Assembly: GCA_965204725.1 (NCBI GenBank) | Contig: OZ242005.1 | Coordinates: 4,864,001 to 4,928,000 of the forward strand | Length of the DNA: 64,000 bases | Reading direction: 5' to 3' | DNA from: Candidatus Latescibacterota bacterium | GTDB taxonomy: Bacteria; Latescibacterota; UBA2968; UBA8231 | In this document: one piece after another, positions 1 to 64,000 of the stretch | Layout: every line of letters begins with the position of its first letter | Position numbering within the stretch: position 1 is the first letter of the stretch | Made by a program: the position numbers and the translations under genes | Notes under the pieces: generated by a model | Databases searched by the model: none | Seen by the model: only the letters and a program-made list of their open reading frames with translations | What the model was told of the DNA's origin: nothing

Positions 1-203
1 GAACTTGACGTGGTATATGGCGGTGTGGAGAATAGCTGTGTGTCGGTTGGGGCCGAAACAATCACCGAAAGGGGCTTGACATGATCACGCAACAGAAGGT
101 ATGGAACAGCCGGAAATGTTGCGCTGGGACTAGACATGCCATAGAGGAGTCTAAATTTATTTTTACCTTAAACTAACGGCTTTTCTGCTTTCTTTCCCTT
201 CTC

Positions 204-1118
204 ATGCCCTTTCGTCGAGCCTCCGCCCCCACGCCAACCTGCTACCGCGACCGCCGAACCGGGGCGATAGTCGAAGAGCGCGTTCCGGGGGAGTCGCTCC
301 TCCGCTGGTTCTACGGCACGAGCACGGGGCATCTTGTTTTTCGCGCTGTCCTCAACCGGCCCCTTTGCTCTCGCCTCTATGGCTGGTGGCAGCAAAGCCC
401 TTGGACCCGGCGTCAAATCCGCCGCTTTGTCGAGCACTACCGCATTGACCTCGACGAAATCGAACATCCTCTCAGCCACTATTCGAGCTTCAACGACTTT
501 TTCATTCGCCGCCTCAAGCCCGGCGCTAGGCCCTGCGACCCCGACCCCAAGCGCCTGTGTTGCCCAGCCGATGGCAAGGTTCTCGTCTATCCGCAGCTCG
601 CAGCCGAGGAGGGGTTGCCGGTCAAAAGCAGCCAACTCTCAGCCTGTGCGCTCCTAGCCGCAGCAATCGATCCCACCCCGTATCGCGGCGGTTCCGCCCT
701 CGTCGTGCGTCTCGCCCCCTACGACTATCACCGCTTCCACTTTCCAGCCGACGGCCAAGTCAGTCAGACGCAGTGGATCGACGGCACTTACCACTCGGTC
801 AATCCAATCGCCCTCGCCCGCGTACCCGATGTTTTCCACCGCAACCGGCGCTCGGTCTGCGAGCTGGCGACGCCCGCCTTCGGCAGGATTGCCTATATCG
901 AGGTCGGGGCCATCAACGTCGCCAGCATCGTCCAGACGCATTCGATAGGGCCTTGTGAGCGCGGCCAAGAAAAGGGCTTTTTCCAGTTCGGCGGCTCGAC
1001 CGTGGTGCTGCTTTTTGAGCCGGGGGCGATTGCCTTTGACAGCGACCTAGTGGCCGACTCCGCGGCTGGCCTAGAGGTACACGTCCGCACCGGGGCCGGC
1101 GTCGGGGACCGCGCTTGA
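204..1118 (+). CDS. psd: Phosphatidylserine decarboxylase proenzyme
   Basis: FNDFFIRRLKPGARP, PADGK, RLAPYDYHRFHFP and the autocleavage motif FQFGGST near the C-terminus. Confidence 0.92.
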   Translation: MPFRRASAPTPTCYRDRRTGAIVEERVPGESLLRWFYGTSTGHLVFRAVLNRPLCSRLYGWWQQSPWTRRQIRRFVEHYRIDLDEIEHPLSHYSSFNDFFIRRLKPGARPCDPDPKRLCCPADGKVLVYPQLAAEEGLPVKSSQLSACALLAAAIDPTPYRGGSALVVRLAPYDYHRFHFPADGQVSQTQWIDGTYHSVNPIALARVPDVFHRNRRSVCELATPAFGRIAYIEVGAINVASIVQTHSIGPCERGQEKGFFQFGGSTVVLLFEPGAIAFDSDLVADSAAGLEVHVRTGAGVGDRA

Positions 1119-1180
1119 CCCGCTCCGGGCGCTTAAGCAAATTTCCCGCCCTTCAACCCCTTACCTTCTGGAGGCTACTT

Positions 1181-2161
1181 ATGTCCCTGCAAATGCGCGT
1201 GGGCTTGGGCCAGTTCAACGAACTCACCGACGAGAAACTCGCCTTTATCAAGCAGATGGGCTGCGACGATTTCCTGATGAATACCCCCAAACTCCCCGGC
1301 GATAAGCAGTGGGAATACAGCGACTTGGCCGCCCTCAAAAAGCGGGCTGACGACGCCGAGCTGCGCCTAATGGCACTGGAAAACGTCCCCACATCGTTTT
1401 ACGACAAAATCATGCTCGGCCAAGCCGGGCGCGAAGAACAGCTCCAGTTTATGATCAACACCGTGCGGAATATGGGCCGGGCTGGCATCCCGATCCTCGG
1501 CTACCACTGGATTCCCAACAGCGTCTGGCGCACGCCCGAGCCAGCGACCTTGCGCGGCGGCGCCCGCGCCACTCGCTTTACCCTCGCCGAACACGACCCC
1601 GAGGAACGGACTCACGGCCGCGTCTTCACCCACGAGGAGATGTGGGAAAACTACTGCTGGTATTTGGAGCGCGTCCTGCCCGTCGCCGAGGAAGCCAATG
1701 TGCGCCTAGCCCTGCACCCGGACGACCCACCCACCGGCACGACTCTCGGCGGTATAGCGCGGATATGCAGCTCTTTCGACGACTTCAAGCGCAACATGGA
1801 CACCTTCAACAGCCCGCATCACGGCCTCGACTTCTGCATGGGGTGCTGGTCGGAGATGGGCGGCCACGACAACGTCATCCGCGCCATCCGCTACTTCGGC
1901 GGCCAAAAGAAGATCATCTACATCCACTTTCGCGACGTCATCGGGTCGGTAGAAGACTTCCACGAGACCTTCATCGACTGCGGCCAAGTCGATACCTTTG
2001 AGGTCGTCAAGACGCTCAAGGCAGTCGGTTTCAACGGCTTTATGATCACGGATCACGTGCCTCATGTTGTCGATGACTCGCCTTGGGGGCACCGGGGACG
2101 CGCCCATTGCGTGGGCTTCATGCAGGCCCTCATCCAAGTGGTCAACAAGCTCGGCGCGTGA
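1181..2161 (+). CDS. uxuA: Mannonate dehydratase family protein
   Basis: LPVAEEANVRLALHPDDPP, FCMGCW, IHFRDV and DHVP motifs; start moved to ATG 1181 after a GGAGG RBS. Confidence 0.85.
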   Translation: MSLQMRVGLGQFNELTDEKLAFIKQMGCDDFLMNTPKLPGDKQWEYSDLAALKKRADDAELRLMALENVPTSFYDKIMLGQAGREEQLQFMINTVRNMGRAGIPILGYHWIPNSVWRTPEPATLRGGARATRFTLAEHDPEERTHGRVFTHEEMWENYCWYLERVLPVAEEANVRLALHPDDPPTGTTLGGIARICSSFDDFKRNMDTFNSPHHGLDFCMGCWSEMGGHDNVIRAIRYFGGQKKIIYIHFRDVIGSVEDFHETFIDCGQVDTFEVVKTLKAVGFNGFMITDHVPHVVDDSPWGHRGRAHCVGFMQALIQVVNKLGA

Positions 2162-2203
2162 CCCAAATCGCCACGGCGCGACCGCTGTACCCCGCTGCGT
2201 CCG

Positions 2204-2250
2204 GGATCGAGGGCGTCCCGCCCTCGACGAGGGCAAGATGCCCTCGATCC
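2204..2250. repeat. REP-like double palindrome
   Basis: GAGGGCGTCCCGCCCTC and GAGGGCAAGATGCCCTC inside an outer GGATCGAGGGC/GCCCTCGATCC inverted repeat; intergenic. Confidence 0.6.
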
Positions 2251-2300
2251 TTGGGAGGCTGGTGTCTGGTGTCGTGTAATAAAAAGCCACCCTTTCACCA

Positions 2301-3218
2301 ATGAACGCCAACCGACCAGCCGGTGCCAGCGGCGATCTCCTGCTCCTGCTCACGGCCTTGATCTGGGGCTTCGCCTTCGTCGCCCAACGCGCCGGCATGG
2401 AGCACGTCGGCCCCTTCTTTTTTAATGGCGTGCGCTTTGCCCTCGGCTGCTTGCCGCTGTTGCCCTTTGTCCTGCGAACCACCACCGCGCCGCTCGCATC
2501 CCGCTTCCGGCGCGCCGTCCCGGGCGGCCTGCTCGCCGGGCTTTTCCTGTTTGTCGCCGCTTCCCTGCAACAGGTCGGCATCGTCTCGACTACGGCCGGC
2601 AAGGCCGGGTTCATCACCGGGCTATACGTAATTCTGGTGCCGATTCTCGCCCTGTTGCTGCGGCATCGCAGCCGCAGCAGCACTTGGACCGGCGCGCTGG
2701 TGGCGACCGCCGGCCTGTACCTGCTGAGCGTGGAGCCGCCACTGGCCATTGCCCGCGGCGACGCGCTCGTGCTCGTCAGCGCGTTCTTTTGGGCCGGGCA
2801 CGTGCTGGTCATCGGCAACCTTTCGCGTCGGCTCGATTGGGCGATGCTGGCCTTTTTGCAGTTCCTCGTCTGCGCGCTCCTCAGCACGGCCCTCGCCCTC
2901 GGCACCGAGCCTATCGCCCTGCAACCGCTTGTCCAAGCGGCCGTACCCGTATTTTACGGGGGCGTCTTGTCGGTGGGGGTGGCCTATACCCTACAGGTAG
3001 TGGCTCAGCGGCGAGCGGCCCCCGGCCACGCAGCCATCATCCTCAGCCTAGAGACGGTTTTCGCCGCGTTGGGAGGGTGGCTTTTGCTGGACGAGGAAAT
3101 GCCCTTGCGCGGGCTGGCCGGGTGTGGGCTGATGTTGGCGGGGATGCTGATCTCGCAGGTGGGATTGGGGCGGCGGGCCAAAACGCAGCGGCTTACCGCG
3201 ACCGACCCGCCCCGGTGA
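2301..3218 (+). CDS. DMT/EamA family transporter
   Basis: About 10 TM segments; IWGFAFVAQ, TTAGKAGFITGLYV and AAIILSLETVFAAL motifs. Confidence 0.9.
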   Translation: MNANRPAGASGDLLLLLTALIWGFAFVAQRAGMEHVGPFFFNGVRFALGCLPLLPFVLRTTTAPLASRFRRAVPGGLLAGLFLFVAASLQQVGIVSTTAGKAGFITGLYVILVPILALLLRHRSRSSTWTGALVATAGLYLLSVEPPLAIARGDALVLVSAFFWAGHVLVIGNLSRRLDWAMLAFLQFLVCALLSTALALGTEPIALQPLVQAAVPVFYGGVLSVGVAYTLQVVAQRRAAPGHAAIILSLETVFAALGGWLLLDEEMPLRGLAGCGLMLAGMLISQVGLGRRAKTQRLTATDPPR

Positions 3219-3296
3219 TAGCTTGCTCCCCCAACCCCCTTCTCCTACCTTCCCCAAGCCGTTGCCCCCCTACGCCCCTGTCGAGGGATTACCATC

Positions 3297-4508
3297 ATGG
3301 TCGACCGCCCCAAAATCGCCGCTATCAGCACCATTTTCCACAAATACTCCCACACCCAGCACATCGTCGATCGCTTCTTGGAAGGCTACGGCTGGAACGG
3401 CCGCCACCACCGGCCGGCGATGGACTTGGTCTCGCTCTACGTCGATCAGGTCGACCCCGACCCGGAGGCCGACCGCCCCGACCTGAGCCGCGACCGCCAA
3501 GCGCGCTTTCCGCAGCTAACGATCTATCCGACCGTGGCCGACGCCCTGACGCTGGGCGGCTCAACCCTCGCCGTGGATGGCGTCCTGCTCATCGGCGAGC
3601 ACGGCCGCTACGGCCACAATGAAAAGGGCCAGCACCTCTACCCGCGCTACGAGCTGTTCAAACAAATCGCCTCGGTCTATCGCACGACCGGCAAGAGCGC
3701 GCCCGTGTTCAACGACAAGCATCTTTCTTGGAACTGGGACTGGTGCCAAGCGATGTACGATGTTGCGCAAGAGCTCGATTTCGCCTTTATGGCCGGTTCT
3801 TCGCTGCCCGTTACTTGGCGCACCCCGTCGCTCGACATGCCCCTCGGGGCCGAGGTTGAAGAAGCCGTCTGCGTCTGCTATGGCGGCGTTGATAGCTACG
3901 ACTTCCACGGCTTGGAGACCGTACAGTGCATGGTCGAGCGCAGAAAGGGCGGCGAGACGGGCGTCAACCGGCTCCGGGCCTTTCGCGACGACCACTTCTG
4001 GCAGGCCCACGCCCAAGGGATGTGGTCGCCGGCGCTCTTTGCCGCCTGCCTGTGCCGCAGCCACACGCTCGCGCCAGCGAGGCCCGGGTTCAACAACCCC
4101 TTCCCCACCATCGACGAACTCAAGCACCTAGTCAAAAGCCCGGTCGCCTACCAGTACGAGCACGCCGATGGCCTCCGCTCGACCATGATCTTGATGAACG
4201 GACTCGTCGAAGATTTCAACTTCGCCGCTCGGCTCAATGGACGGGCCGAGCCGCTCTCGACGCAGATGTACTTGCCCATGCCCCCGGCCCGCACCACGCT
4301 GGCCAACTTCTTCAGCCCGCTGGTCAACAACATTGAGCGGATGTTCCTGACCGGCCAAGCCTCCTATCCGGTTGAACGCACCCTGCTCACTTCGGGCTTG
4401 GTCATCGCCGGCGTCGATAGCCTCCACCAAGGCCAAGCCGCAGTCGAGACGCCCCATCTAAACATCGCCTACCAACCCACCGCAGAATCTACCTTCTGGA
4501 GAACGTAG
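3297..4508 (+). CDS. Conserved hypothetical protein, Rossmann/Gfo-Idh-MocA-like (paralog 1)
   Basis: Long ORF with host-like codon use; VDGVLLIGEHGxY, PVFNDKHLS and AGSSLPVTWR shared with the next gene. Confidence 0.7.
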   Translation: MVDRPKIAAISTIFHKYSHTQHIVDRFLEGYGWNGRHHRPAMDLVSLYVDQVDPDPEADRPDLSRDRQARFPQLTIYPTVADALTLGGSTLAVDGVLLIGEHGRYGHNEKGQHLYPRYELFKQIASVYRTTGKSAPVFNDKHLSWNWDWCQAMYDVAQELDFAFMAGSSLPVTWRTPSLDMPLGAEVEEAVCVCYGGVDSYDFHGLETVQCMVERRKGGETGVNRLRAFRDDHFWQAHAQGMWSPALFAACLCRSHTLAPARPGFNNPFPTIDELKHLVKSPVAYQYEHADGLRSTMILMNGLVEDFNFAARLNGRAEPLSTQMYLPMPPARTTLANFFSPLVNNIERMFLTGQASYPVERTLLTSGLVIAGVDSLHQGQAAVETPHLNIAYQPTAESTFWRT

Positions 4509-4534
4509 CCTCTTTCCTTGGAGCCTTCCCACTC

Positions 4535-5716
4535 ATGGCCACCAAACGCATCGCCGTCATCGCCACCATCTATCGCTATCTCTCGCACGCCCAGCACTTT
4601 GCCGACCGCTTCTTAGTCGGCTATCCCTACGGCGGTCGCTGGCAGCGCCCCGACTGCAAGATCGTCTCGCTCTACGTCGATCAGCAGCCCGAAGGCGACC
4701 AAAGCCAAGACCGGGCGCGCGAGTTCGGCTTTGCCGTGTACCCCACCATTGCCCAAGCCCTGCGCTGCGGCGGCGACGAACTCGCTTGCGACGCCGTCCT
4801 GATCATCGGCGAGCACGGCGAGTACCCCAACAACGAAAAGGGGCAAAAGCTCTACCCGCGCTACGAGTTTTTCAAAGAATGCGTCCAAGTCTTTGAAGAA
4901 GACGGCCGCACCGCGCCCATCTACAACGACAAGCACCTCTCATACAGCTTCGACAAGGCACGCGAGATGGTCGCCGATGGCCACCGGCTCGGCTTCCCAA
5001 TTTTGGCCGGTTCCTCGCTGCCCGTAACTTGGCGTCTGCCCGATGTCGAGTTGCCTTTGGGCTGCCAGATCGAAGAGGCCCTAATGATCGGCTGCGGCGG
5101 CTCCGACCCGATGGACTACCACGCCCTAGAGGCCATGCAGTGCATGATCGAGCGCCGCTCCGGCGGCGAGACCGGGATCCGAGCCGTTCAACTGATCGAA
5201 GGAGACGACGTGTGGAAAGCGGGCGAGGAGGGGCGTTATTCGTTGGAATTGCTCGAAGCCGCCCTCTCGCGCAGCGACACCCCGTGCGGCAAAACCGACG
5301 AGGACGGCCGCACCCAAGACTTGCTGGGCAACGGCGAGTTGCCGCGGCTCGTCAAGGAGCCAGCCGCGTACTTCATCGAGCACAACGACGGCCTCAAGAC
5401 GACCCTGCTGATGCTCAACGGCGCCATCCGCGACTACTGCTTCGCCGGCAAGCTGGCGGGCGAAGACGCGCCCATCTCGACCCAGTTTTTCTTGCCGCCG
5501 ACGCCCAACGTCACCTACTCGGCCTGTCTGGTCGCCAAGATATGGGAAATGATCGAGACCGGCCGCGCACCCTTTCCCGCCGAGCGCACCCTAATCGTCA
5601 GCGGCGCGCTCGAAAGCTGCCTGACCTCCAAGGTGGAGGGGCACAAGCGGCTCGAAACGCCTCATCTCAAGGTAGAGTACCAAGCGCCTGCCGAGTCGCA
5701 TCACGGCCGCTTTTAG
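4535..5716 (+). CDS. Conserved hypothetical protein, Rossmann/Gfo-Idh-MocA-like (paralog 2)
   Basis: Collinear paralog of 3297-4508 (DAVLIIGEHGEY, NDKHLS, AGSSLPVTWR, ETPHL). Confidence 0.7.
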   Translation: MATKRIAVIATIYRYLSHAQHFADRFLVGYPYGGRWQRPDCKIVSLYVDQQPEGDQSQDRAREFGFAVYPTIAQALRCGGDELACDAVLIIGEHGEYPNNEKGQKLYPRYEFFKECVQVFEEDGRTAPIYNDKHLSYSFDKAREMVADGHRLGFPILAGSSLPVTWRLPDVELPLGCQIEEALMIGCGGSDPMDYHALEAMQCMIERRSGGETGIRAVQLIEGDDVWKAGEEGRYSLELLEAALSRSDTPCGKTDEDGRTQDLLGNGELPRLVKEPAAYFIEHNDGLKTTLLMLNGAIRDYCFAGKLAGEDAPISTQFFLPPTPNVTYSACLVAKIWEMIETGRAPFPAERTLIVSGALESCLTSKVEGHKRLETPHLKVEYQAPAESHHGRF

Positions 5717-5760
5717 TTGGAGCACATACAACGACACACCTGCAAATGAAAGGAAGCATC

Positions 5761-6783
5761 ATGCCTACCATCCCCACGCGCTCTTTGCGCACCGGCGTTG
5801 AGTTGAGCACCCTCGGCTTTGGCGGTGCCCCTTTGGGCGAGCTTTTCGATCCGGTCAGCGAAACCCAAGCCCAAGACACCCTGCAAGCGGCTTGGGACGC
5901 CGGTATCCGCTACTACGACACCGCCCCGTTTTACGGCTATGGCAAAAGCGAGCACCGCCTCGGCCACTTTCTCCGCCAGCAGGAGCGCGGCGACTTCGTG
6001 CTCTCGACCAAGGTCGGCCGAGTGCTCACCGCCACCCGCAATCTCCATTCTTTCGAGCAGGGCTTCTGGATCGGCGGCCTGCCCTTTGACTTCCGCTTCG
6101 ACTACGGGTACGATGGCATCATGCGCTCGTGGGAAGACAGCTTGCAGCGGCTGAGCCTCAACTCCATTGACCTGCTGTTGATCCACGACCTCGACAGCTT
6201 CTTCCACGACAGCGAGCAGCGCTTCTCCGCCCACCTCAACCGCCTGATCACCAGCGGCTGGCGCGCCCTCGACGAGCTGCGCTCCCACGGGCTGATCAAG
6301 GCCGTTGGTGCTGGCCTCAACCGCATGGGGGCCATGCCGCGCCTGCTCGACGGGGTGGACCTCGACTTCTGCATCGTCGCCATGCCCTATACGCTCTTGG
6401 ACCAAGACTCTCTCGACGAGGAGTTTCCCCTCTGCGAGGAGCGCGACGTGCGCATCGTCATCGGCGCGGTTTTCGCTTCCGGCATCCTCGCCTCCGGCCC
6501 GGTCGAGGGTGCTCGCTACGCCTACGACACTGCGTCGCCCGAAATCCTCGCCAAGACTCGCCGCATCCAAGCCGTCTGCCAGCGGCACGATGTCCCCTTG
6601 CCGGCCGCGGCCATGCAGTTCCCGCTCGGGCACCCCCTCGTCGCGGCCATCATCCCCGGTGCCCTCGTCCCGGCGCATGTCGAGACCAATGCCCAGTGGT
6701 TTAAGCACACCATACCAACCGATCTGTGGGCCGAGCTAAAGGCCGAGGGATTGTTGCGGGCAGATGCCCCGACGCCGAACTAA
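5761..6783 (+). CDS. Aldo/keto reductase (D-threo-aldose dehydrogenase-like)
   Basis: LGFGGAPLG, YYDTAPFYGYGKSE, STKVGR and IDLLLIHD; start at ATG 5761 after AAGGAAG. Confidence 0.88.
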   Translation: MPTIPTRSLRTGVELSTLGFGGAPLGELFDPVSETQAQDTLQAAWDAGIRYYDTAPFYGYGKSEHRLGHFLRQQERGDFVLSTKVGRVLTATRNLHSFEQGFWIGGLPFDFRFDYGYDGIMRSWEDSLQRLSLNSIDLLLIHDLDSFFHDSEQRFSAHLNRLITSGWRALDELRSHGLIKAVGAGLNRMGAMPRLLDGVDLDFCIVAMPYTLLDQDSLDEEFPLCEERDVRIVIGAVFASGILASGPVEGARYAYDTASPEILAKTRRIQAVCQRHDVPLPAAAMQFPLGHPLVAAIIPGALVPAHVETNAQWFKHTIPTDLWAELKAEGLLRADAPTPN

Positions 6784-6793
6784 GAGGTTGAGC

Positions 6794-9700
6794 ATGAACC
6801 ATAAGCAGGTATTTGATCACATCCTCGGGCGGCACTACACGAACTTCGACGGGCTGGCCGGGATGCACGTGGAAGACATCTACCAAGACCGCCGCGGCCT
6901 GCTCTGGATCGCCACGGCCGACGGCGGCGTGGGCCGGTTCGACGGAGCGAATTTCGACATCTTTAGCCTCTCGAGAGGGGTTCCCCATATCACGGTAATG
7001 ACGATTGCTGAGGACCCAGACGGGCGAATGCTCTTCGGCACTCTCGGCGGCGGGCTAGCCGTATATGACGGGCAGGGGTTTCAGGTGCATACCACCGAGC
7101 ACGGGCTGCCGTCCAATGAGATCATGAGCCTGCAACCCCAAGCCGATGGCTCAATGCGGATGCTGACCGGCGCGGGGATAGGCCGGTTCGTCGATGGCCA
7201 GTGCGTAGAGTGCGTGACAGAAATTGCGGGGCAGCCGCTAGGCCCGGTGTACGACATGGCGACCGACGCGGCCGGTACGACGTGGTTGGCGACGCGGGAG
7301 CGCGGGGTTCTCAGCCTAGAGGGCCAGCCCCTGAGTGGGGACTTAGGCACGGGAAGCGGCGCGATGCAGTGGCCGTGGAAATTCGCCCAAGGCCCCTCCG
7401 GCCCTCTGTGGATCGCCTTTCGCTACACCGGTCGCAAACCCATTATCGGCTGCTATGATCCAGCGAGCAACCAGCTCGAACTCGTCGAGGTGGATGACCC
7501 AGCCGAGGAAGCCGAGATCGTCTGGCACGGTACGCGGCACGTGCGCGTCGATGATAGAGGCTTGCTGTGGATGACCTGCCGGGGCGTCTTGGTGTACGAC
7601 GGACGGGCTTGGCATCCATTCGCCACCGAGTTGCCGGATAGCCATTTTTCGGCGACGCGACTGACGTATGAAGACCGCGAGGGGAACATCTGGTTGGGGC
7701 TGTGGGGCGGCGGGCTGGTTTTTTGCGATCCGGTCAGCGTCCAGCTATACACCCAAGCCGATGGCCTGCCCGACAGCGAGGTCCAGTGTCTGAGCGAAGA
7801 CCGCGAAGGTCGGCTGTGGATCGGTACGATGGGGGGCTTGGCCTGCCGCCAAGACGACCGGATTCGCCCGGTAGATCCAAGGCGGGAGGTCTCAACGCTG
7901 GTGATTGACCAACAGGGGCAAGTCTGGAGCACAGGACCTGAGGGAGACATATTCAAGGCGACGGGTGGAGAGGCCGAGGCGATTGAGGGGGCCGAGACGA
8001 CCCTCACGGAAGGAATCGCGGGGCTGTGGGAAGACCAAGCAGGACGCCTAAACGTCTGCACTTCCGAGGGGCGATTGGGGCGGATCGAACAAGGTCGCTT
8101 TACGCCACTTGCGGAGCGGTTTCCCCGCGGTTGCACGGTCGTGTTACAGGATGGAGCAGGGACCCTCTGGGTCGGCCTCAGTAGGAAAGAGTCCGCGCTA
8201 TGCTATTATGAGGATGGTCGTTTCCACACGCCGACGGTGGCCGGCGTGAAAGACATCGGGAGTGTGAGTGCTTTGTGCGAGCACCAAGGCGCACTCTGGA
8301 TCGGGACGGAAAACTATGGCCTGTTCGCCTTGGACTACGCTTCCGAGGAGATCCGCCGGTTTACGGTGGATCAGGGGGGGCTGTCGGTCAATGGGATCTC
8401 GGCTCTGATGAGCGATCCGCAAGGCGATCTGTGGATTGGGACCAGCGGTGGGGGCGTCCTGAAGTACGACGGCCGGACCTTCCATACCATTCGGCTGGGA
8501 CAGGGCGCGTTGGAAAACATCGTCGAGGCCATTGTGCGCGACAGCCGGGGCCGGCTGTGGTTTGGGACGCGCAGGGGTCTCATTGCGTATCGGCCCGGGG
8601 AGACGCCGCCGCGCATCCTAATCCGCCAAGTCGTGGCCGGCCGAACTTGGGACGACCCCCAAGCCGTGTCCTGCCCAGACAGCACCCCCGAGATTCAGTT
8701 TCACTTCCAAGGCATCAGTTTCAGGAGTGGGGCCGGGCAGATGCGCTACAGCCACCGGCTCGTCGGCCCCGGCCGGGCCGAAGAGTGGAGCGCGTTCACG
8801 CCCGCCAATAAGGCGACGTACCGAGACGTGCCGGCCGGCCAGTTCCACTTTGAGGTGCGGACCACCGATCGGGATGGCTTGCTATCGGACATCGCCCGCC
8901 TAGAGGTTCGAGTGACCCCCTCTCCCCAGCGGCACATAGAGCACATGCTGCGGGCCTCGCATCAGGGTTTTATCAGCCAAAGTCCGGCCATGGCCGAGGT
9001 TCTCGAACGGGTCGACTCAATGGCCGAGGCGGACCTGCCGGTGCTGGTGCTGGGCGAGACCGGGGTTGGCAAGGGGGTGTTGGCGCGGCTTATCCACGAC
9101 CTTAGTCCGCGCCGAGCGAAACCCTTTATAGCGGTCAATTCCGGGGGCTTGTCCACCGGGGTGATACACAGCGAACTGTTTGGCCACGAAAAGGGGTCCT
9201 TTACCGACGCGCATGCCCAAAGAATCGGCTATTTTGAACGGGCTGATGGCGGCACCTTGTTCCTCGACGAGATAGGCGATTTGTCCGTAGAGTCCCAACA
9301 GCTCTTGCTCCACATCTTAGAGGATAAGAACCTGATGCGCCTCGGCGGCGGAAAGCCGATCCCGATAGATGTGCGGATTGTTGCTGCGACCAACAAGGAC
9401 CTCGAAGAGGCCATTCAGGCGGGCGTGTTCCGGGATGATCTGCTCTATCGGCTGAGGACATTATCAGTATTAGTACCGCCGCTGCGGGAGCGTCGGGAGG
9501 ATATCCCGCTCTTGGCGGCGTATTTTGCGAACCAGTGTGCCCAAACCCTAAAGCGGCCGGTGCCGACCTTAAGCGACGAAGTACTCGCGCACTTGCAGGA
9601 ATATCCTTGGCCGGGGAATGTGCGCGAATTGGCGCATCTGATACAGCAGGCGGTGGTGCTGGGCAAAGGGGATGTCATGCGGATAGAGGATGTACCGCTG

Positions 9701-9949
9701 ATGGCGGCCCCACCTGTTGAACAAGGCTCCGACGAGGGCACTGACGATGACGCCAAAAAGTGGGGATTCTTCGACGAGGATGCTAGAAATGAAGCCGAAA
9801 AGCAGCGAATTCTGAAGGCTCTCCAAACCACGAACTGGCGGGTCTCTGGCCCGCGGGGGGCGGCTCAGTTGTTGGAGATAAGCCCGGAGAAGCTGCGCTA
9901 TCGCATGCGTAAGTACGGGTTGAAACGGCCCGGGAAGGCGTCGCAGTAA
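6794..9949 (+). CDS. Sigma54-dependent activator: N-terminal Reg_prop beta-propeller and Y_Y_Y-like Ig domain, AAA+ domain, Fis-type HTH
   Basis: Repeated DxxGxLWIGT motifs; Walker A GETGVGK, ELFGHEKGSFTDA (GAFTGA variant), Walker B LFLDEIG, FRDDLLYRL, WPGNVREL; C-terminal NWRVSGPRGAAQLL..LRYRMRKYG. Confidence 0.92.
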   Translation: MNHKQVFDHILGRHYTNFDGLAGMHVEDIYQDRRGLLWIATADGGVGRFDGANFDIFSLSRGVPHITVMTIAEDPDGRMLFGTLGGGLAVYDGQGFQVHTTEHGLPSNEIMSLQPQADGSMRMLTGAGIGRFVDGQCVECVTEIAGQPLGPVYDMATDAAGTTWLATRERGVLSLEGQPLSGDLGTGSGAMQWPWKFAQGPSGPLWIAFRYTGRKPIIGCYDPASNQLELVEVDDPAEEAEIVWHGTRHVRVDDRGLLWMTCRGVLVYDGRAWHPFATELPDSHFSATRLTYEDREGNIWLGLWGGGLVFCDPVSVQLYTQADGLPDSEVQCLSEDREGRLWIGTMGGLACRQDDRIRPVDPRREVSTLVIDQQGQVWSTGPEGDIFKATGGEAEAIEGAETTLTEGIAGLWEDQAGRLNVCTSEGRLGRIEQGRFTPLAERFPRGCTVVLQDGAGTLWVGLSRKESALCYYEDGRFHTPTVAGVKDIGSVSALCEHQGALWIGTENYGLFALDYASEEIRRFTVDQGGLSVNGISALMSDPQGDLWIGTSGGGVLKYDGRTFHTIRLGQGALENIVEAIVRDSRGRLWFGTRRGLIAYRPGETPPRILIRQVVAGRTWDDPQAVSCPDSTPEIQFHFQGISFRSGAGQMRYSHRLVGPGRAEEWSAFTPANKATYRDVPAGQFHFEVRTTDRDGLLSDIARLEVRVTPSPQRHIEHMLRASHQGFISQSPAMAEVLERVDSMAEADLPVLVLGETGVGKGVLARLIHDLSPRRAKPFIAVNSGGLSTGVIHSELFGHEKGSFTDAHAQRIGYFERADGGTLFLDEIGDLSVESQQLLLHILEDKNLMRLGGGKPIPIDVRIVAATNKDLEEAIQAGVFRDDLLYRLRTLSVLVPPLRERREDIPLLAAYFANQCAQTLKRPVPTLSDEVLAHLQEYPWPGNVRELAHLIQQAVVLGKGDVMRIEDVPLMAAPPVEQGSDEGTDDDAKKWGFFDEDARNEAEKQRILKALQTTNWRVSGPRGAAQLLEISPEKLRYRMRKYGLKRPGKASQ

Positions 9950-9951
9950 GG

Positions 9952-10007
9952 CTGGCTTCCCGCCCCGTGTCGGGGCACGGGGGGACGGTCTGGCTCGGGA
10001 AGGACGG
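9952..10007. repeat. REP-like element, long form
   Basis: CTGGcTTCCCGC-CCCGTGTCGGGGCACGGGG-...-CGGGAAgGAC; related copies at 21048, 40037, 54021 and 59720. Confidence 0.6.
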
Positions 10008-10067
10008 AGACCGGCTCTACGGCTTGTTCAACACGCCCCAATTTTCAGATCGCTTCTTAGAGGACGC

Positions 10068-10140
10068 TGTAAAAAGTTGTGCAAAAGTTGTGCAAAATCT
10101 GTTCACTTGCACAAGTTTTGCACAAGTTTTGCACAAAAAA
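10068..10140. promoter_or_regulatory. Putative enhancer (UAS) array for the sigma54 activator, copy 1
   Basis: AAAGTTGTGCA x2, then TGCACAAGTTT x2 plus TGCACAAAA; 11-bp period, near-inverted halves; about 130-200 bp upstream of a -24/-12 box; conserved at 23358-23425. Confidence 0.7.
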
Positions 10141-10217
10141 GTCGCAAATCAACTTGCGATGACGCCTCATGCTGGCCTCGTTGAGATTTTTTTTTGCTAT
10201 CCAACGTCTTGTTTTTC

Positions 10218-10249
10218 AATCCTTTAGGTATTCCTAAAGGATTTTTTTG
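10218..10249 (+). terminator. Hairpin plus T-tract (terminator or operator), overlapping an IHF-like site
   Basis: AATCCTTTAGG-TATT-CCTAAAGGATT followed by Ts; TTTCAATCCTTTA is one mismatch from WATCAANNNNTTR. Confidence 0.45.
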
Positions 10250-10266
10250 TGCCGGACCGGCATCTT

Positions 10267-10282
10267 TGGCACGAAATTTGCA
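10267..10282 (+). promoter_or_regulatory. Sigma54 (-24/-12) promoter, copy 1
   Basis: TGGCAC-GAAAT-TTGCA, exact consensus spacing, next to a bEBP gene. Confidence 0.9.
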
Positions 10283-10327
10283 ATAGTCTTTACAAGCGCA
10301 TTTCATCTACCATGAGGCGTAACGGAT

Positions 10328-11473
10328 ATGGAAGCCCTGCTCAACGATTTTGGCCGCGTGTTTTTGCTGGAGTTGGTTATGGCCTGCGCCATTACCATCT
10401 GCGGTTGCTATACAACCTATACCGATATTCACTTCCGCCATATCCCCCATTGGGCTAGTTGGGGACTGCTGGCCGTAGGTTTAATAGGCCAAGGTCTATT
10501 TTGGATTTGGGGTGCGGTCGAACTGGACCAAGCAGGCATCGTCTTGTTGGTCGGTTTTGTTGTTGGTTACGTACTCTATATCTACGGATTTTGGGCACCC
10601 GGCGACGCCAAGTTGTTTTGGGCTTTTGTCTTGGTGCTGCCGCCGACGTTCTTCCCCTCCACTTCCCTCTCCTCCTTTGACGCGCCGATTTGGGCGCTCC
10701 TGCTCAACGCCTTAGTGCTCACCTGTTTTGTCTTGCTGGCGCTGTGGGCGGTTTTGCGTCGGGGGCGGTCGGCGGAAGTCGAGGGGGATTGGGGGCCATC
10801 GCAATGGCTGTATCTAGGCTTGGAGTTGGCCGGCCTGATAGGGCTCGTGCTGGGGTTTGGCTCCTTCCTGCTGGCCGAGACGATGACCTTTGTAGAGGTC
10901 GTGGTCGCCATCTTGGTGCTCTATCTGCTCGTTGACCACTTCGTCCCCCAGAGTTACCGGCTGACCTTGGCCCTGCCCGGTCTTATCCTCGGCGGCTACA
11001 CGGCCCTGCAATCGGGAGAATGGCTGATCTATCTGGTGCTGTGGGTCCTCGCTTGGGGGGTGTTCTCCCTCTATAGCATCATCCGGCATCTAGTCCCTCG
11101 GCACTTCGTACAGGCGATTCCTATTCAGGCGTTGCGCGCCGGCATGGTGCCGCAGGTAGCGATCTACGCGGCGGATACCGGCGGAGCGGCGGAATACCGT
11201 TGTGGCGCAGAGGTTGGGCCGGGGCAAGATGTGCTGTGTTATCCTGGCCGGCCGTTGACCAAGGGGCAGGTGCGGACGTTGCACGAAAAATCGGCGGGCG
11301 GTGCTTTCGCGCCGTTTGGCCATGAGTTGGCAGTGGAACTGGCCGTCCCTTTCGCGCCGATAATCGCCGTCGCTGGGGTGCTGACCCTAGTCTTGGGCGG
11401 CAGTCTAATCAGACCCCTGATACAGTTGTTCTCTCCGTGGCTGCCGTCGCTTCAGCAGTTGTTGGTGGGGTAA
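10328..11473 (+). CDS. A24 family aspartic membrane peptidase (prepilin/preflagellin peptidase, FlaK-like)
   Basis: TDIHFRHIPHW (first Asp), APGDAKL (GxD-xK), multiple TMs, FlaK-like IPIQALRAGMVP segment and C-terminal VPFAPII. Confidence 0.8.
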   Translation: MEALLNDFGRVFLLELVMACAITICGCYTTYTDIHFRHIPHWASWGLLAVGLIGQGLFWIWGAVELDQAGIVLLVGFVVGYVLYIYGFWAPGDAKLFWAFVLVLPPTFFPSTSLSSFDAPIWALLLNALVLTCFVLLALWAVLRRGRSAEVEGDWGPSQWLYLGLELAGLIGLVLGFGSFLLAETMTFVEVVVAILVLYLLVDHFVPQSYRLTLALPGLILGGYTALQSGEWLIYLVLWVLAWGVFSLYSIIRHLVPRHFVQAIPIQALRAGMVPQVAIYAADTGGAAEYRCGAEVGPGQDVLCYPGRPLTKGQVRTLHEKSAGGAFAPFGHELAVELAVPFAPIIAVAGVLTLVLGGSLIRPLIQLFSPWLPSLQQLLVG

Positions 11474-11475
11474 TC

Positions 11476-12093
11476 ATGAACCGAGATAGAAAAGACCCTG
11501 TAACACTGGCCTTTGGCGTCCTGTTGGTCGCCTTGCTGCCAACCTTTTTCCTGTTGGTGAGCCACTACCCGTCGTTAGAGGAGCGCGTGCAACAGTTGAA
11601 GCCTAAGCCCTTGGTGCCCGCGCCTTCACTGGAGGATCTGTTGGCGCAAGTCAGCCAAGCCGTATCCGACAGTACGCTCCAACTCCAACAGGTATGGGCT
11701 GCCGAGCCGGAACCGACTTCTGGCCTAGTGGCCGACTACAAGGTCGTGCGCGGCGGCCTAGCGGTCTATCGGCTGGTTCTATTCCGCCACGACATCGCCT
11801 GTAGCGTGTGCCGGGACGTGTTGGCCGCCGCTCTGTACGATGGCGACTCACTGGTGCAGATCTTTCTGCTCGACGATTGGGAGGTGCGCGGCGAGCGGGT
11901 TGATACCGCACAGTTTTTGCGCCAATTCGCGGGTCGCCCGCTGGCAACCGAACTGGCTCTTGAGGCCAATGTCGATGGGATCAGCGGGGCCACGTTTTCA
12001 ACCGGGGGCCTCGTCGAACAGCTCAACACGGCGGCGGCGTGGGTGCGGGCGCATCCGCTGGAGCCGCCGGCAAGCGAGGGAGAAAACCTGTGA
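11476..12093 (+). CDS. Membrane-anchored FMN-binding domain protein with CxxC
   Basis: N-terminal TM; VDGISGATFST flavinylation-type motif; HDIACSVCRD. Confidence 0.75.
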   Translation: MNRDRKDPVTLAFGVLLVALLPTFFLLVSHYPSLEERVQQLKPKPLVPAPSLEDLLAQVSQAVSDSTLQLQQVWAAEPEPTSGLVADYKVVRGGLAVYRLVLFRHDIACSVCRDVLAAALYDGDSLVQIFLLDDWEVRGERVDTAQFLRQFAGRPLATELALEANVDGISGATFSTGGLVEQLNTAAAWVRAHPLEPPASEGENL

Positions 12094-12629
12094 ACGCTCT
12101 CAGACCCAATCGCTGGGCTACGACCTTGATCGTGGCTACGGGCCTCCTGTTGGGAGCCTGTGTATTCCTAGCGGCCAAGATCGTCAATCCTCCGCCGATT
12201 GATCGGCTCGATGTGGCGTTTTGGGATTTGCTGGGTACGCAAGCGGCTATCCTCGAATTAGAGAGCCTGACGGGCACAGACAAGGTTTCCAACGCGCAGT
12301 TTGCGGGCGAGCCCTATCTGCTCATTTTCGCCGACCCGACTTGCAGTGCCTGCGAGGCCATTTATCCCCACTTGCTGCGCGCCTCGCAAGTGCAGGGCGT
12401 GAATGTCCTGTTCATTGCCTCGGGCGACCGGCAGGCGATGCAAGACAAAGTGGAGGAACACAGTTTTGCATTCCCGGTCGCCTTTGATTCCCTGTTGACG
12501 GCCAATAAGCCCTTTGAGGTGGGTGCTTTTCCCGCCTCTGTACTGGTGGATGCCGAAGGCAACATTGCCAAAGCCGCTACCGGCGATCAGGGTGCTGTCG
12601 CCGTAATACGCTTGGCTGGTAGTTCCTGA
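12090..12629 (+). CDS. Membrane-anchored thioredoxin-fold protein (TlpA/AhpC-TSA/MauD-like)
   Basis: GTG start overlapping the upstream TGA; N-terminal TM; FADPTCSAC; FPVAFD; GAFPASVLVDAEG. Confidence 0.8.
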   Translation: MNALRPNRWATTLIVATGLLLGACVFLAAKIVNPPPIDRLDVAFWDLLGTQAAILELESLTGTDKVSNAQFAGEPYLLIFADPTCSACEAIYPHLLRASQVQGVNVLFIASGDRQAMQDKVEEHSFAFPVAFDSLLTANKPFEVGAFPASVLVDAEGNIAKAATGDQGAVAVIRLAGSS

Positions 12630-12644
12630 AAGGATGGATGCGCC

Positions 12645-13349
12645 ATGTACGTTGTAACTCTCTTGCGTCGTCCGGTGGTGTGGACGGTGGTGGCCAGCGT
12701 CGCGGTCGTGGTCTTTTTGGCCTTGCGTCCCTCTTCGTCGGCCCTCTCGCCGGTGGTGTGGACCGAGCCCTCGGCTAATCCGCTGGCCGAGGTGCTGCGG
12801 CCGGGGGATACCGCGCCGGACTTCGCGCTGCCGGCGGTACAGGGCGGCACGGTCGCCTTGAGTGCGTTGCGGGGAAAGCCCGCTTTGCTGGCCTTTGTTA
12901 CGGCGGAGTGTCCGTATTGTCAGAAGCTATACAAGCAACTCGAAGCCTTTGAACTGAATGCGGACCAACAACTCGTATTCATCTGCCCAAGCGAGGAGGG
13001 TGCTCGGAAAATCAGCGAGACCTATTCCTTTACGTATCCGGTGTTGATCGACTCGGCTGGGGCGATTTCACAGGCGTACAAAACCCCTGGGGTGCCTGCG
13101 GTGTATCGGGTCGGCCCCGAGGGGAAGATTGTGGATTTGGCGGTGGGATGGCCGACGGCTTGGACGTTTGTTCGGGGTTTTGGCCGCCTCCAGCTTAGCG
13201 AAGGCTCTGAAGGTTATTCGTTTAATGGCTCAATCATCATGCTGGCCCAGAAAGGAGGTGCATCCCGTGCTCGTAGGTTTGATGCTCGTCAGCAACCACA
13301 ACGGTTTGCTGATCCTTTTTCCAATTACTCAAGGAGAATTGCGTTATGA
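12645..13349 (+). CDS. Membrane-anchored thioredoxin-fold protein (TlpA/ResA-like)
   Basis: GDTAPDFALP, LSALRGKPALLAF, CPYC, YPVLID, GVPAVY; the last ~45 aa look like read-through of intergenic DNA and the stop overlaps the next ATG. Confidence 0.82.
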   Translation: MYVVTLLRRPVVWTVVASVAVVVFLALRPSSSALSPVVWTEPSANPLAEVLRPGDTAPDFALPAVQGGTVALSALRGKPALLAFVTAECPYCQKLYKQLEAFELNADQQLVFICPSEEGARKISETYSFTYPVLIDSAGAISQAYKTPGVPAVYRVGPEGKIVDLAVGWPTAWTFVRGFGRLQLSEGSEGYSFNGSIIMLAQKGGASRARRFDARQQPQRFADPFSNYSRRIAL

Positions 13350-13687
13350 AATCTCTACTTTTGTTCTTGCAGGCGGTGCTGGTGCTGCCGCTGGTGGCTC
13401 CGCTGGTGGAGTTCGCCACGTCAACCAGCGGGCACGTTGAGCCGCGTGAGGGGTTGGCGCTGGGCTGGCTGGGCAGCGTGGTGGCGGGGCTGGCGGTGGT
13501 GTTCGGCACGGCCGACCAGACCCAGGCCGATTCCTGCTACGGAATCTCGGAGGGAAGCAAGGGATCGTACACAACGTCGGATCCATGCGAGTGGAGGGAC
13601 CATAAACCCTTCAGGTATTGGGTGAATTATTATCGCCACTACGAAGGGGGACCGGGCTGTGTCTATCTGTATTCTGTATGCGTATAG
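13346..13687 (+). CDS. Cys-rich peptide precursor A1 (leader plus 4-Cys core)
   Basis: AAGGAG RBS; leader ..SGHVEPREGLALGWLGSVVAGLAVVFGTADQTQA; core C-x16-C-x23-C-x6-C; five paralogs in the window. Confidence 0.85.
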   Translation: MKSLLLFLQAVLVLPLVAPLVEFATSTSGHVEPREGLALGWLGSVVAGLAVVFGTADQTQADSCYGISEGSKGSYTTSDPCEWRDHKPFRYWVNYYRHYEGGPGCVYLYSVCV

Positions 13688-13798
13688 CCCGGTCGCCCAG
13701 TAGCCCCGTCGCTACGGCTCCCGGCTGTATCTATCAGCGTTTTGCATGCGGTCAGGTGAGCTCCTGTGACGTTATACGGTAGTTGCCAAGACGACGCG

Positions 13799-13833
13799 CC
13801 CCTGTGGTACTTTCGGGCCAAGTACCACAGGGG
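13799..13833 (+). promoter_or_regulatory. Perfect 14-bp stem-loop between peptide and FG-GAP genes (copy 1)
   Basis: CCCCTGTGGTACTT-TCGGGCC-AAGTACCACAGGGG; no U-tract. Confidence 0.7.
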
Positions 13834-13895
13834 TAGGCGTCCTTATGTCGCTCAGAACATCCTAAAACAAATCTATCACGCTTTGGAGGTTCGTT

Positions 13896-16034
13896 ATGCG
13901 CGGTTTGCTCGTTGCGATTGGATTGGTGGTGGCTCCATTTAAGGTCTTGGCTTTAACATGGGATTTTGACGCGGGCACGACTTGGGGATGGGCAGCCCAA
14001 GAGAGCGCCTTCGGCTCAGACCATGGTACGACCACGGTGTACAGCGAAGTCGCAGATGGCGTCTGGCGCATTGCGCCGGTGCCGCACGGGAAAAGACCAG
14101 CCATTCGCTTGCTCTCGCCGCTGATTGGGGAAGACTCTGACCTGTTCGACTGGGTCACCCTACGGCTACGCATCATCCACGATCTCCCCACCGAGGGGGT
14201 CCTTGAAATGTCGTGGTCCAATGTCGAGTACAGACGCCGCAAGAAGGAAGAACCCAGCGTAGGGTTGGGATTTTTTGTAAGCCGTCCTCAAGTTTATTCC
14301 ACCGAATGGGAAGACATCACCATAGATATACGGGCTTTGGAAGCGGCTCCAGCAGGAGAGATCGATTGGGAGGTCACTTGGGAGGACACTCTCTTCCACT
14401 TCTTCTTAGACCTAGACTTATTGCATCTACACGACATACAAGAATCCAGCTTAAGCCCGGCGGCTCGTCCGACCTTTGTCGAAGTCGATTGGATTCAACT
14501 GACGGGTGCTGAAGAGTTGCTGCTGGGGGAGTTGCAGCCTCGGGCGAGCATCGTGGAGGCCGGGTTGCCTGGGACGTTGTTTGCGGAACCGCGTTTTTCG
14601 GTGTTGGGTCGAAATATCGGTAACCCAGGATCGCATGGTACTTTGGGCGATGTGGATGGCGATGGGGATGCCGATCTGGTCGTGAAATGGGAGGAAATAA
14701 TGGCGAGCGATGGCTGGTCCATAGCGACCAGCGATGGCTTGGGGAGCTTGGTCCCTACCCAAGAGGTCCTCCTCCCACAGGAGGCTTATTCGATTCCGAT
14801 GATTACGGGAGGCGATTTCGACGGGGATGGGCTTCTCGATCTGGCCTTTAGTACCGGTCGAACTATCGAATTGTGGCTCAACCGGGGCGAGGATGGATTT
14901 GAAACCATCCTACAGCTATCCGATAGCTATTTCATCGGTCTAGCCGATGGCGACGGCGATGGCGATGTGGACCTGTTGGCGGTAGAAGACCGCGACGACC
15001 TATGGTCTAACTTGACTATGTGGATCAACGATGGCGCGGGCGGGTTTGCCCACAGCGATCGGTTCGTCCTCGACACCGAAGAAGAGCTCGGTCGTTTCCT
15101 GCTGGCAGGGCAACCGGAGGGCGAGGCCGTGCGTGTGCTGTGGATCCGACCCTGCTGGAAGCCGCAGGGGCCGTGGCGGCTGACCCAGCCATGGGCGGCA
15201 AACGAGGAGCCACCGCTGTTTTTTGAGCTTGGGGAGGTCAACCCCTGCGACATGGACCTGCTGGCCGATCTGGATGGGGATGGAGCGGTAGAGTTAGTCG
15301 GAACGCCCGAGCGGAACCTGTTCCCGGGCTTTTCTCGGGGCAACACCCATCACGGTTTAGCCCTGTGGCGCGTGAACCCTTCGGGCGGAGTGGAACGCCA
15401 CACCCTGCTCGGTCCGCAGGTGATCGTGCCGTATTCGTGGCCTAAAAGTGGGGTCATTGCCAGCGACCTGACCGGCGATGGCCTTTTGGACTTGGCCGTA
15501 ATCAATACCAACTTAGCGATGAATCCGGCCCTGATTGTCTTGGTTGGCCAGCGCGATGGCCTGCCCGTCGTCGAAGGGCACTACCCCCTGCCCACCATCG
15601 GCCGCAGCCTGCTCGCAGGCGACGTCAACGGCGATGGGGCGACCGATCTGGTCGTGCTGGGGCGGAGTCAGCGCGGCGACGGCGGAGCCTTCGTCTTCCT
15701 CAACCAAGGCGTTCCCGCCACTGCCATCGCCGCCGAGACGACGACCATGCCTACGACCTTTGCCCTCGGTGCCAACTATCCCAACCCGTTCAACCCGGCC
15801 ACGACCATTCCCGTGTCGGTGGCGGTGGGTGCGGGCGAGGTCGATTTAACCATCTATAACGTCTTGGGGCAGCCGGTGCGCCGCGTGTGGGCGGGTTCGT
15901 TGGCGGCGGGCGAACACCGGCTGGCTTGGGATGGCCGGGACACGCAGGGGCAACCCGTTGCCGCTGGAGTCTATTTGTATCGGTTGCAGGTGGGCGACCA
16001 GACGCGCATTCGCAAGATGGTCAAAATTGAGTAG
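13896..16034 (+). CDS. Secreted FG-GAP/VCBS repeat protein F1 with N-terminal jelly-roll-like domain and C-terminal FlgD/T9SS-type tail
   Basis: Signal peptide; repeated GDxDGDGxxDL motifs; NYPNPFNPATTI..WDGRD..GVYLYRL..RKMVKIE. Confidence 0.88.
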   Translation: MRGLLVAIGLVVAPFKVLALTWDFDAGTTWGWAAQESAFGSDHGTTTVYSEVADGVWRIAPVPHGKRPAIRLLSPLIGEDSDLFDWVTLRLRIIHDLPTEGVLEMSWSNVEYRRRKKEEPSVGLGFFVSRPQVYSTEWEDITIDIRALEAAPAGEIDWEVTWEDTLFHFFLDLDLLHLHDIQESSLSPAARPTFVEVDWIQLTGAEELLLGELQPRASIVEAGLPGTLFAEPRFSVLGRNIGNPGSHGTLGDVDGDGDADLVVKWEEIMASDGWSIATSDGLGSLVPTQEVLLPQEAYSIPMITGGDFDGDGLLDLAFSTGRTIELWLNRGEDGFETILQLSDSYFIGLADGDGDGDVDLLAVEDRDDLWSNLTMWINDGAGGFAHSDRFVLDTEEELGRFLLAGQPEGEAVRVLWIRPCWKPQGPWRLTQPWAANEEPPLFFELGEVNPCDMDLLADLDGDGAVELVGTPERNLFPGFSRGNTHHGLALWRVNPSGGVERHTLLGPQVIVPYSWPKSGVIASDLTGDGLLDLAVINTNLAMNPALIVLVGQRDGLPVVEGHYPLPTIGRSLLAGDVNGDGATDLVVLGRSQRGDGGAFVFLNQGVPATAIAAETTTMPTTFALGANYPNPFNPATTIPVSVAVGAGEVDLTIYNVLGQPVRRVWAGSLAAGEHRLAWDGRDTQGQPVAAGVYLYRLQVGDQTRIRKMVKIE

Positions 16035-16177
16035 GGTGAAGGCTCTTGAGCCATGGACTCAATCGCGGCTACGGGCCAGAAAGGAGGTTCTATCTCGTGC
16101 ATGTAGGTTTGCTGGTCATTCGGCAACCAAGACGGTTTGCTGATTCTTTCTTCTACCCTTTTGAGGAGGATTGAGTT

Positions 16178-16510
16178 ATGAAGTCTTTGCCTTTGTTCTT
16201 GCAGTCGGTGCTGATGCTGCCGCTGGTGGAGTTCGCCACGTCAACCAGCGGGCACGTCGAGCCGCGTGAGGGTTTGGCGCTGGGCTGGCTGGGCAGCGTG
16301 GTGGCGGGGCTGGCGGTGGTGTTCAGCACGGCCGACCAGACCCAGGCCGATTCCTGCTACGGAATCGCGGAGGAAAGCATTGGATATAACCAAACGGGTC
16401 TCCCATGTGCCTGGAAAGACGATGAACCCTCCAAGTATTGGAGGGATTATTATTATCACCATTCTGGGAAGCCGGGCTGTGTCTATCTGTATTCTGCATG
16501 CAGCGTATAG
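16178..16510 (+). CDS. Cys-rich peptide precursor A2
   Basis: GAGGAGG RBS; same leader as A1; divergent core with identical Cys spacing. Confidence 0.85.
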   Translation: MKSLPLFLQSVLMLPLVEFATSTSGHVEPREGLALGWLGSVVAGLAVVFSTADQTQADSCYGIAEESIGYNQTGLPCAWKDDEPSKYWRDYYYHHSGKPGCVYLYSACSV

Positions 16511-16620
16511 CACGGTCGTCAAGTTGCCCCGTCGCTGGATTCCCGGCTGTATCTATCAGCGTTCTACATGCGGCTAGGTGAGCTTCTGTAACGGCATACG
16601 GCAGTTGCCAAGACGACGCG

Positions 16621-16655
16621 CCCCTGTGGTACTTTCGGGCCAAGTACCACAGGGG
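16621..16655 (+). promoter_or_regulatory. Perfect 14-bp stem-loop (copy 2)
   Basis: Identical to 13799-13833. Confidence 0.7.
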
Positions 16656-16721
16656 TTGGCGTCCTTATGTCGCTTGAATAGAACATCCTAAAACAAATCT
16701 ATCACGCTCTGGAGGTTCGTT

Positions 16722-18851
16722 ATGCGCGGTTTGCTCGTTGCGATTGGATTGGTAGTGGCTCCCCTTAAGGTCTTGGCTTTAACGTGGGATTTTGACGCGG
16801 GCACGACTTGGGGATGGGCAGCCCAAGAGAGTGCCTTCGGCTCAGACCATGGTACGACCACGGTGTACAGCGAAGTCGCAGATGGCGTCTGGCGCATTGC
16901 GCCGGTGCCGCACGGGAAAAGACCAGCCATTCGCTTGCTCTCGCCGTTGATTGGGGAAGACTCTGACCTGTTCGACTGGGTCACCCTACGGCTACGCATC
17001 ATCCACGATCTCCCCACCGAGGGGGTCCTTGAAATGTCGTGGACCAATGTCGAGTACAGACGCCGCAAGAAGGAAGACCCCAGCGTAGGGTTGGGATTTT
17101 TTGTAAGCCGTCCTCAAGTTTATTCCACCGAATGGGAAGACATCACCATAGATATACGGGCTTTGGAAGCGGCTCCAGCAGGAGAGATCGATTGGGAGGT
17201 CATTTGGCAGGACACCCTCTTCCACTTCTTCTTAGACCTAGACTTATTGCATCTACACGACATACAAGAATCCAGCTTAAGCCCGGCGGCTCGTCCGACC
17301 TTTGTCGAAGTCGATTGGATTCAACTGACGGGTGCTGAAGAGTTGCTGTTGGGGGAGTTGCAGCCTCGGGCGAGCATCGTGGCGGCCGGGTTGCCTGGGA
17401 CGTTGTTTGCGGAACCGCGTTTTTCGGTGTTGGGCCAAAATATCGGTGACCCCACATCGCACGGTGCTTTGGGCGATGTGGATGGCGATGGGGATGCCGA
17501 TCTGGTCGTGAAATGGAAGGCAATGGCGAGCAGTGGCTGGTCCATAGCGACCAGCGATGGCTTGGGGAGCTTGGTCCCCACCCCAGAGGTCCGCCTCCCA
17601 CAGGCGGCTTATCCGGAGATTGCGGGAGGCGATTTCGACGGGGATGGGCTTCTCGATCTGGCCTTTAGTACCGGTCGAACTATCGAATTGTGGCTCAACC
17701 GGGGCGAGGATGGATTTGAAACCATCCTACAGCTATCCGACAGCTATTTCATCGGTCTAGCCGATGGCGACGGCGACGGCGATGTGGACCTGTTGGTGGT
17801 AGAAGACCGCGACGACCTATGGTCTAACATGACTATGTGGGTCAATGACGGCGCGGGCGGGTTTGCCCACAGCGATCGGTTCGTCCTCGACACCGAAGAA
17901 GAGCTCGGTGGTCGCCCGCTGGCAGGGCAACCAGTAGGCGAGGCCGTGCGCGTGTTATGGTACCGACCCTGCTGGAAGCCGCAGGGGCCGTGGCGGCTGA
18001 CCCAGCCATGGGCGGCAAACGAGGAGCCACCGCTGTTTTTTGAGCTTGGGGAGGTCAACCCCTGCGACATGTACCTGCTGGCCGATCTGGATGAGGATGG
18101 ATCGGTTGAGTTGGTCGGAACGCCCGAGCGGAACCTGTACCTAGGCTTTTCTGGCGGCAACACCCATCACGGTTTAGCCCTGTGGCGCGTGGACGCCTCG
18201 GGCAAGGTGGAACGCCACACTCTGCTCGGTCCGCAGGTGATCGTGCCGTATTCGCCGTCTAAGGGTGGGGTCATTGCCAGCGACCTGACCGGCGATGGCC
18301 TTTTGGACTTGGCCGTAATCAATACCAACTTAGCGATGAATCCGGCCCTGATCGTCTTGGTTGGCCAACGCGATGGCCTGCCCGTCGTCGAAGGGCACTA
18401 CCCCCTGCCCACCATCGGCCGCAGCCTGCTCGCAGGCGACGTCAACGGCGATGGGGCGACCGATCTGGTGGTGCTGGGGCGGAGTCAGCGCGGCGACGGC
18501 GGAGCCTTCGTCTTCCTCAACCAAGGCGTTCCCGCCACTGCCATCGCCGCCGAGACGACGACCATGCCTACGACCTTTGCCCTCGGTGCCAACTATCCCA
18601 ACCCGTTCAACCCGGCCACGACCATTCCCGTGTCGGTGGCGGCGGGTGCGGGCGAGGTCGATTTAACCATCTATAACGTCTTGGGGCAGCCGGTGCGCCG
18701 CGTGTGGGCGGGTTCGTTGGCGGCGGGCGAACACCGGCTGGCTTGGGATGGCCGGGACGCACAAGGACAGCCGGTCGCCGCCGGGGTCTATTGGTATCGG
18801 TTGCAGGTGGACGACCAGACGAGCACCCGCAAGATGGTCAAAATCGAATAG
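16722..18851 (+). CDS. Secreted FG-GAP/VCBS repeat protein F2 with FlgD-type tail
   Basis: Close paralog of F1. Confidence 0.88.
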   Translation: MRGLLVAIGLVVAPLKVLALTWDFDAGTTWGWAAQESAFGSDHGTTTVYSEVADGVWRIAPVPHGKRPAIRLLSPLIGEDSDLFDWVTLRLRIIHDLPTEGVLEMSWTNVEYRRRKKEDPSVGLGFFVSRPQVYSTEWEDITIDIRALEAAPAGEIDWEVIWQDTLFHFFLDLDLLHLHDIQESSLSPAARPTFVEVDWIQLTGAEELLLGELQPRASIVAAGLPGTLFAEPRFSVLGQNIGDPTSHGALGDVDGDGDADLVVKWKAMASSGWSIATSDGLGSLVPTPEVRLPQAAYPEIAGGDFDGDGLLDLAFSTGRTIELWLNRGEDGFETILQLSDSYFIGLADGDGDGDVDLLVVEDRDDLWSNMTMWVNDGAGGFAHSDRFVLDTEEELGGRPLAGQPVGEAVRVLWYRPCWKPQGPWRLTQPWAANEEPPLFFELGEVNPCDMYLLADLDEDGSVELVGTPERNLYLGFSGGNTHHGLALWRVDASGKVERHTLLGPQVIVPYSPSKGGVIASDLTGDGLLDLAVINTNLAMNPALIVLVGQRDGLPVVEGHYPLPTIGRSLLAGDVNGDGATDLVVLGRSQRGDGGAFVFLNQGVPATAIAAETTTMPTTFALGANYPNPFNPATTIPVSVAAGAGEVDLTIYNVLGQPVRRVWAGSLAAGEHRLAWDGRDAQGQPVAAGVYWYRLQVDDQTSTRKMVKIE

Positions 18852-18905
18852 GGAGCGGACATGCTGGAGATGTGCGCCAACCCGAGAAGAAAAGGACATA
18901 AGACG

Positions 18906-20243
18906 ATGAGACGACCATGGAAAGTACCGTTGCAAAAAAATAGAAAGCTGCAAAGCTGCCTAGTGTTGTCGCTGGCCTTGCATCTGCTGGTGATCTTCGG
19001 CCTCACGCACCGCGAGCAGGTTGCCCAATTTCCCGTCCTGTCGCCGATCATGGTGGAGTTTACCAAGCACCCGCCGCCGCAGCGCACCCTCACCCGCCGC
19101 CAACGACCCCGGCAGCGGCCGTTGGCGCGGCGACCCGCCCTGCAAGCAGCCCCAGTCGCCGCGGTGCGCCCGGCCCCCACGGCGACACGTCCCCTGCCGA
19201 TGTTCAAGTCGGCGGCACTTAGGCTGCCGACAGCGGCCCTGCCGGATCGGCTGGTACTACCTGTGCCGGACTTCCCCGCTCGGCACATTGGTCCGCAAAT
19301 GCAGGCTGGGGCATTGGAAGGGACGCGGCAAGGGGCCGACGAGATTGACTTGGCCTTGGAACTGATGGATGTGCAGGCCATGGACACCGGCCAGCACCGG
19401 GCGATAGTGGTCGTCGATCCAAAAGACCGGCGTCAACTCAAGGGATTCCTCTATATGTCTGGAATCTACAGCCCCTCCATTGAACAGGCTGACAGTGAAC
19501 ATCACGGATACAGACCAAGTAGTTGGTGGCACCAGATGCCGCGCCGATTGGCGGAACGGCGGATTTTGCAAGGGTTGGCCGATGAGATGACCACCAAGAC
19601 ACAGGTTCAGGTTGAAGTGCGCGACGCGGTCCGACTCGACGATCCGCAGCTTTTGCAAATCCCCTTCGTGCTGTTGACCATCGATACCCTCTTTGAGTTT
19701 ACGGACAGTGAGGCGGCCAACCTCGGGGCGTATTTAACTTCGGGTGGCTTCTTGTCTGTGGATATTGGGAGCTTTTTGCAGGACAATTACAGCGACGACG
19801 AATTGGACATTCCGGCGGCGCGTTCTCTCATTCGCGCCAGCTTTCAAGCGGTGGGTTATCAAGAATGGAAGGATTGGCAGTTCAAGCGCCTAGCGATAAC
19901 GCATCCGATCTATCATTGCTTCTACGATATAAACAGTCTGCCACGTGGGATGCGCGATATGCACTTTCTAAACAGAGAATCTCCACCGCCAACTCCAGAC
20001 TATTTGGAGGGTATCGTAGTAGGTGAGCAGTTAGTGGGGGTGTACTCGATGCGTGGCTACGCCGATTTCTGGGCGGGAATCGCTAGGCAGGAGCTAGACC
20101 ATGCTTTGGAGTATAACTCACCCAGCAACTGGTTTCTGGCCAGTGCCGAGGAGCCGATGGTGTATAACTTGGGCGTGAACTTCTTGGTGTATGCGTTGAC
20201 ACGCGAGGGCTCATTGGCCCAACAATTAGTCGATGCGGGCTGA
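18906..20243 (+). CDS. DUF4159-like protein with N-terminal TM and Pro/Arg-rich linker (copy a)
   Basis: TonB-like anchor SLALHLLVIF; NLGAYLTSGGFL, HPIYHCFYDI, YLEGI and LGVNFLVYALT; start could also be 18861. Confidence 0.72.
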   Translation: MRRPWKVPLQKNRKLQSCLVLSLALHLLVIFGLTHREQVAQFPVLSPIMVEFTKHPPPQRTLTRRQRPRQRPLARRPALQAAPVAAVRPAPTATRPLPMFKSAALRLPTAALPDRLVLPVPDFPARHIGPQMQAGALEGTRQGADEIDLALELMDVQAMDTGQHRAIVVVDPKDRRQLKGFLYMSGIYSPSIEQADSEHHGYRPSSWWHQMPRRLAERRILQGLADEMTTKTQVQVEVRDAVRLDDPQLLQIPFVLLTIDTLFEFTDSEAANLGAYLTSGGFLSVDIGSFLQDNYSDDELDIPAARSLIRASFQAVGYQEWKDWQFKRLAITHPIYHCFYDINSLPRGMRDMHFLNRESPPPTPDYLEGIVVGEQLVGVYSMRGYADFWAGIARQELDHALEYNSPSNWFLASAEEPMVYNLGVNFLVYALTREGSLAQQLVDAG

Positions 20244-20297
20244 GGGCTATCAGAACAAACTTTGTGGGTCCTTTTTCTACCCTTTAAGGAGGAATGA

Positions 20298-20978
20298 ATG
20301 ATGCAGTCTTTAATGTTTGTTTTTAAGGCTCTCGCCCCGTCGTCGAGCGGGCACGTAGAGCCACGTCAGGTGCTGAGGTGGCTGAGCAACATGGGGGCGG
20401 GGCTGGCGGTGGTGTTCAGCACGGCCGACCAGACGCCGGCCGATACCTGCTTTGGGATCGCAGAAGGAAGCAGAGGGTATCACACAACGACGATTCCATG
20501 CGACCGGCAAGACCCTAAACTCGCCGAGTACTGGGAGGATCATTATTCCCACGATTCTGAGACGCCGGCCGATAGCTCTCGGCAGGATCATTATTTACAC
20601 CATCGTGGAAATCCGGGATGTGTTTATCTGACTTCTACCTGTGGCCCAAGTACGGCCACGGCCACCGCCATCGAGTCCGAGACGGTGATCACCCCCTCAG
20701 CCTTTGTCCTCGGTGCGAACTACCCCAACCCATTCAATCCGGCCACGACTATCCCCCTTACCGTACCCGCCGGAGCCGAGGAGGTCGATTTAACCATCTA
20801 TAACGTCTTGGGGCAGCCCGTGCGCCGCGTGTGGGCAGGTTCGTTGGCAGCGGGCGAACACCGGCTAGCTTGGGAAGGCCAAGACGCACAGGGCCAACCC
20901 GTTGCCGCTGGAGTCTATTTGTATCGGTTGCAGGTGGGCGACCAGACGCGCATCCGCAAGATGGTCAAAATCGAGTAG
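20298..20978 (+). CDS. Cys-rich peptide precursor A3 fused to FlgD-type tail
   Basis: AAGGAGG RBS; SGHVEPRQ leader; CFGIAEGS..PC..YW..PGCVYLTSTC core; NYPNPFNP tail. Confidence 0.85.
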   Translation: MMQSLMFVFKALAPSSSGHVEPRQVLRWLSNMGAGLAVVFSTADQTPADTCFGIAEGSRGYHTTTIPCDRQDPKLAEYWEDHYSHDSETPADSSRQDHYLHHRGNPGCVYLTSTCGPSTATATAIESETVITPSAFVLGANYPNPFNPATTIPLTVPAGAEEVDLTIYNVLGQPVRRVWAGSLAAGEHRLAWEGQDAQGQPVAAGVYLYRLQVGDQTRIRKMVKIE

Positions 20979-21047
20979 GGCGAAGGCTCTTGAGCCATGC
21001 ACTACAATCGCGGCTACGGCCAGAACGGTCTTTTTTGCATATCAGGC

Positions 21048-21101
21048 GTCATTCCCGCAAAAGAACGTCACCCCGTGCCCCGATATGGGGCGGGAATCCA
21101 G
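21048..21101. repeat. REP-like element, long form (inverted)
   Basis: GTCATTCCCGC...CCCCGTGCCCCGATATGGGGCGGGAATCCAG. Confidence 0.65.
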
Positions 21102-21128
21102 TCTTGAAGGAGGAGGGCACTACGAGAT

Positions 21129-22334
21129 ATGGAAATCATTCCGTTAATTCCCGAATGCGACGTAGCGGTACAGCGTATGCGAGTCGAACAAAATCGCGAT
21201 GTACGCACCCAAGCGAAGGCTTGTCTCCTTTTGGGTCGTTATTACAAGGAACAAGGAGAACTCGACAAGGCCGAAGCACTGTACCAAAGAGCCTTTGCGA
21301 AAGCACGGTCGTTGCAGGCGCATGACATAGAAGCCGATGCGTGTAGTGGCTTGGGGCTTATGTATCAGGTCAAGGGTCGGATGGATAAGGCGGTTGAGTA
21401 TCTCAATGCAGCCTTTGCCATCAATAGCCAACGCCGCGATAACGAGCGTTTGGCCGTCAACTATAGCAATAGAGGCTTTATCGCCCAGCTCCAAGGAAAA
21501 ATCGCAGAGGCCCAAGAGTTGCATATCCTCGCTCAGCAACTCCACACAGCGTTGGGGAATAGGGCTTATTGGGCTGAAGAATGCGGCAACTTGGGGCAAT
21601 TGGCACTCCAGCAAAACAAACCGGAGGAGGCTGAGGCTCACTTCCAGCAGGGCTTGAACGTTTGCACAGAACTCGGCGATCTGTCGGGCATTTCCGGCCA
21701 CTATCAGGGCTTGGGGCTAGTCTATCTCGGACAGCAGCGGTTGGCCGAAGCCGAAACCGTCCTTAAAAAAGGCGTTGAGATCGAGGAGCGACTCCAGCGC
21801 GACGAGGGGTTGGCTCATCATTACAGCGTTCTGGGGGCCGTATATAGTCAAGCGGGTCGATTTGATGAGGCGGAAGCAATGTACCGTCAGACGCTGGCTA
21901 TCCAACGAAAATTAGGCCATAAACAGTTTGAGGCTCGCACCTTGGGCGGTTTGGGGCAGGTGCTACGGGAGAAAGGTGCTCTGCAAGAAGCCACGGCGTT
22001 CTTCCAACAGGCTGGGGCACTGTTCGACGCGATTGGAGACAACAAAGGCCAAGCGATGCAAGCAGCTATTTTGGGCGATACTTATATGGACGTTGAAAAC
22101 TTTTATGCGGCTGAGGAGGCGTATCGGCAGGCGTTGCAAGTGTTCACGGAAGTATCGGACTTAGAGGCTGTCGCCGCCATTAAAGTCAGCTTGGGGAGGG
22201 CCTATGCGTCGAATCAGGCCCCTTTTGATGCCTTACTTCAGTGGCGGCAAGCACTGGAACTATACCGCGAACTCCAACGAGACGACAAGGTTGAGTTCGT
22301 AGAACAACTTCTGAGGACGAGCGGCCGAATGTGA
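21129..22334 (+). CDS. Tetratricopeptide repeat protein (cytoplasmic)
   Basis: About 9 repeats of ~40 aa (LG..Y..G..AEA.Y..AL); GGAGG RBS; no signal peptide. Confidence 0.85.
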   Translation: MEIIPLIPECDVAVQRMRVEQNRDVRTQAKACLLLGRYYKEQGELDKAEALYQRAFAKARSLQAHDIEADACSGLGLMYQVKGRMDKAVEYLNAAFAINSQRRDNERLAVNYSNRGFIAQLQGKIAEAQELHILAQQLHTALGNRAYWAEECGNLGQLALQQNKPEEAEAHFQQGLNVCTELGDLSGISGHYQGLGLVYLGQQRLAEAETVLKKGVEIEERLQRDEGLAHHYSVLGAVYSQAGRFDEAEAMYRQTLAIQRKLGHKQFEARTLGGLGQVLREKGALQEATAFFQQAGALFDAIGDNKGQAMQAAILGDTYMDVENFYAAEEAYRQALQVFTEVSDLEAVAAIKVSLGRAYASNQAPFDALLQWRQALELYRELQRDDKVEFVEQLLRTSGRM

Positions 22335-22450
22335 AGCGGCAAATTTTGGCGGCTCTCCCAACCACGAACTGGCGGATTTATGGACCGCGGGGACGGCTCG
22401 TTTGGTGGGCTAGGCGCGGAGAAGCTGCGCTACCGCACACGCAAGCACGA
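22333..22450 (+). pseudogene. Frameshifted relic of the activator HTH domain
   Basis: DNA aligns by eye with 36575-36697 and 9800-9920 (KRQILAAL..TNWR.YGPRG..EKLRYR) but carries indels. Confidence 0.75.
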
Positions 22451-22490
22451 TTTGTGGGTCCTTTTTTACCCCTTTAAGGAGGAATGAATT

Positions 22491-23168
22491 ATGCAGTCTT
22501 TAACGTTTGTTTTTAAGGCTCTCGCCCCGTCGTCGAGCGGGCACGTAGAGCCGCGTCAGGGCTTGGTGCTGAGGTGGCTGGGCAGCATGGGGGCGGGGCT
22601 GGCGGTGGTGTTCAGCACGGCCGACCAGACGCCGGCCGATACCTGCTTTGGGATCGCAGAAGGAAGCAGAGGGTATCACACAACGACGATTCCGTGCGAC
22701 CGGCAAGACCCTAAACTCGCCGAGTACTGGCAGGATCATTATTCTCACGATTCTGAGACGCCGGCCGATAGCTCTCGGCAGGACCATTATTTTCATGATC
22801 CTGGAAATCCGGGATGTGTTTATCTGACTTCTACCTGTGGCCCAAGTCCGGCCACCGCTGTCGAGGCCGAGGCGGCGATCTCCCCCTCCACTTTTGTCCT
22901 CGGTGCGAACTACCCCAACCCATTCAATCCGGCCACGACTATCCCCCTTACCGTGCCCGCCGGAGCCGAGGAGGTTGATTTAACTATCTACAATGTCTTG
23001 GGGCAGCCGGTGTACCACGTTTGGAACGGTCCGTTGGCAGCGGGCGAACACCGACTGGCTTGGGAAGGCCAAGACGCACAGGGCCAACCCGTCGCTGCTG
23101 GAGTCTATTTGTATCGGTTGCAGATGGGCGACCAGACGCGCATTCGCAAGATGGTCAAAATCGAATAG
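22491..23168 (+). CDS. Cys-rich peptide precursor A4 fused to FlgD-type tail
   Basis: Near copy of A3 with leader EPRQGLVLRWLGS. Confidence 0.85.
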   Translation: MQSLTFVFKALAPSSSGHVEPRQGLVLRWLGSMGAGLAVVFSTADQTPADTCFGIAEGSRGYHTTTIPCDRQDPKLAEYWQDHYSHDSETPADSSRQDHYFHDPGNPGCVYLTSTCGPSPATAVEAEAAISPSTFVLGANYPNPFNPATTIPLTVPAGAEEVDLTIYNVLGQPVYHVWNGPLAAGEHRLAWEGQDAQGQPVAAGVYLYRLQMGDQTRIRKMVKIE

Positions 23169-23357
23169 ACGCATGAGGCAGGAGGGGACATGATGGAGAA
23201 GTAGGGGATCAGTTGGTAGGCGTGTATTCGAGGTGCGGGTACGCCGATTTTTGGGCGGGAATCGTCAAGCAGGAATGGGAGGCACTTGATGTGGCCCGGG
23301 AAGTCGTCGCTCTAAGAGCCTATGCGAAAATTGCGACCAGAGAAGCGACGGCTAATC

Positions 23358-23425
23358 TGTAAAAAGTTGTGCAAAAGTTGTGCAAAATTTGTTCAGTTGC
23401 ACAAGTTTTGAACAAGTTTTGCACA
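23358..23425. promoter_or_regulatory. Putative enhancer (UAS) array, copy 2
   Basis: Near-identical to 10068-10140. Confidence 0.7.
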
Positions 23426-23556
23426 GAAAATCGCCGATCAACTTGCGACGACGCCTCATGTCAGCCCCGTAGAGAATTTTTTTTCGCTATCCAACACCTT
23501 GTTTTTCAATCCTTTAGGGAATCCTAAAGGATTTTTTTGTCCCGGATCGGCATTGT

Positions 23557-23572
23557 TGGCACGAAAATTGCA
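23557..23572 (+). promoter_or_regulatory. Sigma54 (-24/-12) promoter, copy 2
   Basis: TGGCAC-GAAAA-TTGCA. Confidence 0.9.
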
Positions 23573-23600
23573 ATAGTATTTGTAGAGAGGCGTAACGGAT

Positions 23601-23768
23601 ATGGAAGCCCTACTCAACGATTGCTTTGGGGGTCATTCGTTTAATGGCTCAATCATCATGCTGGCCCAGAAAGGAGGTGCATCCCGTGCTCGTAGGTTTG
23701 ATGCTCGTCAGCAACCACAACGGTTTGCTGATCCTTTTTCCAATTACTCAAGGAGAATTGCGTTATGA
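23601..23768 (+). pseudogene. 55-aa deletion-fusion ORF: A24 peptidase start joined in frame to the thioredoxin tail
   Basis: MEALLND (as at 10328) + CFGGH + SFNGSIIMLAQKGG..SRRIAL (as at the end of 12645-13349); TGA overlaps the ATG at 23765. Confidence 0.7.
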
Positions 23769-24106
23769 AATCTCTACTTTTGTTCTTGCAGGCGGTGCTG
23801 GTGCTGCCGCTGGTGGCTCCGCTGGTGGAGTTCGCCACGTCAACCAGCGGGCATGTTGAGCCGCGTGAGGGCTTGGCGCTGGGCTGGCTGGGCAGCGTGG
23901 TGGCGGGGCTGGCGGTGGTGTTCGGCACGGCCGACCAGACCCAAGCTGATTCCTGCTACGGAATCTCGGAGGGAAGCAAGGGATCGTACACAACGTCGGA
24001 TCCATGCGAGTGGAGGGACCATAAACCCTTCAGGTATTGGGTGAATTATTATCGCCACTACGAAGGGGGACCGGGCTGTGTCTATCTGTATTCTGTATGC
24101 GTATAG
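23765..24106 (+). CDS. Cys-rich peptide precursor A5 (protein identical to A1)
   Basis: Identical 113-aa translation; four synonymous differences seen by eye. Confidence 0.87.
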   Translation: MKSLLLFLQAVLVLPLVAPLVEFATSTSGHVEPREGLALGWLGSVVAGLAVVFGTADQTQADSCYGISEGSKGSYTTSDPCEWRDHKPFRYWVNYYRHYEGGPGCVYLYSVCV

Positions 24107-24217
24107 CCCGGTCGCCCAGTAGCCCCGTTGCTGCGGCTCCCGGCTGTATCTATCAGCATTTTACATGCGGCTAGGTGAGCTTCTGTAACGGCATACGGCA
24201 GTTGCCAAGACGACGCG

Positions 24218-24252
24218 CCCCTGTGGTACTTTCGGGCCAAGTACCACAGGGG
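24218..24252 (+). promoter_or_regulatory. Perfect 14-bp stem-loop (copy 3)
   Basis: Identical to 13799-13833. Confidence 0.7.
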
Positions 24253-24318
24253 TAGGCGTCCTTATGTCGCTCGAATAGAACATCCTAAAACAAATCTATC
24301 ACGCTTTGGAGGTTCGTT

Positions 24319-26454
24319 ATGCGCGGTTTGCTCGTTGCGATTGGATTGGTGGTGGCTCCATTTAAGGTCTTGGCTTTAACATGGGATTTTGACGCGGGCA
24401 CGACTTGGGGATGGGCAGCCCAAGAGAGTGCCTTCGGCTCAGACCATGGTACGACCACGGTGTACAGCGAAGTCGCAGATGGCGTCTGGCGCATTGCGCC
24501 GGTGCCGCACGGGAAAAGACCAGCCATTCGCTTGCTCTCGCCGTTGATTGGGGAAGACTCTGACCTGTTCGACTGGGTCACCCTACGGCTACGCATCATC
24601 CACGATCTCCCCACCGAGGGGGTCCTCGAAATGTCGTGGACCAATGTCGAGTACAGACACCGCAAGAAGGAAGACCCCAGCGTAGGGTTGGGATTTTTTG
24701 TAAGCCGTCCTCAAGTTTATTCCACCGAATGGGAAGACATCACTATAGATATACGGGCTTTGGAAGCGGCTCCAGCAGGAGAGATCGATTGGGAGGTCAT
24801 TTGGCAGGACACCCTCTTCCACTTCTTCTTAGACCTAGACTTATTGCATCTACACGACATACAAGAATCTGTCTTAAGCCCGGCGGCTCGTCCGACCTTT
24901 GTCGAAGTCGATTGGATTCAACTGACGGGTGCTGAAGAGTTGCTGCTGGGGGAGTTGCAGCCTCGGGCGAGCATCGTGGAGGCCGGGTTGCCTGGGACGT
25001 TGTTTGCGGAACCGCGTTTTTCGGTGTTGGGTCAAAATATCGGTAGCCCAGGATCGCAGGGTGCTTTGGGCGATATGGACGGCGATGGAGATGCCGATCT
25101 AGTCGTGACATGGTTCTCAATAGCGGGCAGTAGCTGGGCTATAGCGACTAGCGATGGCTTGGGGGACTTGGCTTCGACCCAAGAGGTCCTCTTCCCACAG
25201 AAGGCGGCTTATTCGGAGATTGCGGGAGGCGATTTCGACGGGGATGGGCTTCTCGATCTGGCCTTTAGTACCGGTCGAACTATCGAATTGTGGCTCAACC
25301 GGGGCGAGGATGGATTTGAAACCATCCTACAGCTAACCGACGTCGGCTGGCTCGTTAGTCTAGCCGATGGCGATGGCGATGGCGATGTGGACCTGTTGGT
25401 GGTAGAAGACCACGACGACCTATGGTCTAACATGACGATGTGGATCAATGACGGCGCGGGCGGGTTTGCCCACAGCGATCGGTTCGTCCTCGATACCGAA
25501 GAAGAGCTCGCTCCTTCCCTGTTGGCAGGACAACCGGTGGGCGAGGCTGCGCGCGTACTGTGGAACCGACCCTGCTGGAAGCCGCAGGGGCCGTGGCGGC
25601 TGACCCAGCCATGGGCGGCAAACGAGGAGCCACCGCTGTTTTTTGAGCTTGGGGAGGTCAACCTCTGCGACATGCACCTGCTGGCCGATCTGGATGGGGA
25701 TGGATCGGTTGAGTTGGTCGGAACGCCCGAGCGGAACCTGTACCTAGGCTTTTCTGGCGGCAACACCCATCACGGTTTAGCCCTGTGGCGCGTGGACGCT
25801 TCGGGCGGGGTGGAACGCCATACCCTGCTCGGTCCGCAGGTGATCGTGCCGTATTCGTGGCCTGCGAGTGGGGGCATTGCCAGCGACCTGACCGGCGATG
25901 GCCTTTTGGACTTGGCCGTGATCAATGCCAACTTAGCGATGAATCCGGCCCTGATCGTCTTGGTTGGCCAGCGCGATGGCCTGCCCGTCGTCGAAGGGCA
26001 CTACCCCCTGCCCACCATCGGCCGCAGCCTGCTCGCAGGCGACGTCAACGGCGATGGGGCGACCGATCTGGTCGTGCTGGGGCGGAGTCAGCGCGGCGAC
26101 GGCGGAGCCTTCGTCTTCCTCAACCAAGGCGTTCCCGCCACTGCCATCGCCGCCGAGACGACGACCGTGCCGACAGCCTTTGTCCTTGGGGCGAATTATC
26201 CCAACCCGTTCAACCCGGCTACAACCATCCCCCTTACTCTACCCGCCGGAGCCGAGGAGGTCGATTTAACCATCTACAACGTCTTAGGGCAGCCGGTGCG
26301 CCGCGTGTGGAACGGTTCGTTGGCGGCCGGCGAACACCGGCTAGCTTGGGATGGCCGGGACGCACAAGGACAGCCGGTCGCCGCTGGAGTCTATTGGTAT
26401 CGGTTGCAGGTGGACGACCAGACGCGCACCCGCAAGATGGTCAAAATCGAATAG
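24319..26454 (+). CDS. Secreted FG-GAP/VCBS repeat protein F3 with FlgD-type tail
   Basis: Close paralog of F1 and F2. Confidence 0.88.
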   Translation: MRGLLVAIGLVVAPFKVLALTWDFDAGTTWGWAAQESAFGSDHGTTTVYSEVADGVWRIAPVPHGKRPAIRLLSPLIGEDSDLFDWVTLRLRIIHDLPTEGVLEMSWTNVEYRHRKKEDPSVGLGFFVSRPQVYSTEWEDITIDIRALEAAPAGEIDWEVIWQDTLFHFFLDLDLLHLHDIQESVLSPAARPTFVEVDWIQLTGAEELLLGELQPRASIVEAGLPGTLFAEPRFSVLGQNIGSPGSQGALGDMDGDGDADLVVTWFSIAGSSWAIATSDGLGDLASTQEVLFPQKAAYSEIAGGDFDGDGLLDLAFSTGRTIELWLNRGEDGFETILQLTDVGWLVSLADGDGDGDVDLLVVEDHDDLWSNMTMWINDGAGGFAHSDRFVLDTEEELAPSLLAGQPVGEAARVLWNRPCWKPQGPWRLTQPWAANEEPPLFFELGEVNLCDMHLLADLDGDGSVELVGTPERNLYLGFSGGNTHHGLALWRVDASGGVERHTLLGPQVIVPYSWPASGGIASDLTGDGLLDLAVINANLAMNPALIVLVGQRDGLPVVEGHYPLPTIGRSLLAGDVNGDGATDLVVLGRSQRGDGGAFVFLNQGVPATAIAAETTTVPTAFVLGANYPNPFNPATTIPLTLPAGAEEVDLTIYNVLGQPVRRVWNGSLAAGEHRLAWDGRDAQGQPVAAGVYWYRLQVDDQTRTRKMVKIE

Positions 26455-26508
26455 GAAGCGGACATGCTGGAGATGTGCGCCAACCCGAAAAGAGAAGGAC
26501 ATAAGACG

Positions 26509-27822
26509 ATGAGACGACCATGGAAAGTACCGTTACAAAAAAATAGAAAGCTGCAAGGCTGCTTGGTGTTGTCGCTGGCCTTGCATCTGCTGGTGATCTT
26601 CGGCATCACGCACCGCGAGCAGGTTGCCCAATTTCCCGTCCTACAGCCGATCATGGTGGAGTTTACCAAACGCCCGCCGCCGCAGCGCACGCTGAACCGT
26701 CGGCAACGACCCCGGCAGCGGCCGTTGGCGCGGCGACCCGCCCTGCAAGCGGCCCCAGTCGCCGCGGTGCGCCCAGCCCCCACGGCGACGCGCCCCCTGC
26801 CGATGTTCAAGTCAGCGGCACTTAGGCTGCCAACGGCGGCCCTGCCGGACCGGCTGGTGCTGCCGGTGCCGGACTTCCCCGCTCGGCACATTGGTCCACA
26901 AATGCAGGCTGGAGCACTCAAAGGGACGAGGCAGGGGGCCGACGAGATTGACTTGGCCTTGGAACTGATGGATGTGCAGGCCATGGACACCGGCCAGCAC
27001 CGGGCGATGGTGGTCGTCGATCCAAAAGACCGGCGTCAACTCAAGGGATTCCTCTATATGTCCAATGTGTATAGCCCTTCCATCGAACGGGCTGAGTCGG
27101 AAACATCGCGCCGACTTTTGCAGACGCGCCAAATGGTAGAAAACCGGATGCTACAAGGGCTGGCCGACAAAATGGTCGCCAGTACGCAGGTTCACGCCGA
27201 AGTGCTCGACGCGGTGGCACTGGACGACCCCCAACTATTGCAGGTGCCCTTCGTCCTCCTGACGGTGAGTGATCATTTCGAGTTCACCGAGGCGGAGACA
27301 GCTAATCTCGGGGCGTATTTGACTTCGGGTGGCTTCCTGTTTGCGGATATTGTGAGCGAATTGCCGCGCGAATACAGCGACGACCAATTGGACATTCCCG
27401 CAGTGCGTTCCCTCATTCGCACCAGTTTGCAGGCGGCCGGGTATCAAGAGTGGAAGGACTGGCAATTTAGACGCCTAGCGATGACCCATCCGATCTATCA
27501 TTGCTTCTACAATGTGGAGAGTCTCCCGCGCGGGATGCGCGATATGCACTATGCCGGCGGAGTGCCGCGGACTCCGGACTATTTGGAGGGCATCGTCGTC
27601 GAGGATCAGTTGGTGGGCGTGTATTCGATGCGTGGCTACGCCGATTTCTGGGCGGGAATCGCCAAGGAGGAAGCGGAGATATTTGATCCGGTCCTTTTTG
27701 TCGGTAGTCCGTTTCGGGCTAGTGCCGAGGAGCCGATGGTGTATAACTTGGGCGTGAACTTCTTGGTATATGCGTTGACACGAGAAGGCTCATTAGCCCA
27801 ACAATTAGTCGCTGCGGACTGA
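26509..27822 (+). CDS. DUF4159-like protein (copy b)
   Basis: Paralog of 18906-20243; start could also be 26464. Confidence 0.72.
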   Translation: MRRPWKVPLQKNRKLQGCLVLSLALHLLVIFGITHREQVAQFPVLQPIMVEFTKRPPPQRTLNRRQRPRQRPLARRPALQAAPVAAVRPAPTATRPLPMFKSAALRLPTAALPDRLVLPVPDFPARHIGPQMQAGALKGTRQGADEIDLALELMDVQAMDTGQHRAMVVVDPKDRRQLKGFLYMSNVYSPSIERAESETSRRLLQTRQMVENRMLQGLADKMVASTQVHAEVLDAVALDDPQLLQVPFVLLTVSDHFEFTEAETANLGAYLTSGGFLFADIVSELPREYSDDQLDIPAVRSLIRTSLQAAGYQEWKDWQFRRLAMTHPIYHCFYNVESLPRGMRDMHYAGGVPRTPDYLEGIVVEDQLVGVYSMRGYADFWAGIAKEEAEIFDPVLFVGSPFRASAEEPMVYNLGVNFLVYALTREGSLAQQLVAAD

Positions 27823-27880
27823 GGGCTATCAGAACAAACTTTGTGGGTCCTTTTTTTATTCTTTTAAGGAGGAATGAATT

Positions 27881-28723
27881 ATGCAGTCTTTAACGTTTGT
27901 TTTTAAGGCCCTCGCCACGTCAGGGCTTGGCCCTCGGTTGGCGGGGCTGGCGGTGATGTTCGGCACCGTCAGCCAGACCCAGGCCGATCCCTGCTTTGGA
28001 ATCGCGGGGGAAAGCCATGGCTCGCACGAAACGACGTATCCATGCGAGTGGCGAGACCATGAACCCGTCGAGTATTGGTGGGAGCATTACTTCCACTATT
28101 CTAGAACGCCGGCCGATAGCTCTGGGCAAACTCCGGGATGTGTTTATCTGTATGCTACCTGTGGCCCAAGTACGACCACCATCGCGGCCGCGACGCCGAC
28201 CGATACTTGCTTTGGAATCGCAGAGGGAAGCAGAGGATCTTACACAACGCCGTATCCATGCGAGTGGCAAGACAATAAACCCGCCGAGTATTGGTGGGAT
28301 CATTATTTCCACTATTCTGAGACGTCGGCCGATAGCTCTGGGCAAACTCTGAGTTGTGCTTATCTGAATTCTACCTGTGGCCCAAGTACGGCTGGCCCAA
28401 GTGCGGCCACCGCCATTGCGGCCGAGACAGCGACCACTCCCTCAATCTTTGTCCTCGGTGCGAACTACCCCAACCCATTCAATCCGGCCACGACTATCCC
28501 CTTGGCGCTGCCCGCCGGAGCCGAGGAGGTTGATTTAACCATTTACAATGTCTTGGGTCAGCCGGTGCGCCGAGTGTGGGCGGGTTCGTTGGCGGCGGGC
28601 GAGCATCGGCTGGCTTGGGATGGCCAAGACGCACAGGGCCAACCCGTCGCTGCTGGAGTCTATTTGTATCGGTTGCAGGTCGGCGACCAGACGCGCATTC
28701 GCAAGATGGTCAAAATCGAATAA
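27881..28723 (+). CDS. Cys-rich peptide precursor A6 with two tandem cores, fused to FlgD-type tail
   Basis: Shortened leader ..LAGLAVMFGTVSQTQA; two CFGIA..PCEW..YWW.HYFHYS..C.YL..TC units; NYPNPFNP tail. Confidence 0.85.
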   Translation: MQSLTFVFKALATSGLGPRLAGLAVMFGTVSQTQADPCFGIAGESHGSHETTYPCEWRDHEPVEYWWEHYFHYSRTPADSSGQTPGCVYLYATCGPSTTTIAAATPTDTCFGIAEGSRGSYTTPYPCEWQDNKPAEYWWDHYFHYSETSADSSGQTLSCAYLNSTCGPSTAGPSAATAIAAETATTPSIFVLGANYPNPFNPATTIPLALPAGAEEVDLTIYNVLGQPVRRVWAGSLAAGEHRLAWDGQDAQGQPVAAGVYLYRLQVGDQTRIRKMVKIE

Positions 28724-28732
28724 GGAACTGAT

Positions 28733-31231
28733 ATGCTAGAGACATTGCGCCAACGTATATCGACTCGTTTGCAGAATCTGAGCGTCCGGCTGCAACGCGC
28801 CGGCACGGTCAAGGGTCTGCCGCGCCACGAGTGCCCCGTCTTGATTTTTTTCCACGGCTACAGCTTGGCCCACACCATCCGACCGCTGGTCGTGGGACGA
28901 GCCCTGCGAGGGCGCGGCTACCCCGTCGAATTCGCGGGAGTGGGGCCTCACACCGCTCGGATCGCCGCCGAAGGCTTTCGAGTGTACGAGGTAGAAACCA
29001 TGCCGCAAAGCCACCTAGACCGATACGCGGCCCGTGGCGACTACGGAGACTGCAATGCGGAGAGGATAGACCGCTGCGTACAAGCCGAACGCGCCCTCCT
29101 CCGGCGGCTCCGCCCTGCCCTCGCGCTGGCAGACCTGCGGCCCACCTTGTCGCTTACCGCCTCTCTTGAAGGAATAGATATAGCCCTGATAGAAGCGGCC
29201 TACAACCAACCGGACTATCCGTTTCCCATTCGCCTGCCCACGTCCTTTTCCTTGGGCACCGAGCCATTCGACGAATACGCTCGTAATCACATCTCGACCT
29301 TCAAGCCACACCACACCTTCTACTTGGTGGCCGATGTGCCCCAATTCCACCCACCGGGTGAACAGACCCCATCCTATTATTGCTATGTGGGGCCATTGAT
29401 CGAGTCCCCACCGCCTCGCCCTATCGCGGAACTGAGCGATTGGGACGATTCGTTGCCGCTAGTCTATTTCAACTGCGGCAGCACCGGGGGCCATCCTAGC
29501 TTTCTCGACGAGGTGCTGGGCCGCATGGCCCATAAACCCTACCGCGTCTTGGTGACCACCGCGGGTCGTTGGGCCGGACAGGGAGCGGCCCCCAATATCC
29601 GCGTCGCCGACTTCGTGCCCGCGGCTTGGGTGTTGGCACAGGCGACCCTCTTCGTGGGGGTAGGCGGCATTGGTTCCATCTACCACGCCTTGCGCCAAGG
29701 CGTACCCGTGGTCGGTGCGCCCGAGCACTTGGACCAAGAGTACCACCTCAACCGAGTGCGCGACCTCGGCTTGGGATTCAAGCTCAACTGGGACGAGTTT
29801 CTCCGGGCGACTCCCCTGTTGGAGGCCATCGACGATCTCCTGACCCGCCACCGCGAATTTGCCCCGCGTTGTCGGGCCTTTGCCGCCCACGTGGGGGAAT
29901 GGGACGGAGGCCAAGCCGCGGCCGATGCGATTGACGCCTTTTTTGTGGACCAGCGTTCTGCCCACCCAATAGAGGCGGCCTATCAGATGCCCGAGCCCGA
30001 ATTTATCCACTACCTCAACCTGAGCACCCCGGCCAACCTCGGCGTCGAGGAGATCCGCACCTTGCTCCACCGCAACCTGAGTCGCGGTTTGCCGCATATC
30101 CAACAGGGCAGCAAGATCGCCTTTGATCGGGCAAATTCTTGGAACTGGCTCTACGACCACGAACCTATGTTCTTTGAAAGCGATTATCGCGCCCTCGAAC
30201 AGAAACGCCGCGATTTTTTCTCTCCTGCGAATGGCCACGTCGCACTGCACCGAAATCGTCAACGCTATCGCCTCACCTATACCTATCGGCTCTACCCAGC
30301 GACCTTGCCGCCCGATGTACGTGCCCGGCTCTTTCTGCCCTATCCCATCCCTAGTCCACATCAAGGAGCTATCGAGTTGTGTGCTTGTGCGCCGGACGAT
30401 TTGCGAACTTGCTTTGCGCCGCAGGCCGGTTTTTTCTACGGCTATCCCGTCCGGGTGGAGGAGGCCGCTCCAGCCGCGGTGGATTTTTCTTACACCTGTG
30501 AGTTGACCGTGCAGGGGCGCATGGGGGCAACGGACCCGGCCCCGCTGTCGGCCAGTGAATACCGCCGCTACCGCGAAATCGATTCAAAGCTGGCGCAAGA
30601 AGCGGTCGTCCAAAACTTCTTTGCCGCATTGGACTTGGACGCGGTGGAAGACCCGTTGGAAAAGGCGCGTCGCATCTACGCCCAATTAGCCGCGGTCAAG
30701 CGCTTCAAAAAAACCAAAGAGCAATCGCAGGACTTGGCCTCTTGCATCCACGTGGTGTTGAACGACAGCGGCGGCCACTGCATAACCCTGTCCAATGCCT
30801 TTATCGCCCTTTGTCGGCTACAGGGAATCGCGGCGCGGGCGGTCACCGGAGCCCTCGCCGGCTACCCCACAGGCGAGGGTCGTTTTGAGATGGCGGCCTA
30901 TAACGAGATTCTCTTTGGGCACACGTGGGCGGAGATTTTCGCGCCGGGCCAAGGTTGGGTGCCGGTAGAATTTCACGGTATTGTCATCGGCCCACAGGCG
31001 GCCACCACGGACAACGTCGCCGACGAAGCCCTGCGCCGCCACATCGCCGAAGTCGGCGGTCGCTACGTCGATTTTTACTTTGGCCAGTTGGATTGCCACC
31101 GCGTGGTGTGCTCCAATTCAGTCAAGACCGTACCGCAACTGTTGGCTTGGCGCGAGCCTGCGTCCGGGTCGCCGTTCTACGGGCCGGAAGGCTTACAATA
31201 CGAGTGCCGACTCGTCTTAGAGTGCATTTGA
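28733..31231 (+). CDS. Fusion of a GT-B (GT1/MGT-like) glycosyltransferase and a transglutaminase-like domain
   Basis: GYSLAHTIRPL and FVPAAWVLAQATLFVGVGGIGSIYHALRQGVP..DQ; C-terminal GHCITLSNAFIALCRLQGIAAR and GHTWAEIFAPGQGWVPVE. Confidence 0.8.
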   Translation: MLETLRQRISTRLQNLSVRLQRAGTVKGLPRHECPVLIFFHGYSLAHTIRPLVVGRALRGRGYPVEFAGVGPHTARIAAEGFRVYEVETMPQSHLDRYAARGDYGDCNAERIDRCVQAERALLRRLRPALALADLRPTLSLTASLEGIDIALIEAAYNQPDYPFPIRLPTSFSLGTEPFDEYARNHISTFKPHHTFYLVADVPQFHPPGEQTPSYYCYVGPLIESPPPRPIAELSDWDDSLPLVYFNCGSTGGHPSFLDEVLGRMAHKPYRVLVTTAGRWAGQGAAPNIRVADFVPAAWVLAQATLFVGVGGIGSIYHALRQGVPVVGAPEHLDQEYHLNRVRDLGLGFKLNWDEFLRATPLLEAIDDLLTRHREFAPRCRAFAAHVGEWDGGQAAADAIDAFFVDQRSAHPIEAAYQMPEPEFIHYLNLSTPANLGVEEIRTLLHRNLSRGLPHIQQGSKIAFDRANSWNWLYDHEPMFFESDYRALEQKRRDFFSPANGHVALHRNRQRYRLTYTYRLYPATLPPDVRARLFLPYPIPSPHQGAIELCACAPDDLRTCFAPQAGFFYGYPVRVEEAAPAAVDFSYTCELTVQGRMGATDPAPLSASEYRRYREIDSKLAQEAVVQNFFAALDLDAVEDPLEKARRIYAQLAAVKRFKKTKEQSQDLASCIHVVLNDSGGHCITLSNAFIALCRLQGIAARAVTGALAGYPTGEGRFEMAAYNEILFGHTWAEIFAPGQGWVPVEFHGIVIGPQAATTDNVADEALRRHIAEVGGRYVDFYFGQLDCHRVVCSNSVKTVPQLLAWREPASGSPFYGPEGLQYECRLVLECI

Positions 31232-31232
31232 G

Positions 31233-32309
31233 ATGGATATTTCCGTGGTCATTGCTACGCACAACCAGCAGGAACGGCTGCGGCTGGTATTGGCCGGATT
31301 GCGCGGCCAGACTGCGCCGGCTACGCGCTTTGAAGTGGTGGTGGTAGAAGACGGTTGTAGCGACAAAACGGCCGAGGTGCTCAGCGAGATTGAGCACCAG
31401 ATGGACCTAACAATTGTTCGCCTGCGGCCCAACGAGGGACGTTGTATGGCTCGTAACCGGGGGGTGGAGGCCGCCGCCGGGGAATTCGTCGCCTTCTTGG
31501 ACGGGGACGCCCTGCCGCATCCCCAATGGCTCCAACGCCATGTCGAAGCACTCGAACAGGGCGGGCGGGAGTCCCTGTTGTGCGGTGCCGAATACAGTCT
31601 GCCCGATTTGGAGTACCTGCAAGACCCCCAACGGGGGACGCCGATGGAGGACAAGACCCCGAGCGTAGTGCGCGAGTACCTCCGCTCCCACCGACCGGAG
31701 TTGATCCTGACCGAGGACATGGTCCTCAAAGCCTTTGACCGCGTCGAAGCGCGCGCCGTGCTCGGGGGGTATCCCTTTCCCGAACTCGAGATACTGCAGG
31801 AACAGATCGCCGAGCTTTTTGTCCAGCATCCCGATTCCCCGATTGGTTGGCTGGGCTTTTTCCCGCACAACGGCGTGGTTTCTAAGGAGGCTTTTTTAGA
31901 GGTGGGTGGTTTTGATCCCGACATGGCCTTTAGCGAAGGGTGGGATTTGGCTTATCGGCTGCAACAGCATGGGAGTCGGCCTCGCTTTGTCCCCGAGGCC
32001 AAGACCTATCACCTCTATCACTACCACGACTTTTCCGACCCGCTCAAAGCGCGCGAAGAGACGCTCGCCCCCCAACGGGCCATGCAGTACATGGAGCGGA
32101 AATACGGGGATCCCAAGTTGCTGCTATTTCACTTCTGGTACGCCAGTATCTGGCCAGATCCCCTCCTGCCCGAAGAGACGTTGCTAAGAGACTTGGTAGA
32201 ATTTCACCATGCGTACGCGCACTGGCCCACTAGCCAACTGCGCGATCTGCGGATATTGTTGGATCATCACCCACTATGGGCAGAACCAAGCGGAGCGCAA
32301 ATCCCATGA
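31233..32309 (+). CDS. GT2 family glycosyltransferase
   Basis: ISVVIATHN, VVVVEDGCSD, ARNRG, AFLDGD (DxD), VGGFD..EGWDLAYRL. Confidence 0.9.
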   Translation: MDISVVIATHNQQERLRLVLAGLRGQTAPATRFEVVVVEDGCSDKTAEVLSEIEHQMDLTIVRLRPNEGRCMARNRGVEAAAGEFVAFLDGDALPHPQWLQRHVEALEQGGRESLLCGAEYSLPDLEYLQDPQRGTPMEDKTPSVVREYLRSHRPELILTEDMVLKAFDRVEARAVLGGYPFPELEILQEQIAELFVQHPDSPIGWLGFFPHNGVVSKEAFLEVGGFDPDMAFSEGWDLAYRLQQHGSRPRFVPEAKTYHLYHYHDFSDPLKAREETLAPQRAMQYMERKYGDPKLLLFHFWYASIWPDPLLPEETLLRDLVEFHHAYAHWPTSQLRDLRILLDHHPLWAEPSGAQIP

Positions 32310-34225
32310 ATCAGAAAGGTTATTTTAGAGTCATTTCCCCTGCGTCGGTGGTGAAACATGCGCTACGATCCAGTGGATTGGTCGCGTTTGTGGCTCTGTC
32401 GTTGCTGCATCCTTCGCATCTTAGAGCCTTCACTTGGGACTTTGCTCAAGAAGGCGATGCCCAAGGTTGGGTAGCTTGGGAAAGCGGGGCTTCGGGCGCA
32501 GTAATTAGAGTACCGCTGCATTCGGAAACAGCCGGCGGAGTATGGCGCGTCGCGCCCCGGGACTTTATGCCCGGTATCAGGCCGATAGTCGAATTGATCT
32601 CCCCACCGATTGGCCGCGATTCGGCCCTATTCAACCGAGTGCGCGTCCGCTTGCGCGTACTGCACACCCAGCCGCTTGAGAGTCAGATTACGCTTCTGTG
32701 GAAGAATCCCGCTAACAAGGGTCTCCGAGGATTCTTTATCAACGCGCAGCCAAGAACGGGGATTGATCATATTACCTTGCTCAAGGGCCAACGCCATACC
32801 TACACTGCGGATTGGCAGGAGGTGACGATCGATAGTGTAGTGTCCAAGACCTATGTAATAGAGGACAAGGTCTATCGACGCCTATGGGAGGGTGAATTGC
32901 TCGAAATACGCCTTCGCCTGCCCTTGTTCAACTACTCGAAGGACGTGGAGGGACCGGGGGAAGTCCCCGAGGCGGTAGAAATCGATTGGATCGAGTTGAC
33001 CCATGCGGAAGGGCCAGATTCAGAGGTCGCGCCGCCGAGGGGGGAAGAGCCGTACCCTGTCGGGACGCTCTTTGCTCTACCGATCTTTTACCCTTTAGAC
33101 CAGCATGGATTGGACGTAGGGCAGCGCGGCCGGCCCGTAGCCGAGTTGGGGGATCTGGATGGCGATGGCGACATGGACATGGCGGCAGTATGGAAAGACT
33201 GGCAGCCCAGCACGAACTCCGACAGGGCAGGTTGGCTGTGCGCGTTCAATGAAGATGGTCGCTTCTCCCCCAAGGTCCGCATTGAACCATTCCCTGAGAT
33301 CGCTCCCATACCTAGGCTGGCCGGTGCTGATTTGCTCGGCGACGAGCGCATGGAACTCATCGTGGGCTTTGGTCGTTCGCTTGACCTGTTGGAGCATTCA
33401 TCAGCCGGTTGGTCGGTGGCGCGGCATATAGCGGACGGGGCGATTCCCTTGGGTACAGGAGATGTCGATGGAGATGGAGACGAGGATATATGGCTGACCG
33501 AGTCCTACTCCAAGCTCTCGGCTCGTGCCGTCATTTTGCTCAATGATGGGGAGGGGCGGTTCGACGAACGAATGATTCTGGCTCCCGAATTGGCCGAGTT
33601 TGCGTGGTCGCCCATGCGTCTGATCTATCATATCCCGGGTGGCCGCAAGACCGGATTGCTTTGGGGTGCCCCCGATGTTGGCACTCCACACGACTACATG
33701 GCGACCTATCTGGACGACAATGGTGAAACCATCCAAGAGCACCTCCGAGTGGATGCGGCGGCGGATTTGATCTGCTATGCGGGCGATTTTGATCAGGACG
33801 GAGATACAGATATGGTCGCGGGTAGGGCCGTCACCGCTACGACGATAGGCTCTATGCCCACAGTACTCACCGGGCTGGATCTTTTAATTAATCAAGGTGA
33901 CGGCGTCTTGGACAAGGTTGCATGGTATGAAAGGGGATACGTGCAACAGGATGTGGTGTTTTCCGACCTCAATGAAGATGGGCTCTTGGACGCAGTGTTT
34001 GTCGATCGCGATTTCCGCCAGCCGGCACTCGTCGTCAACATGGGCAGAAAGAACGGCGTCCCCCTGCGGGAAGGCCACTATCCGCTGCAAGGGTTGGGCG
34101 GAACGGTCATAAGCGGCGATGTGGATGGAGATGGCGACCTAGACTTGGCCGTGCTAGAAAATGCCATGCGCGGGGGGGGCAGTGGTATATACATCCTGTC
34201 CAACCAGACAAGAACGGACGATTGA
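32306..34225 (+). CDS. Secreted FG-GAP/VCBS repeat protein F5 (divergent, no FlgD tail)
   Basis: ATG overlapping the upstream TGA; same FTWDF..GW N-domain and GDxDGDGD repeats; ends just after the last repeat. Confidence 0.85.
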   Translation: MNQKGYFRVISPASVVKHALRSSGLVAFVALSLLHPSHLRAFTWDFAQEGDAQGWVAWESGASGAVIRVPLHSETAGGVWRVAPRDFMPGIRPIVELISPPIGRDSALFNRVRVRLRVLHTQPLESQITLLWKNPANKGLRGFFINAQPRTGIDHITLLKGQRHTYTADWQEVTIDSVVSKTYVIEDKVYRRLWEGELLEIRLRLPLFNYSKDVEGPGEVPEAVEIDWIELTHAEGPDSEVAPPRGEEPYPVGTLFALPIFYPLDQHGLDVGQRGRPVAELGDLDGDGDMDMAAVWKDWQPSTNSDRAGWLCAFNEDGRFSPKVRIEPFPEIAPIPRLAGADLLGDERMELIVGFGRSLDLLEHSSAGWSVARHIADGAIPLGTGDVDGDGDEDIWLTESYSKLSARAVILLNDGEGRFDERMILAPELAEFAWSPMRLIYHIPGGRKTGLLWGAPDVGTPHDYMATYLDDNGETIQEHLRVDAAADLICYAGDFDQDGDTDMVAGRAVTATTIGSMPTVLTGLDLLINQGDGVLDKVAWYERGYVQQDVVFSDLNEDGLLDAVFVDRDFRQPALVVNMGRKNGVPLREGHYPLQGLGGTVISGDVDGDGDLDLAVLENAMRGGGSGIYILSNQTRTDD

Positions 34226-34302
34226 ATGGATAGCCCGGATAATAAAGAAAGAGGCATAAGACGATGAGACGACCCGAAGCTATCACTCTCTGGAGGTTCG
34301 TT

Positions 34303-36426
34303 ATGCGCGGCTTGCTCGTTGCGATTGGATTGGTGGTAGTTCCGCCTAAAGCCTTCGCTTTAACATGGGATTTTGACGACGGCACGACTTGGGGATGGAC
34401 TGCACAAGAGAGCCCTTTAGGCTCTGACCGTGGGACCACCACGGTGTACAGCGAAGTCGAAGACGGCGTCTGGCGCATTGCGCCAGTGCCGAACGGGCTA
34501 AAACCAGCCGTCCGCTTGCTCTCGCCGCTGATTGGGGAGGACTCTAACCTGTTCGACTGGGTCACCCTACGGCTACGCATCATCCATGATTACCCCACCG
34601 AGGGGAACTTCCTGATGACGTGGACCAATACCGAGTACAGACGCCTCAAGAAGGAAGCACCCCGCGAATCAATCAGGTTGGGGTTTTATACGGGCCATTC
34701 TCAACTTTACCCCACCGAATGGGAAAACATCACCATAGATATACGGGCTTTGGAAGCCGCGGCGGAAGCGGACCCAGGAGAAGAGATTACTTGGCAGGAC
34801 ACCCTCCTCCACTTCCAATTCGACCTAGACTTATTGCACCTAGACGACGTATATGTATATGACTTAAAACCGGCGGATCGTCCGGCCTTTGTCGAAGTAG
34901 ATTGGATTCAACTGACGGGGGCCGAAGAACTGCTGCTGGGCGAACTACAGCCCCGGGCGAGCACCGTGGAGGCCGGGTTGCCCGGGACGTTGTTCGCAGA
35001 ACCGCGTTTTTCGGCACTGGGTCAAGAACTCGCAGGCCACATCCTGTATGGTACTTTGGGCGACTTGGACGGCGATGGGGATGACGACTTGGTCGTGGGC
35101 TGGAAAGTGTGGACTACGGGCTGGACTATAGCGACCAGCGACGGCTTGGGGGGCTTGGCCTCCACCCAAGAGGTACTCCTCCCAAACGAGGTTTATCCGA
35201 GGATTGTGGGGGGCGATGTGGACGGTGATGGGCTCCTCGATCTGGCCCTTGATACCGGTCGAACCATCGAATTGTGGCTCAACCGAGGCGAGAATGAATT
35301 TGAAACCATCCTACAGCTATCCGGCGGCTATCTCCTTGGTCTAGCCGATGGCGATGGCGATGGCGATGTGGACCTGTTGGGGGTAGAGGATCTCGACGAC
35401 CGATGGTCTAACGTGACTATGTGGATCAATGACGGTGCGGCCGGGTTTGCCCACAGCGACCAGTTCGTCCTCGACACCCAAGCAGAGCTCGGGGCTTCCC
35501 TGCTGGCAGGACAACCGGAGGGCGAAGCCGTGCGCGTGTTGTGGAACCGACCCTGCTGGAAGCCGGTGGAGACTTGGCGGCTGACCCAGCCGTGGGCAGC
35601 GAGCCAGCCGCCCCCGCTGTTTTTTGAGACCGGGGAGGTCAATCCCTGCGATATGTACCTGCTGACCGATCTGGATGGGGATGGCGCGGTGGAGTTGATC
35701 GGGACGCCCGAACGGAATCTGTATTTAGGCTTTTCTGTGGGCAACACCTACCACGGTTTGGCCCTGTGGCGGGTAGATGCCTCGGGCGGCGTAGAACGCC
35801 ACACCCTACTCGGTCCGCAGGTGATGGTGCCGGATACGGAGGGGGTTATTGCCCACGATCTGACCGGCGATGGCCTTTTGGACTTGGCTGTGCTCGATCT
35901 CAACATAGAGACGGGTCCGGCGCTGATCGTCTTGGTCGGCCAGCGCGCTGGGCTGCCCGTTGTCGAAGGACGCTATCCCCTGCCGGGCATCGGTCGCAAG
36001 GTACTCGCGGGCGATGTCAACGGCGATGGGGCGACCGATCTGGTCGTGCTGGGGCGGAGTCAGCGCGGCGATGGCGAGGCTTCCGTCTTCCTCAACCAAG
36101 GCATTCCCGCCACCGCTATCGCCGCCGAGACGATGTCCATGCCGACGGGGTTTGTCCTTGGGGCGAATTATCCCAACCCGTTCAACCCGGCCACGACCAT
36201 TCCCGTGTCGGTGGCGGCGGGTGCGGGCGAGGTCGATTTAACCATCTACAATGTCTTGGGACAGCCGGTGCGTCGAGTGTGGAACGGTTCGTTGGCGGCG
36301 GGCGAACACCGGCTGGCTTGGGATGGCCAAGACGCACAGGGCCAACTCGTCGCTGCTGGAGTCTATTTGTATCGGTTGCAGGTCGGCGACCAGACGCGCA
36401 TTCGCAAGATGGTCAAAATCGAATAG
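34303..36426 (+). CDS. Secreted FG-GAP/VCBS repeat protein F4 with FlgD-type tail
   Basis: Paralog of F1-F3; start set by the GGAGG RBS and by homology. Confidence 0.88.
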   Translation: MRGLLVAIGLVVVPPKAFALTWDFDDGTTWGWTAQESPLGSDRGTTTVYSEVEDGVWRIAPVPNGLKPAVRLLSPLIGEDSNLFDWVTLRLRIIHDYPTEGNFLMTWTNTEYRRLKKEAPRESIRLGFYTGHSQLYPTEWENITIDIRALEAAAEADPGEEITWQDTLLHFQFDLDLLHLDDVYVYDLKPADRPAFVEVDWIQLTGAEELLLGELQPRASTVEAGLPGTLFAEPRFSALGQELAGHILYGTLGDLDGDGDDDLVVGWKVWTTGWTIATSDGLGGLASTQEVLLPNEVYPRIVGGDVDGDGLLDLALDTGRTIELWLNRGENEFETILQLSGGYLLGLADGDGDGDVDLLGVEDLDDRWSNVTMWINDGAAGFAHSDQFVLDTQAELGASLLAGQPEGEAVRVLWNRPCWKPVETWRLTQPWAASQPPPLFFETGEVNPCDMYLLTDLDGDGAVELIGTPERNLYLGFSVGNTYHGLALWRVDASGGVERHTLLGPQVMVPDTEGVIAHDLTGDGLLDLAVLDLNIETGPALIVLVGQRAGLPVVEGRYPLPGIGRKVLAGDVNGDGATDLVVLGRSQRGDGEASVFLNQGIPATAIAAETMSMPTGFVLGANYPNPFNPATTIPVSVAAGAGEVDLTIYNVLGQPVRRVWNGSLAAGEHRLAWDGQDAQGQLVAAGVYLYRLQVGDQTRIRKMVKIE

Positions 36427-36545
36427 GAAGCGGACATGCTGGAAAAATCGCGCCAACCCATAGCGGCTGACTGGCAGCGTTTCATGGAACGATTGAATGA
36501 AAGGACGAAGGGCCACCTTGAACCATTGACCGAAAGGATTTGGTT

Positions 36546-36728
36546 ATGCTTACGTTGACATTACCTGAAGCCGAAAAGCGACAAATTTTGGCGGCCCTCC
36601 AAGTCACCAACTGGCGGGTTTATGGACCGCGGGGAGCGGCTCAGTTGTTGGGTATAAGCCCGGAGAAGCTGCGGTATCGCATGCGCAAGTACGGACTGAA
36701 ACGACCCAAAGCGAAAGCTACCTCGTAA
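36546..36728 (+). CDS. Stand-alone Fis-type HTH protein, paralog of the activator C-terminus
   Basis: EAEKRQILAALQVTNWRVYGPRGAAQLLGISPEKLRYRMRKYGLKRP nearly matches the end of 6794-9949; AAAGGA RBS. Confidence 0.65.
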   Translation: MLTLTLPEAEKRQILAALQVTNWRVYGPRGAAQLLGISPEKLRYRMRKYGLKRPKAKATS

Positions 36729-39700
36729 ATGCCAGCCCAATGGCTTCGCCTCGTGAAGTTTTTGCTCGGCAGTCTCGTCGGATTGCTGTTGAGCGTCTGC
36801 CCTTCGAGCGGAACCGAGCTCGAAGCGGCGAAAGCAAAGCTGCGCGAGCACAATCGGCTGTGGTCATTTGAGGAGGGAGCGATATTTGGCCGAGAATGGG
36901 TGAGCCGGGCGCCGGAGGACGCCGAGCTGCGAGCACTCTATGCGCGTCAGCTACATGGGCAGTTGTACGGACGCCGAGAGATTCAAGAGCAAGCCGACGC
37001 GATCTTGGAACGGGAGCCGGACAACCCGTGGGGGCTCTACGCGCAAGCACTCGCGTTGCTGGCGGACCGAGACTATTCCGAGGCGGCCAAGTCCAGCCTA
37101 CGCGCCTATAGGCGGCAGCCTCGGCCGGAGTTTGCCGCGACGTACCTTCAGTCGTTTCGGTTCAGAACCACAGAAGTGTGGATGGCATTTATAGACTCCG
37201 TGGATGCGGCGACCCTCCAGCATCCCGAAGTCCTCCAAGCCCGTGCGGAACTAGAGTACATGGCTCAGTACATATTGGATGACCCCGCCTATGCGGATAC
37301 GAGCCGAGCTACCTTGGCCCTGCTCCGAGCGCGTTGGCCCGACCACGTCAGCGGCTACGTGCGCGCCGCAGAACAGCTCTCCCAAGCCAATAAGCCAAAG
37401 GAGGCACTCCCGCTGATCGAAGAGGCCGTGCGCCTCGCCCCAAGCTCTGCGGATGTGCGCCATTGGCACTGGCAGCTTCTCAACCAGACGGAGCAGCTCT
37501 CGGTCGCGCAGCGACGCGCCGCCATTGAGGCCAGCATCGCCGCCTATCGGCAGGCCGTGCCGGAGACCATCCGCGGCCTCGCCCTGCTGACCACGACGTA
37601 TCGGAACATCCTCGCGGACGAAGAGCAAGCGGCCGCGTTCGAGGCGAAGCTGCTGGCGCGGGCACCCGCGAGCCACCATGCGTCGCGGATTCACCAAAAG
37701 AAGTTCCAACGGGAGTACCAACGAGTACAGGCCGAGTTGAACCACATCGCCCGCGCCGCGCCGGAGTACCAAGACCAGCTTCGCCTCATCTGCGACGCGG
37801 CCTATCGGTTCCTCGAAAAACCCCTCTACGACGATAGCTTCCGCGAGCCGGCGTACCAAGAGCTCTTCAAGGCCCTAAGCGCCATGAACCCGGTTCCGGC
37901 CGAGGAGCTCGCCGAGGGGGTGCGCGACGTGGTCCAGTACGAGCCGTTCATCAACCCGCGCCTAACGTACAGTGCCCTTGTCTTGATGGCCGACCACACG
38001 CCGTACGCCGAGGAAGCGGCAACAATCACTCAGGGTCTCATACAAGCCGTGCTCGATAGGGCCGAAGAGGAGGCGTGGGGGGAGGGACCGCTAAACTACC
38101 ACTTGCGCTTCGGGTACGACGCCCTCGGGTGGGCTTACTACAAAGCGGGTCGCATCGAGGAAGGCCGCACCGAGCTTGAGCGGGCACTGGAGTTTTCCAA
38201 GAGAAACACCCGTGTGCTCTATCACTTAGGCCAAGTGTTCGAGCAGATGGCGACCGAGGCCGAGGCTCGGGAGGACGGCGAGGCAGCCCGCACTTGGCTC
38301 GACAAGGCGGCCGACACTTACATCGCCGGCCGTGCGGTCCGAACTTGGGGCCCCAACCCCTGCGAGGCGGCCCTAGTCGCGCTGTACGAGCGCAGGAACG
38401 GCTCACGCGAAGGGTTCGACGAGTATCTCGCCGCGCTCCAAGCCGAGGACTCGCCCGGTCCGATCCGCTTAACGCCCAAAATAGACCTCCACCTCGAACC
38501 AACCCCGGTTGAGGGGCTCCCCGACCGTACGCTCAATCTCCCGCCCGGCTTTAAGGTCAAACTCTTCTCCGATCAAGTAGATAAAGCCCGCTTCATGGCT
38601 TGGGACGACCAAGGCGTCCTGCATGTGGCGAATATGAAGCCGCGTGGAAAGAGTCCATGGACCCCAGCCTCCGGCCGGCAAGGCACGGTATTGGCCCTAC
38701 CCGACCGCGACGGCGACGGCCGCGCCGACACCGTGTACAAGGTGGCCGACGATCTCAACTGGCCCCACAGCATCGCCTTCTATCAGGGTGCGCTCTTCGT
38801 CGCCGACGACGATGCCATCTACCGCCTCGAAGACCGGGACGCGGACGGCTTTTACGAGAAACGCGCTGTCTTCGCCGAAGTGCCCGGGTTTATGGGCCGA
38901 GCCTATGAACACGTGACCCATACGCTGGTCTTCGACGAGTCCAACGACAAGCTCTACTTCCACATTGGCGCGGGGTGCGACATCTGCCGCGAAGACGACC
39001 CGGAACGCTCTGCGGTCATCGAGATGAACACCGACGGCACGGGTCGGCGGATTTTTGCTGCTGGACTGCGCAACGCCATCGGCCTCGACTTGCACCCGGT
39101 CACTGGCGAGCTGTGGGGTGCTAACACCGGGCATGACCGCGAGGGGCGGGATCGGCCACCGGAGTGGATCACCCCCCTGCGCGATGGCGGCTTCTATGGC
39201 TGGCCGCTGGCTTATGCCGACCGCGTCTGGACCGATTTCTCCATTCGCGCATACCGAAAGTCCATTTTCCCGCTGACCGGTGCTGATTCGTTGTTGGTTG
39301 CCAACATGGAGCCTCCGGCTGTCCTCATTCCCGCCCACTTGGCACCCATGGCGCTGCACTTCTACGAGCACGACCAGTTTCCCCCTCAGTACAAACACGC
39401 CGCGTTTGTCGCCTGCCGCGCAGGCGCCTTGGGCAGCGATCCGGGCTACAAGGTCATGGCACTCTTTGCCGAGCCGGATGGGTCCAACGCCCGCGTCGCC
39501 GATTTTCTCACCGGCTTCCGGCTCGATTCCAACGAGGAGGCCGGTTGGAGTGCGATTGCTGGTCTTTTCTCTTTTTTTACTGGCAACGTGTGGGGTAAGC
39601 CGGTTGGGCTGACTACGGACGAGGCCGGACGCCTCTACCTGACGAGCGACGAAACCACCCAAGCCATCTTCCGCATTGAGGCCAGCCCCCTCCAAGGCAC

Positions 39701-40001
39701 GTGGGAAAACCCCCCGCCCGATACCCTGCTCGCCGGCGCGTCGCTGGCACTGCGTTCGACGATTCGCCTCCGGCGGCAGGTAGCCGGCGCGGGGCCGGCT
39801 CAGCTAACGGCCGATCTGTCTGCGCTGGGCGGCCCGGCGGCATGGCCGTTGCAACGCATAGACAACCAGACCTATCGCCTCGAAGCCGATCTCTCAGCCG
39901 GCGAGCACAAGGGCCGCAAGAAACTGGTGGTGCATCTCGCCCAAGGCGACGAGGCGACCAAACTGGTGCATTCTGTCGTCTTGTTGCCGAGAGAGGACTA
40001 G
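36729..40001 (+). CDS. Secreted TPR-repeat protein fused to a PQQ-dependent sugar/sorbosone dehydrogenase-like propeller
   Basis: Signal-like N-terminus; TPR helices; LPPGFKVKLF, DRDGDGRAD, GLRNAIGL..HPVTGELW, GGFYGWP, GKPVGL..GRLYLTSD. Confidence 0.78.
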   Translation: MPAQWLRLVKFLLGSLVGLLLSVCPSSGTELEAAKAKLREHNRLWSFEEGAIFGREWVSRAPEDAELRALYARQLHGQLYGRREIQEQADAILEREPDNPWGLYAQALALLADRDYSEAAKSSLRAYRRQPRPEFAATYLQSFRFRTTEVWMAFIDSVDAATLQHPEVLQARAELEYMAQYILDDPAYADTSRATLALLRARWPDHVSGYVRAAEQLSQANKPKEALPLIEEAVRLAPSSADVRHWHWQLLNQTEQLSVAQRRAAIEASIAAYRQAVPETIRGLALLTTTYRNILADEEQAAAFEAKLLARAPASHHASRIHQKKFQREYQRVQAELNHIARAAPEYQDQLRLICDAAYRFLEKPLYDDSFREPAYQELFKALSAMNPVPAEELAEGVRDVVQYEPFINPRLTYSALVLMADHTPYAEEAATITQGLIQAVLDRAEEEAWGEGPLNYHLRFGYDALGWAYYKAGRIEEGRTELERALEFSKRNTRVLYHLGQVFEQMATEAEAREDGEAARTWLDKAADTYIAGRAVRTWGPNPCEAALVALYERRNGSREGFDEYLAALQAEDSPGPIRLTPKIDLHLEPTPVEGLPDRTLNLPPGFKVKLFSDQVDKARFMAWDDQGVLHVANMKPRGKSPWTPASGRQGTVLALPDRDGDGRADTVYKVADDLNWPHSIAFYQGALFVADDDAIYRLEDRDADGFYEKRAVFAEVPGFMGRAYEHVTHTLVFDESNDKLYFHIGAGCDICREDDPERSAVIEMNTDGTGRRIFAAGLRNAIGLDLHPVTGELWGANTGHDREGRDRPPEWITPLRDGGFYGWPLAYADRVWTDFSIRAYRKSIFPLTGADSLLVANMEPPAVLIPAHLAPMALHFYEHDQFPPQYKHAAFVACRAGALGSDPGYKVMALFAEPDGSNARVADFLTGFRLDSNEEAGWSAIAGLFSFFTGNVWGKPVGLTTDEAGRLYLTSDETTQAIFRIEASPLQGTWENPPPDTLLAGASLALRSTIRLRRQVAGAGPAQLTADLSALGGPAAWPLQRIDNQTYRLEADLSAGEHKGRKKLVVHLAQGDEATKLVHSVVLLPRED

Positions 40002-40036
40002 AGGCGTCCGGGATGCCTGACGACGCTAGGGGTGGG

Positions 40037-40063
40037 GTCATTCCCGCGCACGCGGGAATCCAG
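40037..40063. repeat. REP-like palindrome, short form
   Basis: GTCATTCCCGCGCACGCGGGAATCCAG. Confidence 0.75.
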
Positions 40064-40177
40064 AAAAGGACCAAGCCCAATCAGAAACTGAAACCCTAAT
40101 TGTATCGAGTCATTTAGGACTGTTATATAAAAAGTATAGACTGCGCTAGTACTACCGACAAACGCGGAGGACGTACT

Positions 40178-41467
40178 ATGGAACGAAGAGCATTCGTCAA
40201 GGGAATCGCCGCGGCCGCGGCCGCTGTCCCGCTCATGCCCGAGGGGGCCGCAGGGCTGGCCGAGCGGCTCGGCACCCTCAATCGAGACCTAGCCGCCGCT
40301 CGCAGCGCGTCGGCGCGGTGGCAGCGGGTGCGCCGCGAGTTTCGCCTGCACCCCGGCCTAGTGCATCTCAACTGCGGCAGCATTGGAGCGACGCCCCGCG
40401 TGGTGACCGACGCCCTGATCTCGTACCTCGCCGAGTTGGAGGGCAATCCGCTGGCCAATACTTGGGGCGGCCTCGGCAACGAGATGGAAAAGGTGCGGGC
40501 CAAGGGAGCGGAGTTCATTGGGGCCGAGTTGGACGAGGTCGCGCTAACGCGCAACACGACCGAAGGCATGAACCACGTAGCCAGCGGCCTCGACCTGCGG
40601 CCGGGCGACGAGGTGCTAACGACCAATCACGAGCACGGCGGCGGCATGGTCTGCTGGCAGCACTTGGCGCGCACCCGCGGCGTCGTGGTGCGCTATATCA
40701 AAATGCCCAATCCCGTGCGCGATGCCGCCCAGATTCTGCAACGAGTGGAGGATCACCTGACGCCGCGCACCCGCGTGTGCAGCTTCAGCCACATCGACAC
40801 CATCACCGGGTTGCAAATGCCGCTGGCGGCCATTGCCGCGCTCACCCGCCCCCGCGACATCTTGCTGGTATGCGACGGAGCGCAAGCCCCGGGCATGATC
40901 GACGTCAATGTCAAGGGGCTCGGAGTGGATACCTATGCCTCTAGCAGCCACAAGTGGATGCTCGCGCCCAAGGGCACGGGCTTGCTCTACATTCGCAAGG
41001 AAGTGCAAGATCGCGTCCGACCCGCGTTCACGTATTCTGGTTATGGGGCCTACTCCGCCTCGTCCGGCACCCGTAACGTGCCCCAGATCGTCGCCCACGG
41101 GGTAGCGATGGAGTTTCACAACGCCATCGGCCGCTCGCACGTCGAAGCGCGCTGCCGCCAGCTTTGCGGCTACGCCCGCCAGCGCTTAGCGGAAATCCCC
41201 CAACTCGCGCCGATCACTCCTCTCCAGCGCGAGCTTTCCTCGGGCATCGTCAGCTTTTCGCTCGCCAGCGGCCGCCACAGTGCCGTCGTCGCCGCGCTGC
41301 AAAAGCGCAATATCTTCCTCAAGCCAGCGCAGGGTACGTATGCCTATGTGGAGGACGCTGACGTGCCCAAGGAAAGCTACAACGCCCTACGCATCTCCAC
41401 GCACATTTTCAACGACGAGACCGACATCGACCGCGCCATCGAGGCATTGCAGGAAGTCCTCGGCTAG
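40178..41467 (+). CDS. Tat-exported class V PLP enzyme (CefD/cysteine lyase-like)
   Basis: MERRAFVKG; HLNCGSIG, TRNTTEG, DGAQAPG, SSHKW (PLP Lys), LRISTHIFN; no SufS-type RxGxHC. Confidence 0.85.
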   Translation: MERRAFVKGIAAAAAAVPLMPEGAAGLAERLGTLNRDLAAARSASARWQRVRREFRLHPGLVHLNCGSIGATPRVVTDALISYLAELEGNPLANTWGGLGNEMEKVRAKGAEFIGAELDEVALTRNTTEGMNHVASGLDLRPGDEVLTTNHEHGGGMVCWQHLARTRGVVVRYIKMPNPVRDAAQILQRVEDHLTPRTRVCSFSHIDTITGLQMPLAAIAALTRPRDILLVCDGAQAPGMIDVNVKGLGVDTYASSSHKWMLAPKGTGLLYIRKEVQDRVRPAFTYSGYGAYSASSGTRNVPQIVAHGVAMEFHNAIGRSHVEARCRQLCGYARQRLAEIPQLAPITPLQRELSSGIVSFSLASGRHSAVVAALQKRNIFLKPAQGTYAYVEDADVPKESYNALRISTHIFNDETDIDRAIEALQEVLG

Positions 41468-41486
41468 GGAAGCCGCCGGCCGCGCC

Positions 41487-42485
41487 TCAGCGGCGGTTGC
41501 CTCCCTCGGGGCCGATCTCGCCCGCGCTCAGCCCAACGCCCGTGAGCACTTCGCTATAGCCGGGATAGGCGACCGCGTATTGGAAGCCCTCGTTGGTGCC
41601 GGCCGCGCCCACGCGGCCCTGCTTGTCGAGCGCGACGAAGTTGAGGTGCAGCTCCTCGACCGGACGGGGGTCGAGCGCGACGATGCGGCCGATGGTCTCC
41701 ACGCAGGCTTCCTCCGGGTGTAGCCCCGCGCGCATGTATTCGACGACGAGGAAGGTGGCGCAGTAGCGCATGATGTTCTCGCCCAAGCCGGTGGCCCCGG
41801 CCGCGCCCACGCTCCCATCGACGTACAGCCCGCTGCCAATGATCGGGGAGTCGCCGACGCGGCCCGGCAGCTTGTAGCCCCAGCCGCTGGTCGAGCAGCC
41901 GCCAGCGAGCCGCCCCTCGGCGTCGAGGCCCAGCAGGGCGATGGTATCGTGATTGTCGGCCTCGCCCTGCTTTTCTCGCCATTCCTCCCACGCCTCGCGC
42001 CTTTCTTCCGTGAGCAGCTCGACGCTTGCAAAACCCTGCTCCAGCGCGAACTGCCGCGCCCCTTCGCCGACGAGCATGACGTGCTTCGTCGCGTCCATCA
42101 CCCGGCGCGCCACCGAGATCGGGTGCAGGATGCCCTCAATGGCGGCGACGCTGCCGGCGCGTTGCCCCTCGCCGTCCATGATGCAGGCGTCGAGCTGCAC
42201 CACGCCTTGGGCGTTGGGTATGCCCCCCAATCCGACGGATGCGTTGGAAGCGTCGGCCTCGGCGACGTGGATGCCGCGCTCGACCGCGTCGAGGATGGAG
42301 CCGCCCTGTTCGGCGATCCGCAGCGATTGTTCGTTGGCGGCCTTGCCAAAGGGCCAAGTAGCAATAAAGAGGGGGCGAGCCGTGCTCATGGGAAGGTCCT
42401 TTTCGGCGTGCGTTGTCCCGGCCAGCGCTAGGCCGCCAGCGGCTAGCGCGGTCTCGCGCATGAAGCGGCGGCGGCTCAGCGACAT
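41487..42485 (-). CDS. N4-(beta-N-acetylglucosaminyl)-L-asparaginase (Ntn hydrolase), Tat signal
   Basis: SRRRFMR; SVGLGG.PN, LDACIMD, NHDTI cleavage site, STSG, GRVGDSPIIGSG. Confidence 0.88.
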   Translation of the reverse strand: MSLSRRRFMRETALAAGGLALAGTTHAEKDLPMSTARPLFIATWPFGKAANEQSLRIAEQGGSILDAVERGIHVAEADASNASVGLGGIPNAQGVVQLDACIMDGEGQRAGSVAAIEGILHPISVARRVMDATKHVMLVGEGARQFALEQGFASVELLTEERREAWEEWREKQGEADNHDTIALLGLDAEGRLAGGCSTSGWGYKLPGRVGDSPIIGSGLYVDGSVGAAGATGLGENIMRYCATFLVVEYMRAGLHPEEACVETIGRIVALDPRPVEELHLNFVALDKQGRVGAAGTNEGFQYAVAYPGYSEVLTGVGLSAGEIGPEGGNRR

Positions 42486-42559
42486 GGCCTAATCCTCGTC
42501 GCCGCTGTCATGGTGATCGCAGCATGGTCACAAGAGGCACAAAAAGCACAAAGGATGGC

Positions 42560-43015
42560 CTAATTCTCGTCGCCGTCATGGTGGTCGTGCTCGTCGTCGT
42601 CTTTATGGGCAACGGCGGCGATCTCGACGCGAAAGTCGAAGACGAGCTGCGCCCCGCCGGTGCAGGCCCGCGCCGGGAATTGCTCCTTAAAGTACGAGGC
42701 ATAAGCCTTGTTCATCTCGTGGTAGTCCTCGATGTCCGCGAGCCAGACGGTGACGTTGACCAAGTCGTCGAACGCATAGCCGTGCTCTTGGAGTATCCGC
42801 CCGATGTTTTCCATGATCTGGTGGGTCTCGGCCGCGACCGACTCCTTGACGTCAGCGCCGTCGGCCGTGCGGGCAATCTGGCCGCTGATGAAGAGGAAGT
42901 CGCCGGCTTGGCGGGCTGGGCTGAAGGGCAGGGCCTTGAGGGGGACGGCCTCTTGGGCAAAGGCCGGCGCGACTGCGAGCGCGAGAGCAAGCGCGGCGAG
43001 GATACAGCTTTTCAT
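42560..43015 (-). CDS. RidA/YjgF family protein with signal peptide and His/Asp-rich tail
   Basis: MKSCILAALALALAVAPAFA; PFSPA, LFISGQI, MNKAYASYF..FPARAC, VEIAAVA; tail HDHHDG. Confidence 0.85.
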   Translation of the reverse strand: MKSCILAALALALAVAPAFAQEAVPLKALPFSPARQAGDFLFISGQIARTADGADVKESVAAETHQIMENIGRILQEHGYAFDDLVNVTVWLADIEDYHEMNKAYASYFKEQFPARACTGGAQLVFDFRVEIAAVAHKDDDEHDHHDGDEN

Positions 43016-43282
43016 AAGGGGTCTCCTGATTTGGGTTGAAGGCTGTTAATAAGGGGAATAGACCTCAGAGGAACAACGCTTACTTTTCCAAATGCTGCAA
43101 TCGCCCATATTTAAGGAGGTTTCAATGGTTTTGTTTATCGAGCCGCGCCGCGAGTCAGTGACCTCGTCCGCGCCTCCGAGGAGGTCTTTCTATGACGGAC
43201 AGTTCTTCCTGCTCGAGGATGTACCCGCCCGAACCAACGCGGCCCCGGAGACGGTCGCACACCGGCAAAAGAGAATAAAGAC

Positions 43283-43696
43283 ATGAGACGACGAGAAGCC
43301 CGCCTCATTTTGGGGGTAGATGAGGACGCCACCACAGACGCGGTAAAGTCGGCGTTTCGCCGCTATGCCCTCCAGCATCACCCCGACCGCAACCCGGACA
43401 ACCCGGATGCCGAAGAGGCTTTTAAGAAGGGGGTGCATGCCTATCGCTTACTGACGGGGCAAGAGCAATCCGATCTGGATTCGTTGTTGGAGCAGTTTGA
43501 GGATATAGAGCAGGCTCTCAGCAACATGGAGCAGTCCTTTGACAGATTTGAAAAAAGCGTATCCGAAGGACTCGACAGTGTATCCGAAGGACTCGACAAC
43601 ATCGAAAAGAAGATGTCCCACATGTTTAAGTGGACCATCGCCGTGATGGTTCTCACGACCCTATCGTTGGGTCTTATCATCTGGTTCGGTTTATGA
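43283..43696 (+). CDS. J-domain protein with coiled coil and C-terminal TM
   Basis: ILGV..VKSAFRRYALQHHPDRN (HPD); 21-bp tandem repeat encoding VSEGLD; hydrophobic C-terminus. Confidence 0.8.
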   Translation: MRRREARLILGVDEDATTDAVKSAFRRYALQHHPDRNPDNPDAEEAFKKGVHAYRLLTGQEQSDLDSLLEQFEDIEQALSNMEQSFDRFEKSVSEGLDSVSEGLDNIEKKMSHMFKWTIAVMVLTTLSLGLIIWFGL

Positions 43697-43728
43697 CTTG
43701 AGAATCCGCAGATGGAGGTGATGTCGTA

Positions 43729-44175
43729 ATGGACAACAATGAACGCATCTTGAAACACTTGGAGTTCATTCAAGGCGTCGTAGATCGCTTGGGTAGAAAC
43801 TCGTTCCTGCTCAAGGGTTGGAGCATGGCCGTCCTCGTCGCCGGCGCCTTGTTGATGGTGCGACTCAGGCCGGACCAGCCTCTATTGGCATTGACGCTTC
43901 TCCTACCCGTTGTCGGATTCTGGCTGCTAGATGCGTACTTCTTGTGGCAAGAGCGGTTGTTCCGCGCCGAGTACGACCGCGTCCGCAAGCAGGACGAGAC
44001 CGACTTTGCCATGAACCCGATGCAGCATAAGGACCAGCCGAAACATAGCTGGCTCGCAACATCTTTCTCGGTGACGCTGGTCGTTTTTTACGGCATCGAA
44101 ATTCTGTTCGTATCGGTTCTCGTTGGTGCTCTAGCGATCGCGGGCAACCCAACTCCGGGGAGTTGCTGCGCGTGA
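43729..44175 (+). CDS. Conserved small multi-TM hypothetical protein
   Basis: GGAGGTG RBS; HLEFIQGVVDRL..NSFLLKGWS and FWLLDAYFLWQERLFR; about 3 TMs. Confidence 0.7.
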   Translation: MDNNERILKHLEFIQGVVDRLGRNSFLLKGWSMAVLVAGALLMVRLRPDQPLLALTLLLPVVGFWLLDAYFLWQERLFRAEYDRVRKQDETDFAMNPMQHKDQPKHSWLATSFSVTLVVFYGIEILFVSVLVGALAIAGNPTPGSCCA

Positions 44176-44256
44176 TCTTCAACGCTCGTGTTTGAGGACG
44201 TCTCGCTAAAAACCGCTCCCAAGCAGAGCTATCTGCGAATAGATGCTCAATCCAAA

Positions 44257-44293
44257 TTGACAAATTACTCAATATACTGAGTAAGATTACTCA
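44257..44293. promoter_or_regulatory. TTGACA box with three alternating TTACTCA half-sites (putative operator)
   Basis: TTACTCA 44265, TGAGTAA 44278, TTACTCA 44287. Confidence 0.5.
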
Positions 44294-44407
44294 ATGAAAT
44301 GAACAAAAAGCCGTTCATCCCCCGGCCGTATGCGGCGTGATCAGCACGTTGTCCGTCCGCCACAACAGACCCTATTTTGCTCCTTACCCCAATCACGGAA
44401 GCAGGTC

Positions 44408-45922
44408 ATGCAAAACCACATCGTCAAGACCCACTTAGAGGGGGCGGTCCTCCCGCGCGAAGAGCAGTTGGCTTGGAAGCTGGCCCAACTCGCCGCCCAC
44501 AATCGAGCGTTCGACTCGGAAGTCGCCGAGATGATCGGCAATCGCGTCATTGACAACGCCGCGGTCGCCCTAGCCGCGATCAACCGCCCGTCGGTGCGCA
44601 ACGCCCGCCTCCTCGCCTTGGGGTATCCCCATCCTCGCAACAGGGGTGCCCGCCTCTTTGGCGCGGCCAACGCCCGCAGCTTCCACTGCGAGTGGGCCGC
44701 CCTCGCCAACGGGGTTGCCGTGCGCGAGCTCGACATGCACGACACCTATCTCGCGGCCGATTACTCGCACCCCGGCGACACCATCCCCGGCTTGCTCGCC
44801 GCCGCCCAGCAAACGGACGCCGATGGCCGGGTGCTGACCTTGGGCATCCTCACGGCTTATGAGGTGCAGATGGCGCTGGTGACGGGCATCTGCCTACACG
44901 AGCACAAGATCGACCACGTCGCCCACCTCGCTCCGGCCGTGGCCGCCGGGCTGGGGACTATGCTCCAGATGCCCGCCGCGCAAATCTACCAAGCCATCAA
45001 TCAGAGCCTGCACCTAGCCTGCGCCACCCGCCAATCGCGCAAAGGCGACATCACCTCTTGGAAGGCCTACGCCCCGGCCCAAGCCAACAAGATCGCCATC
45101 GAAGCGGTGGGCCGGGCGCGCCTCGGCGAGCGAGCACCGTCGCCCATCTACGAGGGCCGCGACGCCGTCATCGCGTGGATGCTGTCCGGGCCGGACGCCG
45201 AATACCGCGTCCCTCTGCCCGATCCCGGCGAACGGATGCGCGCCATCCTGCGCTCCTACACCAAGGAGCACTCGGCCGAGTACCAAGCCCAAGCCCTAAT
45301 TGACCTCGGCTTCCGGCTCCACGCTCGCCATATAGATTTAGACCAAGTGGAAGAGGTGGTAATCCGCACCAGCCACCACACGCACTACGTCATTGGCACG
45401 GGGGCCAACGACCCAGAGAAAATGGACCCAGACGCCTCGCGCGAGACCCTCGACCACAGCGCCATGTACATCCTCGCGGTCGCTTGGGAGGACGGCACTT
45501 GGCACCACGTACATTCCTATACCTCGGAGCGCGCACACCGCCCTTCAACGGTCGCGCTGTGGCACAAGATCCGCACCGCAGAGGTCGCCGAGTGGACTCG
45601 AGCCTATCACCATCCCGATCCCGCGCACAAGAAGTTCGGTGCCCAAGTCGTGGTCCGCCTCGCCGACGGCACTCAGATCGCCGAACGCCTCGATAACCCC
45701 AACGCCCACTACCTCGGCGACCGGCCCTTTGCGCGGCCGGACTACATCCGCAAGCTAGCCGTATTGACCGAAGGAGTCGTAGAGCCAGCCGAGGTGGAGC
45801 GTTTTCTAGGGCTGGTGGATCGGTTGCCGGAACTGACGCCCGAGGAAGTGGACCAGCTCAACCTCGTGGCCGCTCAGGGCGTGTTGGAAGACGCCGAGAG
45901 CGAGCGCGTGGGCGTCTTGTAG
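44408..45922 (+). CDS. prpD: MmgE/PrpD family 2-methylcitrate dehydratase
   Basis: [62 protein letters not shown]. Confidence 0.88.
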
Positions 45923-45964
45923 CCCATCGCTTCCGCGCTCAGGGATTTGCGAAAGCGAGACAGG

Positions 45965-46008
45965 TGAATGTTATTTGCTAAATAACATATATTCCCTGAA
46001 TGTTATTT
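45965..46008. promoter_or_regulatory. AT-rich dyad plus direct repeat (putative autoregulatory operator)
   Basis: ATGTTATTT-GCT-AAATAACAT, and TGAATGTTATTT repeated at 45965 and 45997. Confidence 0.5.
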
Positions 46009-46048
46009 CCTGAATAAGCATCACAGAGACCACCGCAAGAGGTTTAAC

Positions 46049-47509
46049 TTGGCCGCTTGGACCCCGCGCTTCTCCGACTTTGAGCATGTCTTTACCGAAC
46101 AGAATCCGTGGCATAGCCAAGGGGTCGTACCGCCATCGCTGGCCCCGCCAGTGGAGCGCCCGCTAGCGCAGTTGCTGTGGCAGCGGCTTCTACGCGACGA
46201 TCTGCTGCGCTACCAACTCGTGCTCGGCCCGCGTCGGGTGGGCAAGACCACCGTGCTCTATCAGACCGTCCGCCACCTGCTAGCGCGCGTCGAGCCGCAG
46301 CGGGTCTGGTGGTTGCGCATGGATCATCCGCTCCTCCTTCAGATACCGCTCGGCGAGCTCGTGCGAGCGATATTGGACGCGAGTGCCGCCACCACCGACT
46401 GCCCTACCTACCTGATGCTCGACGAACTCGTGTACGCGGCGGACTGGGATCTGTGGCTAAAGACCTTCTACGATGAACGGTGGCCGGTGCGGATTGCAGC
46501 CACTTCGAGTGCTACCGCTGCCCTGAAAGAGCGCCGGGTCGAAAGCGGCGTCGGGCGCTGGGAGGAACAGTACCTGATGCCCTACTTGTTCGACGAATTC
46601 CTACACCTGATAGGGTCGCAACCCGAGATCGCGGTTGAGCGCACCCTCGGCCAAACGTTGCGCGCCTTGCCCTCCGGTCGGCCGGCGGATGCAGCCCTCG
46701 GCCGGTGGCGTCGCGTCTTCCTGTTCGTCGGCGGCTTTCCCGAACTGATCGCCCGCCAGCACCCCGACGAACAGCCGGACGAATCGAATCTGCTGCTGGC
46801 CTCGCAACGGGTTCTCCGCAGCGACGCCGTAGAGCGGACCATTTACAAGGACATCCCCCAGTCGTTTGGGGTACACAATCCGATAATGCTGGAGCGCATT
46901 TTGTACGTGCTGGCCGGACAGATTGCCGGTCTCCTGTCGCCGTCGAACATCAGCAATGATCTCGACCTGTCCCAGCCGACTTTTGACCGCTATCTCTCGT
47001 ATCTAGAGCGGGCCTTTCTCGTCTTTACCCTGCCGAATTACGCTGGGCGCGAGGTGGGGATTCAACGTCGGGGCCGCAAGCTGTACTTCGTCGATGGGGC
47101 GGTTCGCAACGCCGCCCTGCAACGCGGCCTCGCCCCGCTCGACGATCCCGGGGAGATGGGCACCCTCATCGAAAACGTCGTCGCGACCTCGCTCCACACC
47201 TTGAGCATGCACGCCGGCCTCCGGCTCCACCACTGGCGCGATAGCACCCGCGAGGTGGACCTAATTTGGGGGGATCCACACCAGCCGCTGGCCTTTGAGA
47301 TCGGCACTTCGGCCCACCACGCTCGGACGGGCCTTCGCGCCTTGATGGAACGGCACGAGCCCTTCCGCGGACACAGCTATCTCGTCGCACCACAAGCTGC
47401 GGTCCGCCATCCCGATGCCAGCGGAATGGGTACTCTCCCGCTCGACACCTTCCTGCTCGCCGTTGGCGCGCAAGCGCACCAAGCCCTCGCCGATCGACTG
47501 CGGGGCTGA
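46049..47509 (+). CDS. AAA_14 ATPase with DUF4143-type C-terminus
   Basis: QNPW, GPRRVGKTT, LMLDE, GGFPE, RKLYFVD, ENVV, HWRD..EVD; TTG start uncertain. Confidence 0.85.
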   Translation: MAAWTPRFSDFEHVFTEQNPWHSQGVVPPSLAPPVERPLAQLLWQRLLRDDLLRYQLVLGPRRVGKTTVLYQTVRHLLARVEPQRVWWLRMDHPLLLQIPLGELVRAILDASAATTDCPTYLMLDELVYAADWDLWLKTFYDERWPVRIAATSSATAALKERRVESGVGRWEEQYLMPYLFDEFLHLIGSQPEIAVERTLGQTLRALPSGRPADAALGRWRRVFLFVGGFPELIARQHPDEQPDESNLLLASQRVLRSDAVERTIYKDIPQSFGVHNPIMLERILYVLAGQIAGLLSPSNISNDLDLSQPTFDRYLSYLERAFLVFTLPNYAGREVGIQRRGRKLYFVDGAVRNAALQRGLAPLDDPGEMGTLIENVVATSLHTLSMHAGLRLHHWRDSTREVDLIWGDPHQPLAFEIGTSAHHARTGLRALMERHEPFRGHSYLVAPQAAVRHPDASGMGTLPLDTFLLAVGAQAHQALADRLRG

Positions 47510-47532
47510 GCAGCTAGAGTCGCAGCCCAAGA

Positions 47533-48753
47533 CTAGGCCTCCAACACCGGCCCTTCCGCTTCCACCCGCTCGTACAGGCGTGCGAATTCCTCGGACCCAT
47601 CGTCGTTCCACACCGCAAAGGACAAGCCCCGGATGGTTCCCTCGGCAAAGCCGGTCAACGCATCGAGCGGCGGGATGCCGGCCGTGTAGAGCACGTGCCC
47701 GTCTGGCAGACGCAGCTTGCCCAAGTGCCGGGGAATTTCCGCTGGGCCGCGCTGCGCCAAGCGTGCGATGACCGCTTCGTCCACCTCCACTCCGAGGCCC
47801 GGCCCCTCGGGCACGGGCGAACAGCCTGCGACGATCTCAATGCGCTGCCGGGCCGCGTCCTCCTCGTACTGGTCGTCGAGGTTGATCGAGTGAGCGGCCG
47901 TAGGCAGGACGGCCGCCAAGTGCAGGGCCAACGCCTTGGCCAAGGTCCCTCCGGTTAGCTGCACTACCACTTGCACATTGGCTTTGCCATAAGCCAAGCC
48001 GCGCACCAGCGCGTCGCCAAACCCACCGCAGTACTCGGCCACGATATACGCATCGGCCATCCCCTGCACGACCTCCTGCAACCCGCCCAGCGGCGGCACG
48101 TGCATGACCAGCGGTACGCCGCATTGAGCGCGGAGCCGCCGCCAGCCTTCGACATCGCTCAGCACCAAGGGATCCTCGATATAGCCCACTACGGGCGATT
48201 TTTCGAGCTGTTTGACGAGGGGGAGCACGGTGGCCAAGGTGCGGTTGGCATTGAAGTCGTACTGCATCTTGAAGCCTGCTGGTGCCACGTCCTCTACCGC
48301 TCGGTTCTGCTCGAACACATCGTAGTGCTGGCAAGTGTGCATCTTGAACAGCCGGTAGCCTTGGTCGGCGGCGCGGCGGACTTCGCGGCTCAGCTCCTCG
48401 GGATCGGCGGGCCGAGTCCAGGCTGCCACCGGCACGCGGTCGCGCACTTTGGGGCCCATCAGCTTGTAGGCCGGCACTTCGAGGTGTTGGCCCATCACGT
48501 CGTACAAGGCCCCGGCTAGGCCGAGGTGGACATCGCTACCCAAAAAGTCGAAGGGACTGCGGCCGATGAGGCCCTCCACGCTCTGGGCGGGCGGTGGCGT
48601 ACAGCGGTACTCGCCCCAGCCGACCAAGCCGTTGTCGGTTTGGACCTTGAAGAAGGTGCGCTGGTCTATCGAGCGGAAGCGCACGGCGTGCTCGGCGTTG
48701 CGGGCGGCGAGCGGCACATGCGCCGGAATGATGTCTATATCGGTGATTTTCAT
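47533..48753 (-). CDS. Mandelate racemase/muconate lactonizing enzyme (enolase superfamily)
   Basis: MKITDI, VQTDNGLVGWGE, ALYDVMGQ..VPAYKLMG, YDFN, IEDP, PEGPGLGVEVD. Confidence 0.85.
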   Translation of the reverse strand: MKITDIDIIPAHVPLAARNAEHAVRFRSIDQRTFFKVQTDNGLVGWGEYRCTPPPAQSVEGLIGRSPFDFLGSDVHLGLAGALYDVMGQHLEVPAYKLMGPKVRDRVPVAAWTRPADPEELSREVRRAADQGYRLFKMHTCQHYDVFEQNRAVEDVAPAGFKMQYDFNANRTLATVLPLVKQLEKSPVVGYIEDPLVLSDVEGWRRLRAQCGVPLVMHVPPLGGLQEVVQGMADAYIVAEYCGGFGDALVRGLAYGKANVQVVVQLTGGTLAKALALHLAAVLPTAAHSINLDDQYEEDAARQRIEIVAGCSPVPEGPGLGVEVDEAVIARLAQRGPAEIPRHLGKLRLPDGHVLYTAGIPPLDALTGFAEGTIRGLSFAVWNDDGSEEFARLYERVEAEGPVLEA

Positions 48754-48892
48754 GGTTGGCCTCCTCGGCGCGTAAGCGAGATTGTGTCGATGGCAAAATT
48801 GGCGATTTTAAGGTGCCAGCCGCGCTAGTCCACCTTGGGTTGCAGATGCTGCTGGGGATTCCCGCCGTATTCGTCGGGTATTGGGCGGCGCG

Positions 48893-49693
48893 CTAGCCGT
48901 CTAGCCCGCGCAAGTACGCCAAGCTCAGGGGCGCGGCTTGGCGCAACCGGGCTTGGCGATAGACCTTGACCGAGGCAAAACCCGCATAGCCGATGGCGTC
49001 TAAGGCGGCGAGCACGGCCTTGAAGTCGATGTGGCCGCTGCCCAGCACGCCGCCATTGCTCTCGCACAAGTGGACGTGCCGCAGCGCGTCGCGGCAGGCG
49101 AAAATGGGTTGGGTCAACGACTTTTCTTCAATGTTCAGATGGATCGTATCGACCATCGGCCCCACAGCCGATACGCCAACGCGCTCAATCAGGGCGCACA
49201 CCTCGCCCACAGAATTGTTAAACCCCACTTGCAGGTGATTGATCGGCTCGACGACCACGCGCACGCCGGCGTCTTGCGCGGCCAAGCCCACTTCGCGCAG
49301 GCCGGCCGCAATGCGCTCGTTGGCCACTGCGGCGTCGGCCTCGTCTGAGCGCAGGCCCTGCAAAAGCCCGACCACGAGGAGGGCGTTAAATCGCTGGGCA
49401 ATGGGCAGGTACTCCCGCAGCCTAGCGACGGCACCGGCGCGTCGGCGCGGGTCGGCCGCACTCAAGCACAGCCCCTCGGCATAGGCCGCGCCGGTCAACA
49501 GCGACGGCACCACCAAGCCACACGCCTCGACCGAGCGTTCAATCGCGTCTAGTTGGCCGAGGACCGCCGGCGTCAGGTTCAGCTCGACGCCGGCGTACCC
49601 GCAGTCGCGGATGAAGCTCAGTCCGGCGGCGAAATCGCCCCCGAGATCCGCAAAGTCAATTACCATATAACTGTAGTGCATCGTTGCCTCCAT
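48893..49693 (-). CDS. Sugar phosphate isomerase/epimerase (AP endonuclease 2 TIM barrel)
   Basis: GYAGVEL, VVEPINH, DTIHLNIEE, HVHLCESN..LGSGHIDF. Confidence 0.85.
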   Translation of the reverse strand: MEATMHYSYMVIDFADLGGDFAAGLSFIRDCGYAGVELNLTPAVLGQLDAIERSVEACGLVVPSLLTGAAYAEGLCLSAADPRRRAGAVARLREYLPIAQRFNALLVVGLLQGLRSDEADAAVANERIAAGLREVGLAAQDAGVRVVVEPINHLQVGFNNSVGEVCALIERVGVSAVGPMVDTIHLNIEEKSLTQPIFACRDALRHVHLCESNGGVLGSGHIDFKAVLAALDAIGYAGFASVKVYRQARLRQAAPLSLAYLRGLDG

Positions 49694-49772
49694 GAGAGTG
49701 GGAGATAGTGGCGGCCAGCCGTTGCTGTGTCTAAGTTACTCCATGCGATTAGGCCCCAACAGCGGAGCGCGC

Positions 49773-50675
49773 ATGCGATACCGACGATTCGGCAAAACGA
49801 ACTGGCAAGTCAGCGAAATCGCCCTCGGTGGGTCTTGGTTTTACGGACGCCCGGAATACGGCCTCCGGCCGGTGGCGCACGGAGTCGCCATAGTCGAGCG
49901 CGCCCTCCAACTCGGCATCAACTACTTTGACACGGCCCCGCTCTACGGCCAAGGCCGTAGCGAAGAGGTCCTCGGCCACGCCCTCAAAGGCGTTGACGCG
50001 CCCCATTATCTGGCGACCAAGGTCGGCTATTATCCCGCGCCTTTCGACTACACGCGCGACGCTGTGTGGCGGGGGTTTGAGGCCAGCCTTTCGCGCTTGC
50101 AGCGCGACTCGGTCGATCTGTTGCAACTCCACGAGGCCGAGCAGGCTGGCTGGGAGGGGATATTCGGCCCGGGGCGCGCCCTAGAGGCGATGCTCGAAAT
50201 TCGGGCGCAAGGCTTAGCCACCCACATCGGCCTAACCGGCTCGGACCTAGTGCTCATGCGCGAGGTCCTCGCCGAGTCCGACGCCTTTGTCTCGGTGATC
50301 ACCTTTCTCAAATACGACCTGCTGGTGCAGACGGCCAAGGAAATCCTTTTGCCGACCGCGGCCTCCCGCGACGTCGCCATCATCCTCGCCTCGCCGCTAC
50401 ACGCCGGCCTGCTTGGCTCCAAGCGCGACGCCTACAAGGAAATTGGGCGCTTTGCCGAGCTGTATCCCAAGCTCGAAAAAGTCAAAGCCCTACTCGCCAA
50501 CCAGCCTGGCGACATGCCCGACCACGGGCTGCGCTACTTGCTGTCGGACCCCCAAGTCGCCGTGCTGCTCACCGGCGCGGCCACCATAGACGAGCTCGAA
50601 GCCTCTGCGGCCGTTTCCGATGGCCGCTACTTGTCGGCCGAACTCGTCGGCCGCATTGAAGCACTCACCTTTTGA
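49773..50675 (+). CDS. Aldo/keto reductase
   Basis: MRYRRFGKT..VSEIALG, GINYFDTAPLYG, ATKVG, VDLLQLH. Confidence 0.88.
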   Translation: MRYRRFGKTNWQVSEIALGGSWFYGRPEYGLRPVAHGVAIVERALQLGINYFDTAPLYGQGRSEEVLGHALKGVDAPHYLATKVGYYPAPFDYTRDAVWRGFEASLSRLQRDSVDLLQLHEAEQAGWEGIFGPGRALEAMLEIRAQGLATHIGLTGSDLVLMREVLAESDAFVSVITFLKYDLLVQTAKEILLPTAASRDVAIILASPLHAGLLGSKRDAYKEIGRFAELYPKLEKVKALLANQPGDMPDHGLRYLLSDPQVAVLLTGAATIDELEASAAVSDGRYLSAELVGRIEALTF

Positions 50676-50688
50676 GGAGGAATTGCTG

Positions 50689-51714
50689 ATGAAACCTGTC
50701 CGCGTTGGCTGCATCGGCCTCGGCTGGATCACCCAAAGGGCGCACCTGCCGGCGTTGGCAGCCCTCGCCGAGGAAGGCCAAGTCGTTTTCCAAGCCTTTT
50801 GCGACAAAAGCGAGGAAACCCTCCAACAACAAGCAGCCGAGTACAAGCCTCGCTCGATCTATACAGATCACCACCAAATGTTCGCAGAGCAGCAACTCGA
50901 CGCGGTTTATTTGTGCATTCCGCCGACCGCCCACACCGACGAGGTGCTCATCGCCGCCGACCAAGGAGTCGCCCTCTTTGTCGAGAAGCCGCAGACCCTC
51001 GACCTAGGGCAAGTCGCCGAGTTCAACGCCGCCATTGCAAAAGCCGGCATCGTATCCCAAGTCGGCTTCGTCTATCGCTACGAGCCGGCTTCCGCGCCGA
51101 CTTGGGAGCTAGTGCAGAAGCGCACGCCGCGCCACGCCCAAATCCAAAACTTCTACAGCGGCCAGCCGATTCGCTACTGGACCAGCCGCTACGAACTCTG
51201 CGGCGGCTCCTTCGTGGAAAACACCATCCACAGCGTCGATCTGTTGCGCTACTTTCTCGGCGACATTGAGGCGGTCTCGGCCTTCTACGTCGAATCCCTG
51301 CCCGAAGAGCGCATTGAGCCGATGAATTTGCCCCACGTGTACAACGTCAACTACCGCTTTGAGGGGCGCTTGACGGCCAACGCCAGCGTCTCGCGGGTAA
51401 TGAACAATGTCGATTACGCTCGGCGCGAAATCCTCGTCATCAGCGATGACTCGATCATTGAGTGGAATCCGCAGCAGGTACGAGAAAACGGCGAGGTGGT
51501 GTGGGAAGCCGAGCAAGCACCGCAATCGCGGGGGGCTTTCTTTGCTCAGGCTCGCGCCTTTATCGCCGCGGTGCAAGCGGGCGATCCGGCCCTGCCGCGC
51601 AGCCCCTACGTTCCTTCGCTCAACAGCCTCGCCGCCGTTTTGGGGGCCAATGCCTCGGCCGAACGCGGCGGCGAGCGGGTCCTCCTCAGCGACCTAACCC
51701 GTGCAAACGCCTAG
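50689..51714 (+). CDS. Gfo/Idh/MocA family oxidoreductase
   Basis: VGCIGLGWI, LDAVYLCIPP, FVEKP, GGSFVENTIHSVD; GAGGAGG RBS. Confidence 0.88.
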   Translation: MKPVRVGCIGLGWITQRAHLPALAALAEEGQVVFQAFCDKSEETLQQQAAEYKPRSIYTDHHQMFAEQQLDAVYLCIPPTAHTDEVLIAADQGVALFVEKPQTLDLGQVAEFNAAIAKAGIVSQVGFVYRYEPASAPTWELVQKRTPRHAQIQNFYSGQPIRYWTSRYELCGGSFVENTIHSVDLLRYFLGDIEAVSAFYVESLPEERIEPMNLPHVYNVNYRFEGRLTANASVSRVMNNVDYARREILVISDDSIIEWNPQQVRENGEVVWEAEQAPQSRGAFFAQARAFIAAVQAGDPALPRSPYVPSLNSLAAVLGANASAERGGERVLLSDLTRANA

Positions 51715-51731
51715 CCTAGGAGTAACTCGCC

Positions 51732-53225
51732 ATGCAGCCCCAACCCACGCCCTTTCTAGACTGGTATGGAGTCTGGCCCTCCCATCGCAAGCTCGAAGAC
51801 GACGGCTCCGTCTGGTCGCAAGACCCGCCCCAAGGCATTGAGCTGACGCCCGAGCTGGCGCGCAAGTCCGCAGTTTTTTTCCACAAGGAGCGCCCGTGGG
51901 AGCAAGGCGCCAATCTCCACATCAACGCCATGCTACACGCCGAAGGGCGCTATCGCCTCTGGTACGGGGTGCAGCGCTTGGACGATATTGCCCGCACCTA
52001 TGTCTGCTACGCCGAAAGCGACGATGGGTTTGCTTGGCAGCGGCCGGACTTGGGCTTGTGCGAGTACGAAGGCTCGACCCGCAACAACATCATCAGCACC
52101 GGCCAAGACCATCCCCTCGGCTCGGTGTTCATCGACCCCAGCGCCCCGGCGGCCGAGCGCTACAAGGCCGTCGGCCCGGGGGCGCGCTACTTCCGCCATG
52201 GCCAGCCCGACCCGGACATGGACTCTGCGCGCTTCAAGGCCCTGCTCGTGGCCCGCGACTTGGGCGATGTGTCGGCCGGGGAAAAGGCCCGGGGGATTGA
52301 GATTCGGCAGCAGCTCCACGGCGCGACCTCGCCCGACGGCATCCACTGGCAAAACCTCAGTGTCCCCGTCTTCGACGCCGGCGCGACTCAGCTAGACACC
52401 CACAACCTCTGTGTGTATGATCCGCACCAAGGGCAATACGTGGCGTACTTGCGCGGCCATATAGACCGGCGGCGCTTGGTGCGCCGCGTCTCGGGCGCGC
52501 GGTTTGCCGCCTTGGCCGAGCCGCGTCCCTGCCTCCTGCCCGACCCTTTGGACCCGATTGATGACGACATCTACAATCCCTGCTACACGCCGTATCCGGG
52601 CGCGCAGCCGCGCTATCTGATGTTTCCGTCGATATACCATCGGATCGCTTCTACGGTGGATGTCCAGCTCGCGGTCAGCCGCGATAGCCACCAATGGGTG
52701 CGGCCCTTCCGCCAGCCCATCATCGACCTCGCCTACGAAGGGGGAACTTATGGTCAGATCTACGCCAGCCCGAATCTCATCGCCGCGGCTGGCACTTGGC
52801 GGCTGCCTTTTAGGGGCTACCAACGCCGCCACGACTTCCTCCGCCGCGGCGCGGCGTACCCCGAGGACGGGGAATTTCGCTGGGCCTGTTGGGAACCGGA
52901 TCGGCTCGCGGGGATCGAGGCCCAAGGCGAGGGACGGGTCACGCTCATTGAGCGGCCCTGCGGCGGCCGCGCCCTGCTGCTGAACTTTCGCACGGCTCCA
53001 GACGGCTGGATTAAGGCCGAAATCGTCCAGACCATTCACACGCCGCCCCAGCCGGTAGAAGCCTATCCCGGCTTCTCGCTGGCCGAGGCCGAGCCGCTCG
53101 CGGGCGATTCCATTGCCGAGGCGGCGCGCTGGCAAGGCCGAGCCGATCTAGCGGCCCTCGCCGGCGAAAAGGTCGGCCTCCGCTTTCATCTGTACAAAGC
53201 CAAGCTGTTTTCGGTATCTATTTGA
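51732..53225 (+). CDS. Hypothetical five-bladed propeller glycoside hydrolase-like protein
   Basis: RPWE, GRYRLWY, CYAESDDGFAWQRPDLG, SPDGIHW, LAVSRDSHQW (Asp-box-like repeats). Confidence 0.6.
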   Translation: MQPQPTPFLDWYGVWPSHRKLEDDGSVWSQDPPQGIELTPELARKSAVFFHKERPWEQGANLHINAMLHAEGRYRLWYGVQRLDDIARTYVCYAESDDGFAWQRPDLGLCEYEGSTRNNIISTGQDHPLGSVFIDPSAPAAERYKAVGPGARYFRHGQPDPDMDSARFKALLVARDLGDVSAGEKARGIEIRQQLHGATSPDGIHWQNLSVPVFDAGATQLDTHNLCVYDPHQGQYVAYLRGHIDRRRLVRRVSGARFAALAEPRPCLLPDPLDPIDDDIYNPCYTPYPGAQPRYLMFPSIYHRIASTVDVQLAVSRDSHQWVRPFRQPIIDLAYEGGTYGQIYASPNLIAAAGTWRLPFRGYQRRHDFLRRGAAYPEDGEFRWACWEPDRLAGIEAQGEGRVTLIERPCGGRALLLNFRTAPDGWIKAEIVQTIHTPPQPVEAYPGFSLAEAEPLAGDSIAEAARWQGRADLAALAGEKVGLRFHLYKAKLFSVSI

Positions 53226-53304
53226 GATTGAGGCGAACTGCGAAAACCGCGCCGCAGGCATGACAATCGGATGGAGCGGCGAGACTTACCGCGACCTAGA
53301 GACG

Positions 53305-53529
53305 CTAATAGTTCCTCACCTCGATAGGCGTGAGACTGAACACGCGTGAATATCTTGCAGCGGTCTTAATGTCCCCTCGACGAAGAGCCTCTCGCACATC
53401 GTCGAGACGATAGGCGTCTTCAAGAGAAAGGTACGGGGACCATCCTTCCGGCTCTTCTAGTAGCTCTACGTTGACGGCTGCAACATAGTTTCCTTCGTGG
53501 ACGAGCTTCGTCCATTCCCTCTTATTCAT
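53305..53529 (-). CDS. Small conserved hypothetical protein (74 aa)
   Basis: GGAGG RBS; KLVHEGNYVAAVNVEL..WSPYLSLEDAYRLDDVREALRRGD. Confidence 0.6.
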   Translation of the reverse strand: MNKREWTKLVHEGNYVAAVNVELLEEPEGWSPYLSLEDAYRLDDVREALRRGDIKTAARYSRVFSLTPIEVRNY

Positions 53530-53609
53530 TTTCGCCTCCGCTTGAAAGCGGCTGTATCCCTTTTTGTCGTCGCGTCGGTGACGTCGTGGGGGGGGCCGGG
53601 GCGGGTGGA

Positions 53610-53864
53610 TTAGGGCAAGCGCAACAAGATCAGCGTCCCCAGCGCCACCAAGCTGGTTACTTGCATTCCAATCAACCAGCGGGTTAGCACGGAGATCTCT
53701 CGCCGCAGTTCGCTGCCTTGCGCGGCAATGGTTTGCTCGATGTGGTCTAAGCGGGTGTTGGTCTGGCGGCTTTGCGCGACGAATTGTTCGGCAGTGCCTT
53801 CTAGCTGGCTGAGGCGGCGGTCGTGGTCTTGCTCTTGGGTTAGGGGGAGGGGTTGTTCTGTCAT
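53610..53864 (-). CDS. Small coiled-coil protein with C-terminal TM (DUF1640-like), short paralog
   Basis: AAGGAG RBS; MTEQPLPLTQ...LTRWLIGMQVTSLVALGTLILLRLP; paralog at 59078. Confidence 0.7.
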   Translation of the reverse strand: MTEQPLPLTQEQDHDRRLSQLEGTAEQFVAQSRQTNTRLDHIEQTIAAQGSELRREISVLTRWLIGMQVTSLVALGTLILLRLP

Positions 53865-53960
53865 GGTTCGCTCCTTTGGTGGGAGGGTTCGGGGGGAAGG
53901 CCGGAGAGCGGTTCGGCCATACTTGCAAGATAAGGGAAAATGAGGGGGTGTGTCACGTCT

Positions 53961-54000
53961 AGAAAGAAAAATGGGGCCTCTGGCTGAGAGAGGCCCCATT
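53961..54000 (-). terminator. Intrinsic terminator of the large surface protein gene
   Basis: 12-bp stem AATGGGGCCTCT/AGAGGCCCCATT followed on the minus strand by a T-rich tract. Confidence 0.8.
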
Positions 54001-54020
54001 GCACGAACTTGGGGGGGCGG

Positions 54021-54046
54021 TGGATTCCCGCGTGCGCGGGAATGAC
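54021..54046. repeat. REP-like palindrome, short form (inverted)
   Basis: TGGATTCCCGCGTGCGCGGGAATGAC. Confidence 0.75.
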
Positions 54047-54082
54047 GGGCGGCGGCGGAACCGGCCCCCTGACGGATACTGG

Positions 54083-57000
54083 CTACTTGAGCAACAGCAT
54101 CTTTCTGACGGCGTGGAACTCGCCGCCGGCTTGCAAGCGGTAGAAGTAAATCCCCGCCGACAGGCTTTGGCCGTTGTCATTCGTCGCGTCCCAAGCGACT
54201 AGGTAGCGTCCGGCACTCTGATGCTCGGCCACCAGCGTCCGCACGACCTGACCGACGACATTATAGACCGTTAGCTGCACGTCCGCCGACTGCGGCAGGG
54301 CGTACTGGATCGTCGTCGCCGGGTTAAAGGGGTTCGGATAGTTGGTGGCGAGCGCGAAGGCGGTGGGGCGCGTTTGGAGCTGCATTGTTACGCTGGCACC
54401 TAGGGCGTCCGTAACCGTGTAGATGTAAACGGGGGAGCCTTCGGACTGCGGCGTCCCCGAAATCGTCTGCGTTGCAGCGTCAAACGACAAACCCGCCGGT
54501 AACTCTGGTGAAAGGGTGTAGGTCAGCGGGGCGGTGCCGCCGGTGGCTGAAGGCAGCGAGAAGGCAGTGACCGGCTGGCCGACAGCGAACTCGGGGATGG
54601 AAGCGTCGGCGTCGGCGGAAGCGGTTGGGACGAGCTTACCCGCGCCGAAGAATACGAGGTCGAAGGTTATCTCGGCGTTGACTGTGATGGAGAAGGTCAA
54701 CGTGGCGGAGGCACCGGTGCCGTCGGCGGCGGTGTACGTGATTTCGACAGGTTCGTCGGTGGCGGCGTCGGGGGTGCCGGAAAGGGTGCGGGTGGCAGCG
54801 TCGAAGGACAGGCCGGAAGGCAGGTCGGAGACGCTATACGCGATGTCGCCGACGCCGCCAACTGCGGCTGGGAGTTCCATAGCGCTGATCGCTGTACCGG
54901 CGGTGTACTCTTGGTCGTCAATGGATGTGCCGTCGGCGAAGGCGAGAGGGGTGGCTTCCGGGGGAAGCGGGGTCTCTGTGCCGTCGGCGAGCGTGATGTG
55001 GGCGGAGGCACTCGTTAGGCCCTCAGCAGAAGCGATGAGGGTGATCGTCTCGTTGCCTTCGTCCTCGTTGTCGGCGGTTGGGTCGATTAGGAACGTGAGG
55101 GAAGCGGAAGTCGAACCGGCCGGGATGACTAGCGAGGGATTGAACAACGCAGAGTAATCTAAATCGCGGGTGGCAGCCGACTCCGGATCAATGGAGAGGG
55201 TTACGGTTGCCGCGGCGTCGAGAGCTTTGCCGTCTAGCATGGCGGTGACGGTCAGTTGCGTTACGCCGGCGTCCTCGCTGAGGGTGTGGGGCGTTACCTC
55301 CAGCGACAGGGACGTGCTCGGCGTTTCGTCATCGGCGATCTTGATGTCCGTCCGTGCCGAGCCGCCCGAGGCCGACGCCTCCACCCCCAAGTACTTATTG
55401 CCATCAACCTCCGCGTTGTCGAGGGGGGTCAAGGTCAGCATCGTCCGGCCTTGCGTCTCGCCCGCCGCAATGACGACTGAGCCGCCTAGGACAGCGGTGT
55501 AATCGGCGTCGCGCACGGCTGGCGTCCCCGTGCTGGGAGCGGCAATCGTGAAGAGGATGGTCTCGGCTTTGGCTGAAGGAGCGGCCAACGTTGCCGTTAG
55601 GAGGATGGCGGTGGTCTCGCCGTTCTCGCGGATAGACGAATGGGTCGAGGTGATGCTGGCGACGCGCACGGTGGCGGGTGGGGCCGTGCCGATCTCAAAG
55701 GTCAGGCTGAGGACGGCGGTGTTGACTGGGTCGGGGGCGCTGTCGATGACGGTGTACACGACGGTGGCGTCGCCTGCCGTCAGCGGCGTGCCCGAGAGCG
55801 TCCGGGTTTCTGCGTCGAAGACCAGACCGGCGGGCAGGGTGGCGGACACGCTGTAGGTCTTGTCGCCAATGCCGCCGGTGGCCGCGGGTAGGACATACGG
55901 CTCAATGGCCGTGCCGACGACGTACTCAAACACGGTGGAGACGACGTCGACGTCCTCGTCGAAAACGAGGCCGCCCGGGGCTGTCTCTGGGTCGCCGTCT
56001 TTCAGGGTGATGACGGTTGTGGTGACCGTCACGTCCTCGTCGTCGTCGTTCTTGACCGGGCTTTTTAGGGCGGTTAGGCCGATCTTTTTGTCGCCGCCAG
56101 CGAGGGGGGTAACGGACACAGTGGTCGTGCCGCTGATCTCGCCAGCCGGGATCGTCAGCCCGCGCAAGATCGCCGTGTATTCGGTGTCGCGGGTGGCGGC
56201 TTTGTCGGCGTCTGTGTCGGTGGTGACGACTAAGACTATGTCCACGTCCTCGTCGAAGGATTGGCCGTCTAACGTGCCGGTGATCGTGACGTTGTTGGCG
56301 CCGGTGCCAGCCTTGACTTCGGCGGGACTGGCCGTCAGCATGATCTGTGTGCTCTGCGTCTCGTCATCTACAATGGTAATAGTCTCGGTGACCTCGGGGG
56401 CGTCGTCCGCGCTGCCGATTGTGGCGACTACGTTGAATGTCCGTGCGTCGTTCACCACCTCGTTATCGACCGGGGTGAGAACCAGCGTGGTTGAAGCGGA
56501 GGTTTGGCCTTCGGGAATGACGAGATCGCTCAAGACGGCCGTGTAGTCTATGTCGCGGCGACCCTCTTGCGGAGTGATGGTGAATGTCACCCGCGTATCC
56601 GCTGATGTGGCGGCCTTCAAGGTGACCTTCAGGGCGATTTCTTGCCGACCGGCTCCCTCGCGGATCGTTGAAGGCGTGGCGGTCAGGCCGTCGGTCGCGT
56701 CTTTGAAGGTGACAACGGGGGTGTCCGTTATCTTAAAGAAATGGGGGGGCAACTCAATATACTGCGGCAGTAAGCTTTCAACTAACACAAACCTCGGATT
56801 CGACGTAGGCCACTCATCGGGATGGTCAGCAGCCGGGGAGCCCCACGGAACAGTGGTGCTAAACTGAGGACCCCGGTCAGCGATCCAAGGCACCCTAGAT
56901 GGCTGATTGCCTGGAGGATATACCGCAGCCATCAGCAGGGCTCCGCTGTCGCGGTTGTCTTGGCGGGTGGCTGATCCTGCGACTACTTGGCCAAATAGGA

Positions 57001-58498
57001 TAAACTCACGAGCAATCCCGAAATTTTGTTGAACAGCATCCATCAAACTACCAAAGTTTATGGCAGCACCAGCGTTCGCAGCAGGATCAACCACCCCATT
57101 ACCGTTCAGGTCGACGCCGATTCTCGCTTCCCGAATAAGGCCGTCGCAGCGGCCATCAAAGTTGAGATCGTGTTGAGAGAGGGGGCCGGAGGTCGTGGGG
57201 GTACAGCCTAGACCTTCTTCTGAAAAGAAAACGGCGCGGTCGGGCCGTAGAGTCGAACTATCCTGATAACGATCCATTTTACTAAGAGCCAGCGAGTCGC
57301 TCATGTCCCCATCGAGGTTCAAGTCAATGCCGTTGACGACCAGCCGCTCCGTCCCCGCCGCGAGCGCGATGTAGCCAACCTTGCCTTTGGGATCGATGGT
57401 AATCGTCGCCTTCCCCGACGGCTTATTCCGGCGTATGGTTAGCGATGCGGACGTCGTCGAGTAATCCGTGTCGCGCGTCAGGATACTGTCCGCGGTAAAA
57501 CCCAACGGGAAAGCAGCGCGAGCGCAGTTTCCTCTATCGACGCAGCCAAGATCGACCTCCGAGCCTGTCTTAAAGGACAAAGTAAAGGTTTGGTCCGACC
57601 GCAGCGTACCGCCGTTTAAGGTCGCGGTCACGGTAACAGGAGTCGGCCCTGCGTCCTTGCTGAGACTCGCGGGCGAAAACGAAAAGTTTACCAGATTGGC
57701 TAGCTTTTCGTCGTCCGTTACGCGAATCTCCGTCTGCTTAACCGGCTCGCTACCGGCAAGGCCGTCAATTTTGATGATGAGATCGGGATAGCGGCGGTGG
57801 GGGCGGCTTTGGCGGGCTTGCCATTCTGTCAAGTCGCCAACATCAAAATAGTTGATGGAGAGATCGTCAAGGCCAAAAGGAATGGTGAAGTCATCATAGG
57901 TATTATAAAGACCGCGGTCGTCGTTATTGACCGGCGTGAGGATAATGGTGCCGGTCGCCTTTTTCTGGTCCTTCGGAATGACGAGCGTCGGCAGCGTGAT
58001 GGCGAATTGGCTATTGACATGGGCGCGACTATTGAGCCAGTCTTTCCAATCCCCCCCCGGCCTAATATTGGCCGCAATCGAACCTGTCCCTGTGTTCGCA
58101 GTGCCATAGGCCCACCACGGAGCGAGCGGGGCTATATAGTCCCCCCCCCCCGGGTACACAAGCACAACACGACCATGTTCATCTATTCTTCTTCTGCCGG
58201 AGTTGTCGGCGTTGCCGGGGAAGAGATTCCCTACTCCGTTGGGGAGGAGATTCGTTGCGGCACTTCTGAGAAACTTGGCCCCGAGTTTCAGGGACACCGC
58301 CGTATTTGCGGTTACTTTGGCGTCGCTTTCGGCGGTTACGGTAATTTCGGTTCGTCCGTCCTCCTCGCGTATCAGCGGTTTATCGACCGACAGCGTAATC
58401 GTCGCTGCCGCCGAGCCAGCCCACCCCAGCACCAAGCTAACAGCCAGTAACCAAAAGCCGAAGGAGTAGGGCCTCATAAGAGACTTTATAGGCGTCAT
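54083..58498 (-). CDS. Large secreted/surface protein with Ig-like repeats (Calx-beta-like and He_PIG-like) and FlgD-type tail
   Basis: Signal peptide; repeated ATRDxDY..L.IPAG..LTP.DN units; three LPAGLxFDAxTxTxSGTP-type units; NYPNPFNPATTI..RKMLLLK. Confidence 0.85.
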   Translation of the reverse strand: MTPIKSLMRPYSFGFWLLAVSLVLGWAGSAAATITLSVDKPLIREEDGRTEITVTAESDAKVTANTAVSLKLGAKFLRSAATNLLPNGVGNLFPGNADNSGRRRIDEHGRVVLVYPGGGDYIAPLAPWWAYGTANTGTGSIAANIRPGGDWKDWLNSRAHVNSQFAITLPTLVIPKDQKKATGTIILTPVNNDDRGLYNTYDDFTIPFGLDDLSINYFDVGDLTEWQARQSRPHRRYPDLIIKIDGLAGSEPVKQTEIRVTDDEKLANLVNFSFSPASLSKDAGPTPVTVTATLNGGTLRSDQTFTLSFKTGSEVDLGCVDRGNCARAAFPLGFTADSILTRDTDYSTTSASLTIRRNKPSGKATITIDPKGKVGYIALAAGTERLVVNGIDLNLDGDMSDSLALSKMDRYQDSSTLRPDRAVFFSEEGLGCTPTTSGPLSQHDLNFDGRCDGLIREARIGVDLNGNGVVDPAANAGAAINFGSLMDAVQQNFGIAREFILFGQVVAGSATRQDNRDSGALLMAAVYPPGNQPSRVPWIADRGPQFSTTVPWGSPAADHPDEWPTSNPRFVLVESLLPQYIELPPHFFKITDTPVVTFKDATDGLTATPSTIREGAGRQEIALKVTLKAATSADTRVTFTITPQEGRRDIDYTAVLSDLVIPEGQTSASTTLVLTPVDNEVVNDARTFNVVATIGSADDAPEVTETITIVDDETQSTQIMLTASPAEVKAGTGANNVTITGTLDGQSFDEDVDIVLVVTTDTDADKAATRDTEYTAILRGLTIPAGEISGTTTVSVTPLAGGDKKIGLTALKSPVKNDDDEDVTVTTTVITLKDGDPETAPGGLVFDEDVDVVSTVFEYVVGTAIEPYVLPAATGGIGDKTYSVSATLPAGLVFDAETRTLSGTPLTAGDATVVYTVIDSAPDPVNTAVLSLTFEIGTAPPATVRVASITSTHSSIRENGETTAILLTATLAAPSAKAETILFTIAAPSTGTPAVRDADYTAVLGGSVVIAAGETQGRTMLTLTPLDNAEVDGNKYLGVEASASGGSARTDIKIADDETPSTSLSLEVTPHTLSEDAGVTQLTVTAMLDGKALDAAATVTLSIDPESAATRDLDYSALFNPSLVIPAGSTSASLTFLIDPTADNEDEGNETITLIASAEGLTSASAHITLADGTETPLPPEATPLAFADGTSIDDQEYTAGTAISAMELPAAVGGVGDIAYSVSDLPSGLSFDAATRTLSGTPDAATDEPVEITYTAADGTGASATLTFSITVNAEITFDLVFFGAGKLVPTASADADASIPEFAVGQPVTAFSLPSATGGTAPLTYTLSPELPAGLSFDAATQTISGTPQSEGSPVYIYTVTDALGASVTMQLQTRPTAFALATNYPNPFNPATTIQYALPQSADVQLTVYNVVGQVVRTLVAEHQSAGRYLVAWDATNDNGQSLSAGIYFYRLQAGGEFHAVRKMLLLK

Positions 58499-58922
58499 TA
58501 TTCAACCTTTCGTTAGAAGTGTTTTTTTGAAATTGGGATTTGGCGACCTTGATTAAGCCGGCGCCGCAAAAATAGAGCCGTACAGACCACTACCAACCCG
58601 GCGCGAATAGAGCACCGCGCCTCAGTGCAGCGATCATCCGGCCCTCGATGGAACGTAAAGAGACTGTGGCTAACTGTGGATAATAGCTGAAAATGCGGGG
58701 GGGAGGGGGGGAGGTAACTGATTGTCTTTCAAGGAGTTACGACGAATTGTTAAGTCTTGAAATTGGAAGCAGGATCTGGTCATCGCGGCCGGCTGGCCCG
58801 CCGCCAACATCCTCTCATAATTCAGTTGATTTACCATCTTCCTGATTCGTCCCTGTTCATTCTGCTCATTCATAAAACACCAAAATATGCCGAAAAACCC
58901 CCGCCCGCAAAGGCCGCCCGTG

Positions 58923-59031
58923 TGTCCTGCTGAGCGAAGCCGAAGCATCTTTACATGCTTTCGAGGCCGTTATAAGGGATGTTCTGTATGGAGTGTTGGG
59001 TATGAGATACTTCGCTACGCTCAGTATGACA
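58923..59031. repeat. REPIN/MITE-like inverted repeat pair
   Basis: TGTCCTGCTGAGCGAAGCCGAAGCATCT and the inverted TGTCATACTGAGCGTAGCGAAGTATCT, about 55 bp apart. Confidence 0.6.
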
Positions 59032-59077
59032 GGAAGGCTGTGGTCGCGTCGCTGGCGACGTAGGGGCGGCGGCTAGA

Positions 59078-59590
59078 TCAGGGCAACCGCACCAAAATCA
59101 ACGTCCCCAACGCCACCAAGCTAGCGATTTGCATCCCAACCAACCACCGCGTCAGCACGTCAATCCGCCGACTTTGCACGGCAATCTCTTGCCGCAGGGC
59201 ACTCCCTTGCTCGGCGATGGTTTGCTCCACGCGGTCAAAGCGAGCGTTAGTCTGCTGGCCTTGTTCGGCGATCTCTTGCCGCAGTTCGCTGCCTTGGGCG
59301 TCGATACGGTTGCCTTGCTTGTCGATACGGATTCCTTGCGCGTCGATTGCTTGCCGCAGTTCGCTGCCTTGGGCGTCGATACGGTTGCTTTGCTCGGCGA
59401 TCTCTTGCCGCAGTTCGCGCCCTTGGGCGTCAATGCGGCTGCCTTGCTCGGCAATGGTTTGCTCCATGCGGCCTAAGCGGACGTTGGTCTCGCGGCTTTG
59501 CTCGACGAATTGTTCGGCAAGGCCTTCTAACCGGCCAAGACGGAGGTCGCGGCTTTGCGTTTGAGTAAGGGGGAGGGGTTGTTCCGTCAT
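59078..59590 (-). CDS. Coiled-coil repeat protein with C-terminal TM, long paralog
   Basis: AAAGGAG RBS; repeated RIDAQGSELRQEIAEQ units; same termini as 53610-53864. Confidence 0.75.
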   Translation of the reverse strand: MTEQPLPLTQTQSRDLRLGRLEGLAEQFVEQSRETNVRLGRMEQTIAEQGSRIDAQGRELRQEIAEQSNRIDAQGSELRQAIDAQGIRIDKQGNRIDAQGSELRQEIAEQGQQTNARFDRVEQTIAEQGSALRQEIAVQSRRIDVLTRWLVGMQIASLVALGTLILVRLP

Positions 59591-59719
59591 GATTCACTCC
59601 TTTCGAGTGAGGGGTTCGGGGGGCTGTTTGGGTATGGCCTGAGAGCGTTTGGGCCATACTTGCAAGATAAGTGAAAACGAGCGGCGCGTCACGTCAGGTG
59701 TTGGGGCAGGAGGCTTTTG

Positions 59720-59773
59720 TGGGTTGCCGCCCCGTGTCGGGGCACGGGGAGACGGTCTTTCGCGGGAAGGACG
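59720..59773. repeat. REP-like element, long form
   Basis: GCCCCGTGTCGGGGCACGGGGAGACGGTCTTTCGCGGGAAGGAC, matching 9952-10007. Confidence 0.6.
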
Positions 59774-59892
59774 AATCGAGTTCGGCCAGCCGCGCACCAA
59801 CCGCCCCGACCCTGAAAAGCAATCGCCGCACCTTGAGCCACCCGCTAGCCGCTCCGTATATTCTCAGCCCAATTCCAAACGAAAGTGCCTCT

Positions 59893-61065
59893 ATGATTCC
59901 GATCCGACTCATTCTGGCCGCCTGTCTGTTCTTTACCCCGGTCTCCGCAGCGAGCGAAGGTTTCCACGGCTTTGATCCAGCCACCTACGACGGGCTGATG
60001 CTCCCGCCGGCCGTGCTTCAGGCAATGGCCGCCGAAGCCGCGCAACACTCGCCCCCTAAAAACGGCCAAGCCCTAGTCTTTGGCTTCGCCAACCTACAGC
60101 GCGACATCAGCTTTGGCATCAAGGTGGAAAAGAGCATTGAGCGCAACGCGGCCGCGGCCGGCATCGAGCTGCTGATCGCCGACAATCGGCTCGACGGGCC
60201 GACCGCCTTGGCCAACGCCGAAAGCTTCGCCCGGCGTCAAGTTGACTTCTGCATCGAGTTCCAAACCGACGTGAACTTCGGCCCGGCGATCATGCAGCAC
60301 TTCAACCGCAAGCAGATCGGCGTGGTCGCCATCGACATCCCCATGCCGGGAGCCACCTACTTCGGGGCCAACAACCCCCGCTCGGGCTTTATGGGCGGCT
60401 CTTATCTAGCGCAGGCGGCCAAAACGCGCTTCGGCGACCGGGCACTCACCGAGGGGTACTTCGTCGTGGGCGAGCTGCCGCAGTCGGGCGCGATCCCCGC
60501 CATGCGCACCGAGGGCCAAATCGCCGGCTTCCTCGCCTCGCTACCCGGCTTTCCCTCCGAGCGCATCATCCGCATCGACACCAAAAACACGCTCCAGTAT
60601 TCCTTCCAACAGATGAGCAACGCGCTCGGCCGCATCCCCCAAGGCGCGCCAATCCTGATCACCGCCATCAACGACCAGTCGGTCTCCGGCATGTTGCGCG
60701 CCGTGCAGCAGCAGGGGCGTGGCGCAGACGCGCTGGTCGTCGGCAAGGGCGCCGATGAGTTGGAGACGATGGTCGCCGAGGAGCATTTCATCGCCTCGGT
60801 CGCCTATTTCCCCGAGCGCTACGGCAACTACCTCGTCCCGCTGAGCCTGATGCGCTTAGCAGGCCACGATGTGCCGCCGGCTGTCACCGTCAACCACGTA
60901 ATGATCAGCCCGGCCAACATCTGTCAATTCTACCCTGAATACGAATGCCAAGGCGAACCAGAATTCGACTACGTCTTCCCGCAGGCGGCCTTTGTCGAAC
61001 ACTTAGCCACGCTCAGGGACAAGCCCGAACTCGCTGGCTACGAGCAGTTGATTCCCGACCACTAG
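59893..61065 (+). CDS. Sugar ABC transporter substrate-binding protein (RbsB-like)
   Basis: Signal peptide; FGFANL, LLIADN, VVAIDIP..YFGANN..G, AINDQS; upstream of an ATPase and a permease. Confidence 0.85.
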   Translation: MIPIRLILAACLFFTPVSAASEGFHGFDPATYDGLMLPPAVLQAMAAEAAQHSPPKNGQALVFGFANLQRDISFGIKVEKSIERNAAAAGIELLIADNRLDGPTALANAESFARRQVDFCIEFQTDVNFGPAIMQHFNRKQIGVVAIDIPMPGATYFGANNPRSGFMGGSYLAQAAKTRFGDRALTEGYFVVGELPQSGAIPAMRTEGQIAGFLASLPGFPSERIIRIDTKNTLQYSFQQMSNALGRIPQGAPILITAINDQSVSGMLRAVQQQGRGADALVVGKGADELETMVAEEHFIASVAYFPERYGNYLVPLSLMRLAGHDVPPAVTVNHVMISPANICQFYPEYECQGEPEFDYVFPQAAFVEHLATLRDKPELAGYEQLIPDH

Positions 61066-61067
61066 CA

Positions 61068-62561
61068 ATGGGCCACACCGCACCCTTGTTGCAGATGGCG
61101 GGCATCTGCAAATCCTTTGGTCGCGCCCAAGTTTTGCGCGAGGTCGATCTCCGGTTAGACGCCGGGGAGGTTTTGGCACTGCTCGGAGCCAATGGAGCGG
61201 GGAAATCTACTTTGGTGAAAATCCTCTGCGGCGTGTACCGCCGCGACGCGGGCATCGTCCGCCTCAACGACCAAGCGGTGCGCTATGACCAGCCCGAAGA
61301 AGCCATCGGCCACGGCGTCCGCTTTTTGCCGCAGGAAGTATCGGTCCTCCCCGACCTCACGGTTGCCGAAAACATCCTCATCGCCGACCTGCCGCTCAAA
61401 CGCTCGTGGCTTGGCAAGAAGGTGGACCGCACCGCCCTGCACACCCAAGCGCGGACCCTGCTCGACCGGCTCGGCTGCGACCTCGACCCCGCCGCGCTGG
61501 TCCATCGGCTTTCCGCGCCGCACAAGCGTCTAGTAGAAATCGCCCGTGCCCTCGCCGGCCAAGCGCGGATTATCGTCATGGACGAGCCGACCGCGGCCCT
61601 TGCCGACCGCGAGGTCCAAACGCTCTTCGCCGTCATCGAGCGGCTCAAGCAGCAGCAGATCGGCATCATTTACATCTCCCACTACCTCGACGAGGTCTTT
61701 GAGATCGCCGACCGCATCACCGTGCTGCGCGACGGGCTAAACGCCGGCGACTTTGCCACGGCCACGGCTTCGCGGCGCGAAGTTCTCGACGCCATGCTCG
61801 GCACCACGGTGGACGAACTCTACCCGCCGCGCAGCGCGCACACCGGCGAGGTTGCGCTGGAGGTCGAAAATCTGAGCCTGCCCGACGCCCTCGACAGCGT
61901 GTCCTTCGCGCTCCACCGCGGCGAGATTTTCGGCGTCTTCGGCCTGCTCGGCTCGGGCATTGACCAGCTTGGCCGGGCCATCTACGGCGCATTGGGGCCG
62001 CTGCCCGGCGCCCGCCTCACCCTCGCGGGGGTCCCATATTTCCCGACCAACCCTCGCCGGAGCCGCGACGCTGGAATCGGTTTTGTAGCGGCCGAACGTC
62101 AGCGCGAAGGCATCGTCCCCGACCTCGGCGTCCGGGCCAATATCACCTTGCCCTTTATCGACCGCTTCGTGCGCTTGTTCTCCGTGTCCAAGCCGCGCGA
62201 AGCAAGCCACGCGCAAAGCTGGATTGACCGCCTAGGCATTCGCACCGCACACCTCGACCAACCCCTGCGCTTGCTCTCGGGCGGCAACCAGCAGAAGGTC
62301 TGCCTAGCTCGCTGGCTGGTCGAAGATCTGGCAGTACTCATCCTCGAAGAACCGACCCGAGGCGTCGATGTGGGTGCTCGCCACGAACTCTACCTAGCCC
62401 TGCGGCAGTGGAGCCAACGAGGACTTGCCGTACTCTTGATTTCCTCCGACGCCGAAGAAGTCGCCGGCGTCTGCGACCGTTCCATCGTCCTAGACCGCGG
62501 CCGAGTGGCCAGCCGCTTTTCCGGCGGCACGGCCCCAGCCGACTTGCTCCATATCCCATGA
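61068..62561 (+). CDS. Sugar ABC transporter ATP-binding protein (RbsA-like)
   Basis: GANGAGKST, MDEPTAAL, YISHYL, LSGGNQQKV, EEPTRGVDVGA. Confidence 0.93.
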   Translation: MGHTAPLLQMAGICKSFGRAQVLREVDLRLDAGEVLALLGANGAGKSTLVKILCGVYRRDAGIVRLNDQAVRYDQPEEAIGHGVRFLPQEVSVLPDLTVAENILIADLPLKRSWLGKKVDRTALHTQARTLLDRLGCDLDPAALVHRLSAPHKRLVEIARALAGQARIIVMDEPTAALADREVQTLFAVIERLKQQQIGIIYISHYLDEVFEIADRITVLRDGLNAGDFATATASRREVLDAMLGTTVDELYPPRSAHTGEVALEVENLSLPDALDSVSFALHRGEIFGVFGLLGSGIDQLGRAIYGALGPLPGARLTLAGVPYFPTNPRRSRDAGIGFVAAERQREGIVPDLGVRANITLPFIDRFVRLFSVSKPREASHAQSWIDRLGIRTAHLDQPLRLLSGGNQQKVCLARWLVEDLAVLILEEPTRGVDVGARHELYLALRQWSQRGLAVLLISSDAEEVAGVCDRSIVLDRGRVASRFSGGTAPADLLHIP

Positions 62562-63511
62562 ACATCGCCGCCTTATTGAACCGCTCCGGTGCGGGCGTCG
62601 CCTTGTTGTTGGTGTTCTACCTCTTGGTCGCCGGGCTTTTTAGCGTCCTCTCGCCTTGGTTTTTGTCCTTCGACAACATGATGAGCATTGGCGCCAACAT
62701 GGCCTTTATCGGCTTGATGTGCGCGTTGCAAACGCCGCTGATCATCGCTGGGGGGCTCGATCTGTCGGTGGCCGCGGTCGCCGGGCTAGCTGGGGTCGTC
62801 GTCGCGCTGCTCCACGCCGCGGGCGTCGGCATTTTCGCAGCCTGCCTCGTCGCCTTAGCGCTGGGCGGGGGCATCGGGCTGCTCAACGGCCTGCTGGCCG
62901 TGCGTCTCGGGCTCAATCCGCTCATCGCCACCTTGGGCACGATGAGCGTCATCGGCGGGCTGGCCCTCGTCTTGACCGGCGGGCTAACCAAACCCCTGAT
63001 GGAACCCGGTTTCAACTGGCTCGGCAGCGGCCAGCTCTTGCGGCTGCCGGTGCCGCTGGTGCTGATGCTGCTGATCTACATCGCGCTCGGCTGGGTCCTA
63101 GCGCGGACCCGATTTGGCCGCTTCGTCTATGCGGCCGGCAGCAACCCCGAGGCCAGCCGGCTCGTCGGCGTCCCCGTCGCCCGCACTCTGATGATCCTCT
63201 ACGTTCTCTCCGGCCTCAGCGGCGCGGTCAGCGGCCTAATTCTGGCGGCCATGCTCTACGCAGCGGCTCCCGACGCAGCCGGGCAGCATCTGTTGACGGT
63301 GATCGCGGCCGTCATCTTAGGCGGCACGAGTCTCTTTGGGGGGCGTGGCACGGTGTGGGGGACCTTGTTGGCGGTGCTCTTGCTCGGCACTCTCAACAAC
63401 GGGCTGACCCTGATGGATGTGTCTAGCTTCTGGCAGGATGTAACGCGCGGTGCGGTGCTCCTGTTGGCCGTCGGCCTCGACCAAGTTCGCACCCGCGCCG
63501 CAGGTGCTTGA
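62558..63511 (+). CDS. Sugar ABC transporter permease (RbsC-like)
   Basis: IIAGGLDLSV, TRFGRFVYAAGSNPEASRLVG, IAAVILGGTSLFGG. Confidence 0.93.
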   Translation: MNIAALLNRSGAGVALLLVFYLLVAGLFSVLSPWFLSFDNMMSIGANMAFIGLMCALQTPLIIAGGLDLSVAAVAGLAGVVVALLHAAGVGIFAACLVALALGGGIGLLNGLLAVRLGLNPLIATLGTMSVIGGLALVLTGGLTKPLMEPGFNWLGSGQLLRLPVPLVLMLLIYIALGWVLARTRFGRFVYAAGSNPEASRLVGVPVARTLMILYVLSGLSGAVSGLILAAMLYAAAPDAAGQHLLTVIAAVILGGTSLFGGRGTVWGTLLAVLLLGTLNNGLTLMDVSSFWQDVTRGAVLLLAVGLDQVRTRAAGA

Positions 63512-63517
63512 GCAGGC

Positions 63518-64000
63518 TTACCTTAGGTCCTCAACGGTCTCTCCCTGCCGGTACGATCCCAAGAGGCGGACGAACTCGGTGGTCTCTCGCAGGTGCTCCA
63601 CAGCTTGGGCGCAAGCCGCCTGCTCCAAGTGGCCCGCCAAATCGAGATAGAAGACGTATTCCCAAGGCCGGTCGGGCATGGGCCGCGACTCGATTTTGAG
63701 CAGGTTGATGCCGCGCTCGGCAAAGGCCGCGAGGCTCCGGCACAGCGCACCCGGCACGTGCTTTAGCCCAAAGACGAGCGTAGCTTTGGCTGGATCGGCC
63801 GGCGCGGGCGCAGCGCGGCGGCTCACCACCAAAAAGCGCGTAAAATTGTGCGGCGCGTCCTCAATGCCGGAGACGAGAATCTCCAGCCCGTACGCGGCGG
63901 CCGCTTGCGTTCCGGCTATGGCTCCTCGATCGCGCACGCCGCTGGCGGCCAGCTCTTTGACCGCGCCGGCCGTATCATCCGTCGCTATCGTCTGAGCACC
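63518..64000 (-). CDS. pheA: Prephenate dehydratase, 3' part (5' end outside the window)
   Basis: IEDAPHNFTRF, PGAL..L..FAERGINLLKIESRP..WEYVFYLD (ACT domain). Confidence 0.9.
   Translation of the reverse strand, partial: GAQTIATDDTAGAVKELAASGVRDRGAIAGTQAAAAYGLEILVSGIEDAPHNFTRFLVVSRRAAPAPADPAKATLVFGLKHVPGALCRSLAAFAERGINLLKIESRPMPDRPWEYVFYLDLAGHLEQAACAQAVEHLRETTEFVRLLGSYRQGETVEDLR

Follow-up and report, generated by a model that had tools for sequence, protein, structure and literature searches.

A so far undescribed conserved gene set in Latescibacterota that appears to make, fold and surface-deliver fast-diversifying small cysteine-rich proteins

What does a sponge-associated Latescibacterota bacterium produce from the gene set encoded on the + strand at positions 6764-36728 of the 64,000-nucleotide stretch analysed here (the window)? 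The original prediction was a dedicated, sigma54-controlled system for diversified disulfide (glyco)peptides, and all the genes it listed, both exact sigma54 promoters and a separate HTH fragment are present in this interval. No description of such a system was found in the databases and literature searched. The reading preferred here, held with slightly better than even confidence, is a lineage-specific pathway making hypervariable, disulfide-bonded miniproteins that are delivered to the cell envelope or surface. The leader/core logic and the dedicated maturation set of the predicted new peptide or miniprotein pathway are retained; a linear RiPP core is not supported, and the "glyco" part is the weakest.

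Six genes, starting at 13346, 16178, 20298, 22491, 23765 and 27881, encode cysteine-rich precursors with seven cores in total. Precursor 1 (13346..13687, 113 aa), preceded by a strong Shine-Dalgarno sequence 8 nt upstream, consists of a leader (codons 1-61, 13346-13528) and a four-cysteine core (13529-13684); precursor 2 (16178..16510, 110 aa) also has a four-cysteine core, and precursor 5 (23765..24106, 113 aa) is identical in protein sequence to precursor 1. Precursors 3 (20298..20978, 226 aa) and 4 (22491..23168, 225 aa) carry a type IX sorting domain behind leader and core, and precursor 6 (27881..28723, 280 aa) combines a shortened leader with two tandem cores and a sorting domain. Four further precursors, three with a type-2 leader and a fourth, sorting-domain protein with a variant leader, lie outside the locus, giving ten in the genome. 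The common architecture is a near-invariant leader of ~60 aa followed by a hypervariable core with 4-12 cysteines (4, 6 or 8 in 110/118 proteins). No credible NCBIfam match was obtained for 49 precursors and no Pfam match for 45, PF04964 giving none in these 45 even at E<=10.

The predicted contrast between conserved leader and variable core is confirmed by a mean pairwise identity of 0.83 for the leader versus 0.39 for the core (118 proteins). Within genomes, leader dS ranges from 0.02 to 0.35, and core dS, from 0.11 to saturation, exceeds it in every within-genome pair; core dN/dS among three close paralogues is 0.9-1.9. Furthermore, contigs from other samples part exactly at the leader/core boundary. 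This fast, cassette-like turnover suggests that the cores serve in recognition or in antagonism at the cell surface, toward a host, a competitor or a phage. AlphaFold2 models of the cores show a compact three-stranded beta miniprotein (pLDDT 78-96), a prediction of folded beta-sheet miniproteins and not, as the RiPP-like view had it, of linear peptides awaiting cytoplasmic tailoring.

The leader was examined in a logo of the 65 sequences, among 70 diverse representatives, that could be anchored; the anchoring pattern itself requires Gly at position 0 and limits the choice at -3 and -1. Conservation reaches 57/64 for F(-6), 57/65 for S(-3), 59/65 for S(-1) and 41/65 for R(+5), and further on 58/65 for G(+7), 54/65 for L(+8) and 45/65 for W(+12). 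An 18-residue hydrophobic stretch and a conserved Ala-x-Ala follow. Compared with a canonical prepilin, seven polar residues stand behind the Gly, and Arg replaces Glu at +5. The hydrophobic part is most readily seen as a putative membrane-spanning or signal segment and, since it is combined with Ala-x-Ala, export would proceed by the general pathway rather than by a dedicated ABC exporter. Because Ala-x-Ala is conserved, processing by ordinary signal peptidase without any help from the A24 enzyme is conceivable, which weighs against the two cuts of the preferred reading.

The proposed leader peptidase is an A24/GxGD aspartyl membrane protein (10328..11473, 381 aa), the sole PF01478 match in the genome. 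Its Pfam score is borderline (26.9 bits against a cut-off of 26.5; 30.3 bits in a six-frame search). The catalytic D33 and G92-D93-x-K95 (GD-x-K) are invariant in 30 homologues; homologues are named "prepilin peptidase" or "CpaA" in their sources. The best structural match of the AlphaFold2 model is FlaK (3s0x), with Z 9.9 and rmsd 2.9 over 113 residues (next Z 6.2), a score that falls below the level safe for helical bundles; a Foldseek search gave no match. Flp pilins (Flp_Fap), the N_methyl motif and T2SSE ATPases have 0 matches in the genome, the T2SSE control search being positive in 13/14 reference genomes. Judging from this gene content, the enzyme would have no conceivable substrate other than the precursors. 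The genome's only A24 is of type 1, despite the three type-2-leader precursors and the variant-leader precursor elsewhere, a further point against the preferred reading.

Between the peptidase gene and the first precursor lie three genes for membrane-anchored redox proteins. The FMN-binding-type CxxC protein (11437..12093, its true start likely the ATG at 11476) has a CxxC and a flavinylation motif, D-G-[IV]-[ST]-G-A-T (with SGAT in this protein), that are both invariant; its FMN_bind score of 18.9 bits lies under the Pfam cut-off of 22, and ApbE is encoded elsewhere in the genome. The two anchored thioredoxins, both AhpC/Redoxin members, are ResA/MauD-like with a CSAC motif (12039..12629) and ResA-like with a CPYC motif (12645..13349), the stop of the latter overlapping the start of the first precursor (ATGA). 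Neither DsbB nor VKOR was found in the genome. Because pilins, pilus ATPase, DsbB and VKOR are all missing, it is plausible that the orphan A24 trims the leader and that the flavin/thioredoxin set makes the disulfides. No candidate membrane electron acceptor for the flavoprotein emerged, which counts against the preferred reading.

A type IX sorting domain forms the C-terminus of all three long precursors and of four of the five FG-GAP proteins. In the two proteins tested, TIGR04183 reaches 36.8 and 35 bits (cut-off 23), and Pfam finds the same tail in the others; SprA and PorU score above their cut-offs, and the genome holds at least 50 sorting-domain matches. On the strength of these tails, three of the six locus precursors are taken to be type IX secretion cargo. 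Across the genome the tail is present in four precursors and absent from six of the ten; most FG-GAP proteins have it. The first FG-GAP propeller protein with the sorting domain (13896..16034, 712 aa) is followed by a 93% identical copy (16722..18851, 709 aa) and by others at 24319..26454 (711 aa) and 34264..36426 (720 aa, likely start 34303, 78% identical to the other copies); a diverged member without sorting domain, identified by Pfam, lies at 32276..34225 (649 aa). About 20 such FG-GAP/sorting-domain paralogues occur in the genome. At the loci examined, such a gene stands directly 3' of 15 of the 17 precursors that lack a sorting domain, and in the other two one small ORF intervenes.

The remaining genes are accessory. 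Pfam identifies two DUF4159 proteins, a (18861..20243, 460 aa, membrane segment at the N-terminus, linker rich in Pro) and b (26464..27822, 452 aa), and a cytoplasmic TPR protein (21129..22334, 401 aa) with an 82% paralogue in the genome's second locus. A cytoplasmic fusion of GT1 (MGT/EryCIII-like) and transglutaminase core (28733..31231, 832 aa) is always paired with a GT2 glycosyltransferase gene (31233..32309, 358 aa). Glycosylation is the weakest part of the original prediction: the GT1-transglutaminase gene of this separable module is missing from 7/27 precursor genomes and present in 13/141 precursor-free genomes, and the present genome has five GT1-transglutaminase/GT2 pairs, three of them distant from any precursor.

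That the genes form one dedicated system, as predicted, is supported by comparison with related genomes. In three diverged clades, all from one Latescibacterota class, the genes for the A24 peptidase, the FMN-CxxC protein, a single or a pair of anchored thioredoxins and the small precursors are neighbours. The unduplicated operon runs activator, sigma54 site, A24, FMN-CxxC, thioredoxin 1, thioredoxin 2, precursor, FG-GAP (L005, L006), with GT1-transglutaminase and GT2 added in L006; the same parts make up a second version at 35-55% identity (L015, L016/17, L027). A reduced core of FMN-CxxC, thioredoxin, A24 and Cys-rich precursors recurs in other families of the class (L025, L026), where a MacB/FtsX permease replaces FG-GAP; clade g18 has A24 and thioredoxin without FMN-CxxC, which speaks against the preferred reading. 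Among 168 genomes of the phylum, related and hence not independent samples, precursors occur in 27 and A24 in 32, namely in 25/27 genomes with precursors versus 7/141 without. Two of these seven genomes were inspected, and diverged precursors adjoin A24 in both. A24 is also found in 25/28 FMN-CxxC genomes. A precursor lies ~1.9 kb downstream of type-1 A24 in 9/9 genomes with a full-length or near-full-length match (one copy stop-interrupted), and within 10 kb of type-2 A24 in 10/12, both exceptions being fragmented assemblies.

From these gene products we infer the following order of events. The adjacent activator, acting through private upstream repeats, would turn on both sigma54 promoters, and the precursor would enter the inner membrane by the hydrophobic segment of its leader. 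The orphan A24/GxGD peptidase may then cleave behind the Gly of S-x-S-G on the cytoplasmic side, removing an N-terminal piece of 10-24 residues, as CpaA/TadV peptidases do with Flp prepilins. On the outer face of the membrane, the core would receive its 2-4 or more disulfides from the pair of anchored thioredoxins, or have them rearranged by it, and the thioredoxins would be recycled by the flavinylated FMN-CxxC protein, which would therefore substitute for the missing DsbB/VKOR. Cleavage at Ala-x-Ala would release the folded beta-sheet core of ~50 aa. Cores fused to a sorting domain would exit via the type IX system; those without one, each encoded directly upstream of a sorting-domain FG-GAP propeller, probably travel or act with the propeller, whose place would be taken by the MacB/FtsX permease in distant relatives.

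The architecture of conserved leader and variable core is also what a RiPP-type, glycocin-like pathway, as in the original prediction, would show, in which GT2 and/or the GT1-transglutaminase glycosylate the precursors in the cytoplasm under guidance of the leader, before leader removal, disulfide formation and release of a (glyco)peptide. Sublancin-type clusters hold GT2 and thioredoxin-type genes in one operon; GT1-transglutaminase, GT2 and TPR lie inside both operon versions in the genus, and the transglutaminase core, a Cys-protease fold (Pfam), could cut leaders. However, the GT1-transglutaminase has the patchy distribution given above, is missing from all distant versions, and has most of its pairs in this genome remote from precursors. 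The cores are predicted as folded domains, an export segment is present in the leaders, and three of the precursors belong to the type IX cargo; moreover, as predicted, the locus contains no double-Gly leader or C39 peptidase-ABC exporter (Pfam), nor a RiPP recognition element. We consider this pathway unlikely. The precursors might instead be subunits of a reduced Flp/Tad-like filament, with A24 as a conventional prepilin peptidase, given its CpaA/TadV/FlaK type, the names of its homologues, and a short leader that ends in Gly with a hydrophobic helix behind. Such a filament is hard to reconcile with a genome lacking any T2SSE-family ATPase, Flp_Fap or N_methyl match, with the Ala-x-Ala site behind the helix, with the polar, un-pilin-like stretch after the Gly or with fusions to type IX sorting domains, and is judged highly improbable.

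If the cores were bacteriocin-like toxins, the adjoining FG-GAP propellers could be cognate immunity proteins or decoys rather than carriers, in cassettes resembling polymorphic toxins. Arrays of up to about 10 tandem peptide-propeller modules do occur; dN/dS of the hypervariable cores is near or above 1 in close paralogues; FG-GAP is the second fastest-evolving part (61-66% identical between genomes whose A24 is 82-91% identical), and permeases like the MacB/FtsX one of the distant versions are often connected with the export of peptides or with immunity. Yet the FG-GAP copies of the window are 90-93% identical while the peptides differ by 26% overall, and by more in the core; the propeller has no sharply hypervariable region, and immunity proteins are usually small and seldom secreted cargo themselves. 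This, too, seems an improbable account. An ordinary expansion of type IX surface proteins (adhesin-like FG-GAP, small Cys-rich domains), with A24, thioredoxins and FMN protein as unrelated neighbours, for instance of a cytochrome or general envelope redox system, would fit the about 20 FG-GAP paralogues and the at least 50 sorting-domain proteins, and ResA/MauD-like thioredoxins serve other pathways elsewhere. It is very unlikely in view of the adjacency of A24, FMN-CxxC, thioredoxin and precursors across three clades at 25-45% identity with differing accessory genes, the genome-level co-occurrence of 25/27 and the apparent lack of another A24 substrate.

Among known systems, Flp/Tad prepilins with their CpaA/TadV-type A24 (type IVc filaments) share the non-methylating A24/GxGD peptidase with two catalytic Asp residues, and their motif resembles the present leaders: a short segment at the N-terminus, closed by an invariant Gly, then a charged residue at +5, Gly-Leu at +7/+8 and a hydrophobic helix. 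The present genome differs in having no assembly ATPase, platform or pilin families, and its precursors in the Arg at +5, the polar stretch, the second, Ala-x-Ala site and a hypervariable disulfide domain at the C-terminal side, sometimes with a type IX tail. Glycocin/sublancin-type RiPP clusters likewise combine Cys-rich leader precursors, a GT2 gene and thiol-disulfide oxidoreductases, whereas the present locus has neither double-Gly leader nor C39-ABC exporter, exports by a putative membrane/signal segment, holds a separable glycosyltransferase module and encodes cores predicted as folded beta domains of ~50 aa. Prochlorosins and conotoxins also place many divergent Cys-containing cores behind one constant leader in multi-copy genes; here the chemistry and enzymes differ, lanthionine synthetase is lacking, and the leader would double as export signal. 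Type IX cargo with type A C-terminal sorting domains shares the TIGR04183-type tails, SprA and PorU, but known cargo carries signal peptides of the ordinary kind and is not known to have A24/flavin/thioredoxin maturation genes of its own, and six of the ten present precursors have no tail. E. coli heat-stable enterotoxin II is exported by Sec, acquires its disulfides in the periplasm and leaves through MacAB-TolC, the system covered by a review of MacB (PMC5985334). It resembles the present case as a small Cys-rich peptide oxidatively folded in the periplasm before moving outward, and in the MacB/FtsX permease of the distant versions; it differs as a single toxin, not a diversifying family, handled by the general DsbA/DsbB machinery without a dedicated peptidase. 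The Sulfolobus bindosome, as described in PMC3047682, provides non-filament secreted proteins, namely archaeal sugar-binding proteins, whose class III, pilin-type signal peptides are cut by an A24-family peptidase; it is archaeal, needs the Bas assembly ATPase system, and acts on large binding proteins, not hypervariable miniproteins. In the ApbE-flavinylated extracytosolic electron-transfer clusters of the hybrid thioredoxin-like type described by Meheust et al. 2021 (PMC8238504), flavinylated extracytoplasmic proteins are likewise encoded beside thioredoxin-like proteins. Those clusters use DUF3570/DsbD/DUF4266, and "A24" as a term is absent from the main text of that paper; here CxxC and FMN-binding module are joined in one protein linked to peptide precursors.

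The sigma54 enhancer-binding activator (6764..9949, 1061 aa), which matches NCBIfam sigma54 activator families, comprises N-terminal Reg_prop propellers with a Y_Y_Y sensor, the AAA+ Sigma54_activat domain and a Fis-type HTH_8 (Pfam); its GAFTGA loop reads GSFTDA, and another FG-GAP locus is headed by a paralogue with 52% identity. The genome also encodes RpoN. Upstream activator-type repeats (10068..10140), formed by the unit TGCACAA-N-TTT-N-GCAC in inverted and direct orientation and confined genome-wide to this window's two promoters, lie ~130-200 bp upstream of promoter 1 (10267..10281), an exact -24/-12 consensus 47 nt upstream of the A24 start. The exact TGGCAC-N5-TTGC site occurs twice, at 10267 and 23557; with one mismatch counted, the window holds 14 sites versus 5.1 expected, a number reached in 0/100 shuffles. 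Promoter 2 (23557-23571) duplicates promoter 1, the two agreeing in 87% of columns, and belongs to a duplicated region (23357..23620) in which the activator repeats are also present and the initial 21 nt of the A24 gene are fused to the tail of the thioredoxin-2 gene. A DUF4159 gene remnant of about 30 codons (23201..23290) is a further scar. The 30-kb locus arose by segmental duplication and is thus a duplicated form of the compact operon known from related genomes. This duplication, the sorting domains on precursors and FG-GAP proteins, and the identity of the precursors at 13346 and 23765 had been missed by the original prediction. The 62-aa HTH_8 ORF (36540..36728), once proposed to bracket the locus by design, is 87% identical to activator residues 1010-1056 and is probably a duplication remnant.

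Every gene of the locus, from 6764 to 36728, lies on the + strand, and the whole is flanked by ordinary metabolic genes. Pfam and NCBIfam scans bore out each item of the gene list in the original prediction. The activator (6764-9949, +), a sigma54-type protein of 1061 aa, carries Reg_prop/Y_Y_Y, AAA+ and HTH_8 domains. The remainder comprises the A24 peptidase (10328..11473), a CxxC protein with an FMN-binding-type C-terminus (FMN-CxxC), two anchored AhpC/Redoxin thioredoxins (Trx1 and Trx2), six small Cys-rich genes that together hold seven cores, five FG-GAP proteins, two DUF4159 proteins, a TPR protein, a GT1-transglutaminase fusion (GT1-TG, 28733..31231), a GT2 and a 62-aa HTH_8 ORF. The Cys-rich genes, referred to as precursors 1-6 (starts at 13346, 16178, 20298, 22491, 23765 and 27881), combine a conserved leader with a variable core; precursors 3, 4 and 6 are the long ones, with 226, 225 and 280 aa. 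An ORF of 86 aa at 9967-10227 was rejected as a gene, as it belongs to no family and overlies the activator repeats.

The two consensus sigma54 promoters that had been proposed are present as exact TGGCAC-N5-TTGC sites at 10267 and 23557, both with the -24 GG / -12 GC consensus. TGCACAA-type repeats are found upstream of both promoters and nowhere else in the 5.43-Mb genome, which also encodes RpoN (199.9 bits). The Sigma54_activat domain of the activator scores 205.9 bits, and its GAFTGA loop has the variant form GSFTDA. By its sequence, the locus thus has the features of a sigma54-dependent operon, presumably with the activator as its dedicated enhancer-binding protein. The activator is devoid of a signal peptide or membrane segment, despite its Reg_prop/Y_Y_Y sensor, a type which is periplasmic in the hybrid two-component systems of Bacteroides.

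The 30 kb arose by segmental duplication. Promoter 2 and its repeats are a copy of promoter 1, in which the initial 21 nt of A24 are retained and joined to the closing ~135 nt of the thioredoxin-2 gene. The 62-aa HTH ORF, 87% identical to the activator C-terminus, is most simply read as another duplication remnant. Two further in-frame remnants lie between the duplicated blocks, one of the activator HTH (22334-22393, 20 aa, 85%) and one of DUF4159 (23201-23290, about 30 aa, 73%), and are rearrangement scars.

The locus belongs to a genuine, conserved system whose core is smaller than the full set of genes seen here. A search with A24 in one genome per species returned four loci; the MAGs concerned carry the label Latescibacterota or, wrongly, Gemmatimonadota/Rhodothermales. 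The operon also exists in an unduplicated form, in loci L005 and L006 of other genomes, where the order is activator, sigma54 site, A24, FMN-CxxC, Trx1, Trx2, one precursor of 115/116 aa and FG-GAP; L006 runs on with GT1-TG and GT2. The precursors of these two loci share the leader of the window but differ strongly from it in their cores, which have 6 and 8 Cys. A 150-aa, strongly A+T-rich ORF without family (L006:13739-14191, +) separates precursor and FG-GAP gene in L006 and is possibly an insertion.

Across the phylum, precursors were found in 27 of 168 genomes and in one family only (26 of 75 genomes inside it, none of the 93 outside), in as many as 20 copies in a single genome, and A24 homologues occur in 32 of the 168. 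The co-occurrence with A24 that the original prediction had proposed as a check held, since A24 is found in 25 of the 27 genomes detected by the precursor profile, the two exceptions being an assembly of 75% completeness and a genome whose sole match is weak. Seven genomes have A24 without a precursor-profile match; both of those inspected (G089 and G052) contain diverged leader-bearing ORFs with 8-10 Cys beside A24. FMN-CxxC is present in 28 genomes, 25 of them together with A24.

A second version of the system, from the same genus and 35-55% identical (L015, L016/17 and L027), has the order activator, repeated precursor-FG-GAP units, FMN-CxxC, A24, Trx1, Trx2, TPR, GT1-TG, GT2 and DUF4159. 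Versions in two other families keep FMN-CxxC, both thioredoxins, A24 and precursors, with a MacB/FtsX permease in place of FG-GAP; one of these distant versions also encodes a beta-propeller with weak similarity to the NHL one. In a quick tree of 78 A24 homologues, the clades of the window's version (type-1) and of the second version (type-2) receive SH-aLRT values of 100, and the distant clade 96-100. In the distant version of G089, a Mutator-family transposase (L025:8114-9430, +) is inserted between the thioredoxin genes and A24.

The present genome holds four precursors outside the window, at C1:2247188-2247469 (+), 1004811-1005077 (-), 3149098-3149343 (-) and 2177910-2178701 (-). Three of them have a type-2 leader and are followed by FG-GAP/CTD genes, CTD being the type IX sorting domain, and the fourth combines a sorting domain with a variant leader. 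A sigma54 consensus lies upstream at two of the three type-2-leader loci, and none was found at the third. Because the genome has only a type-1 A24, one would have to assume that this enzyme processes these precursors. The same contig also carries a second diverged system (C1:362001-380000), composed of a short sigma54 activator, FMN-CxxC, a thioredoxin, a MacB/FtsX permease, an 8-Cys peptide of 66-69 aa with an ordinary signal peptide, an NHL/DUF5128 six-bladed propeller, a TPR protein 82% identical to that of the window, GT1-TG and GT2, with no A24 gene.

The precursors constitute a large family. A profile of ten precursors retrieved at least 345 clusters at 90% identity (8000 candidates scored), and a filter-free search of 1.84 billion representatives gave 84 clusters (50% identity) at E<=0.001. 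Of the 120 clusters listed, every one is unnamed or 'hypothetical' and without a Pfam domain. The precursor families are absent from both domain collections: NCBIfam gave no credible match for 49 diverse members, and Pfam nothing for 45 even at E<=10. The common leader plan could be anchored in 65 of 70 diverse representatives, with a pattern that itself fixes the leader Gly and restricts two further positions. It consists of an N-terminal piece of 10-24 residues with conserved Leu, Glu and Phe, followed by S-x-S-G, about seven polar residues with Arg at +5 (counted from the invariant Gly as 0), G-L-x-L-G-W, an 18-residue hydrophobic stretch, Ala-x-Ala and then the first Cys.

The conserved leader with a variable Cys core, described in the original prediction as RiPP logic, is clearly visible in 118 close members, with a mean pairwise identity of 0.83 for the leader versus 0.39 for the core (6903 pairs); 110 of the 118 have 4, 6 or 8 core cysteines. 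AlphaFold2 (56 sequences) gives pLDDT values below 50 for the leader and of 78-96 for residues 62-113, and the core is predicted to be a folded domain with a three-stranded sheet. Comparison of the core model with solved structures gave no usable match (best Z 3.0), which is no proof of a new fold. Synonymous divergence between genes of one genome is lower in the leader (0.02-0.35) than in the core (0.11 to saturation) in every pair, which implies either homogenisation of the leader DNA or an exchange of the cores that follow it. Among three close paralogues, core dN/dS reaches 0.9-1.9 (11 genes, small numbers of sites). Contigs of four other runs that cover 12600-14400 break or diverge exactly between leader and core. 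The stretch 13559-13652 is replaced by one of the same length, diverged, in two runs, and 21 of the 40 differences listed (177 in total; contigs only) fall in 13567-13650. The runs holding the stretch come from 8 studies and are labelled as sponge or marine metagenomes, or coded.

The assignment of the peptidase to family A24 is borderline by score, as PF01478 gives 26.9 bits against a cut-off of 26.5 (30.3 bits in a six-frame search); most homologues have a precomputed PF01478 assignment. All of 30 homologues, some as little as 24% identical, keep D33 and G92-D93-x-K95, and so have the two catalytic aspartates expected of A24 peptidases, the second within a G-x-G-D-type motif. For the AF2 model (pLDDT 75.9), the top VIA-align match is the GxGD protease FlaK (3s0x_B; rmsd 2.9 Å over 113 residues), with a Z of 9.9 that lies under the level safe for helical bundles; it is the only match above Z 8 among 48,161 chains, the next being 6.2. 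Foldseek returned no match at E<=0.001, and the A24 profile gave only a chance match (E 0.32) against the sequences of solved structures.

The precursors are built like class III signals: a brief N-terminal segment closes with an invariant Gly, and a hydrophobic helix comes next. Both the charge at +5 and the Gly-Leu at +7/+8 are presumably spaced as in Flp prepilins. Membership of the precursors in the Flp-prepilin family was nevertheless rejected, as the family profile PF04964 matches none of 45 precursors at E<=10. A type IV filament system (Tad/Flp, type IV pili or T2SS) was rejected as well, since both its assembly ATPase and its pilins are missing from the 94%-complete genome: the T2SSE-family ATPase PF00437 has 0 matches there (control positive in 13 of 14 reference genomes), as do Flp_Fap PF04964 and N_methyl PF07963 (controls positive). 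The A24 gene is the sole PF01478 match in the genome, and the adjacent precursors are the only visible candidates for its substrate.

The reading as a RiPP or glycopeptide pathway survives only in part. The leader and variable core speak for it, and the claimed absence of a double-Gly leader and a C39 peptidase-ABC exporter, which weighs against it, proved correct, with no such domain in the 21 locus proteins scanned; unlike a double-Gly leader, the present one ends in Ala-x-Ala after the hydrophobic segment. Glycosylation of the precursors is only putative, although GT2 and GT1-TG are both present in the locus. GT1-TG occurs in 20 of 27 precursor genomes versus 13 of 141 without precursors, is absent from the distant versions and is encoded five times in the present genome, three of these away from precursors; the module is therefore separable from them. 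The three GT1-TG and GT2 pairs away from A24-type precursors (C1:2113155-2116399, 2143415-2146974 and 3453192-3456700) adjoin, in some cases, other small secreted ORFs or an ECF-sigma-like gene, and the module may serve several substrates.

Members of the FMN-CxxC family share an N-terminal anchor and two invariant elements, the sequence R-x-D-I-x-C-x-x-C-x-D and a flavinylation motif (9 homologues), [S/T]GA[S/T] as defined by Meheust et al. 2021 (PMC8238504). The window's protein scores 18.9 bits with PF04205, below the cut-off of 22, and an Atlas search with it gave generic FMN_bind clusters only, with scores below 0.9. ApbE is encoded in the genome (273.6 bits), and searches for DsbB and VKOR found neither in this 94%-complete genome, even though it has numerous secreted proteins rich in Cys. 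Given these motifs, the presence of ApbE and the lack of detected DsbB/VKOR, the locus-encoded FMN-CxxC/thioredoxin set is a candidate for a dedicated source of disulfides.

A type IX sorting domain ends the three long precursors and four of the five FG-GAP proteins, and is lacking in precursors 1, 2 and 5 and in the diverged FG-GAP protein FG649 (32276..34225). With TIGR04183 (cut-off 23), the two proteins tested, precursor 6 and the FG-GAP protein FG712 (13896..16034), score 36.8 and 35 bits. Pfam FlgD_ig/Por_Secre_tail was found in all three long precursors (3, 4 and 6), as well as in both CTD-bearing FG-GAP proteins included in the scan; the remaining two are 90-93% identical. The machinery is represented by SprA (485 bits, or 612 with the neighbouring frame) and the PorU sortase (623 bits), both over their cut-offs, and the genome has at least 50 type IX sorting tails. 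These features point to export by type IX secretion. In the loci read, 15 of 17 tail-less precursors are directly followed by a CTD-bearing FG-GAP gene, with one small ORF between in the other two, and 3 of the 4 tail-bearing precursors of this genome stand alone. Such pairing fits a rule in which the sorting tail would be supplied either in cis or by the neighbour, whose FG-GAP protein has an N-terminal domain of ~215 aa.

We consider it somewhat probable that the orphan A24 peptidase and the flavin/thioredoxin relay would mature export-competent, hypervariable disulfide miniproteins, which type IX secretion would then bring to the surface, either on their own or together with FG-GAP partners; each step of this mechanism is inferred. 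A wider reading, tentative and rather unlikely as a whole, combines two recruitments in sponge-associated Latescibacterota. A pilin-type GxGD peptidase without filaments may have become the leader peptidase of conotoxin-like, cassette-diversifying disulfide miniproteins in bacteria, and an FMN-CxxC membrane protein, flavinylated by ApbE, might form with the two anchored thioredoxins a previously unknown flavin-based disulfide generator, which would replace DsbB/VKOR as a bacterial functional analogue of the Ero1/Erv oxidases. Displayed by the type IX system, directly or on integrin-like propellers, the products would recognize sponge host, competitors or phages in a strain-specific way.

If the finding is correct, it would be a new route of secreted-peptide maturation, by a pilin-type intramembrane peptidase outside filament systems, and a candidate third kind of bacterial disulfide-generating machinery, flavin-based, in an organism without DsbB and VKOR. 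It would likewise reveal a large unannotated reservoir of fast-evolving, stably folded disulfide scaffolds of ~50 residues in sponge symbionts. Sponges are a habitat yielding many disulfide-rich peptides of unknown origin. Strain-specific surface recognition by uncultured sponge symbionts would become testable, and all parts of the system are small enough for heterologous reconstitution. None of the papers listed for Latescibacteria, sponge symbionts and type IX secretion, for prepilin peptidases, bacteriocins and Cys-rich leader peptides, or for beta-propellers with thiol-disulfide oxidoreductases and FtsX describes the system, nor do the source annotations. PMC12993501 gives antiSMASH classes alone (RiPP-like, ranthipeptide, LAP, RRE), and its accessible text lacks the terms 'secretion system', 'FG-GAP' and 'bacteriocin'; 'DUF4159' appears in the searchable literature only in the Pfam database paper.

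Two other large genes of the window deserve mention. The first (36729-40001, +), which begins directly at the stop of the HTH ORF, encodes 1090 aa with a signal-like N-terminus, TPR repeats and a DUF7133/glucose-sorbosone-dehydrogenase-type propeller, and a paralogue of its C-terminal half (82%) lies at C1:4229142-4230665. The second (54083-58498, -), of 1471 aa, carries He_PIG Ig-like repeats and a type IX sorting domain, and is a secreted surface protein unrelated to the locus.

Follow-up and report, generated by a model that had tools for sequence, protein, structure and literature searches.

A FlaK-like A24 peptidase linked to a family of cysteine-rich precursors in a Latescibacterota genome without detected type IV filament genes

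In the accounts of PMC4471445 and PMC13705601, type IV filament machines are built on a core of four parts that do not occur separately, class III signal peptidases being one of them, and these systems are all defined by their ATPase, platform protein, pilins and similar components. The same sources offer a precedent for other substrates in the bindosome of Sulfolobus, in which sugar-binding proteins with class III signal peptides, not themselves classical pilins, are processed by a class III signal peptidase. We have analyzed a stretch of 64,000 nucleotides (the window) from a Candidatus Latescibacterota bacterium (contig OZ242005.1, assembly GCA_965204725.1) that contains a gene for an A24 peptidase. 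Most of this DNA is present in runs labelled sponge metagenome. Unlike the case described here, the bindosome still needs the base of a type IV filament (Bas ATPase and platform protein), and none was found in the genome that holds the window.

FlaK and PibD, archaeal class III signal peptidases (A24B, GxGD), resemble the window enzyme in their pair of catalytic Asp, of which the second belongs to a G-x-G-D-like motif, in having no PilD-type zinc-finger or methyltransferase N-terminal domain, and in a soluble domain that interrupts the chain ahead of the last helix. Among solved structures the window enzyme is matched best by FlaK, and the archaeal A24 C-terminal domain Arc_PepC is matched by 11 of the 39 members of its clade, although not by the window protein itself. 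The differences are that the window enzyme is bacterial, some 150-200 residues longer and provided with about four extra helices, that its genome has no detected ATPase, platform protein or archaellin/pilin partner, and that its putative substrates have long conserved leaders with Trp and not Glu at +5. PilD and TadV (type IV pili, T2SS and Tad) belong to the same Pfam family, and the cut proposed here would likewise follow a Gly where a hydrophobic helix meets the cytoplasm. However, the PilD-type ORFs of this phylum have 253-297 aa with CxxC...CxxC, GMGDVKL and IPFGPF motifs and many of their genes share a contig with a T2SSE match, whereas genes of the window clade adjoin precursors.

Other systems are similar in logic. 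Eukaryotic signal peptide peptidase and presenilin are also GxGD intramembrane aspartyl proteases, although their orientation and substrates differ from those of the window enzyme and the likeness is one of analogy only. In the case of signal peptide peptidase, signal peptidase acts first and the signal peptide is cut afterwards, a sequence of events that a helix flanked by Gly and A-x-A sites would allow. The PEP-CTERM/exosortase and GlyGly-CTERM/rhombosortase systems are dedicated pairs of sorting signal and protease; there as here, a single membrane protease accompanies many paralogous substrates with a short helix-adjacent signal, but in the window the signal lies at the N-terminus and is paired with an A24 enzyme. 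Glycocin-type clusters combine a precursor with thioredoxins and a glycosyltransferase, and thiol-disulfide oxidoreductases and glycosyltransferases are also co-encoded in the window cluster.

The peptidase and the search for filament genes

10328..11473, plus strand: A24 peptidase gene, FlaK-like GxGD aspartyl type; 381 aa, D33 and D93, about ten TM helices, soluble domain at about residues 256-340

The Pfam score of this ORF for Peptidase_A24 is marginal (26.9 bits against a cut-off of 26.5, E 6.7e-6, residues 21-134), and the protein had no match in NCBIfam. The score is backed by the pair of Asp, D33 (YTDIHF) and D93 (GFWAPGDAKLF, in which APGDAK is a G-x-G-D-x-K-like motif), invariant across 16 and then 39 aligned homologues, by Peptidase_A24 matches in all 39 homologues (best E 5.1e-10), and by FlaK as the top structural match. 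The A24 domain begins at residue 21 and the PilD-type N-terminal CxxC...CxxC domain is absent. For the AF2 model (pLDDT 81.3, pTM 0.74) the best structural match was FlaK 3s0x_B, with Z 12.6, rmsd 3.2 and 156 of 186 residues aligned (next row, Z 7.4), a value to be read with the caution that for helical bundles a Z below about 13 can reflect a common arrangement. Foldseek with the same model gave nothing at E <=0.001, FlaK being ranked only 42nd (E 2.0), and a PDB sequence search with the clade profile gave no matches at E <=1. The ORF is a divergent but real FlaK-like GxGD (A24) aspartyl peptidase, as a preliminary description of this DNA had proposed from its two catalytic Asp. The enzyme looks intact by its invariant Asp, its fold match to FlaK and the family matches of its homologues. 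A homologue from Poribacteria adjoins two radical-SAM/SPASM genes.

The source genome (5.43 Mb in 2 contigs, 94% complete) contains exactly one Peptidase_A24 match. Within it we obtained no matches to the assembly ATPase T2SSE (the control search matched 13 of 14 genomes), to the polytopic platform protein T2SSF, to Secretin, or to the pilin families N_methyl and Flp_Fap at E up to 0.1. The absence of pilin, assembly ATPase and secretin genes, described before for the 64 kb, therefore holds genome-wide at this level of completeness.

The pattern extends beyond this genome. The long clade to which the window enzyme belongs was found in 24 of 151 sampled genomes of the phylum, with relatives in a second phylum, and 20 of these 24 had no T2SSE match. 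Of the 19 genomes in the same sample that carry a short A24 enzyme of the PilD type, 18 had a T2SSE match. A quick tree search split 7 PilD-type rows from 39 long-clade rows by a branch with an SH-aLRT of 100.

The operon and its cysteine-rich precursors

The peptidase gene is the first of a sigma-54 operon that also encodes an FMN_bind-like protein, a pair of ResA-like thioredoxins and precursors rich in cysteine. The other features of the locus are the following.

6764..9949, plus strand: sigma-54 enhancer-binding protein, 1061 aa (Pfam Sigma54_activat 4.3e-61, Reg_prop 2.7e-40, HTH_8)
10078..10136, plus strand: TGCACAA-N4-TGCACAA repeats read from the sequence, candidate upstream activator site
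10267-10282, plus strand: sigma-54 promoter TGGCACGAAATTTGCA, 45 nt 5' of the peptidase ATG
11437..12093, plus strand: FMN_bind-like protein, membrane-anchored (FMN_bind 18.9 bits, below the cut-off of 22; RnfG-like, sub-threshold)
12039..12629, plus strand: thioredoxin 1, ResA/TlpA-like, membrane-anchored, CSAC (AhpC-TSA 4e-9, Redoxin; ResA and MauD sub-threshold)
12645..13349, plus strand: thioredoxin 2, ResA-like, membrane-anchored, CPYC (AhpC-TSA 1.9e-17)
13346..13687, plus strand: precursor A1, 113 aa; leader ending in EFATSTSGHVEPREG / LALGW, then TQA, then a 4-Cys domain
13896..16034, plus strand: FG-GAP propeller protein with T9SS C-terminal domain (paralogues at 16722-18851, 24319-26454 and 34264-36426)
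16178..16510, plus strand: precursor A2, 110 aa; in the AF2 model, helix 34-51 right after the Gly and beta domain 67-109
20298..20978, plus strand: precursor A3, fused to a T9SS C-terminal domain; Gly missing through a 2-residue deletion
22491..23168, plus strand: precursor A4, fused to a T9SS C-terminal domain; motif intact, EPRQG/LVLRW
23365..23625, plus strand: duplicate of the operon promoter region including the first peptidase codons, with its own sigma-54 promoter at 23557-23572
23765..24106, plus strand: precursor A5, identical in protein sequence to A1
27881..28723, plus strand: precursor A6, two Cys-rich repeats and a T9SS C-terminal domain; leader motif deleted
28733-31231, plus strand: cytoplasmic fusion of a GT1-type glycosyltransferase and a transglutaminase-like domain, conserved in related loci
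31233-32309, plus strand: GT2 glycosyltransferase, conserved in related loci

The position of the promoter agrees with the earlier description, in which the peptidase gene comes first in the operon. Two matches to the sigma-54 pattern were counted in the 64-kb window, where 0.04 would be expected, rpoN was found in the genome, and the same promoter precedes the operon, A5 and the dispersed precursors D1 and D2. The TGCACAA-N4-TGCACAA repeats appear genome-wide only at the operon and at the duplicated promoter copy. The enhancer-binding protein has a Reg_prop/Y_Y_Y propeller, AAA+ and HTH_8 domains and no receiver domain; it is likely the activator of the peptidase operon, and a related protein is encoded upstream in 15 of the loci mapped. 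The FMN_bind-like gene, a conserved neighbour of the peptidase in related loci, likely starts at ATG 11476, directly after the peptidase stop. Each FG-GAP paralogue follows a precursor gene or sits in the same cluster.

Ten precursors were found in the genome, six of them in the window. EPR(E/Q)G followed by a hydrophobic stretch is seen in A1, A2, A4 and A5, and the two exceptions reported with them (A3 without the Gly, A6 without the motif) are explained by the deletions listed above. The leaders of A1 and A2, of 32-36 aa, include a hydrophobic helix, and some leaders are hydrophobic. Among the 31 cluster members whose annotation was read, one was named, as 'hypothetical protein' only. The model of A2 consists of a helix of about 18 residues, a linker and a separate small beta domain. 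Neither Foldseek with the precursor model (nothing significant) nor the ESM Atlas with A2 (no usable match) gave a relative; three laterosporulin bacteriocin rows from Foldseek (TMt 0.42-0.47, rmsd 3.6-4.9, E > 1) can be taken as a lead only.

The preliminary description had left two readings side by side, an enzyme repurposed for these precursors or peptides that are highly divergent pilin-like subunits. The comparative evidence favours the first; the second found no support. It would require that true, very divergent pilin-like subunits be built into a filament or surface array by an unrecognised machine, which we regard as very improbable. The leader does resemble a class III signal, ending in a Gly before a helix of about 20 residues, and Flp pilins are comparably small. 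Archaeal pilins, as treated in PMC4471445, often lack Glu5. Nevertheless, T2SSE, T2SSF, secretin, N_methyl and Flp are all unmatched in the 94%-complete genome, so that both ATPase and platform protein are missing from the matches, and the short helix, linker and beta domain of the model contrast with the pilin alpha-1, which is long and packed on the head. Besides, an A-x-A follows the helix and a cut there would remove it, and the cargo is hypervariable, with type IX sorting domains in some copies.

Conservation of the leader and linkage to the peptidase

The shared leader has the form F-x2-S-x-S-G-x6-G, followed by an uncharged helix of about 20 residues and usually by A-x-A, and was found in the ten precursors of the genome and in 139 public clusters. 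In an alignment of 35 leaders the two S, the G and the Gly before the helix are invariant columns; A3, A6, L022:8499 (Arg for Gly) and near-duplicates were omitted from this alignment, the first three being entered in the leader tally. Of the 52 motif-bearing leaders of this genome and related loci, 50 keep the Gly before the helix. Among the 139 representative clusters, for which the leader profile itself selects for the motif being counted, 118 have G at this position, 8 have A and 4 have S. The conservation of the Gly across homologous loci, suggested earlier as a check, is thus borne out. Further upstream, F -13, S -10, S -8 and G -7 are kept in 116-129 of the 139 clusters. Comparing 24 pairs of paralogues, the mean identity reached 74% in the leader and 77% in the helix but only 38% in the mature part. 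This contrast of leader and core and the co-encoded thioredoxins and glycosyltransferases are features that a RiPP-like precursor/maturase cluster might also show.

As to the class of signal, Trp occupies +5 in 43 of the 52 leaders and in 106 of the 139 clusters, and Glu was not seen there; its absence had been pointed out for the window precursors. In the review PMC4471445, Glu5 is described as dispensable for processing and needed for assembly, while Gly-1 is critical, so that the missing Glu would be no obstacle to cutting. The uncharged run after the Gly has a median of 19-20 residues, close to the about 21 mostly hydrophobic residues of class III signals. The Gly is located at residue 16-57; the short leader type, with 20 aa, fits the 6-26 residues given for class III leaders in PMC4471445, and the longer leaders count against the class III reading. 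Two simpler explanations of the N-termini were rejected. A GTG start just 5' of the helix, leaving a plain signal peptide, is at odds with the AAGGAGG found 6-8 nt before the upstream ATG in 6 of 6 genes, and a Tat signal with the absence of the twin-Arg motif.

The module of FMN_bind, A24 and two thioredoxin genes recurs with precursors in loci L012-L039, often with the precursor gene directly downstream of the peptidase gene. Read from the coordinates, a leader gene lies within 6 kb (<=6 kb) of 29 of the 33 full-length peptidase genes and less than 500 nt downstream in 14. Of the 151 genomes of the phylum, 22 contained both peptidase and leader, 2 only the peptidase, 3 only the leader and 124 neither of them; the two coincide in 22 of the 27 genomes having either, and both fall in the same 6 of 46 genera. 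These counts overstate independence, since related genomes share features by descent. The two genomes with the peptidase alone have, directly downstream, a divergent Cys-rich precursor with Ala replacing the Gly. In two complete genomes with the leader alone (G121 and G124), four of the five copies of the leader have degenerated (SFGG, a stump of 42 aa, leaders that are shortened or lack a start) and one motif is intact. The view that the enzyme has been repurposed to process the precursors gains support from the conservation of the Gly, the 22 of 27 co-occurrence and the frequent position of the precursor as the next gene.

It is also conceivable, though rather improbable, that the precursors are plain substrates of Sec whose n-region is unusually long and that the peptidase acts on another protein of the cluster, such as the FG-GAP proteins (MRG/LLVAIGLVV) or, at their anchors, the thioredoxins or the FMN_bind protein. 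The helix with its A-x-A resembles a class I signal peptide, these other proteins are also conserved in the loci, and thioredoxins accompany the peptidase even in the smallest ones. However, the N-termini of FMN_bind, Trx1 and Trx2 have no conserved Gly-plus-helix motif across clades, for which the anchors were rejected as substrates, and in several divergent loci (L034, L038, L039, L052 and L053) the peptidase is directly followed by a precursor with no FG-GAP match. We know of no reason for an n-region to keep an invariant S-x-S-G-x6-G, and the degeneration of four of five leader copies in the two complete peptidase-less genomes also argues against this explanation. The FG-GAP N-termini, which read MRGLLVAIGLVV, had been put forward as alternative substrates; we judge this unlikely. 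In 'MNQKG-YF' the residues after the Gly are the non-hydrophobic YFRVISPASVVKH.

Proposed maturation route and its meaning

We consider it reasonably likely, on the evidence of the sequences compared, that the peptidase is a dedicated class-III-type leader peptidase for a family of small Cys-rich secreted proteins, acting in the absence of any type IV filament. The precursor would be inserted in the membrane so that its N-terminus faces the cytoplasm and its C-terminus lies outside. D33 and D93, predicted at the cytoplasmic ends of two helices with the soluble domain (~256-340) on the same side, would place the active site where the enzyme may cut the precursor just behind the conserved Gly, at the end of its helix that faces the cytoplasm. 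On the outer face, signal peptidase I would cut after A-x-A and free the Cys-rich domain, whose oxidative folding would fall to the co-encoded ResA-like thioredoxins and FMN_bind-like protein. Precursors fused to a C-terminal sorting domain would leave the cell via the type IX system, and the adjacent sigma-54 activator would switch on the whole gene set. Release of the cargo by signal peptidase I and its folding by the thioredoxin/FMN module are probable steps. The comparisons establish the enzyme's family and fold, the lack of matches to pilus genes, the gene linkage, the co-occurrence and the conserved motif; the cut and its site, the order of the two cuts, the purpose of the A24 cut and the redox role of the neighbouring genes are proposed here only as part of this route.

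An A-x-A signal-peptidase-I site after the helix was counted in 39 of 50 and in 89 of 111 sequences by a simple pattern rather than a trained predictor, the first Cys comes 0-4 residues past it in most of them, and the genome has one signal peptidase I gene. With the A-x-A after the helix, the mature N-terminus is probably made by signal peptidase I rather than by the A24 enzyme. Since this site and the single signal peptidase I gene would suffice for export, the A24 cut is not obviously needed. Also counting against a dedicated peptidase, the paralogues A3 and A6 persist in the window without the Gly and without the motif, respectively, and G121 and G124 keep leaders without an A24 gene.

The A-x-A site and the signal peptidase I gene fit as well a different order of events, to which we assign a small but appreciable chance. 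Signal peptidase I would act first, and the A24 enzyme would then cut the leftover signal peptide at the Gly, in the manner of a signal peptide peptidase. The substrates and the site would be identical to those of the dedicated leader peptidase; the order and the purpose would differ, the latter being membrane clearance or the cytoplasmic release of the conserved N-terminal piece of 16-57 residues, possibly as a signal. The conservation of the leader well beyond the Gly suggests that it is bound by something, the adjacent activator has a propeller sensor and no receiver domain, and the GxGD proteases include the eukaryotic signal peptide peptidase. To our knowledge, however, no bacterial A24 enzyme acts in this way. 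A more specific version is quite speculative: the conserved leader peptide (F-x2-S-x-S-G...), freed into the cytoplasm by the A24 enzyme, would report secretion flux to the propeller of the receiver-less sigma-54 activator, and signal peptidase I would free on the outside a hypervariable, disulfide-rich and possibly defensin- or bacteriocin-like peptide. If true, it would be a signalling use, independent of type IV filaments, of an enzyme of the prepilin peptidase family.

In the literature covered, which did not extend to subscription journals, we found no account of a pilus-free A24 system among the titles and abstract openings listed, and nothing on a prepilin peptidase in Latescibacteria, on cysteine-rich proteins of sponge Latescibacteria or joining a prepilin peptidase with a RiPP leader peptide. 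Returning to the dedicated leader peptidase, an A24 enzyme without pilus machinery beside precursors with a likely cutting site points to a new job for this enzyme family. A whole A24 clade stands without the other three parts of the filament machine and is tied instead to its own putative substrate family. Confirmation of the cut would establish a new N-terminal signal for sorting or maturation, give a broader meaning to an 'orphan' A24 gene in a genome, and open a way into a large group of secreted peptides that are hypervariable and rich in cysteine.

The A24 peptidase and its relatives

The enzyme under study is coded in the window by the following gene:

10328-11473, + strand: FlaK-like A24 peptidase, 381 residues, with Pfam Peptidase_A24 over residues 21-134

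The Peptidase_A24 match was marginal (26.9 bits, the Pfam cut-off being 26.5), and neither an NCBIfam search nor a sequence search of the PDB gave any match. We retrieved 64 relatives by a word-indexed search and aligned 39 of them. The Asp of both catalytic motifs pointed out in the preliminary description were invariant, D33 in YTDIHF and D93 in GFWAPGDAK, and a C-terminal P-F-A-P was almost so. All 39 relatives matched Peptidase_A24 and 11 also matched Arc_PepC (the domain at the C-terminal end of archaeal A24 enzymes), for which the window protein itself gave no match. In the AlphaFold2 model (pLDDT 81.3, pTM 0.74) the chain forms about ten helices, and residues from about 256 to 340 make up a small soluble domain. 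Compared with about 48,000 PDB representatives, the model's top match was the archaeal preflagellin peptidase FlaK (3s0x_B, Z 12.6, rmsd 3.2, 156 of 186 residues aligned; runner-up Z 7.4), a Z that helical bundles can reach through arrangement alone according to the tool's own warning, and Foldseek placed FlaK 42nd (E 2.0). The A24 assignment is sound in spite of the marginal Pfam score, because D33 and D93 are invariant, all the aligned relatives match the family and FlaK is the best structural match. By the positive-inside rule applied to the loops of the model, D33, D93 and the soluble domain would be on the cytoplasmic side, as in known A24 enzymes.

Filament machinery in the genome and the phylum

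A class III peptidase is described, in the excerpts of PMC4471445 and PMC13705601, as one of four core parts common to all type IV filament systems. We searched in six frames the assembly from which the window comes (5.43 Mb, 2 contigs, 94% complete). The only Peptidase_A24 match was ORF 10328-11473, and there were no matches to T2SSE, T2SSF, N_methyl, Flp_Fap or Secretin in this 94%-complete genome, the control genomes matching as expected. The lack of pilin, assembly ATPase and secretin genes, first remarked for 64 kb, extends therefore to the whole assembly, and a separate pilus locus, which had been named, if lacking its own peptidase, as an argument against a repurposed enzyme, was looked for genome-wide with the same five families and not found.

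Among 151 genomes sampled from the phylum, 43 had some A24 match, and these fell into two groups. Nineteen had short open frames (253-297 aa, strong scores), and the seven fetched were PilD-type, with CxxC...CxxC, GMGDVKL and IPFGPF; T2SSE was matched too in 18 of these 19 genomes, in many cases on the contig that carries the A24 frame. The other 24 had relatives of the window enzyme (the long clade), and T2SSE was matched in only four of them, once strongly and three times weakly (E 1e-26 to 1e-30). In a quick maximum-likelihood tree with long branches flagged, a branch with SH-aLRT 100 parted the seven PilD-type rows from 39 long-clade rows. As judged from these sequences, the long clade is separate from the pilus peptidases.

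The strong match (E 5.7e-137) belongs to G127, a genome of the same genus, where the long-clade peptidase is the only A24 match; either the assembly misses a PilD gene or, in this genome, the long-clade enzyme has a filament system to serve as well. The weak ones (peptidase-bearing genomes G149, G140 and G147) are full-length T2SSE-family matches in frames of 445-475 aa, in G149 about 36 kb from the peptidase.

The precursor family and its leader

AAGGAGG is found 6-8 nt upstream of the ATG in all six genes for small Cys-rich precursors of the window (A1-A6), so that their long N-termini are real. Nine members in the genome matched the leader profile and a wider profile added a tenth. The ten are A1-A6, three small genes at dispersed sites (D1-D3) and a form with a type IX tail fused to it. 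The leader consensus is F-x2-S-x-S-G-x6-G, followed by L/F-x-L/V-G/A-W. About 19-20 uncharged residues come next. In most members these are followed by A-x-A, beyond which the first Cys is 0-4 residues away. The number of Cys per small member was mostly even (8 in 22, 6 in 6, 10 in 6, 4 in 4, 12 in 1, 7 in 2, 0 in 1). Between paralogues of one locus the mean identity of the leader and of the helix was 74-77%, versus 38% for the mature part (24 pairs). A precursor gene with the following FG-GAP/type-IX-tail gene is tandemly repeated at 13346-28723 of the window, three times in the related locus L014 and four times in L030, with leaders identical or nearly so and hypervariable Cys-rich parts. 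Such a pattern recalls families of toxins or ligands under diversifying selection.

We fetched 37 related loci, mostly from records titled Candidatus Latescibacterota and two from Candidatus Poribacteria. Together with the window's genome, the S-x-S-G/D-x6 spacing appeared in 52 of 55 distinct leader-bearing frames. Conservation of the Gly across homologous loci had been proposed as a check, and Gly occupied position -1 in 50 of these 52 leaders, the exceptions being one frame with Arg and A3, already known to lack the Gly, which has Val after a deletion. Position +5 was Trp in 43 and never Glu, whose absence had first been noticed in the window. With E values up to 0.001 accepted, an exhaustive leader-profile search of 1.84 billion representatives gave 139 clusters, most of them of 75-125-residue proteins. 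The aligned -1 position was G in 118 clusters, A in 8, S in 4, another residue in 4 and a gap in 5, counts not independent of the query, as the leader profile favours the motif. In the nine clusters looked at (31 members), 'hypothetical protein' was the only source name.

According to the review PMC4471445, Gly-1 is critical for class III processing, and Glu5 is dispensable for processing and needed for assembly. A family with Gly but without Glu5 fits, as far as its sequences go, 'processed but not polymerised'. The precursors might also be true pilins, the divergent pilin-like subunits of the preliminary description, and the A2 model does have a helix (34-51) beginning directly after the Gly. 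This is followed by a linker and a three-stranded beta domain, with no long helix packed on a head, and we regard true pilins as highly improbable.

Operon, linkage and proposed processing

The peptidase operon has these further features:

6764-9949, + strand: sigma-54 activator, 1061 residues, with a Reg_prop/Y_Y_Y propeller, upstream of the TGCACAA elements
upstream of 10267-10282: repeated TGCACAA elements
10267-10282, + strand: sigma-54 promoter TGGCACGAAATTTGCA, by pattern match
23365-23625, + strand: duplicate of the operon promoter region including the first peptidase codons, in front of A5

The promoter pattern had 2 matches in the window versus 0.04 expected. The activator carries its propeller where the receiver domain would be, and by eye has no N-terminal signal or anchor within its first 60 residues. 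The peptidase gene is followed by genes for an FMN_bind-like protein, for two ResA-like thioredoxins with membrane anchors and for A1. Beyond A1, precursor and FG-GAP/type-IX-tail genes occur repeatedly, and there are also DUF4159, TPR and GT2 genes and a GT1-transglutaminase fusion. At 23365-23768 there is a copy of the upstream repeats, the sigma-54 promoter and the first peptidase codons, fused to the 3' end of a copy of thioredoxin-2, so A5 and the genes after it have their own sigma-54 promoter; a tandem duplication that later lost the genes from peptidase to thioredoxin would appear to be its origin. D1 and D2 are preceded by the same promoter as the operon. Seven more sigma-54 promoter matches, three of them identical (TGGCACGATAATTGCA), cluster at C1:2106894-2184260 of the same genome, which may be a second regulon locus; the tail-fused precursor (C1:2177913-2178713, minus strand) sits within it.

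The GT1-transglutaminase fusion and GT2 lie at 28733-32309 and are kept in most related loci (38-87% identity); the fusion is a cytoplasmic protein that joins a macrolide-type GT1 glycosyltransferase to a transglutaminase-like domain. Part of 10200-16600 was present in 20 public sequencing runs from 8 studies, no run among the 20 being recorded as RNA; four of the runs, labelled sponge metagenome, had 0.61-0.69 of the sampled words of this region.

Two peptidase clades (about 80% and about 40% identity) share the FMN_bind/A24/thioredoxin/thioredoxin module, accompanied by precursors and FG-GAP genes, and in more distant loci the precursor directly follows the peptidase. Leader types follow the peptidase clades (HVEPRxG/LALGW in the first, LAPxRQG/LGLGW in the second, EVSxxQG/FPVAW in a third), except that the window's genome has the first two with a single peptidase. 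A leader gene was within 6 kb on the same contig for 29 of 33 full-length peptidase genes (coordinates read by hand), and <500 nt downstream for 14. The peptidase clade was in 24 of the 151 genomes and the leader in 25 (both 22, peptidase alone 2, leader alone 3, neither 124), confined to the same 6 of 46 genera; related genomes not being independent, the linkage and co-occurrence counts are descriptive rather than statistical. In both 'peptidase only' genomes the gene directly downstream of the peptidase is a divergent Cys-rich one that has Ala at the Gly position. One 'leader only' genome was 75% complete and two were single contigs without any A24 match, where four of five leader copies were degenerate or cut short and one kept the motif; such genes can therefore persist without the enzyme. 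It seems to us quite unlikely that the precursors are simply Sec substrates and that the enzyme has other targets.

We favour, with some reserve, that the enzyme is, as the preliminary description had it, repurposed: a dedicated class-III-type leader peptidase of the precursor family that works without a filament machine. The genome codes signal peptidase I, a SprA-like type IX translocon and rpoN. The precursor would be inserted in the membrane with its N-terminus in the cytoplasm and be cut at two sites: by the peptidase behind the Gly, on the cytoplasmic end of the helix, and by signal peptidase I behind A-x-A on the outside. Folding of the Cys-rich domain would fall to the thioredoxin/FMN module, and tail-bearing precursors would be exported through the type IX system. 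The main rival keeps the same cut as a signal-peptide-peptidase-like step after signal peptidase I, with the conserved N-terminal peptide possibly released as a signal; we hold it to be rather unlikely. As for other substrates of a dedicated leader peptidase, the N-terminal anchors of FMN_bind and the two thioredoxins were discarded, no Gly-plus-helix motif being conserved across clades. The FG-GAP N-termini, once suggested as alternatives, are unlikely substrates: with MRGLLVAIGLVV...LALTWDF at their start, the FG-GAP proteins seem to have a usual signal peptide, and 'MNQKG-YF' has no hydrophobic stretch after the Gly.

Neither a pilus-free A24 system nor these precursors were found described in the literature searched, which lacks most subscription journals. 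The closest earlier case of non-pilin class III substrates in the excerpts of PMC4471445 and PMC13705601 is the Sulfolobus bindosome, which still needs a type IV filament machine, whereas none was found in the window's genome. A more distant homologue comes from a record titled Candidatus Poribacteria:

L040:7748-14175: gene cluster with a peptidase homologue, 28% identical, matching Peptidase_A24 and Arc_PepC

The neighbours of the homologue are a transglutaminase-like gene, two radical-SAM/SPASM genes and a small Trp/His-rich ORF of 83 aa (...EEGSTGKQNALKAG/AVIGG) with a similar N-terminus, 'STG-x7-G/hydrophobic'. The cluster may be of the RiPP type and make use of such a peptidase, and the neighbours and the small ORF hint that the peptidase clade serves peptide-maturation clusters more widely.

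Follow-up and report, generated by a model that had tools for sequence, protein, structure and literature searches.

In the conotoxin- and defensin-type superfamilies of animals, a conserved signal and pro-region precedes a hypervariable mature peptide with a conserved cysteine framework, and paralogues are many. Prochlorosins, which are RiPP precursors, have a long conserved leader and a hypervariable core. The ESPR of autotransporters extends a classical signal peptide at its N-terminus by a conserved stretch that includes a separate hydrophobic block, and MauD/ResA-type thioredoxins serve disulfide-rich periplasmic proteins, for example, the small subunit of methylamine dehydrogenase. Here we describe six neighboring plus-strand genes for small proteins that carry seven four-cysteine (4-Cys) cores, located in a 64,000-nucleotide stretch of a Candidatus Latescibacterota genome (the window; contig OZ242005.1, positions 4,864,001 to 4,928,000). 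They form a bacterial parallel to the cone-snail toxin genes, with a near-unchanged long leader and a strongly varying, cysteine-held tail.

As in the conotoxin/defensin-type families, the mature part shows raised nonsynonymous change and is conserved chiefly in its cysteine framework. By contrast, the present family is bacterial and unrelated in sequence, its leader of 57-61 aa contains two hydrophobic blocks, its genes share a sigma-54 operon with those for thioredoxins and an A24-type peptidase, and in some members a T9SS sorting domain is fused on. With prochlorosins and with the NHLP and Nif11 leader-type RiPP precursors (the latter two mentioned in an excerpt of PMC9426513) it shares a conserved leader at least as long as the hypervariable core and several unlinked copies per genome. 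Unlike in those systems, no tailoring enzyme was found in the cluster, the leader is hydrophobic and of the export type, and the core is a foldable domain. The leaders are bipartite like those with an ESPR, but show no sequence similarity to it (no Pfam match), they carry a tiny cargo, and the extension is eroded in forms with a T9SS sorting domain. As for MauD/ResA, thioredoxin-fold proteins with a membrane anchor and a CxxC motif have their genes next to that of a small Cys-rich exported protein with an unusually long leader; however, the window matches are partial and far below equivalog cut-offs (40 bits vs 188.6), and the window has no dehydrogenase genes. The C-terminal domain of T9SS type A cargo (TIGR04183 / PF18962 / PF13860) is shared by three of the six precursors and by all neighboring FG-GAP proteins, although here a single miniprotein domain of ~60 aa, or a pair of them, makes up the whole passenger, and the sorting domain is missing from half of the window copies. 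Taken together, we hold it somewhat better than an even bet that the precursors give rise to exported, disulfide-stabilized miniproteins that act as variable binders or antagonists and have a maturation apparatus of their own.

Precursor genes and the cysteine core

The sequence-only reading had claimed that seven cores in six genes fit one motif, and a regular expression for this motif matched all seven exactly. Precursor A1 (13346..13687; 113 aa) consists of a leader (13346-13528, aa 1-61) and a 4-Cys core (13529-13684; motif at aa 62-112). Precursor A2 (23765..24106; 113 aa; motif at aa 62-112) is the identical protein, at 99% DNA identity. Precursor B (16178..16510; 110 aa) has a leader and a 4-Cys core at 16349-16507 (motif at aa 58-108) and, like A1, no sorting domain. 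Precursor C1 (20298..20978; 226 aa) comprises a shortened leader, a 4-Cys core (20442-20642; motif at aa 49-115) with a loop of 39 residues, a linker and a T9SS type A sorting domain (TIGR04183, 37.7 bits; cut-off 23). Its relative C2 (22491..23168; 225 aa; 96% DNA identity) contains a 4-Cys core at 22638-22838 (motif at aa 50-116) and a T9SS sorting domain. Precursor D (27881..28723; 280 aa) has a 35-aa leader from which the SGHVEPR block is missing, cores at 27986-28162 and 28202-28378 (motif at aa 36-94 and 108-166), a linker and a T9SS sorting domain. The positions cited in the sequence-only reading are gene starts, not core starts. Cysteine spacing in the window is C-x16-C-x23/31/39-C-x6-C, and a six-frame scan of the whole window gave no motif match beyond the seven known cores, which are 4-5 distinct variants resulting from recent segmental duplication.

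This duplication, together with many overlapping ORFs on both strands, would also be seen if the ORFs were an unexpressed by-product of a duplicated GC-rich region. Such an artefact is scarcely credible given strong ribosome-binding sites (AAGGAG(G/A) at 7-9 nt before the ATG of all six precursor ORFs), exclusively in-frame indels, a leader omega well below 1, cysteines that are invariant across the 175 clusters, which come from many assemblies, and a fold modeled with confidence.

The family had not been recognized from sequence alone, and this held up: searches of Pfam, NCBIfam and PDB sequences gave no match for it. A core-only profile run against 1.84 billion representatives recovered only the family's own two-core cluster and one repeat protein, which we judged spurious. 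The family is large, unannotated and almost exclusive to Latescibacterota records, from which nearly all of its 175 protein clusters (E<=0.01, among 338 candidates), spread over many assemblies, derive. The 4-Cys motif of the window defines one subclass; the wider family is defined by its leader and has cores of 4, 6 or 8 Cys.

Only the four cysteines are invariant among 26 cores compared, and the remaining core positions vary quickly. The cysteine count is even in 110 of 116 cores, which carry 4, 6 or 8 Cys, and the extra cysteines occur as pairs, with phi 0.90 for the first pair (69 cores with both, 6 with a single one, 41 with neither) and 0.97 for the second (18, 1 and 97, respectively). 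AlphaFold2 confidently predicts a compact beta sheet of three strands for the core (pLDDT 83-95 when modeled within full-length A1; mean 87.7 for the core alone), and the second extra pair, at about residues 72 and 98 of the reference, matches the hairpin register of this model. Disulfide bonding of the core is plausible based on the even cysteine counts, the paired extra cysteines and the membrane-anchored thioredoxins encoded just upstream. An earlier proposal of a two-disulfide scaffold with variable positions thus stands in part: the variable core, four invariant cysteines and beta-sheet model agree with it, but the 4-Cys form is one subclass only.

A three-stranded sheet with two disulfides would resemble fungal CBM1. 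The 4-Cys core could be a small disulfide-braced aromatic platform like CBM1, CBM10 or hevein-type modules that anchors the cell or FG-GAP proteins to a polysaccharide or matrix, a role that would not conflict with the export model. Aromatic residues and histidine are abundant in the cores (Tyr 8.2%, Trp 4.0%, His 5.1%), a predicted strand carries the conserved Y-W…Y-x-H run, and the neighboring genes encode surface propeller proteins and glycosyltransferases. However, no match to a CBM family was obtained for 36 diverse members with the threshold relaxed to E<=1, and Foldseek gave no match, to a CBM or otherwise. The aromatic positions are not maintained beyond the 4-Cys class, and only the four Cys are invariant among the 26 cores; such variation is more in keeping with shifting protein partners than with one unchanging polysaccharide. 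We therefore regard a carbohydrate-binding or adhesive role as rather improbable.

Leader conservation and core divergence

The leader common to the family (~57-61 aa) consists, in this order, of an N-terminal hydrophobic block (…PLVEF), the invariant SGHVEPR-x-G, a Sec-type hydrophobic region (LALGWLGSVVAGLAVVFG) and a T/A-x-A site, exactly at which conservation stops. Hydropathy and inspection suggest a Sec-type signal with a signal-peptidase-like site. Leaders had been described as more conserved than cores, which is true in the window and more pronounced in 116 aligned relatives, where pairwise identity is 0.83 for the leader vs 0.38 for the core and column entropy 0.46 vs 2.16 bits; leader conservation exceeds 90% over 34 positions. 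In 18 same-class pairs, the median omega of the leader is about 0.16 and that of the core 0.66 (range 0.18-2.9), with a nonsynonymous excess of core over leader at p<0.05 in 11 of the 18 pairs, values which come from about 50 codons per pair, overlapping pairs and a recombining region. By this measure the leader evolves under purifying selection. Leader and core have different histories, as indicated by discordant dS in the locus pairs L002/L009 (leader 0.04, core 1.64) and L011/L013 (leader 0.70, core 0.09). Several unlinked family copies are present per genome.

Of 117 forms without a sorting domain, 112-116 retain intact leader motifs. Among 26 forms with a sorting domain, SGH[VI]EPR is kept in 10, PL.EF in none and the AGLAVVF h-region in 21. 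At 57-61 aa and >90% conservation, the leader exceeds the needs of Sec export, and within the export model its length and conservation are accounted for only by a putative partner.

One such partner would be the A24-type peptidase, if the leader were a class III signal cut after Gly36 (R-x-G, before LALGW…) at the cytoplasmic face. The product would then be a 'mini-pilin' of about 77 aa, with a conserved hydrophobic helix and a hypervariable disulfide-stapled beta head, polymerized into a filament or displayed on the membrane. Sigma-54 control is known for pilin genes, and in this family sigma-54 promoters stand directly before peptide genes and an A24-family peptidase gene opens the operon. 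All 116 sequences have R34 and G36, with about 19 mostly hydrophobic residues after them, and the conserved and variable parts form a mosaic. The leader was found on no other cargo, since all 12 leader matches among proteins of 199-2000 aa belong to this family, although this is weak evidence. The account of type IV pilins in an excerpt of PMC4471445, with a conserved N-terminus and a variable, disulfide-bearing beta-meander head, fits the conserved leader and variable core. The same excerpt, however, defines a class III signal by 6-26 mostly hydrophilic residues before cleavage, whereas the segment before G36 comprises 36 aa including a strongly hydrophobic stretch (hydropathy 2.43), and Glu5 is lacking. 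The end of conservation at T/A-x-A, after the hydrophobic tract, is what signal peptidase I predicts. No assembly ATPase, platform protein or secretin was found in the window or among 24 unmatched flanking ORFs of eight loci. Moreover, the same core is fused to a T9SS sorting domain in three window genes and 21 further clusters, and such a fusion needs a soluble periplasmic intermediate. A pilin-like product is thus unlikely in our judgment.

Sigma-54 operon, and proposed maturation and export

The peptides had been considered on their own; this is corrected here to exported proteins of a sigma-54 operon, with a Sec-type leader signal and, in three of six, a T9SS sorting domain. Upstream of the operon, 6764..9949 (+) encodes a sigma-54 enhancer-binding activator with Reg_prop propeller repeats, an AAA+ Sigma54_activat domain and HTH_8 (Pfam) as well as NifA/NtrC-type partial NCBIfam matches. 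It is probably cytoplasmic, as no hydrophobic segment was found, and the gene is kept in this position in L002, L006, L007, L008 and L014. Regulatory region 1 (10070..10282, +) contains TTGCACAAGTTTTGCA-type inverted repeats (10080-10133) resembling activator sites, a hairpin (10218-10243) and an exact -24/-12 element, TGGCAC-N5-TTGCA, at 10267-10282, which stands 61 nt upstream of the ATG at 10328. A second copy (23360..23572, +), again with activator-site-like repeats, a hairpin and an exact element (23557-23572), lies 208 nt before the ATG at 23765; it joins the sequence upstream of the peptide gene directly, via the first codons of the A24-like gene. At up to one mismatch there are 7 matches to the element vs 1.88 expected, a number reached in none of 100 shuffles. 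Among related loci, exact elements precede the A24-like gene in five, and in L001 and L009 one is located about 145 nt before the peptide gene.

The genes behind the promoter, whose order is conserved, encode an A24-type membrane peptidase, a weak FMN-binding/CxxC protein and two ResA/MauD-like thioredoxins. The first (10328..11473, +) encodes a polytopic protein of the A24 (prepilin-peptidase-like) aspartyl peptidase family (381 aa, 8 hydrophobic segments; PF01478, 26.9 bits, cut-off 26.5) and is a candidate leader peptidase. Its Atlas score is 0.96, with 228 of 256 features common with Peptidase_A24/Arc_PepC clusters, 'YTDIHFRHIP' and 'APGDAKL' stretches are visible, and it has no relative among PDB sequences. 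The second (11437..12093, +; 218 aa; start codon uncertain) has one N-terminal TM segment, a CSVC motif, a partial RnfG match and a C-terminus ('GISGATFSTGG') that matches PF04205 below the cut-off (E=0.0024; 18.9 bits vs 22); it is syntenic in 13 loci. Both thioredoxin-fold thiol-disulfide oxidoreductases have an N-terminal membrane anchor: the first (12039..12629, +; CSAC) matches AhpC-TSA/Redoxin and, partially, ResA and MauD; the second (12645..13349, +; CPYC) has an uncertain stop, its ORF entering the duplicated region upstream of the peptide gene. This tail is repeated at 23601-23768, and orthologous ORFs encode 185-190 aa in L004, L005, L007 and L008, and 238 aa in L002. Of 18 loci, 13 have the second thioredoxin gene directly upstream of a peptide gene, and 8 of these also contain the A24-like gene. 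This gene order is weak evidence for functional coupling, because the loci belong to fairly near relatives (neighboring proteins 60-94% identical). Given a diverged A24-like/Trx/Trx module in L013 beside DUF4159 and FG-GAP genes but without a peptide gene, the module may serve FG-GAP proteins rather than the peptides.

According to the export model, signal-peptidase-like cleavage at T/A-x-A would free a core of about 50-70 aa. Once beyond the cytoplasm, this core would adopt a fold of three long antiparallel strands whose surface is rich in aromatic residues and His, with two disulfides expected in the 4-Cys class of the window and three or four in sister classes. The disulfides would probably be introduced by the membrane-anchored thioredoxins and the weak FMN-binding/CxxC protein of the same operon. 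Copies with a T9SS sorting domain would reach the cell surface or medium by type IX secretion. Those without it, which keep the full leader, would probably be matured by the co-encoded A24-type membrane peptidase and are presumed to be extracellular as well. Rapid evolution of the core, and its reshuffling against the leader, are what might be expected of a surface aimed at a changing partner such as a host, competitor or phage.

Two glycosyltransferase genes lie downstream. The product of 28733..31231 (+; 832 aa) is a fusion of a GT-B (macrolide-GT-like) glycosyltransferase and a transglutaminase-like domain, without a signal peptide-like N-terminus, and 31233..32309 (+; 358 aa) encodes a GT2-family enzyme. 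These raise the possibility that the leader is recognized by cytoplasmic modifying enzymes, for example, the fusion protein or the GT2 enzyme, and that the core is a modified natural product (RiPP). Such a core would compare with the glycocins, which combine disulfides with glycosylation and whose clusters offer a parallel in composition. Both glycosyltransferase genes and both thiol-disulfide oxidoreductase genes are syntenic, the fusion gene lies in the flanks of 9 of 18 loci, and a long conserved leader, hypervariable core and several copies per genome are the pattern of a precursor. Yet Pfam and NCBIfam scans of the cluster turned up neither a known RiPP enzyme nor an RRE domain or C39/ABC exporter, the hydrophobic leader resembles a Sec signal, the 50-70 aa core is modeled with high confidence without any modification, and the T9SS fusions mean export as a folded protein. 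We consider a RiPP very unlikely.

Evidence for type IX secretion comes from the type A domain at 36.8-37.7 bits (cut-off 23) in three of six precursor genes and from its presence in 21 of 21 longer relatives; a Pfam scan found no T9SS machinery genes in the window. Each of the three window precursors without the domain (A1, B, A2) is followed by an FG-GAP propeller gene with it, and all neighboring FG-GAP proteins carry it above the NCBIfam cut-off. Copy 1 (13896..16034, +; 712 aa) has a signal peptide-like N-terminus; copies 2 and 3 are at 16722..18851 (+; 709 aa) and 24319..26454 (+; 711 aa). The middle of copy 3 is only 61% identical to that of copy 1 over 300 nt of DNA, despite the identical preceding peptides. 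An FG-GAP/CTD gene lies within about 215 nt downstream in 17 of 23 copies without a sorting domain; in L008, a glycosyltransferase gene follows the peptide gene, with no FG-GAP gene. Core and adjacent FG-GAP identities are weakly correlated (Spearman 0.26, reached in 20 of 2000 permutations), no more than are leader and FG-GAP identities (0.30).

Between the precursor genes, 21129..22334 (+) encodes a TPR-repeat protein (401 aa), for which HaaT was rejected at 85.9 bits vs a cut-off of 1125. Two DUF4159 proteins are encoded at 18861..20243 (+; 460 aa, with an N-terminal membrane anchor) and 26464..27822 (+; 452 aa).

Peptide genes, cysteine classes and predicted fold

The six peptide genes between positions 13346 and 28723 are read here, with modest confidence, as encoding exported, disulfide-stabilised and fast-evolving binding or antagonistic miniproteins, which would be made on demand under sigma-54 control and handled by a dedicated maturation module. 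The genes are plus-strand ORFs of 110-280 aa (13346-13687, 16178-16510, 20298-20978, 22491-23168, 23765-24106 and 27881-28723), each with an AAGGAG(G/A) ribosome-binding site 7-9 nt 5' of its ATG. A translation start inside the leader was ruled out, since the first ATG has a strong ribosome-binding site before it and indels keep the reading frame. Used as a regular expression, the motif proposed in the sequence-only reading gives seven matches in the six ORFs and none elsewhere in a six-frame scan of the window, with the claimed cysteine spacing C-x16-C-x23/31/39-C-x6-C. The count of seven cores in six genes is right in that all seven match the motif, but the distinct variants number only four to five. 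The proteins of 13346 and 23765 are identical (99% at the DNA level), the genes at 20298 and 22491 share 96% DNA identity, and the repeating unit comprises a peptide gene and a next gene of ~710 aa. These copies indicate that the region is a recent segmental amplification, which accounts for the small number of variants.

That the family is unrecognised, as first proposed, agrees with the searches made here. Neither core nor leader matched Pfam or NCBIfam, and 36 diverse relatives gave nothing above cut-off. A core profile, built from six distinct cores and run over 1.84 billion representative proteins, yielded no confident match to a characterised domain; it returned only the family's own two-core cluster and one 569-aa repeat protein, which we judged spurious (positions 27-48 matched eight times). 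PDB sequence searches gave best E values of 0.24 for the core profile and 0.015, to an unrelated scaffold protein, for the full-length profile, none of them usable. The only ESM Atlas lead for the 113-aa protein, a cluster of 92-aa hypothetical proteins labelled Poribacteria (score 0.76), lies below the level of evidence, and Rfam had no match in the window. No family model, solved structure or paper on the peptides was found in Pfam, NCBIfam, PDB or the full-text literature, and our full-text searches found no description of the family. The matched passages of PMC12993501 and PMC9426513 list generic RiPP classes and do not mention these peptides; PMC9426513 also describes Latescibacterota as well-known members of sponge communities.

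With the full 113-aa protein as query, 175 clusters were found at E<=0.01 among 338 candidates of 62-198 aa, so that the family comprises at least 175 clusters at 90% identity, all unnamed or labelled 'hypothetical'. Among 116 cores, 38 carry four cysteines, 53 six and 19 eight, with other counts in six. The 4-Cys aromatic/His-rich motif is therefore real in the window but is only one subclass of a family whose defining part is the leader. In a single scan of the genomes of species representatives, 18 loci were located, 17 of them titled Latescibacterota or Latescibacteria and one Gemmatimonadota; together they hold 22 family ORFs, with runs of up to three and several copies in a genome. A copy in locus L006 (11396-11764) keeps an intact leader, but its core reads as unrelated Cys-free sequence, which probably marks a frameshifted pseudogene.

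With 116 sequences, AlphaFold2 gives the leader a pLDDT under 50 and places residues 62-113 at 83-95, with three long strands predicted at 72-84, 87-98 and 105-112; a core-only run (26 cores) gave the same three strands (mean pLDDT 87.7). In the 6- and 8-Cys classes, the additional cysteines come in pairs. A cysteine near residue 76 and one at the C-terminal C-x-C position are both present in 69 sequences, single in 6 and both absent in 41 (phi 0.90), and cysteines near residues 72 and 98 are both present in 18, single in 1 and both absent in 97 (phi 0.97). In the predicted hairpin register, residues 72 and 98 are opposite each other, and the pairing of the extra cysteines thus lends independent support to the AlphaFold2 fold. 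Foldseek found no match at E<=0.001 to either model in PDB or to the core model in BFVD; in PDB the best were to a PorM fragment (E 0.46 and 1.7) with an rmsd above 9 A, and the best BFVD match had an E of 1.1. A carbohydrate-binding role of the 4-Cys class is possible and would be compatible with the export model that we favour. We consider it doubtful, given that no CBM1, CBM10, CBM14 or hevein Pfam match was obtained in the six window proteins or 36 diverse members at E<=1.

The leader and the upstream operon

The leader, comprising the first 57-61 residues, is nearly fixed in 116 aligned members (consensus M.SLTFVLE..LLAPLVEFATS.SGHVEPRQGLALGWLGSVVAGLAVVFGTADRAQA). Pairwise identity was 0.83 in the leader versus 0.38 in the core, and column entropy 0.46 versus 2.16 bits, which bears out the earlier impression that leaders are the more conserved part. 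The elements SGH[VI]EPR, PR.G.A.GW, GWLGSVV and PL.EF are intact in 112-116 of the 117 forms without a sorting domain; among 26 forms that carry one, they are kept in 10, 11, 9 and none, respectively. By contrast, 21 of these 26 retain the AGLAVVF h-region, and in the sequences inspected the leader still closes with a T-x-A-type site, so the distal leader probably behaves as an ordinary Sec signal. The predicted signal-peptidase site coincides exactly with the boundary between conserved and variable parts. A lipoprotein signal was ruled out by the lack of a lipobox ahead of the first Cys, and a Tat signal by the lack of a twin arginine. Judging by this pattern of retention, the extra, extremely conserved leader elements matter only for proteins without the T9SS tag, which suggests that the untagged forms have a dedicated partner, for which the A24-type peptidase encoded alongside them is an obvious candidate.

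This putative peptidase, 381 aa long, is encoded at 10328-11473 on the plus strand. Its PF01478 match is marginal (26.9 bits against a cut-off of 26.5), its Atlas score against Peptidase_A24/Arc_PepC clusters is 0.96, and eight hydrophobic segments were counted. The assignment rests on the profile match and on a polytopic membrane protein bearing 'TDIHFRHIP' and 'PGDAKL', which we take to be the catalytic, Asp-bearing motifs of Peptidase A24. Three plus-strand ORFs follow. The first encodes a 218-aa protein (11437-12093) with a single membrane anchor and a CSVC motif, whose FMN-binding match is below threshold; thioredoxin 1 (CSAC, 12039-12629) and thioredoxin 2 (CPYC, 12645-13349) are membrane-anchored with partial ResA/MauD matches. 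The last ~50 codons of the thioredoxin 2 ORF recur at 23601-23768, 5' of the peptide gene at 23765, where there is no thioredoxin gene, and orthologous ORFs measure 185-190 aa in four loci (L004, L005, L007 and L008) and 238 aa in L002; this tail is probably part of the peptide gene's upstream region rather than of the protein.

According to tblastn, the recurring order in the other loci is sigma-54 activator, A24-like, 218-aa protein, thioredoxin 1, thioredoxin 2 and peptide, followed 3' by one to several FG-GAP/CTD genes, a glycosyltransferase/transglutaminase-like fusion, GT2, TPR, a second FG-GAP type and DUF4159. Thioredoxin 2 lies directly 5' of the peptide gene in 13 of 18 loci, and the A24-like gene is present in eight of those 13, with three of the remaining five cut by contig ends; since the loci come from fairly close relatives, such synteny is by itself weak evidence. 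In one locus (L013, 14-5980), a diverged A24-like gene (41% identical) and thioredoxins (37-39%) are followed by DUF4159 and a distant FG-GAP gene, with no peptide gene; the peptidase/thioredoxin module may thus serve more than peptides. Two paralogous ~400-aa proteins at 3297-4508 and 4535-5716 (42-46% identical via loci), which have no Pfam or NCBIfam match, are conserved 5' of the activator gene in L006 and L007.

The main rival explanation is that the leader is a pilin-like, class III signal, cleaved after G36 by the A24-type enzyme. G36 is invariant in 116 sequences and would stand at position -1, where class III signals have a conserved Gly ahead of about 21 mainly hydrophobic residues; the segment that follows here is LALGWLGSVVAGLAVVFG (hydropathy 1.92), and the invariant R34-x-G36 with ~19 hydrophobic residues behind it resembles a class III site. 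A dedicated peptidase is also at hand as a gene, the A24-family gene being first in the operon, although cleavage is a prediction. By the definition in PMC4471445, class III leaders before the Gly are 6-26 aa long and mostly hydrophilic, whereas here this segment has 36 aa and includes a stretch of hydropathy 2.43. The Glu at +5 is missing, with Trp in its place (G|LALGW), and no assembly ATPase or platform protein was found among 29 window ORFs or 24 unmatched flanking ORFs of eight loci. We therefore regard a pilin-like signal as rather unlikely.

The conserved leader and variable core are also what a RiPP precursor would present. Pfam and NCBIfam scans, however, detected no tailoring enzyme or RRE of a known RiPP class in the cluster, and we give this explanation very little credence. 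Glycocin-type bacteriocins combine a double-glycine leader and a C39/ABC exporter with a helix-loop-helix core. The peptide cluster shares with this comparison its glycosyltransferase and thioredoxin genes but has no C39 or ABC gene, and the AlphaFold2 core is all-beta. One glycosyltransferase is part of an 832-aa fusion (28733-31231) of a macrolide-type GT-B glycosyltransferase and a transglutaminase-like domain, with 17 Cys and no signal peptide-like N-terminus; this fusion is kept beside the cluster in 9 of 18 loci.

Exact sigma-54 elements (TGGCAC-N5-TTGCA) occur at 10267, 61 nt 5' of the A24-like gene, and at 23557, 208 nt 5' of the peptide gene at 23765. Allowing up to one mismatch, there are seven matches against 1.88 expected, a number reached in none of 100 shuffles, and the additional near-matches are TTGCACAAGTTTTGCA repeats 130-190 nt upstream, as activator-binding sites would predict. 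In the other loci, exact elements precede the A24-like gene in five and lie about 145 nt 5' of the peptide gene in L001 and L009. A sigma-70 promoter scan gave fewer sites than shuffled sequence. Positions 23360-23610 are a copy of 10070-10340, with activator-site-like inverted repeats, a hairpin and T-run, the -24/-12 element and the first A24-like codons, and this second copy is fused straight onto the upstream region of the peptide gene, so that a peptide cassette alone would stand under a sigma-54 promoter. The arrangement looks like a deletion derivative of the operon in which only promoter and peptide cassette were retained.

Sorting domains, FG-GAP neighbours and probable core exchange

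The proteins of 20298, 22491 and 27881 end in a type A T9SS sorting domain (TIGR04183 37.7, 37.5 and 36.8 bits, cut-off 23; PF13860 43-53 bits, cut-off 27). By inspection, their N-termini show a basic residue, an AGLAV(V/M)F h-region and a T-x-A site, with the 19-residue hydropathy window under threshold. No T9SS machinery gene was found within the 64-kb window. The 226-aa form as query recovered 21 clusters, all with the sorting domain and a 4-Cys core, with loops of 23-58 residues and some with two cores. A leader search of proteins of 199-2000 aa gave 12 matches, all T9SS-fused members of the family, which we rate as weak evidence. In one two-core, T9SS-fused member of 289 aa (P0134), a leader fragment (…VVAGLAVVFGAVDETPA…) precedes the second core, indicating that the tandem duplication took in part of the leader. 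The same sorting domain is found on a 1471-aa protein with He_PIG Ig-like repeats at 54083-58498 on the minus strand, another large surface protein of this organism.

The ~710-aa genes that follow the three short peptide genes encode FG-GAP beta-propeller proteins with the same type A sorting domain. Over the sorting domain, the peptide genes share 81-85% DNA identity with the first FG-GAP gene, which suggests that recombination with an FG-GAP gene produced the fused forms. Twenty-three copies without a sorting domain were compared, three from the window and 20 from the loci. An FG-GAP/CTD gene lies within about 215 nt 3' of 17 of them and 0.85-1.5 kb away in three, once with a transposase-like ORF between; in L008 the next gene is a glycosyltransferase, and the contig is too short to show the next gene in two. 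Where window copies carry their own sorting domain (20298, 22491, 27881), the next gene is not FG-GAP in any of the three. Co-variation of the core with the neighbouring FG-GAP protein was no stronger than that of the leader, so specific co-evolution is not indicated. In one genome, FG-GAP/T9SS-CTD genes follow a single peptide gene in tandem arrays of four to five (L002 10438-20338, L001 1-6065 and L009 1-19050), and propeller genes are therefore more numerous than peptide genes there.

In 231 pairwise comparisons of 22 coding sequences, the proportion of synonymous differences was 0.37 in the leader and 0.63 in the core, and that of nonsynonymous differences 0.083 and 0.44, respectively. For 18 pairs of the same core class, median omega was about 0.16 in the leader and 0.66 in the core (core range 0.18-2.9, three pairs above 1), and the nonsynonymous excess of core over leader reached p<0.05 in 11 of the 18; as the pairs overlap, span ~50 codons each and lie in a region that recombines, these figures are an indication rather than a formal test. 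Leader and core have separate histories. Two loci of one genome (L002 and L009) differ by a dS of 0.04 in the leader and 1.64 in the core, while L011 and L013 show 0.70 and 0.09, and L004 and L005 0.73 and 0.27. On these values, the leader/core junction behaves as a recombination breakpoint.

A further reading, which we put forward tentatively, is that of an unrecognised system: a combinatorial library of disulfide-rich miniproteins on a new fold, with leader-directed dedicated maturation, junction-swapped cores and T9SS-linked display. The ultra-conserved 60-aa leader would steer hypervariable cores with 4, 6 or 8 Cys into a maturation line activated through sigma-54, in which a non-pilin intramembrane peptidase of the A24 type works with a flavin-linked thioredoxin relay. 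New cores would come in through recombination at the leader/core junction, and the products would reach the surface alone or on FG-GAP propeller proteins via type IX secretion. If real, such a library would parallel venom-peptide evolution in a prokaryote. The general plan, a hypervariable cysteine framework behind a conserved leader, is known from animal toxins, pilins and RiPP precursors; the combination of features in this family is not known.

On the preferred export reading, small disulfide-rich proteins of great diversity would form a large family in an uncultured phylum, with a predicted fold that has no solved relative and a leader that may be a portable maturation tag. The disulfide-rich scaffolds could be of use as a basis for developing binders and antimicrobials. 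The system makes testable which non-pilin substrates bacterial A24 peptidases have and by which route small untagged proteins leave cells with type IX secretion, and the leader/core contrast together with the mosaic histories would provide a clear natural example in which to study diversifying selection and cassette exchange in bacteria.

Other signs of rearrangement were noted in and around the arrays. A short ORF at 23213-23362 is similar to the C-terminal part of DUF4159 (…VGVYS.RGYADFWAGI…) and appears to be a remnant of the rearrangement that gave rise to the third cassette. Minus-strand DDE transposase genes lie inside or beside peptide/FG-GAP arrays in two loci (L003 10955-11803 and L006 14147-15286).
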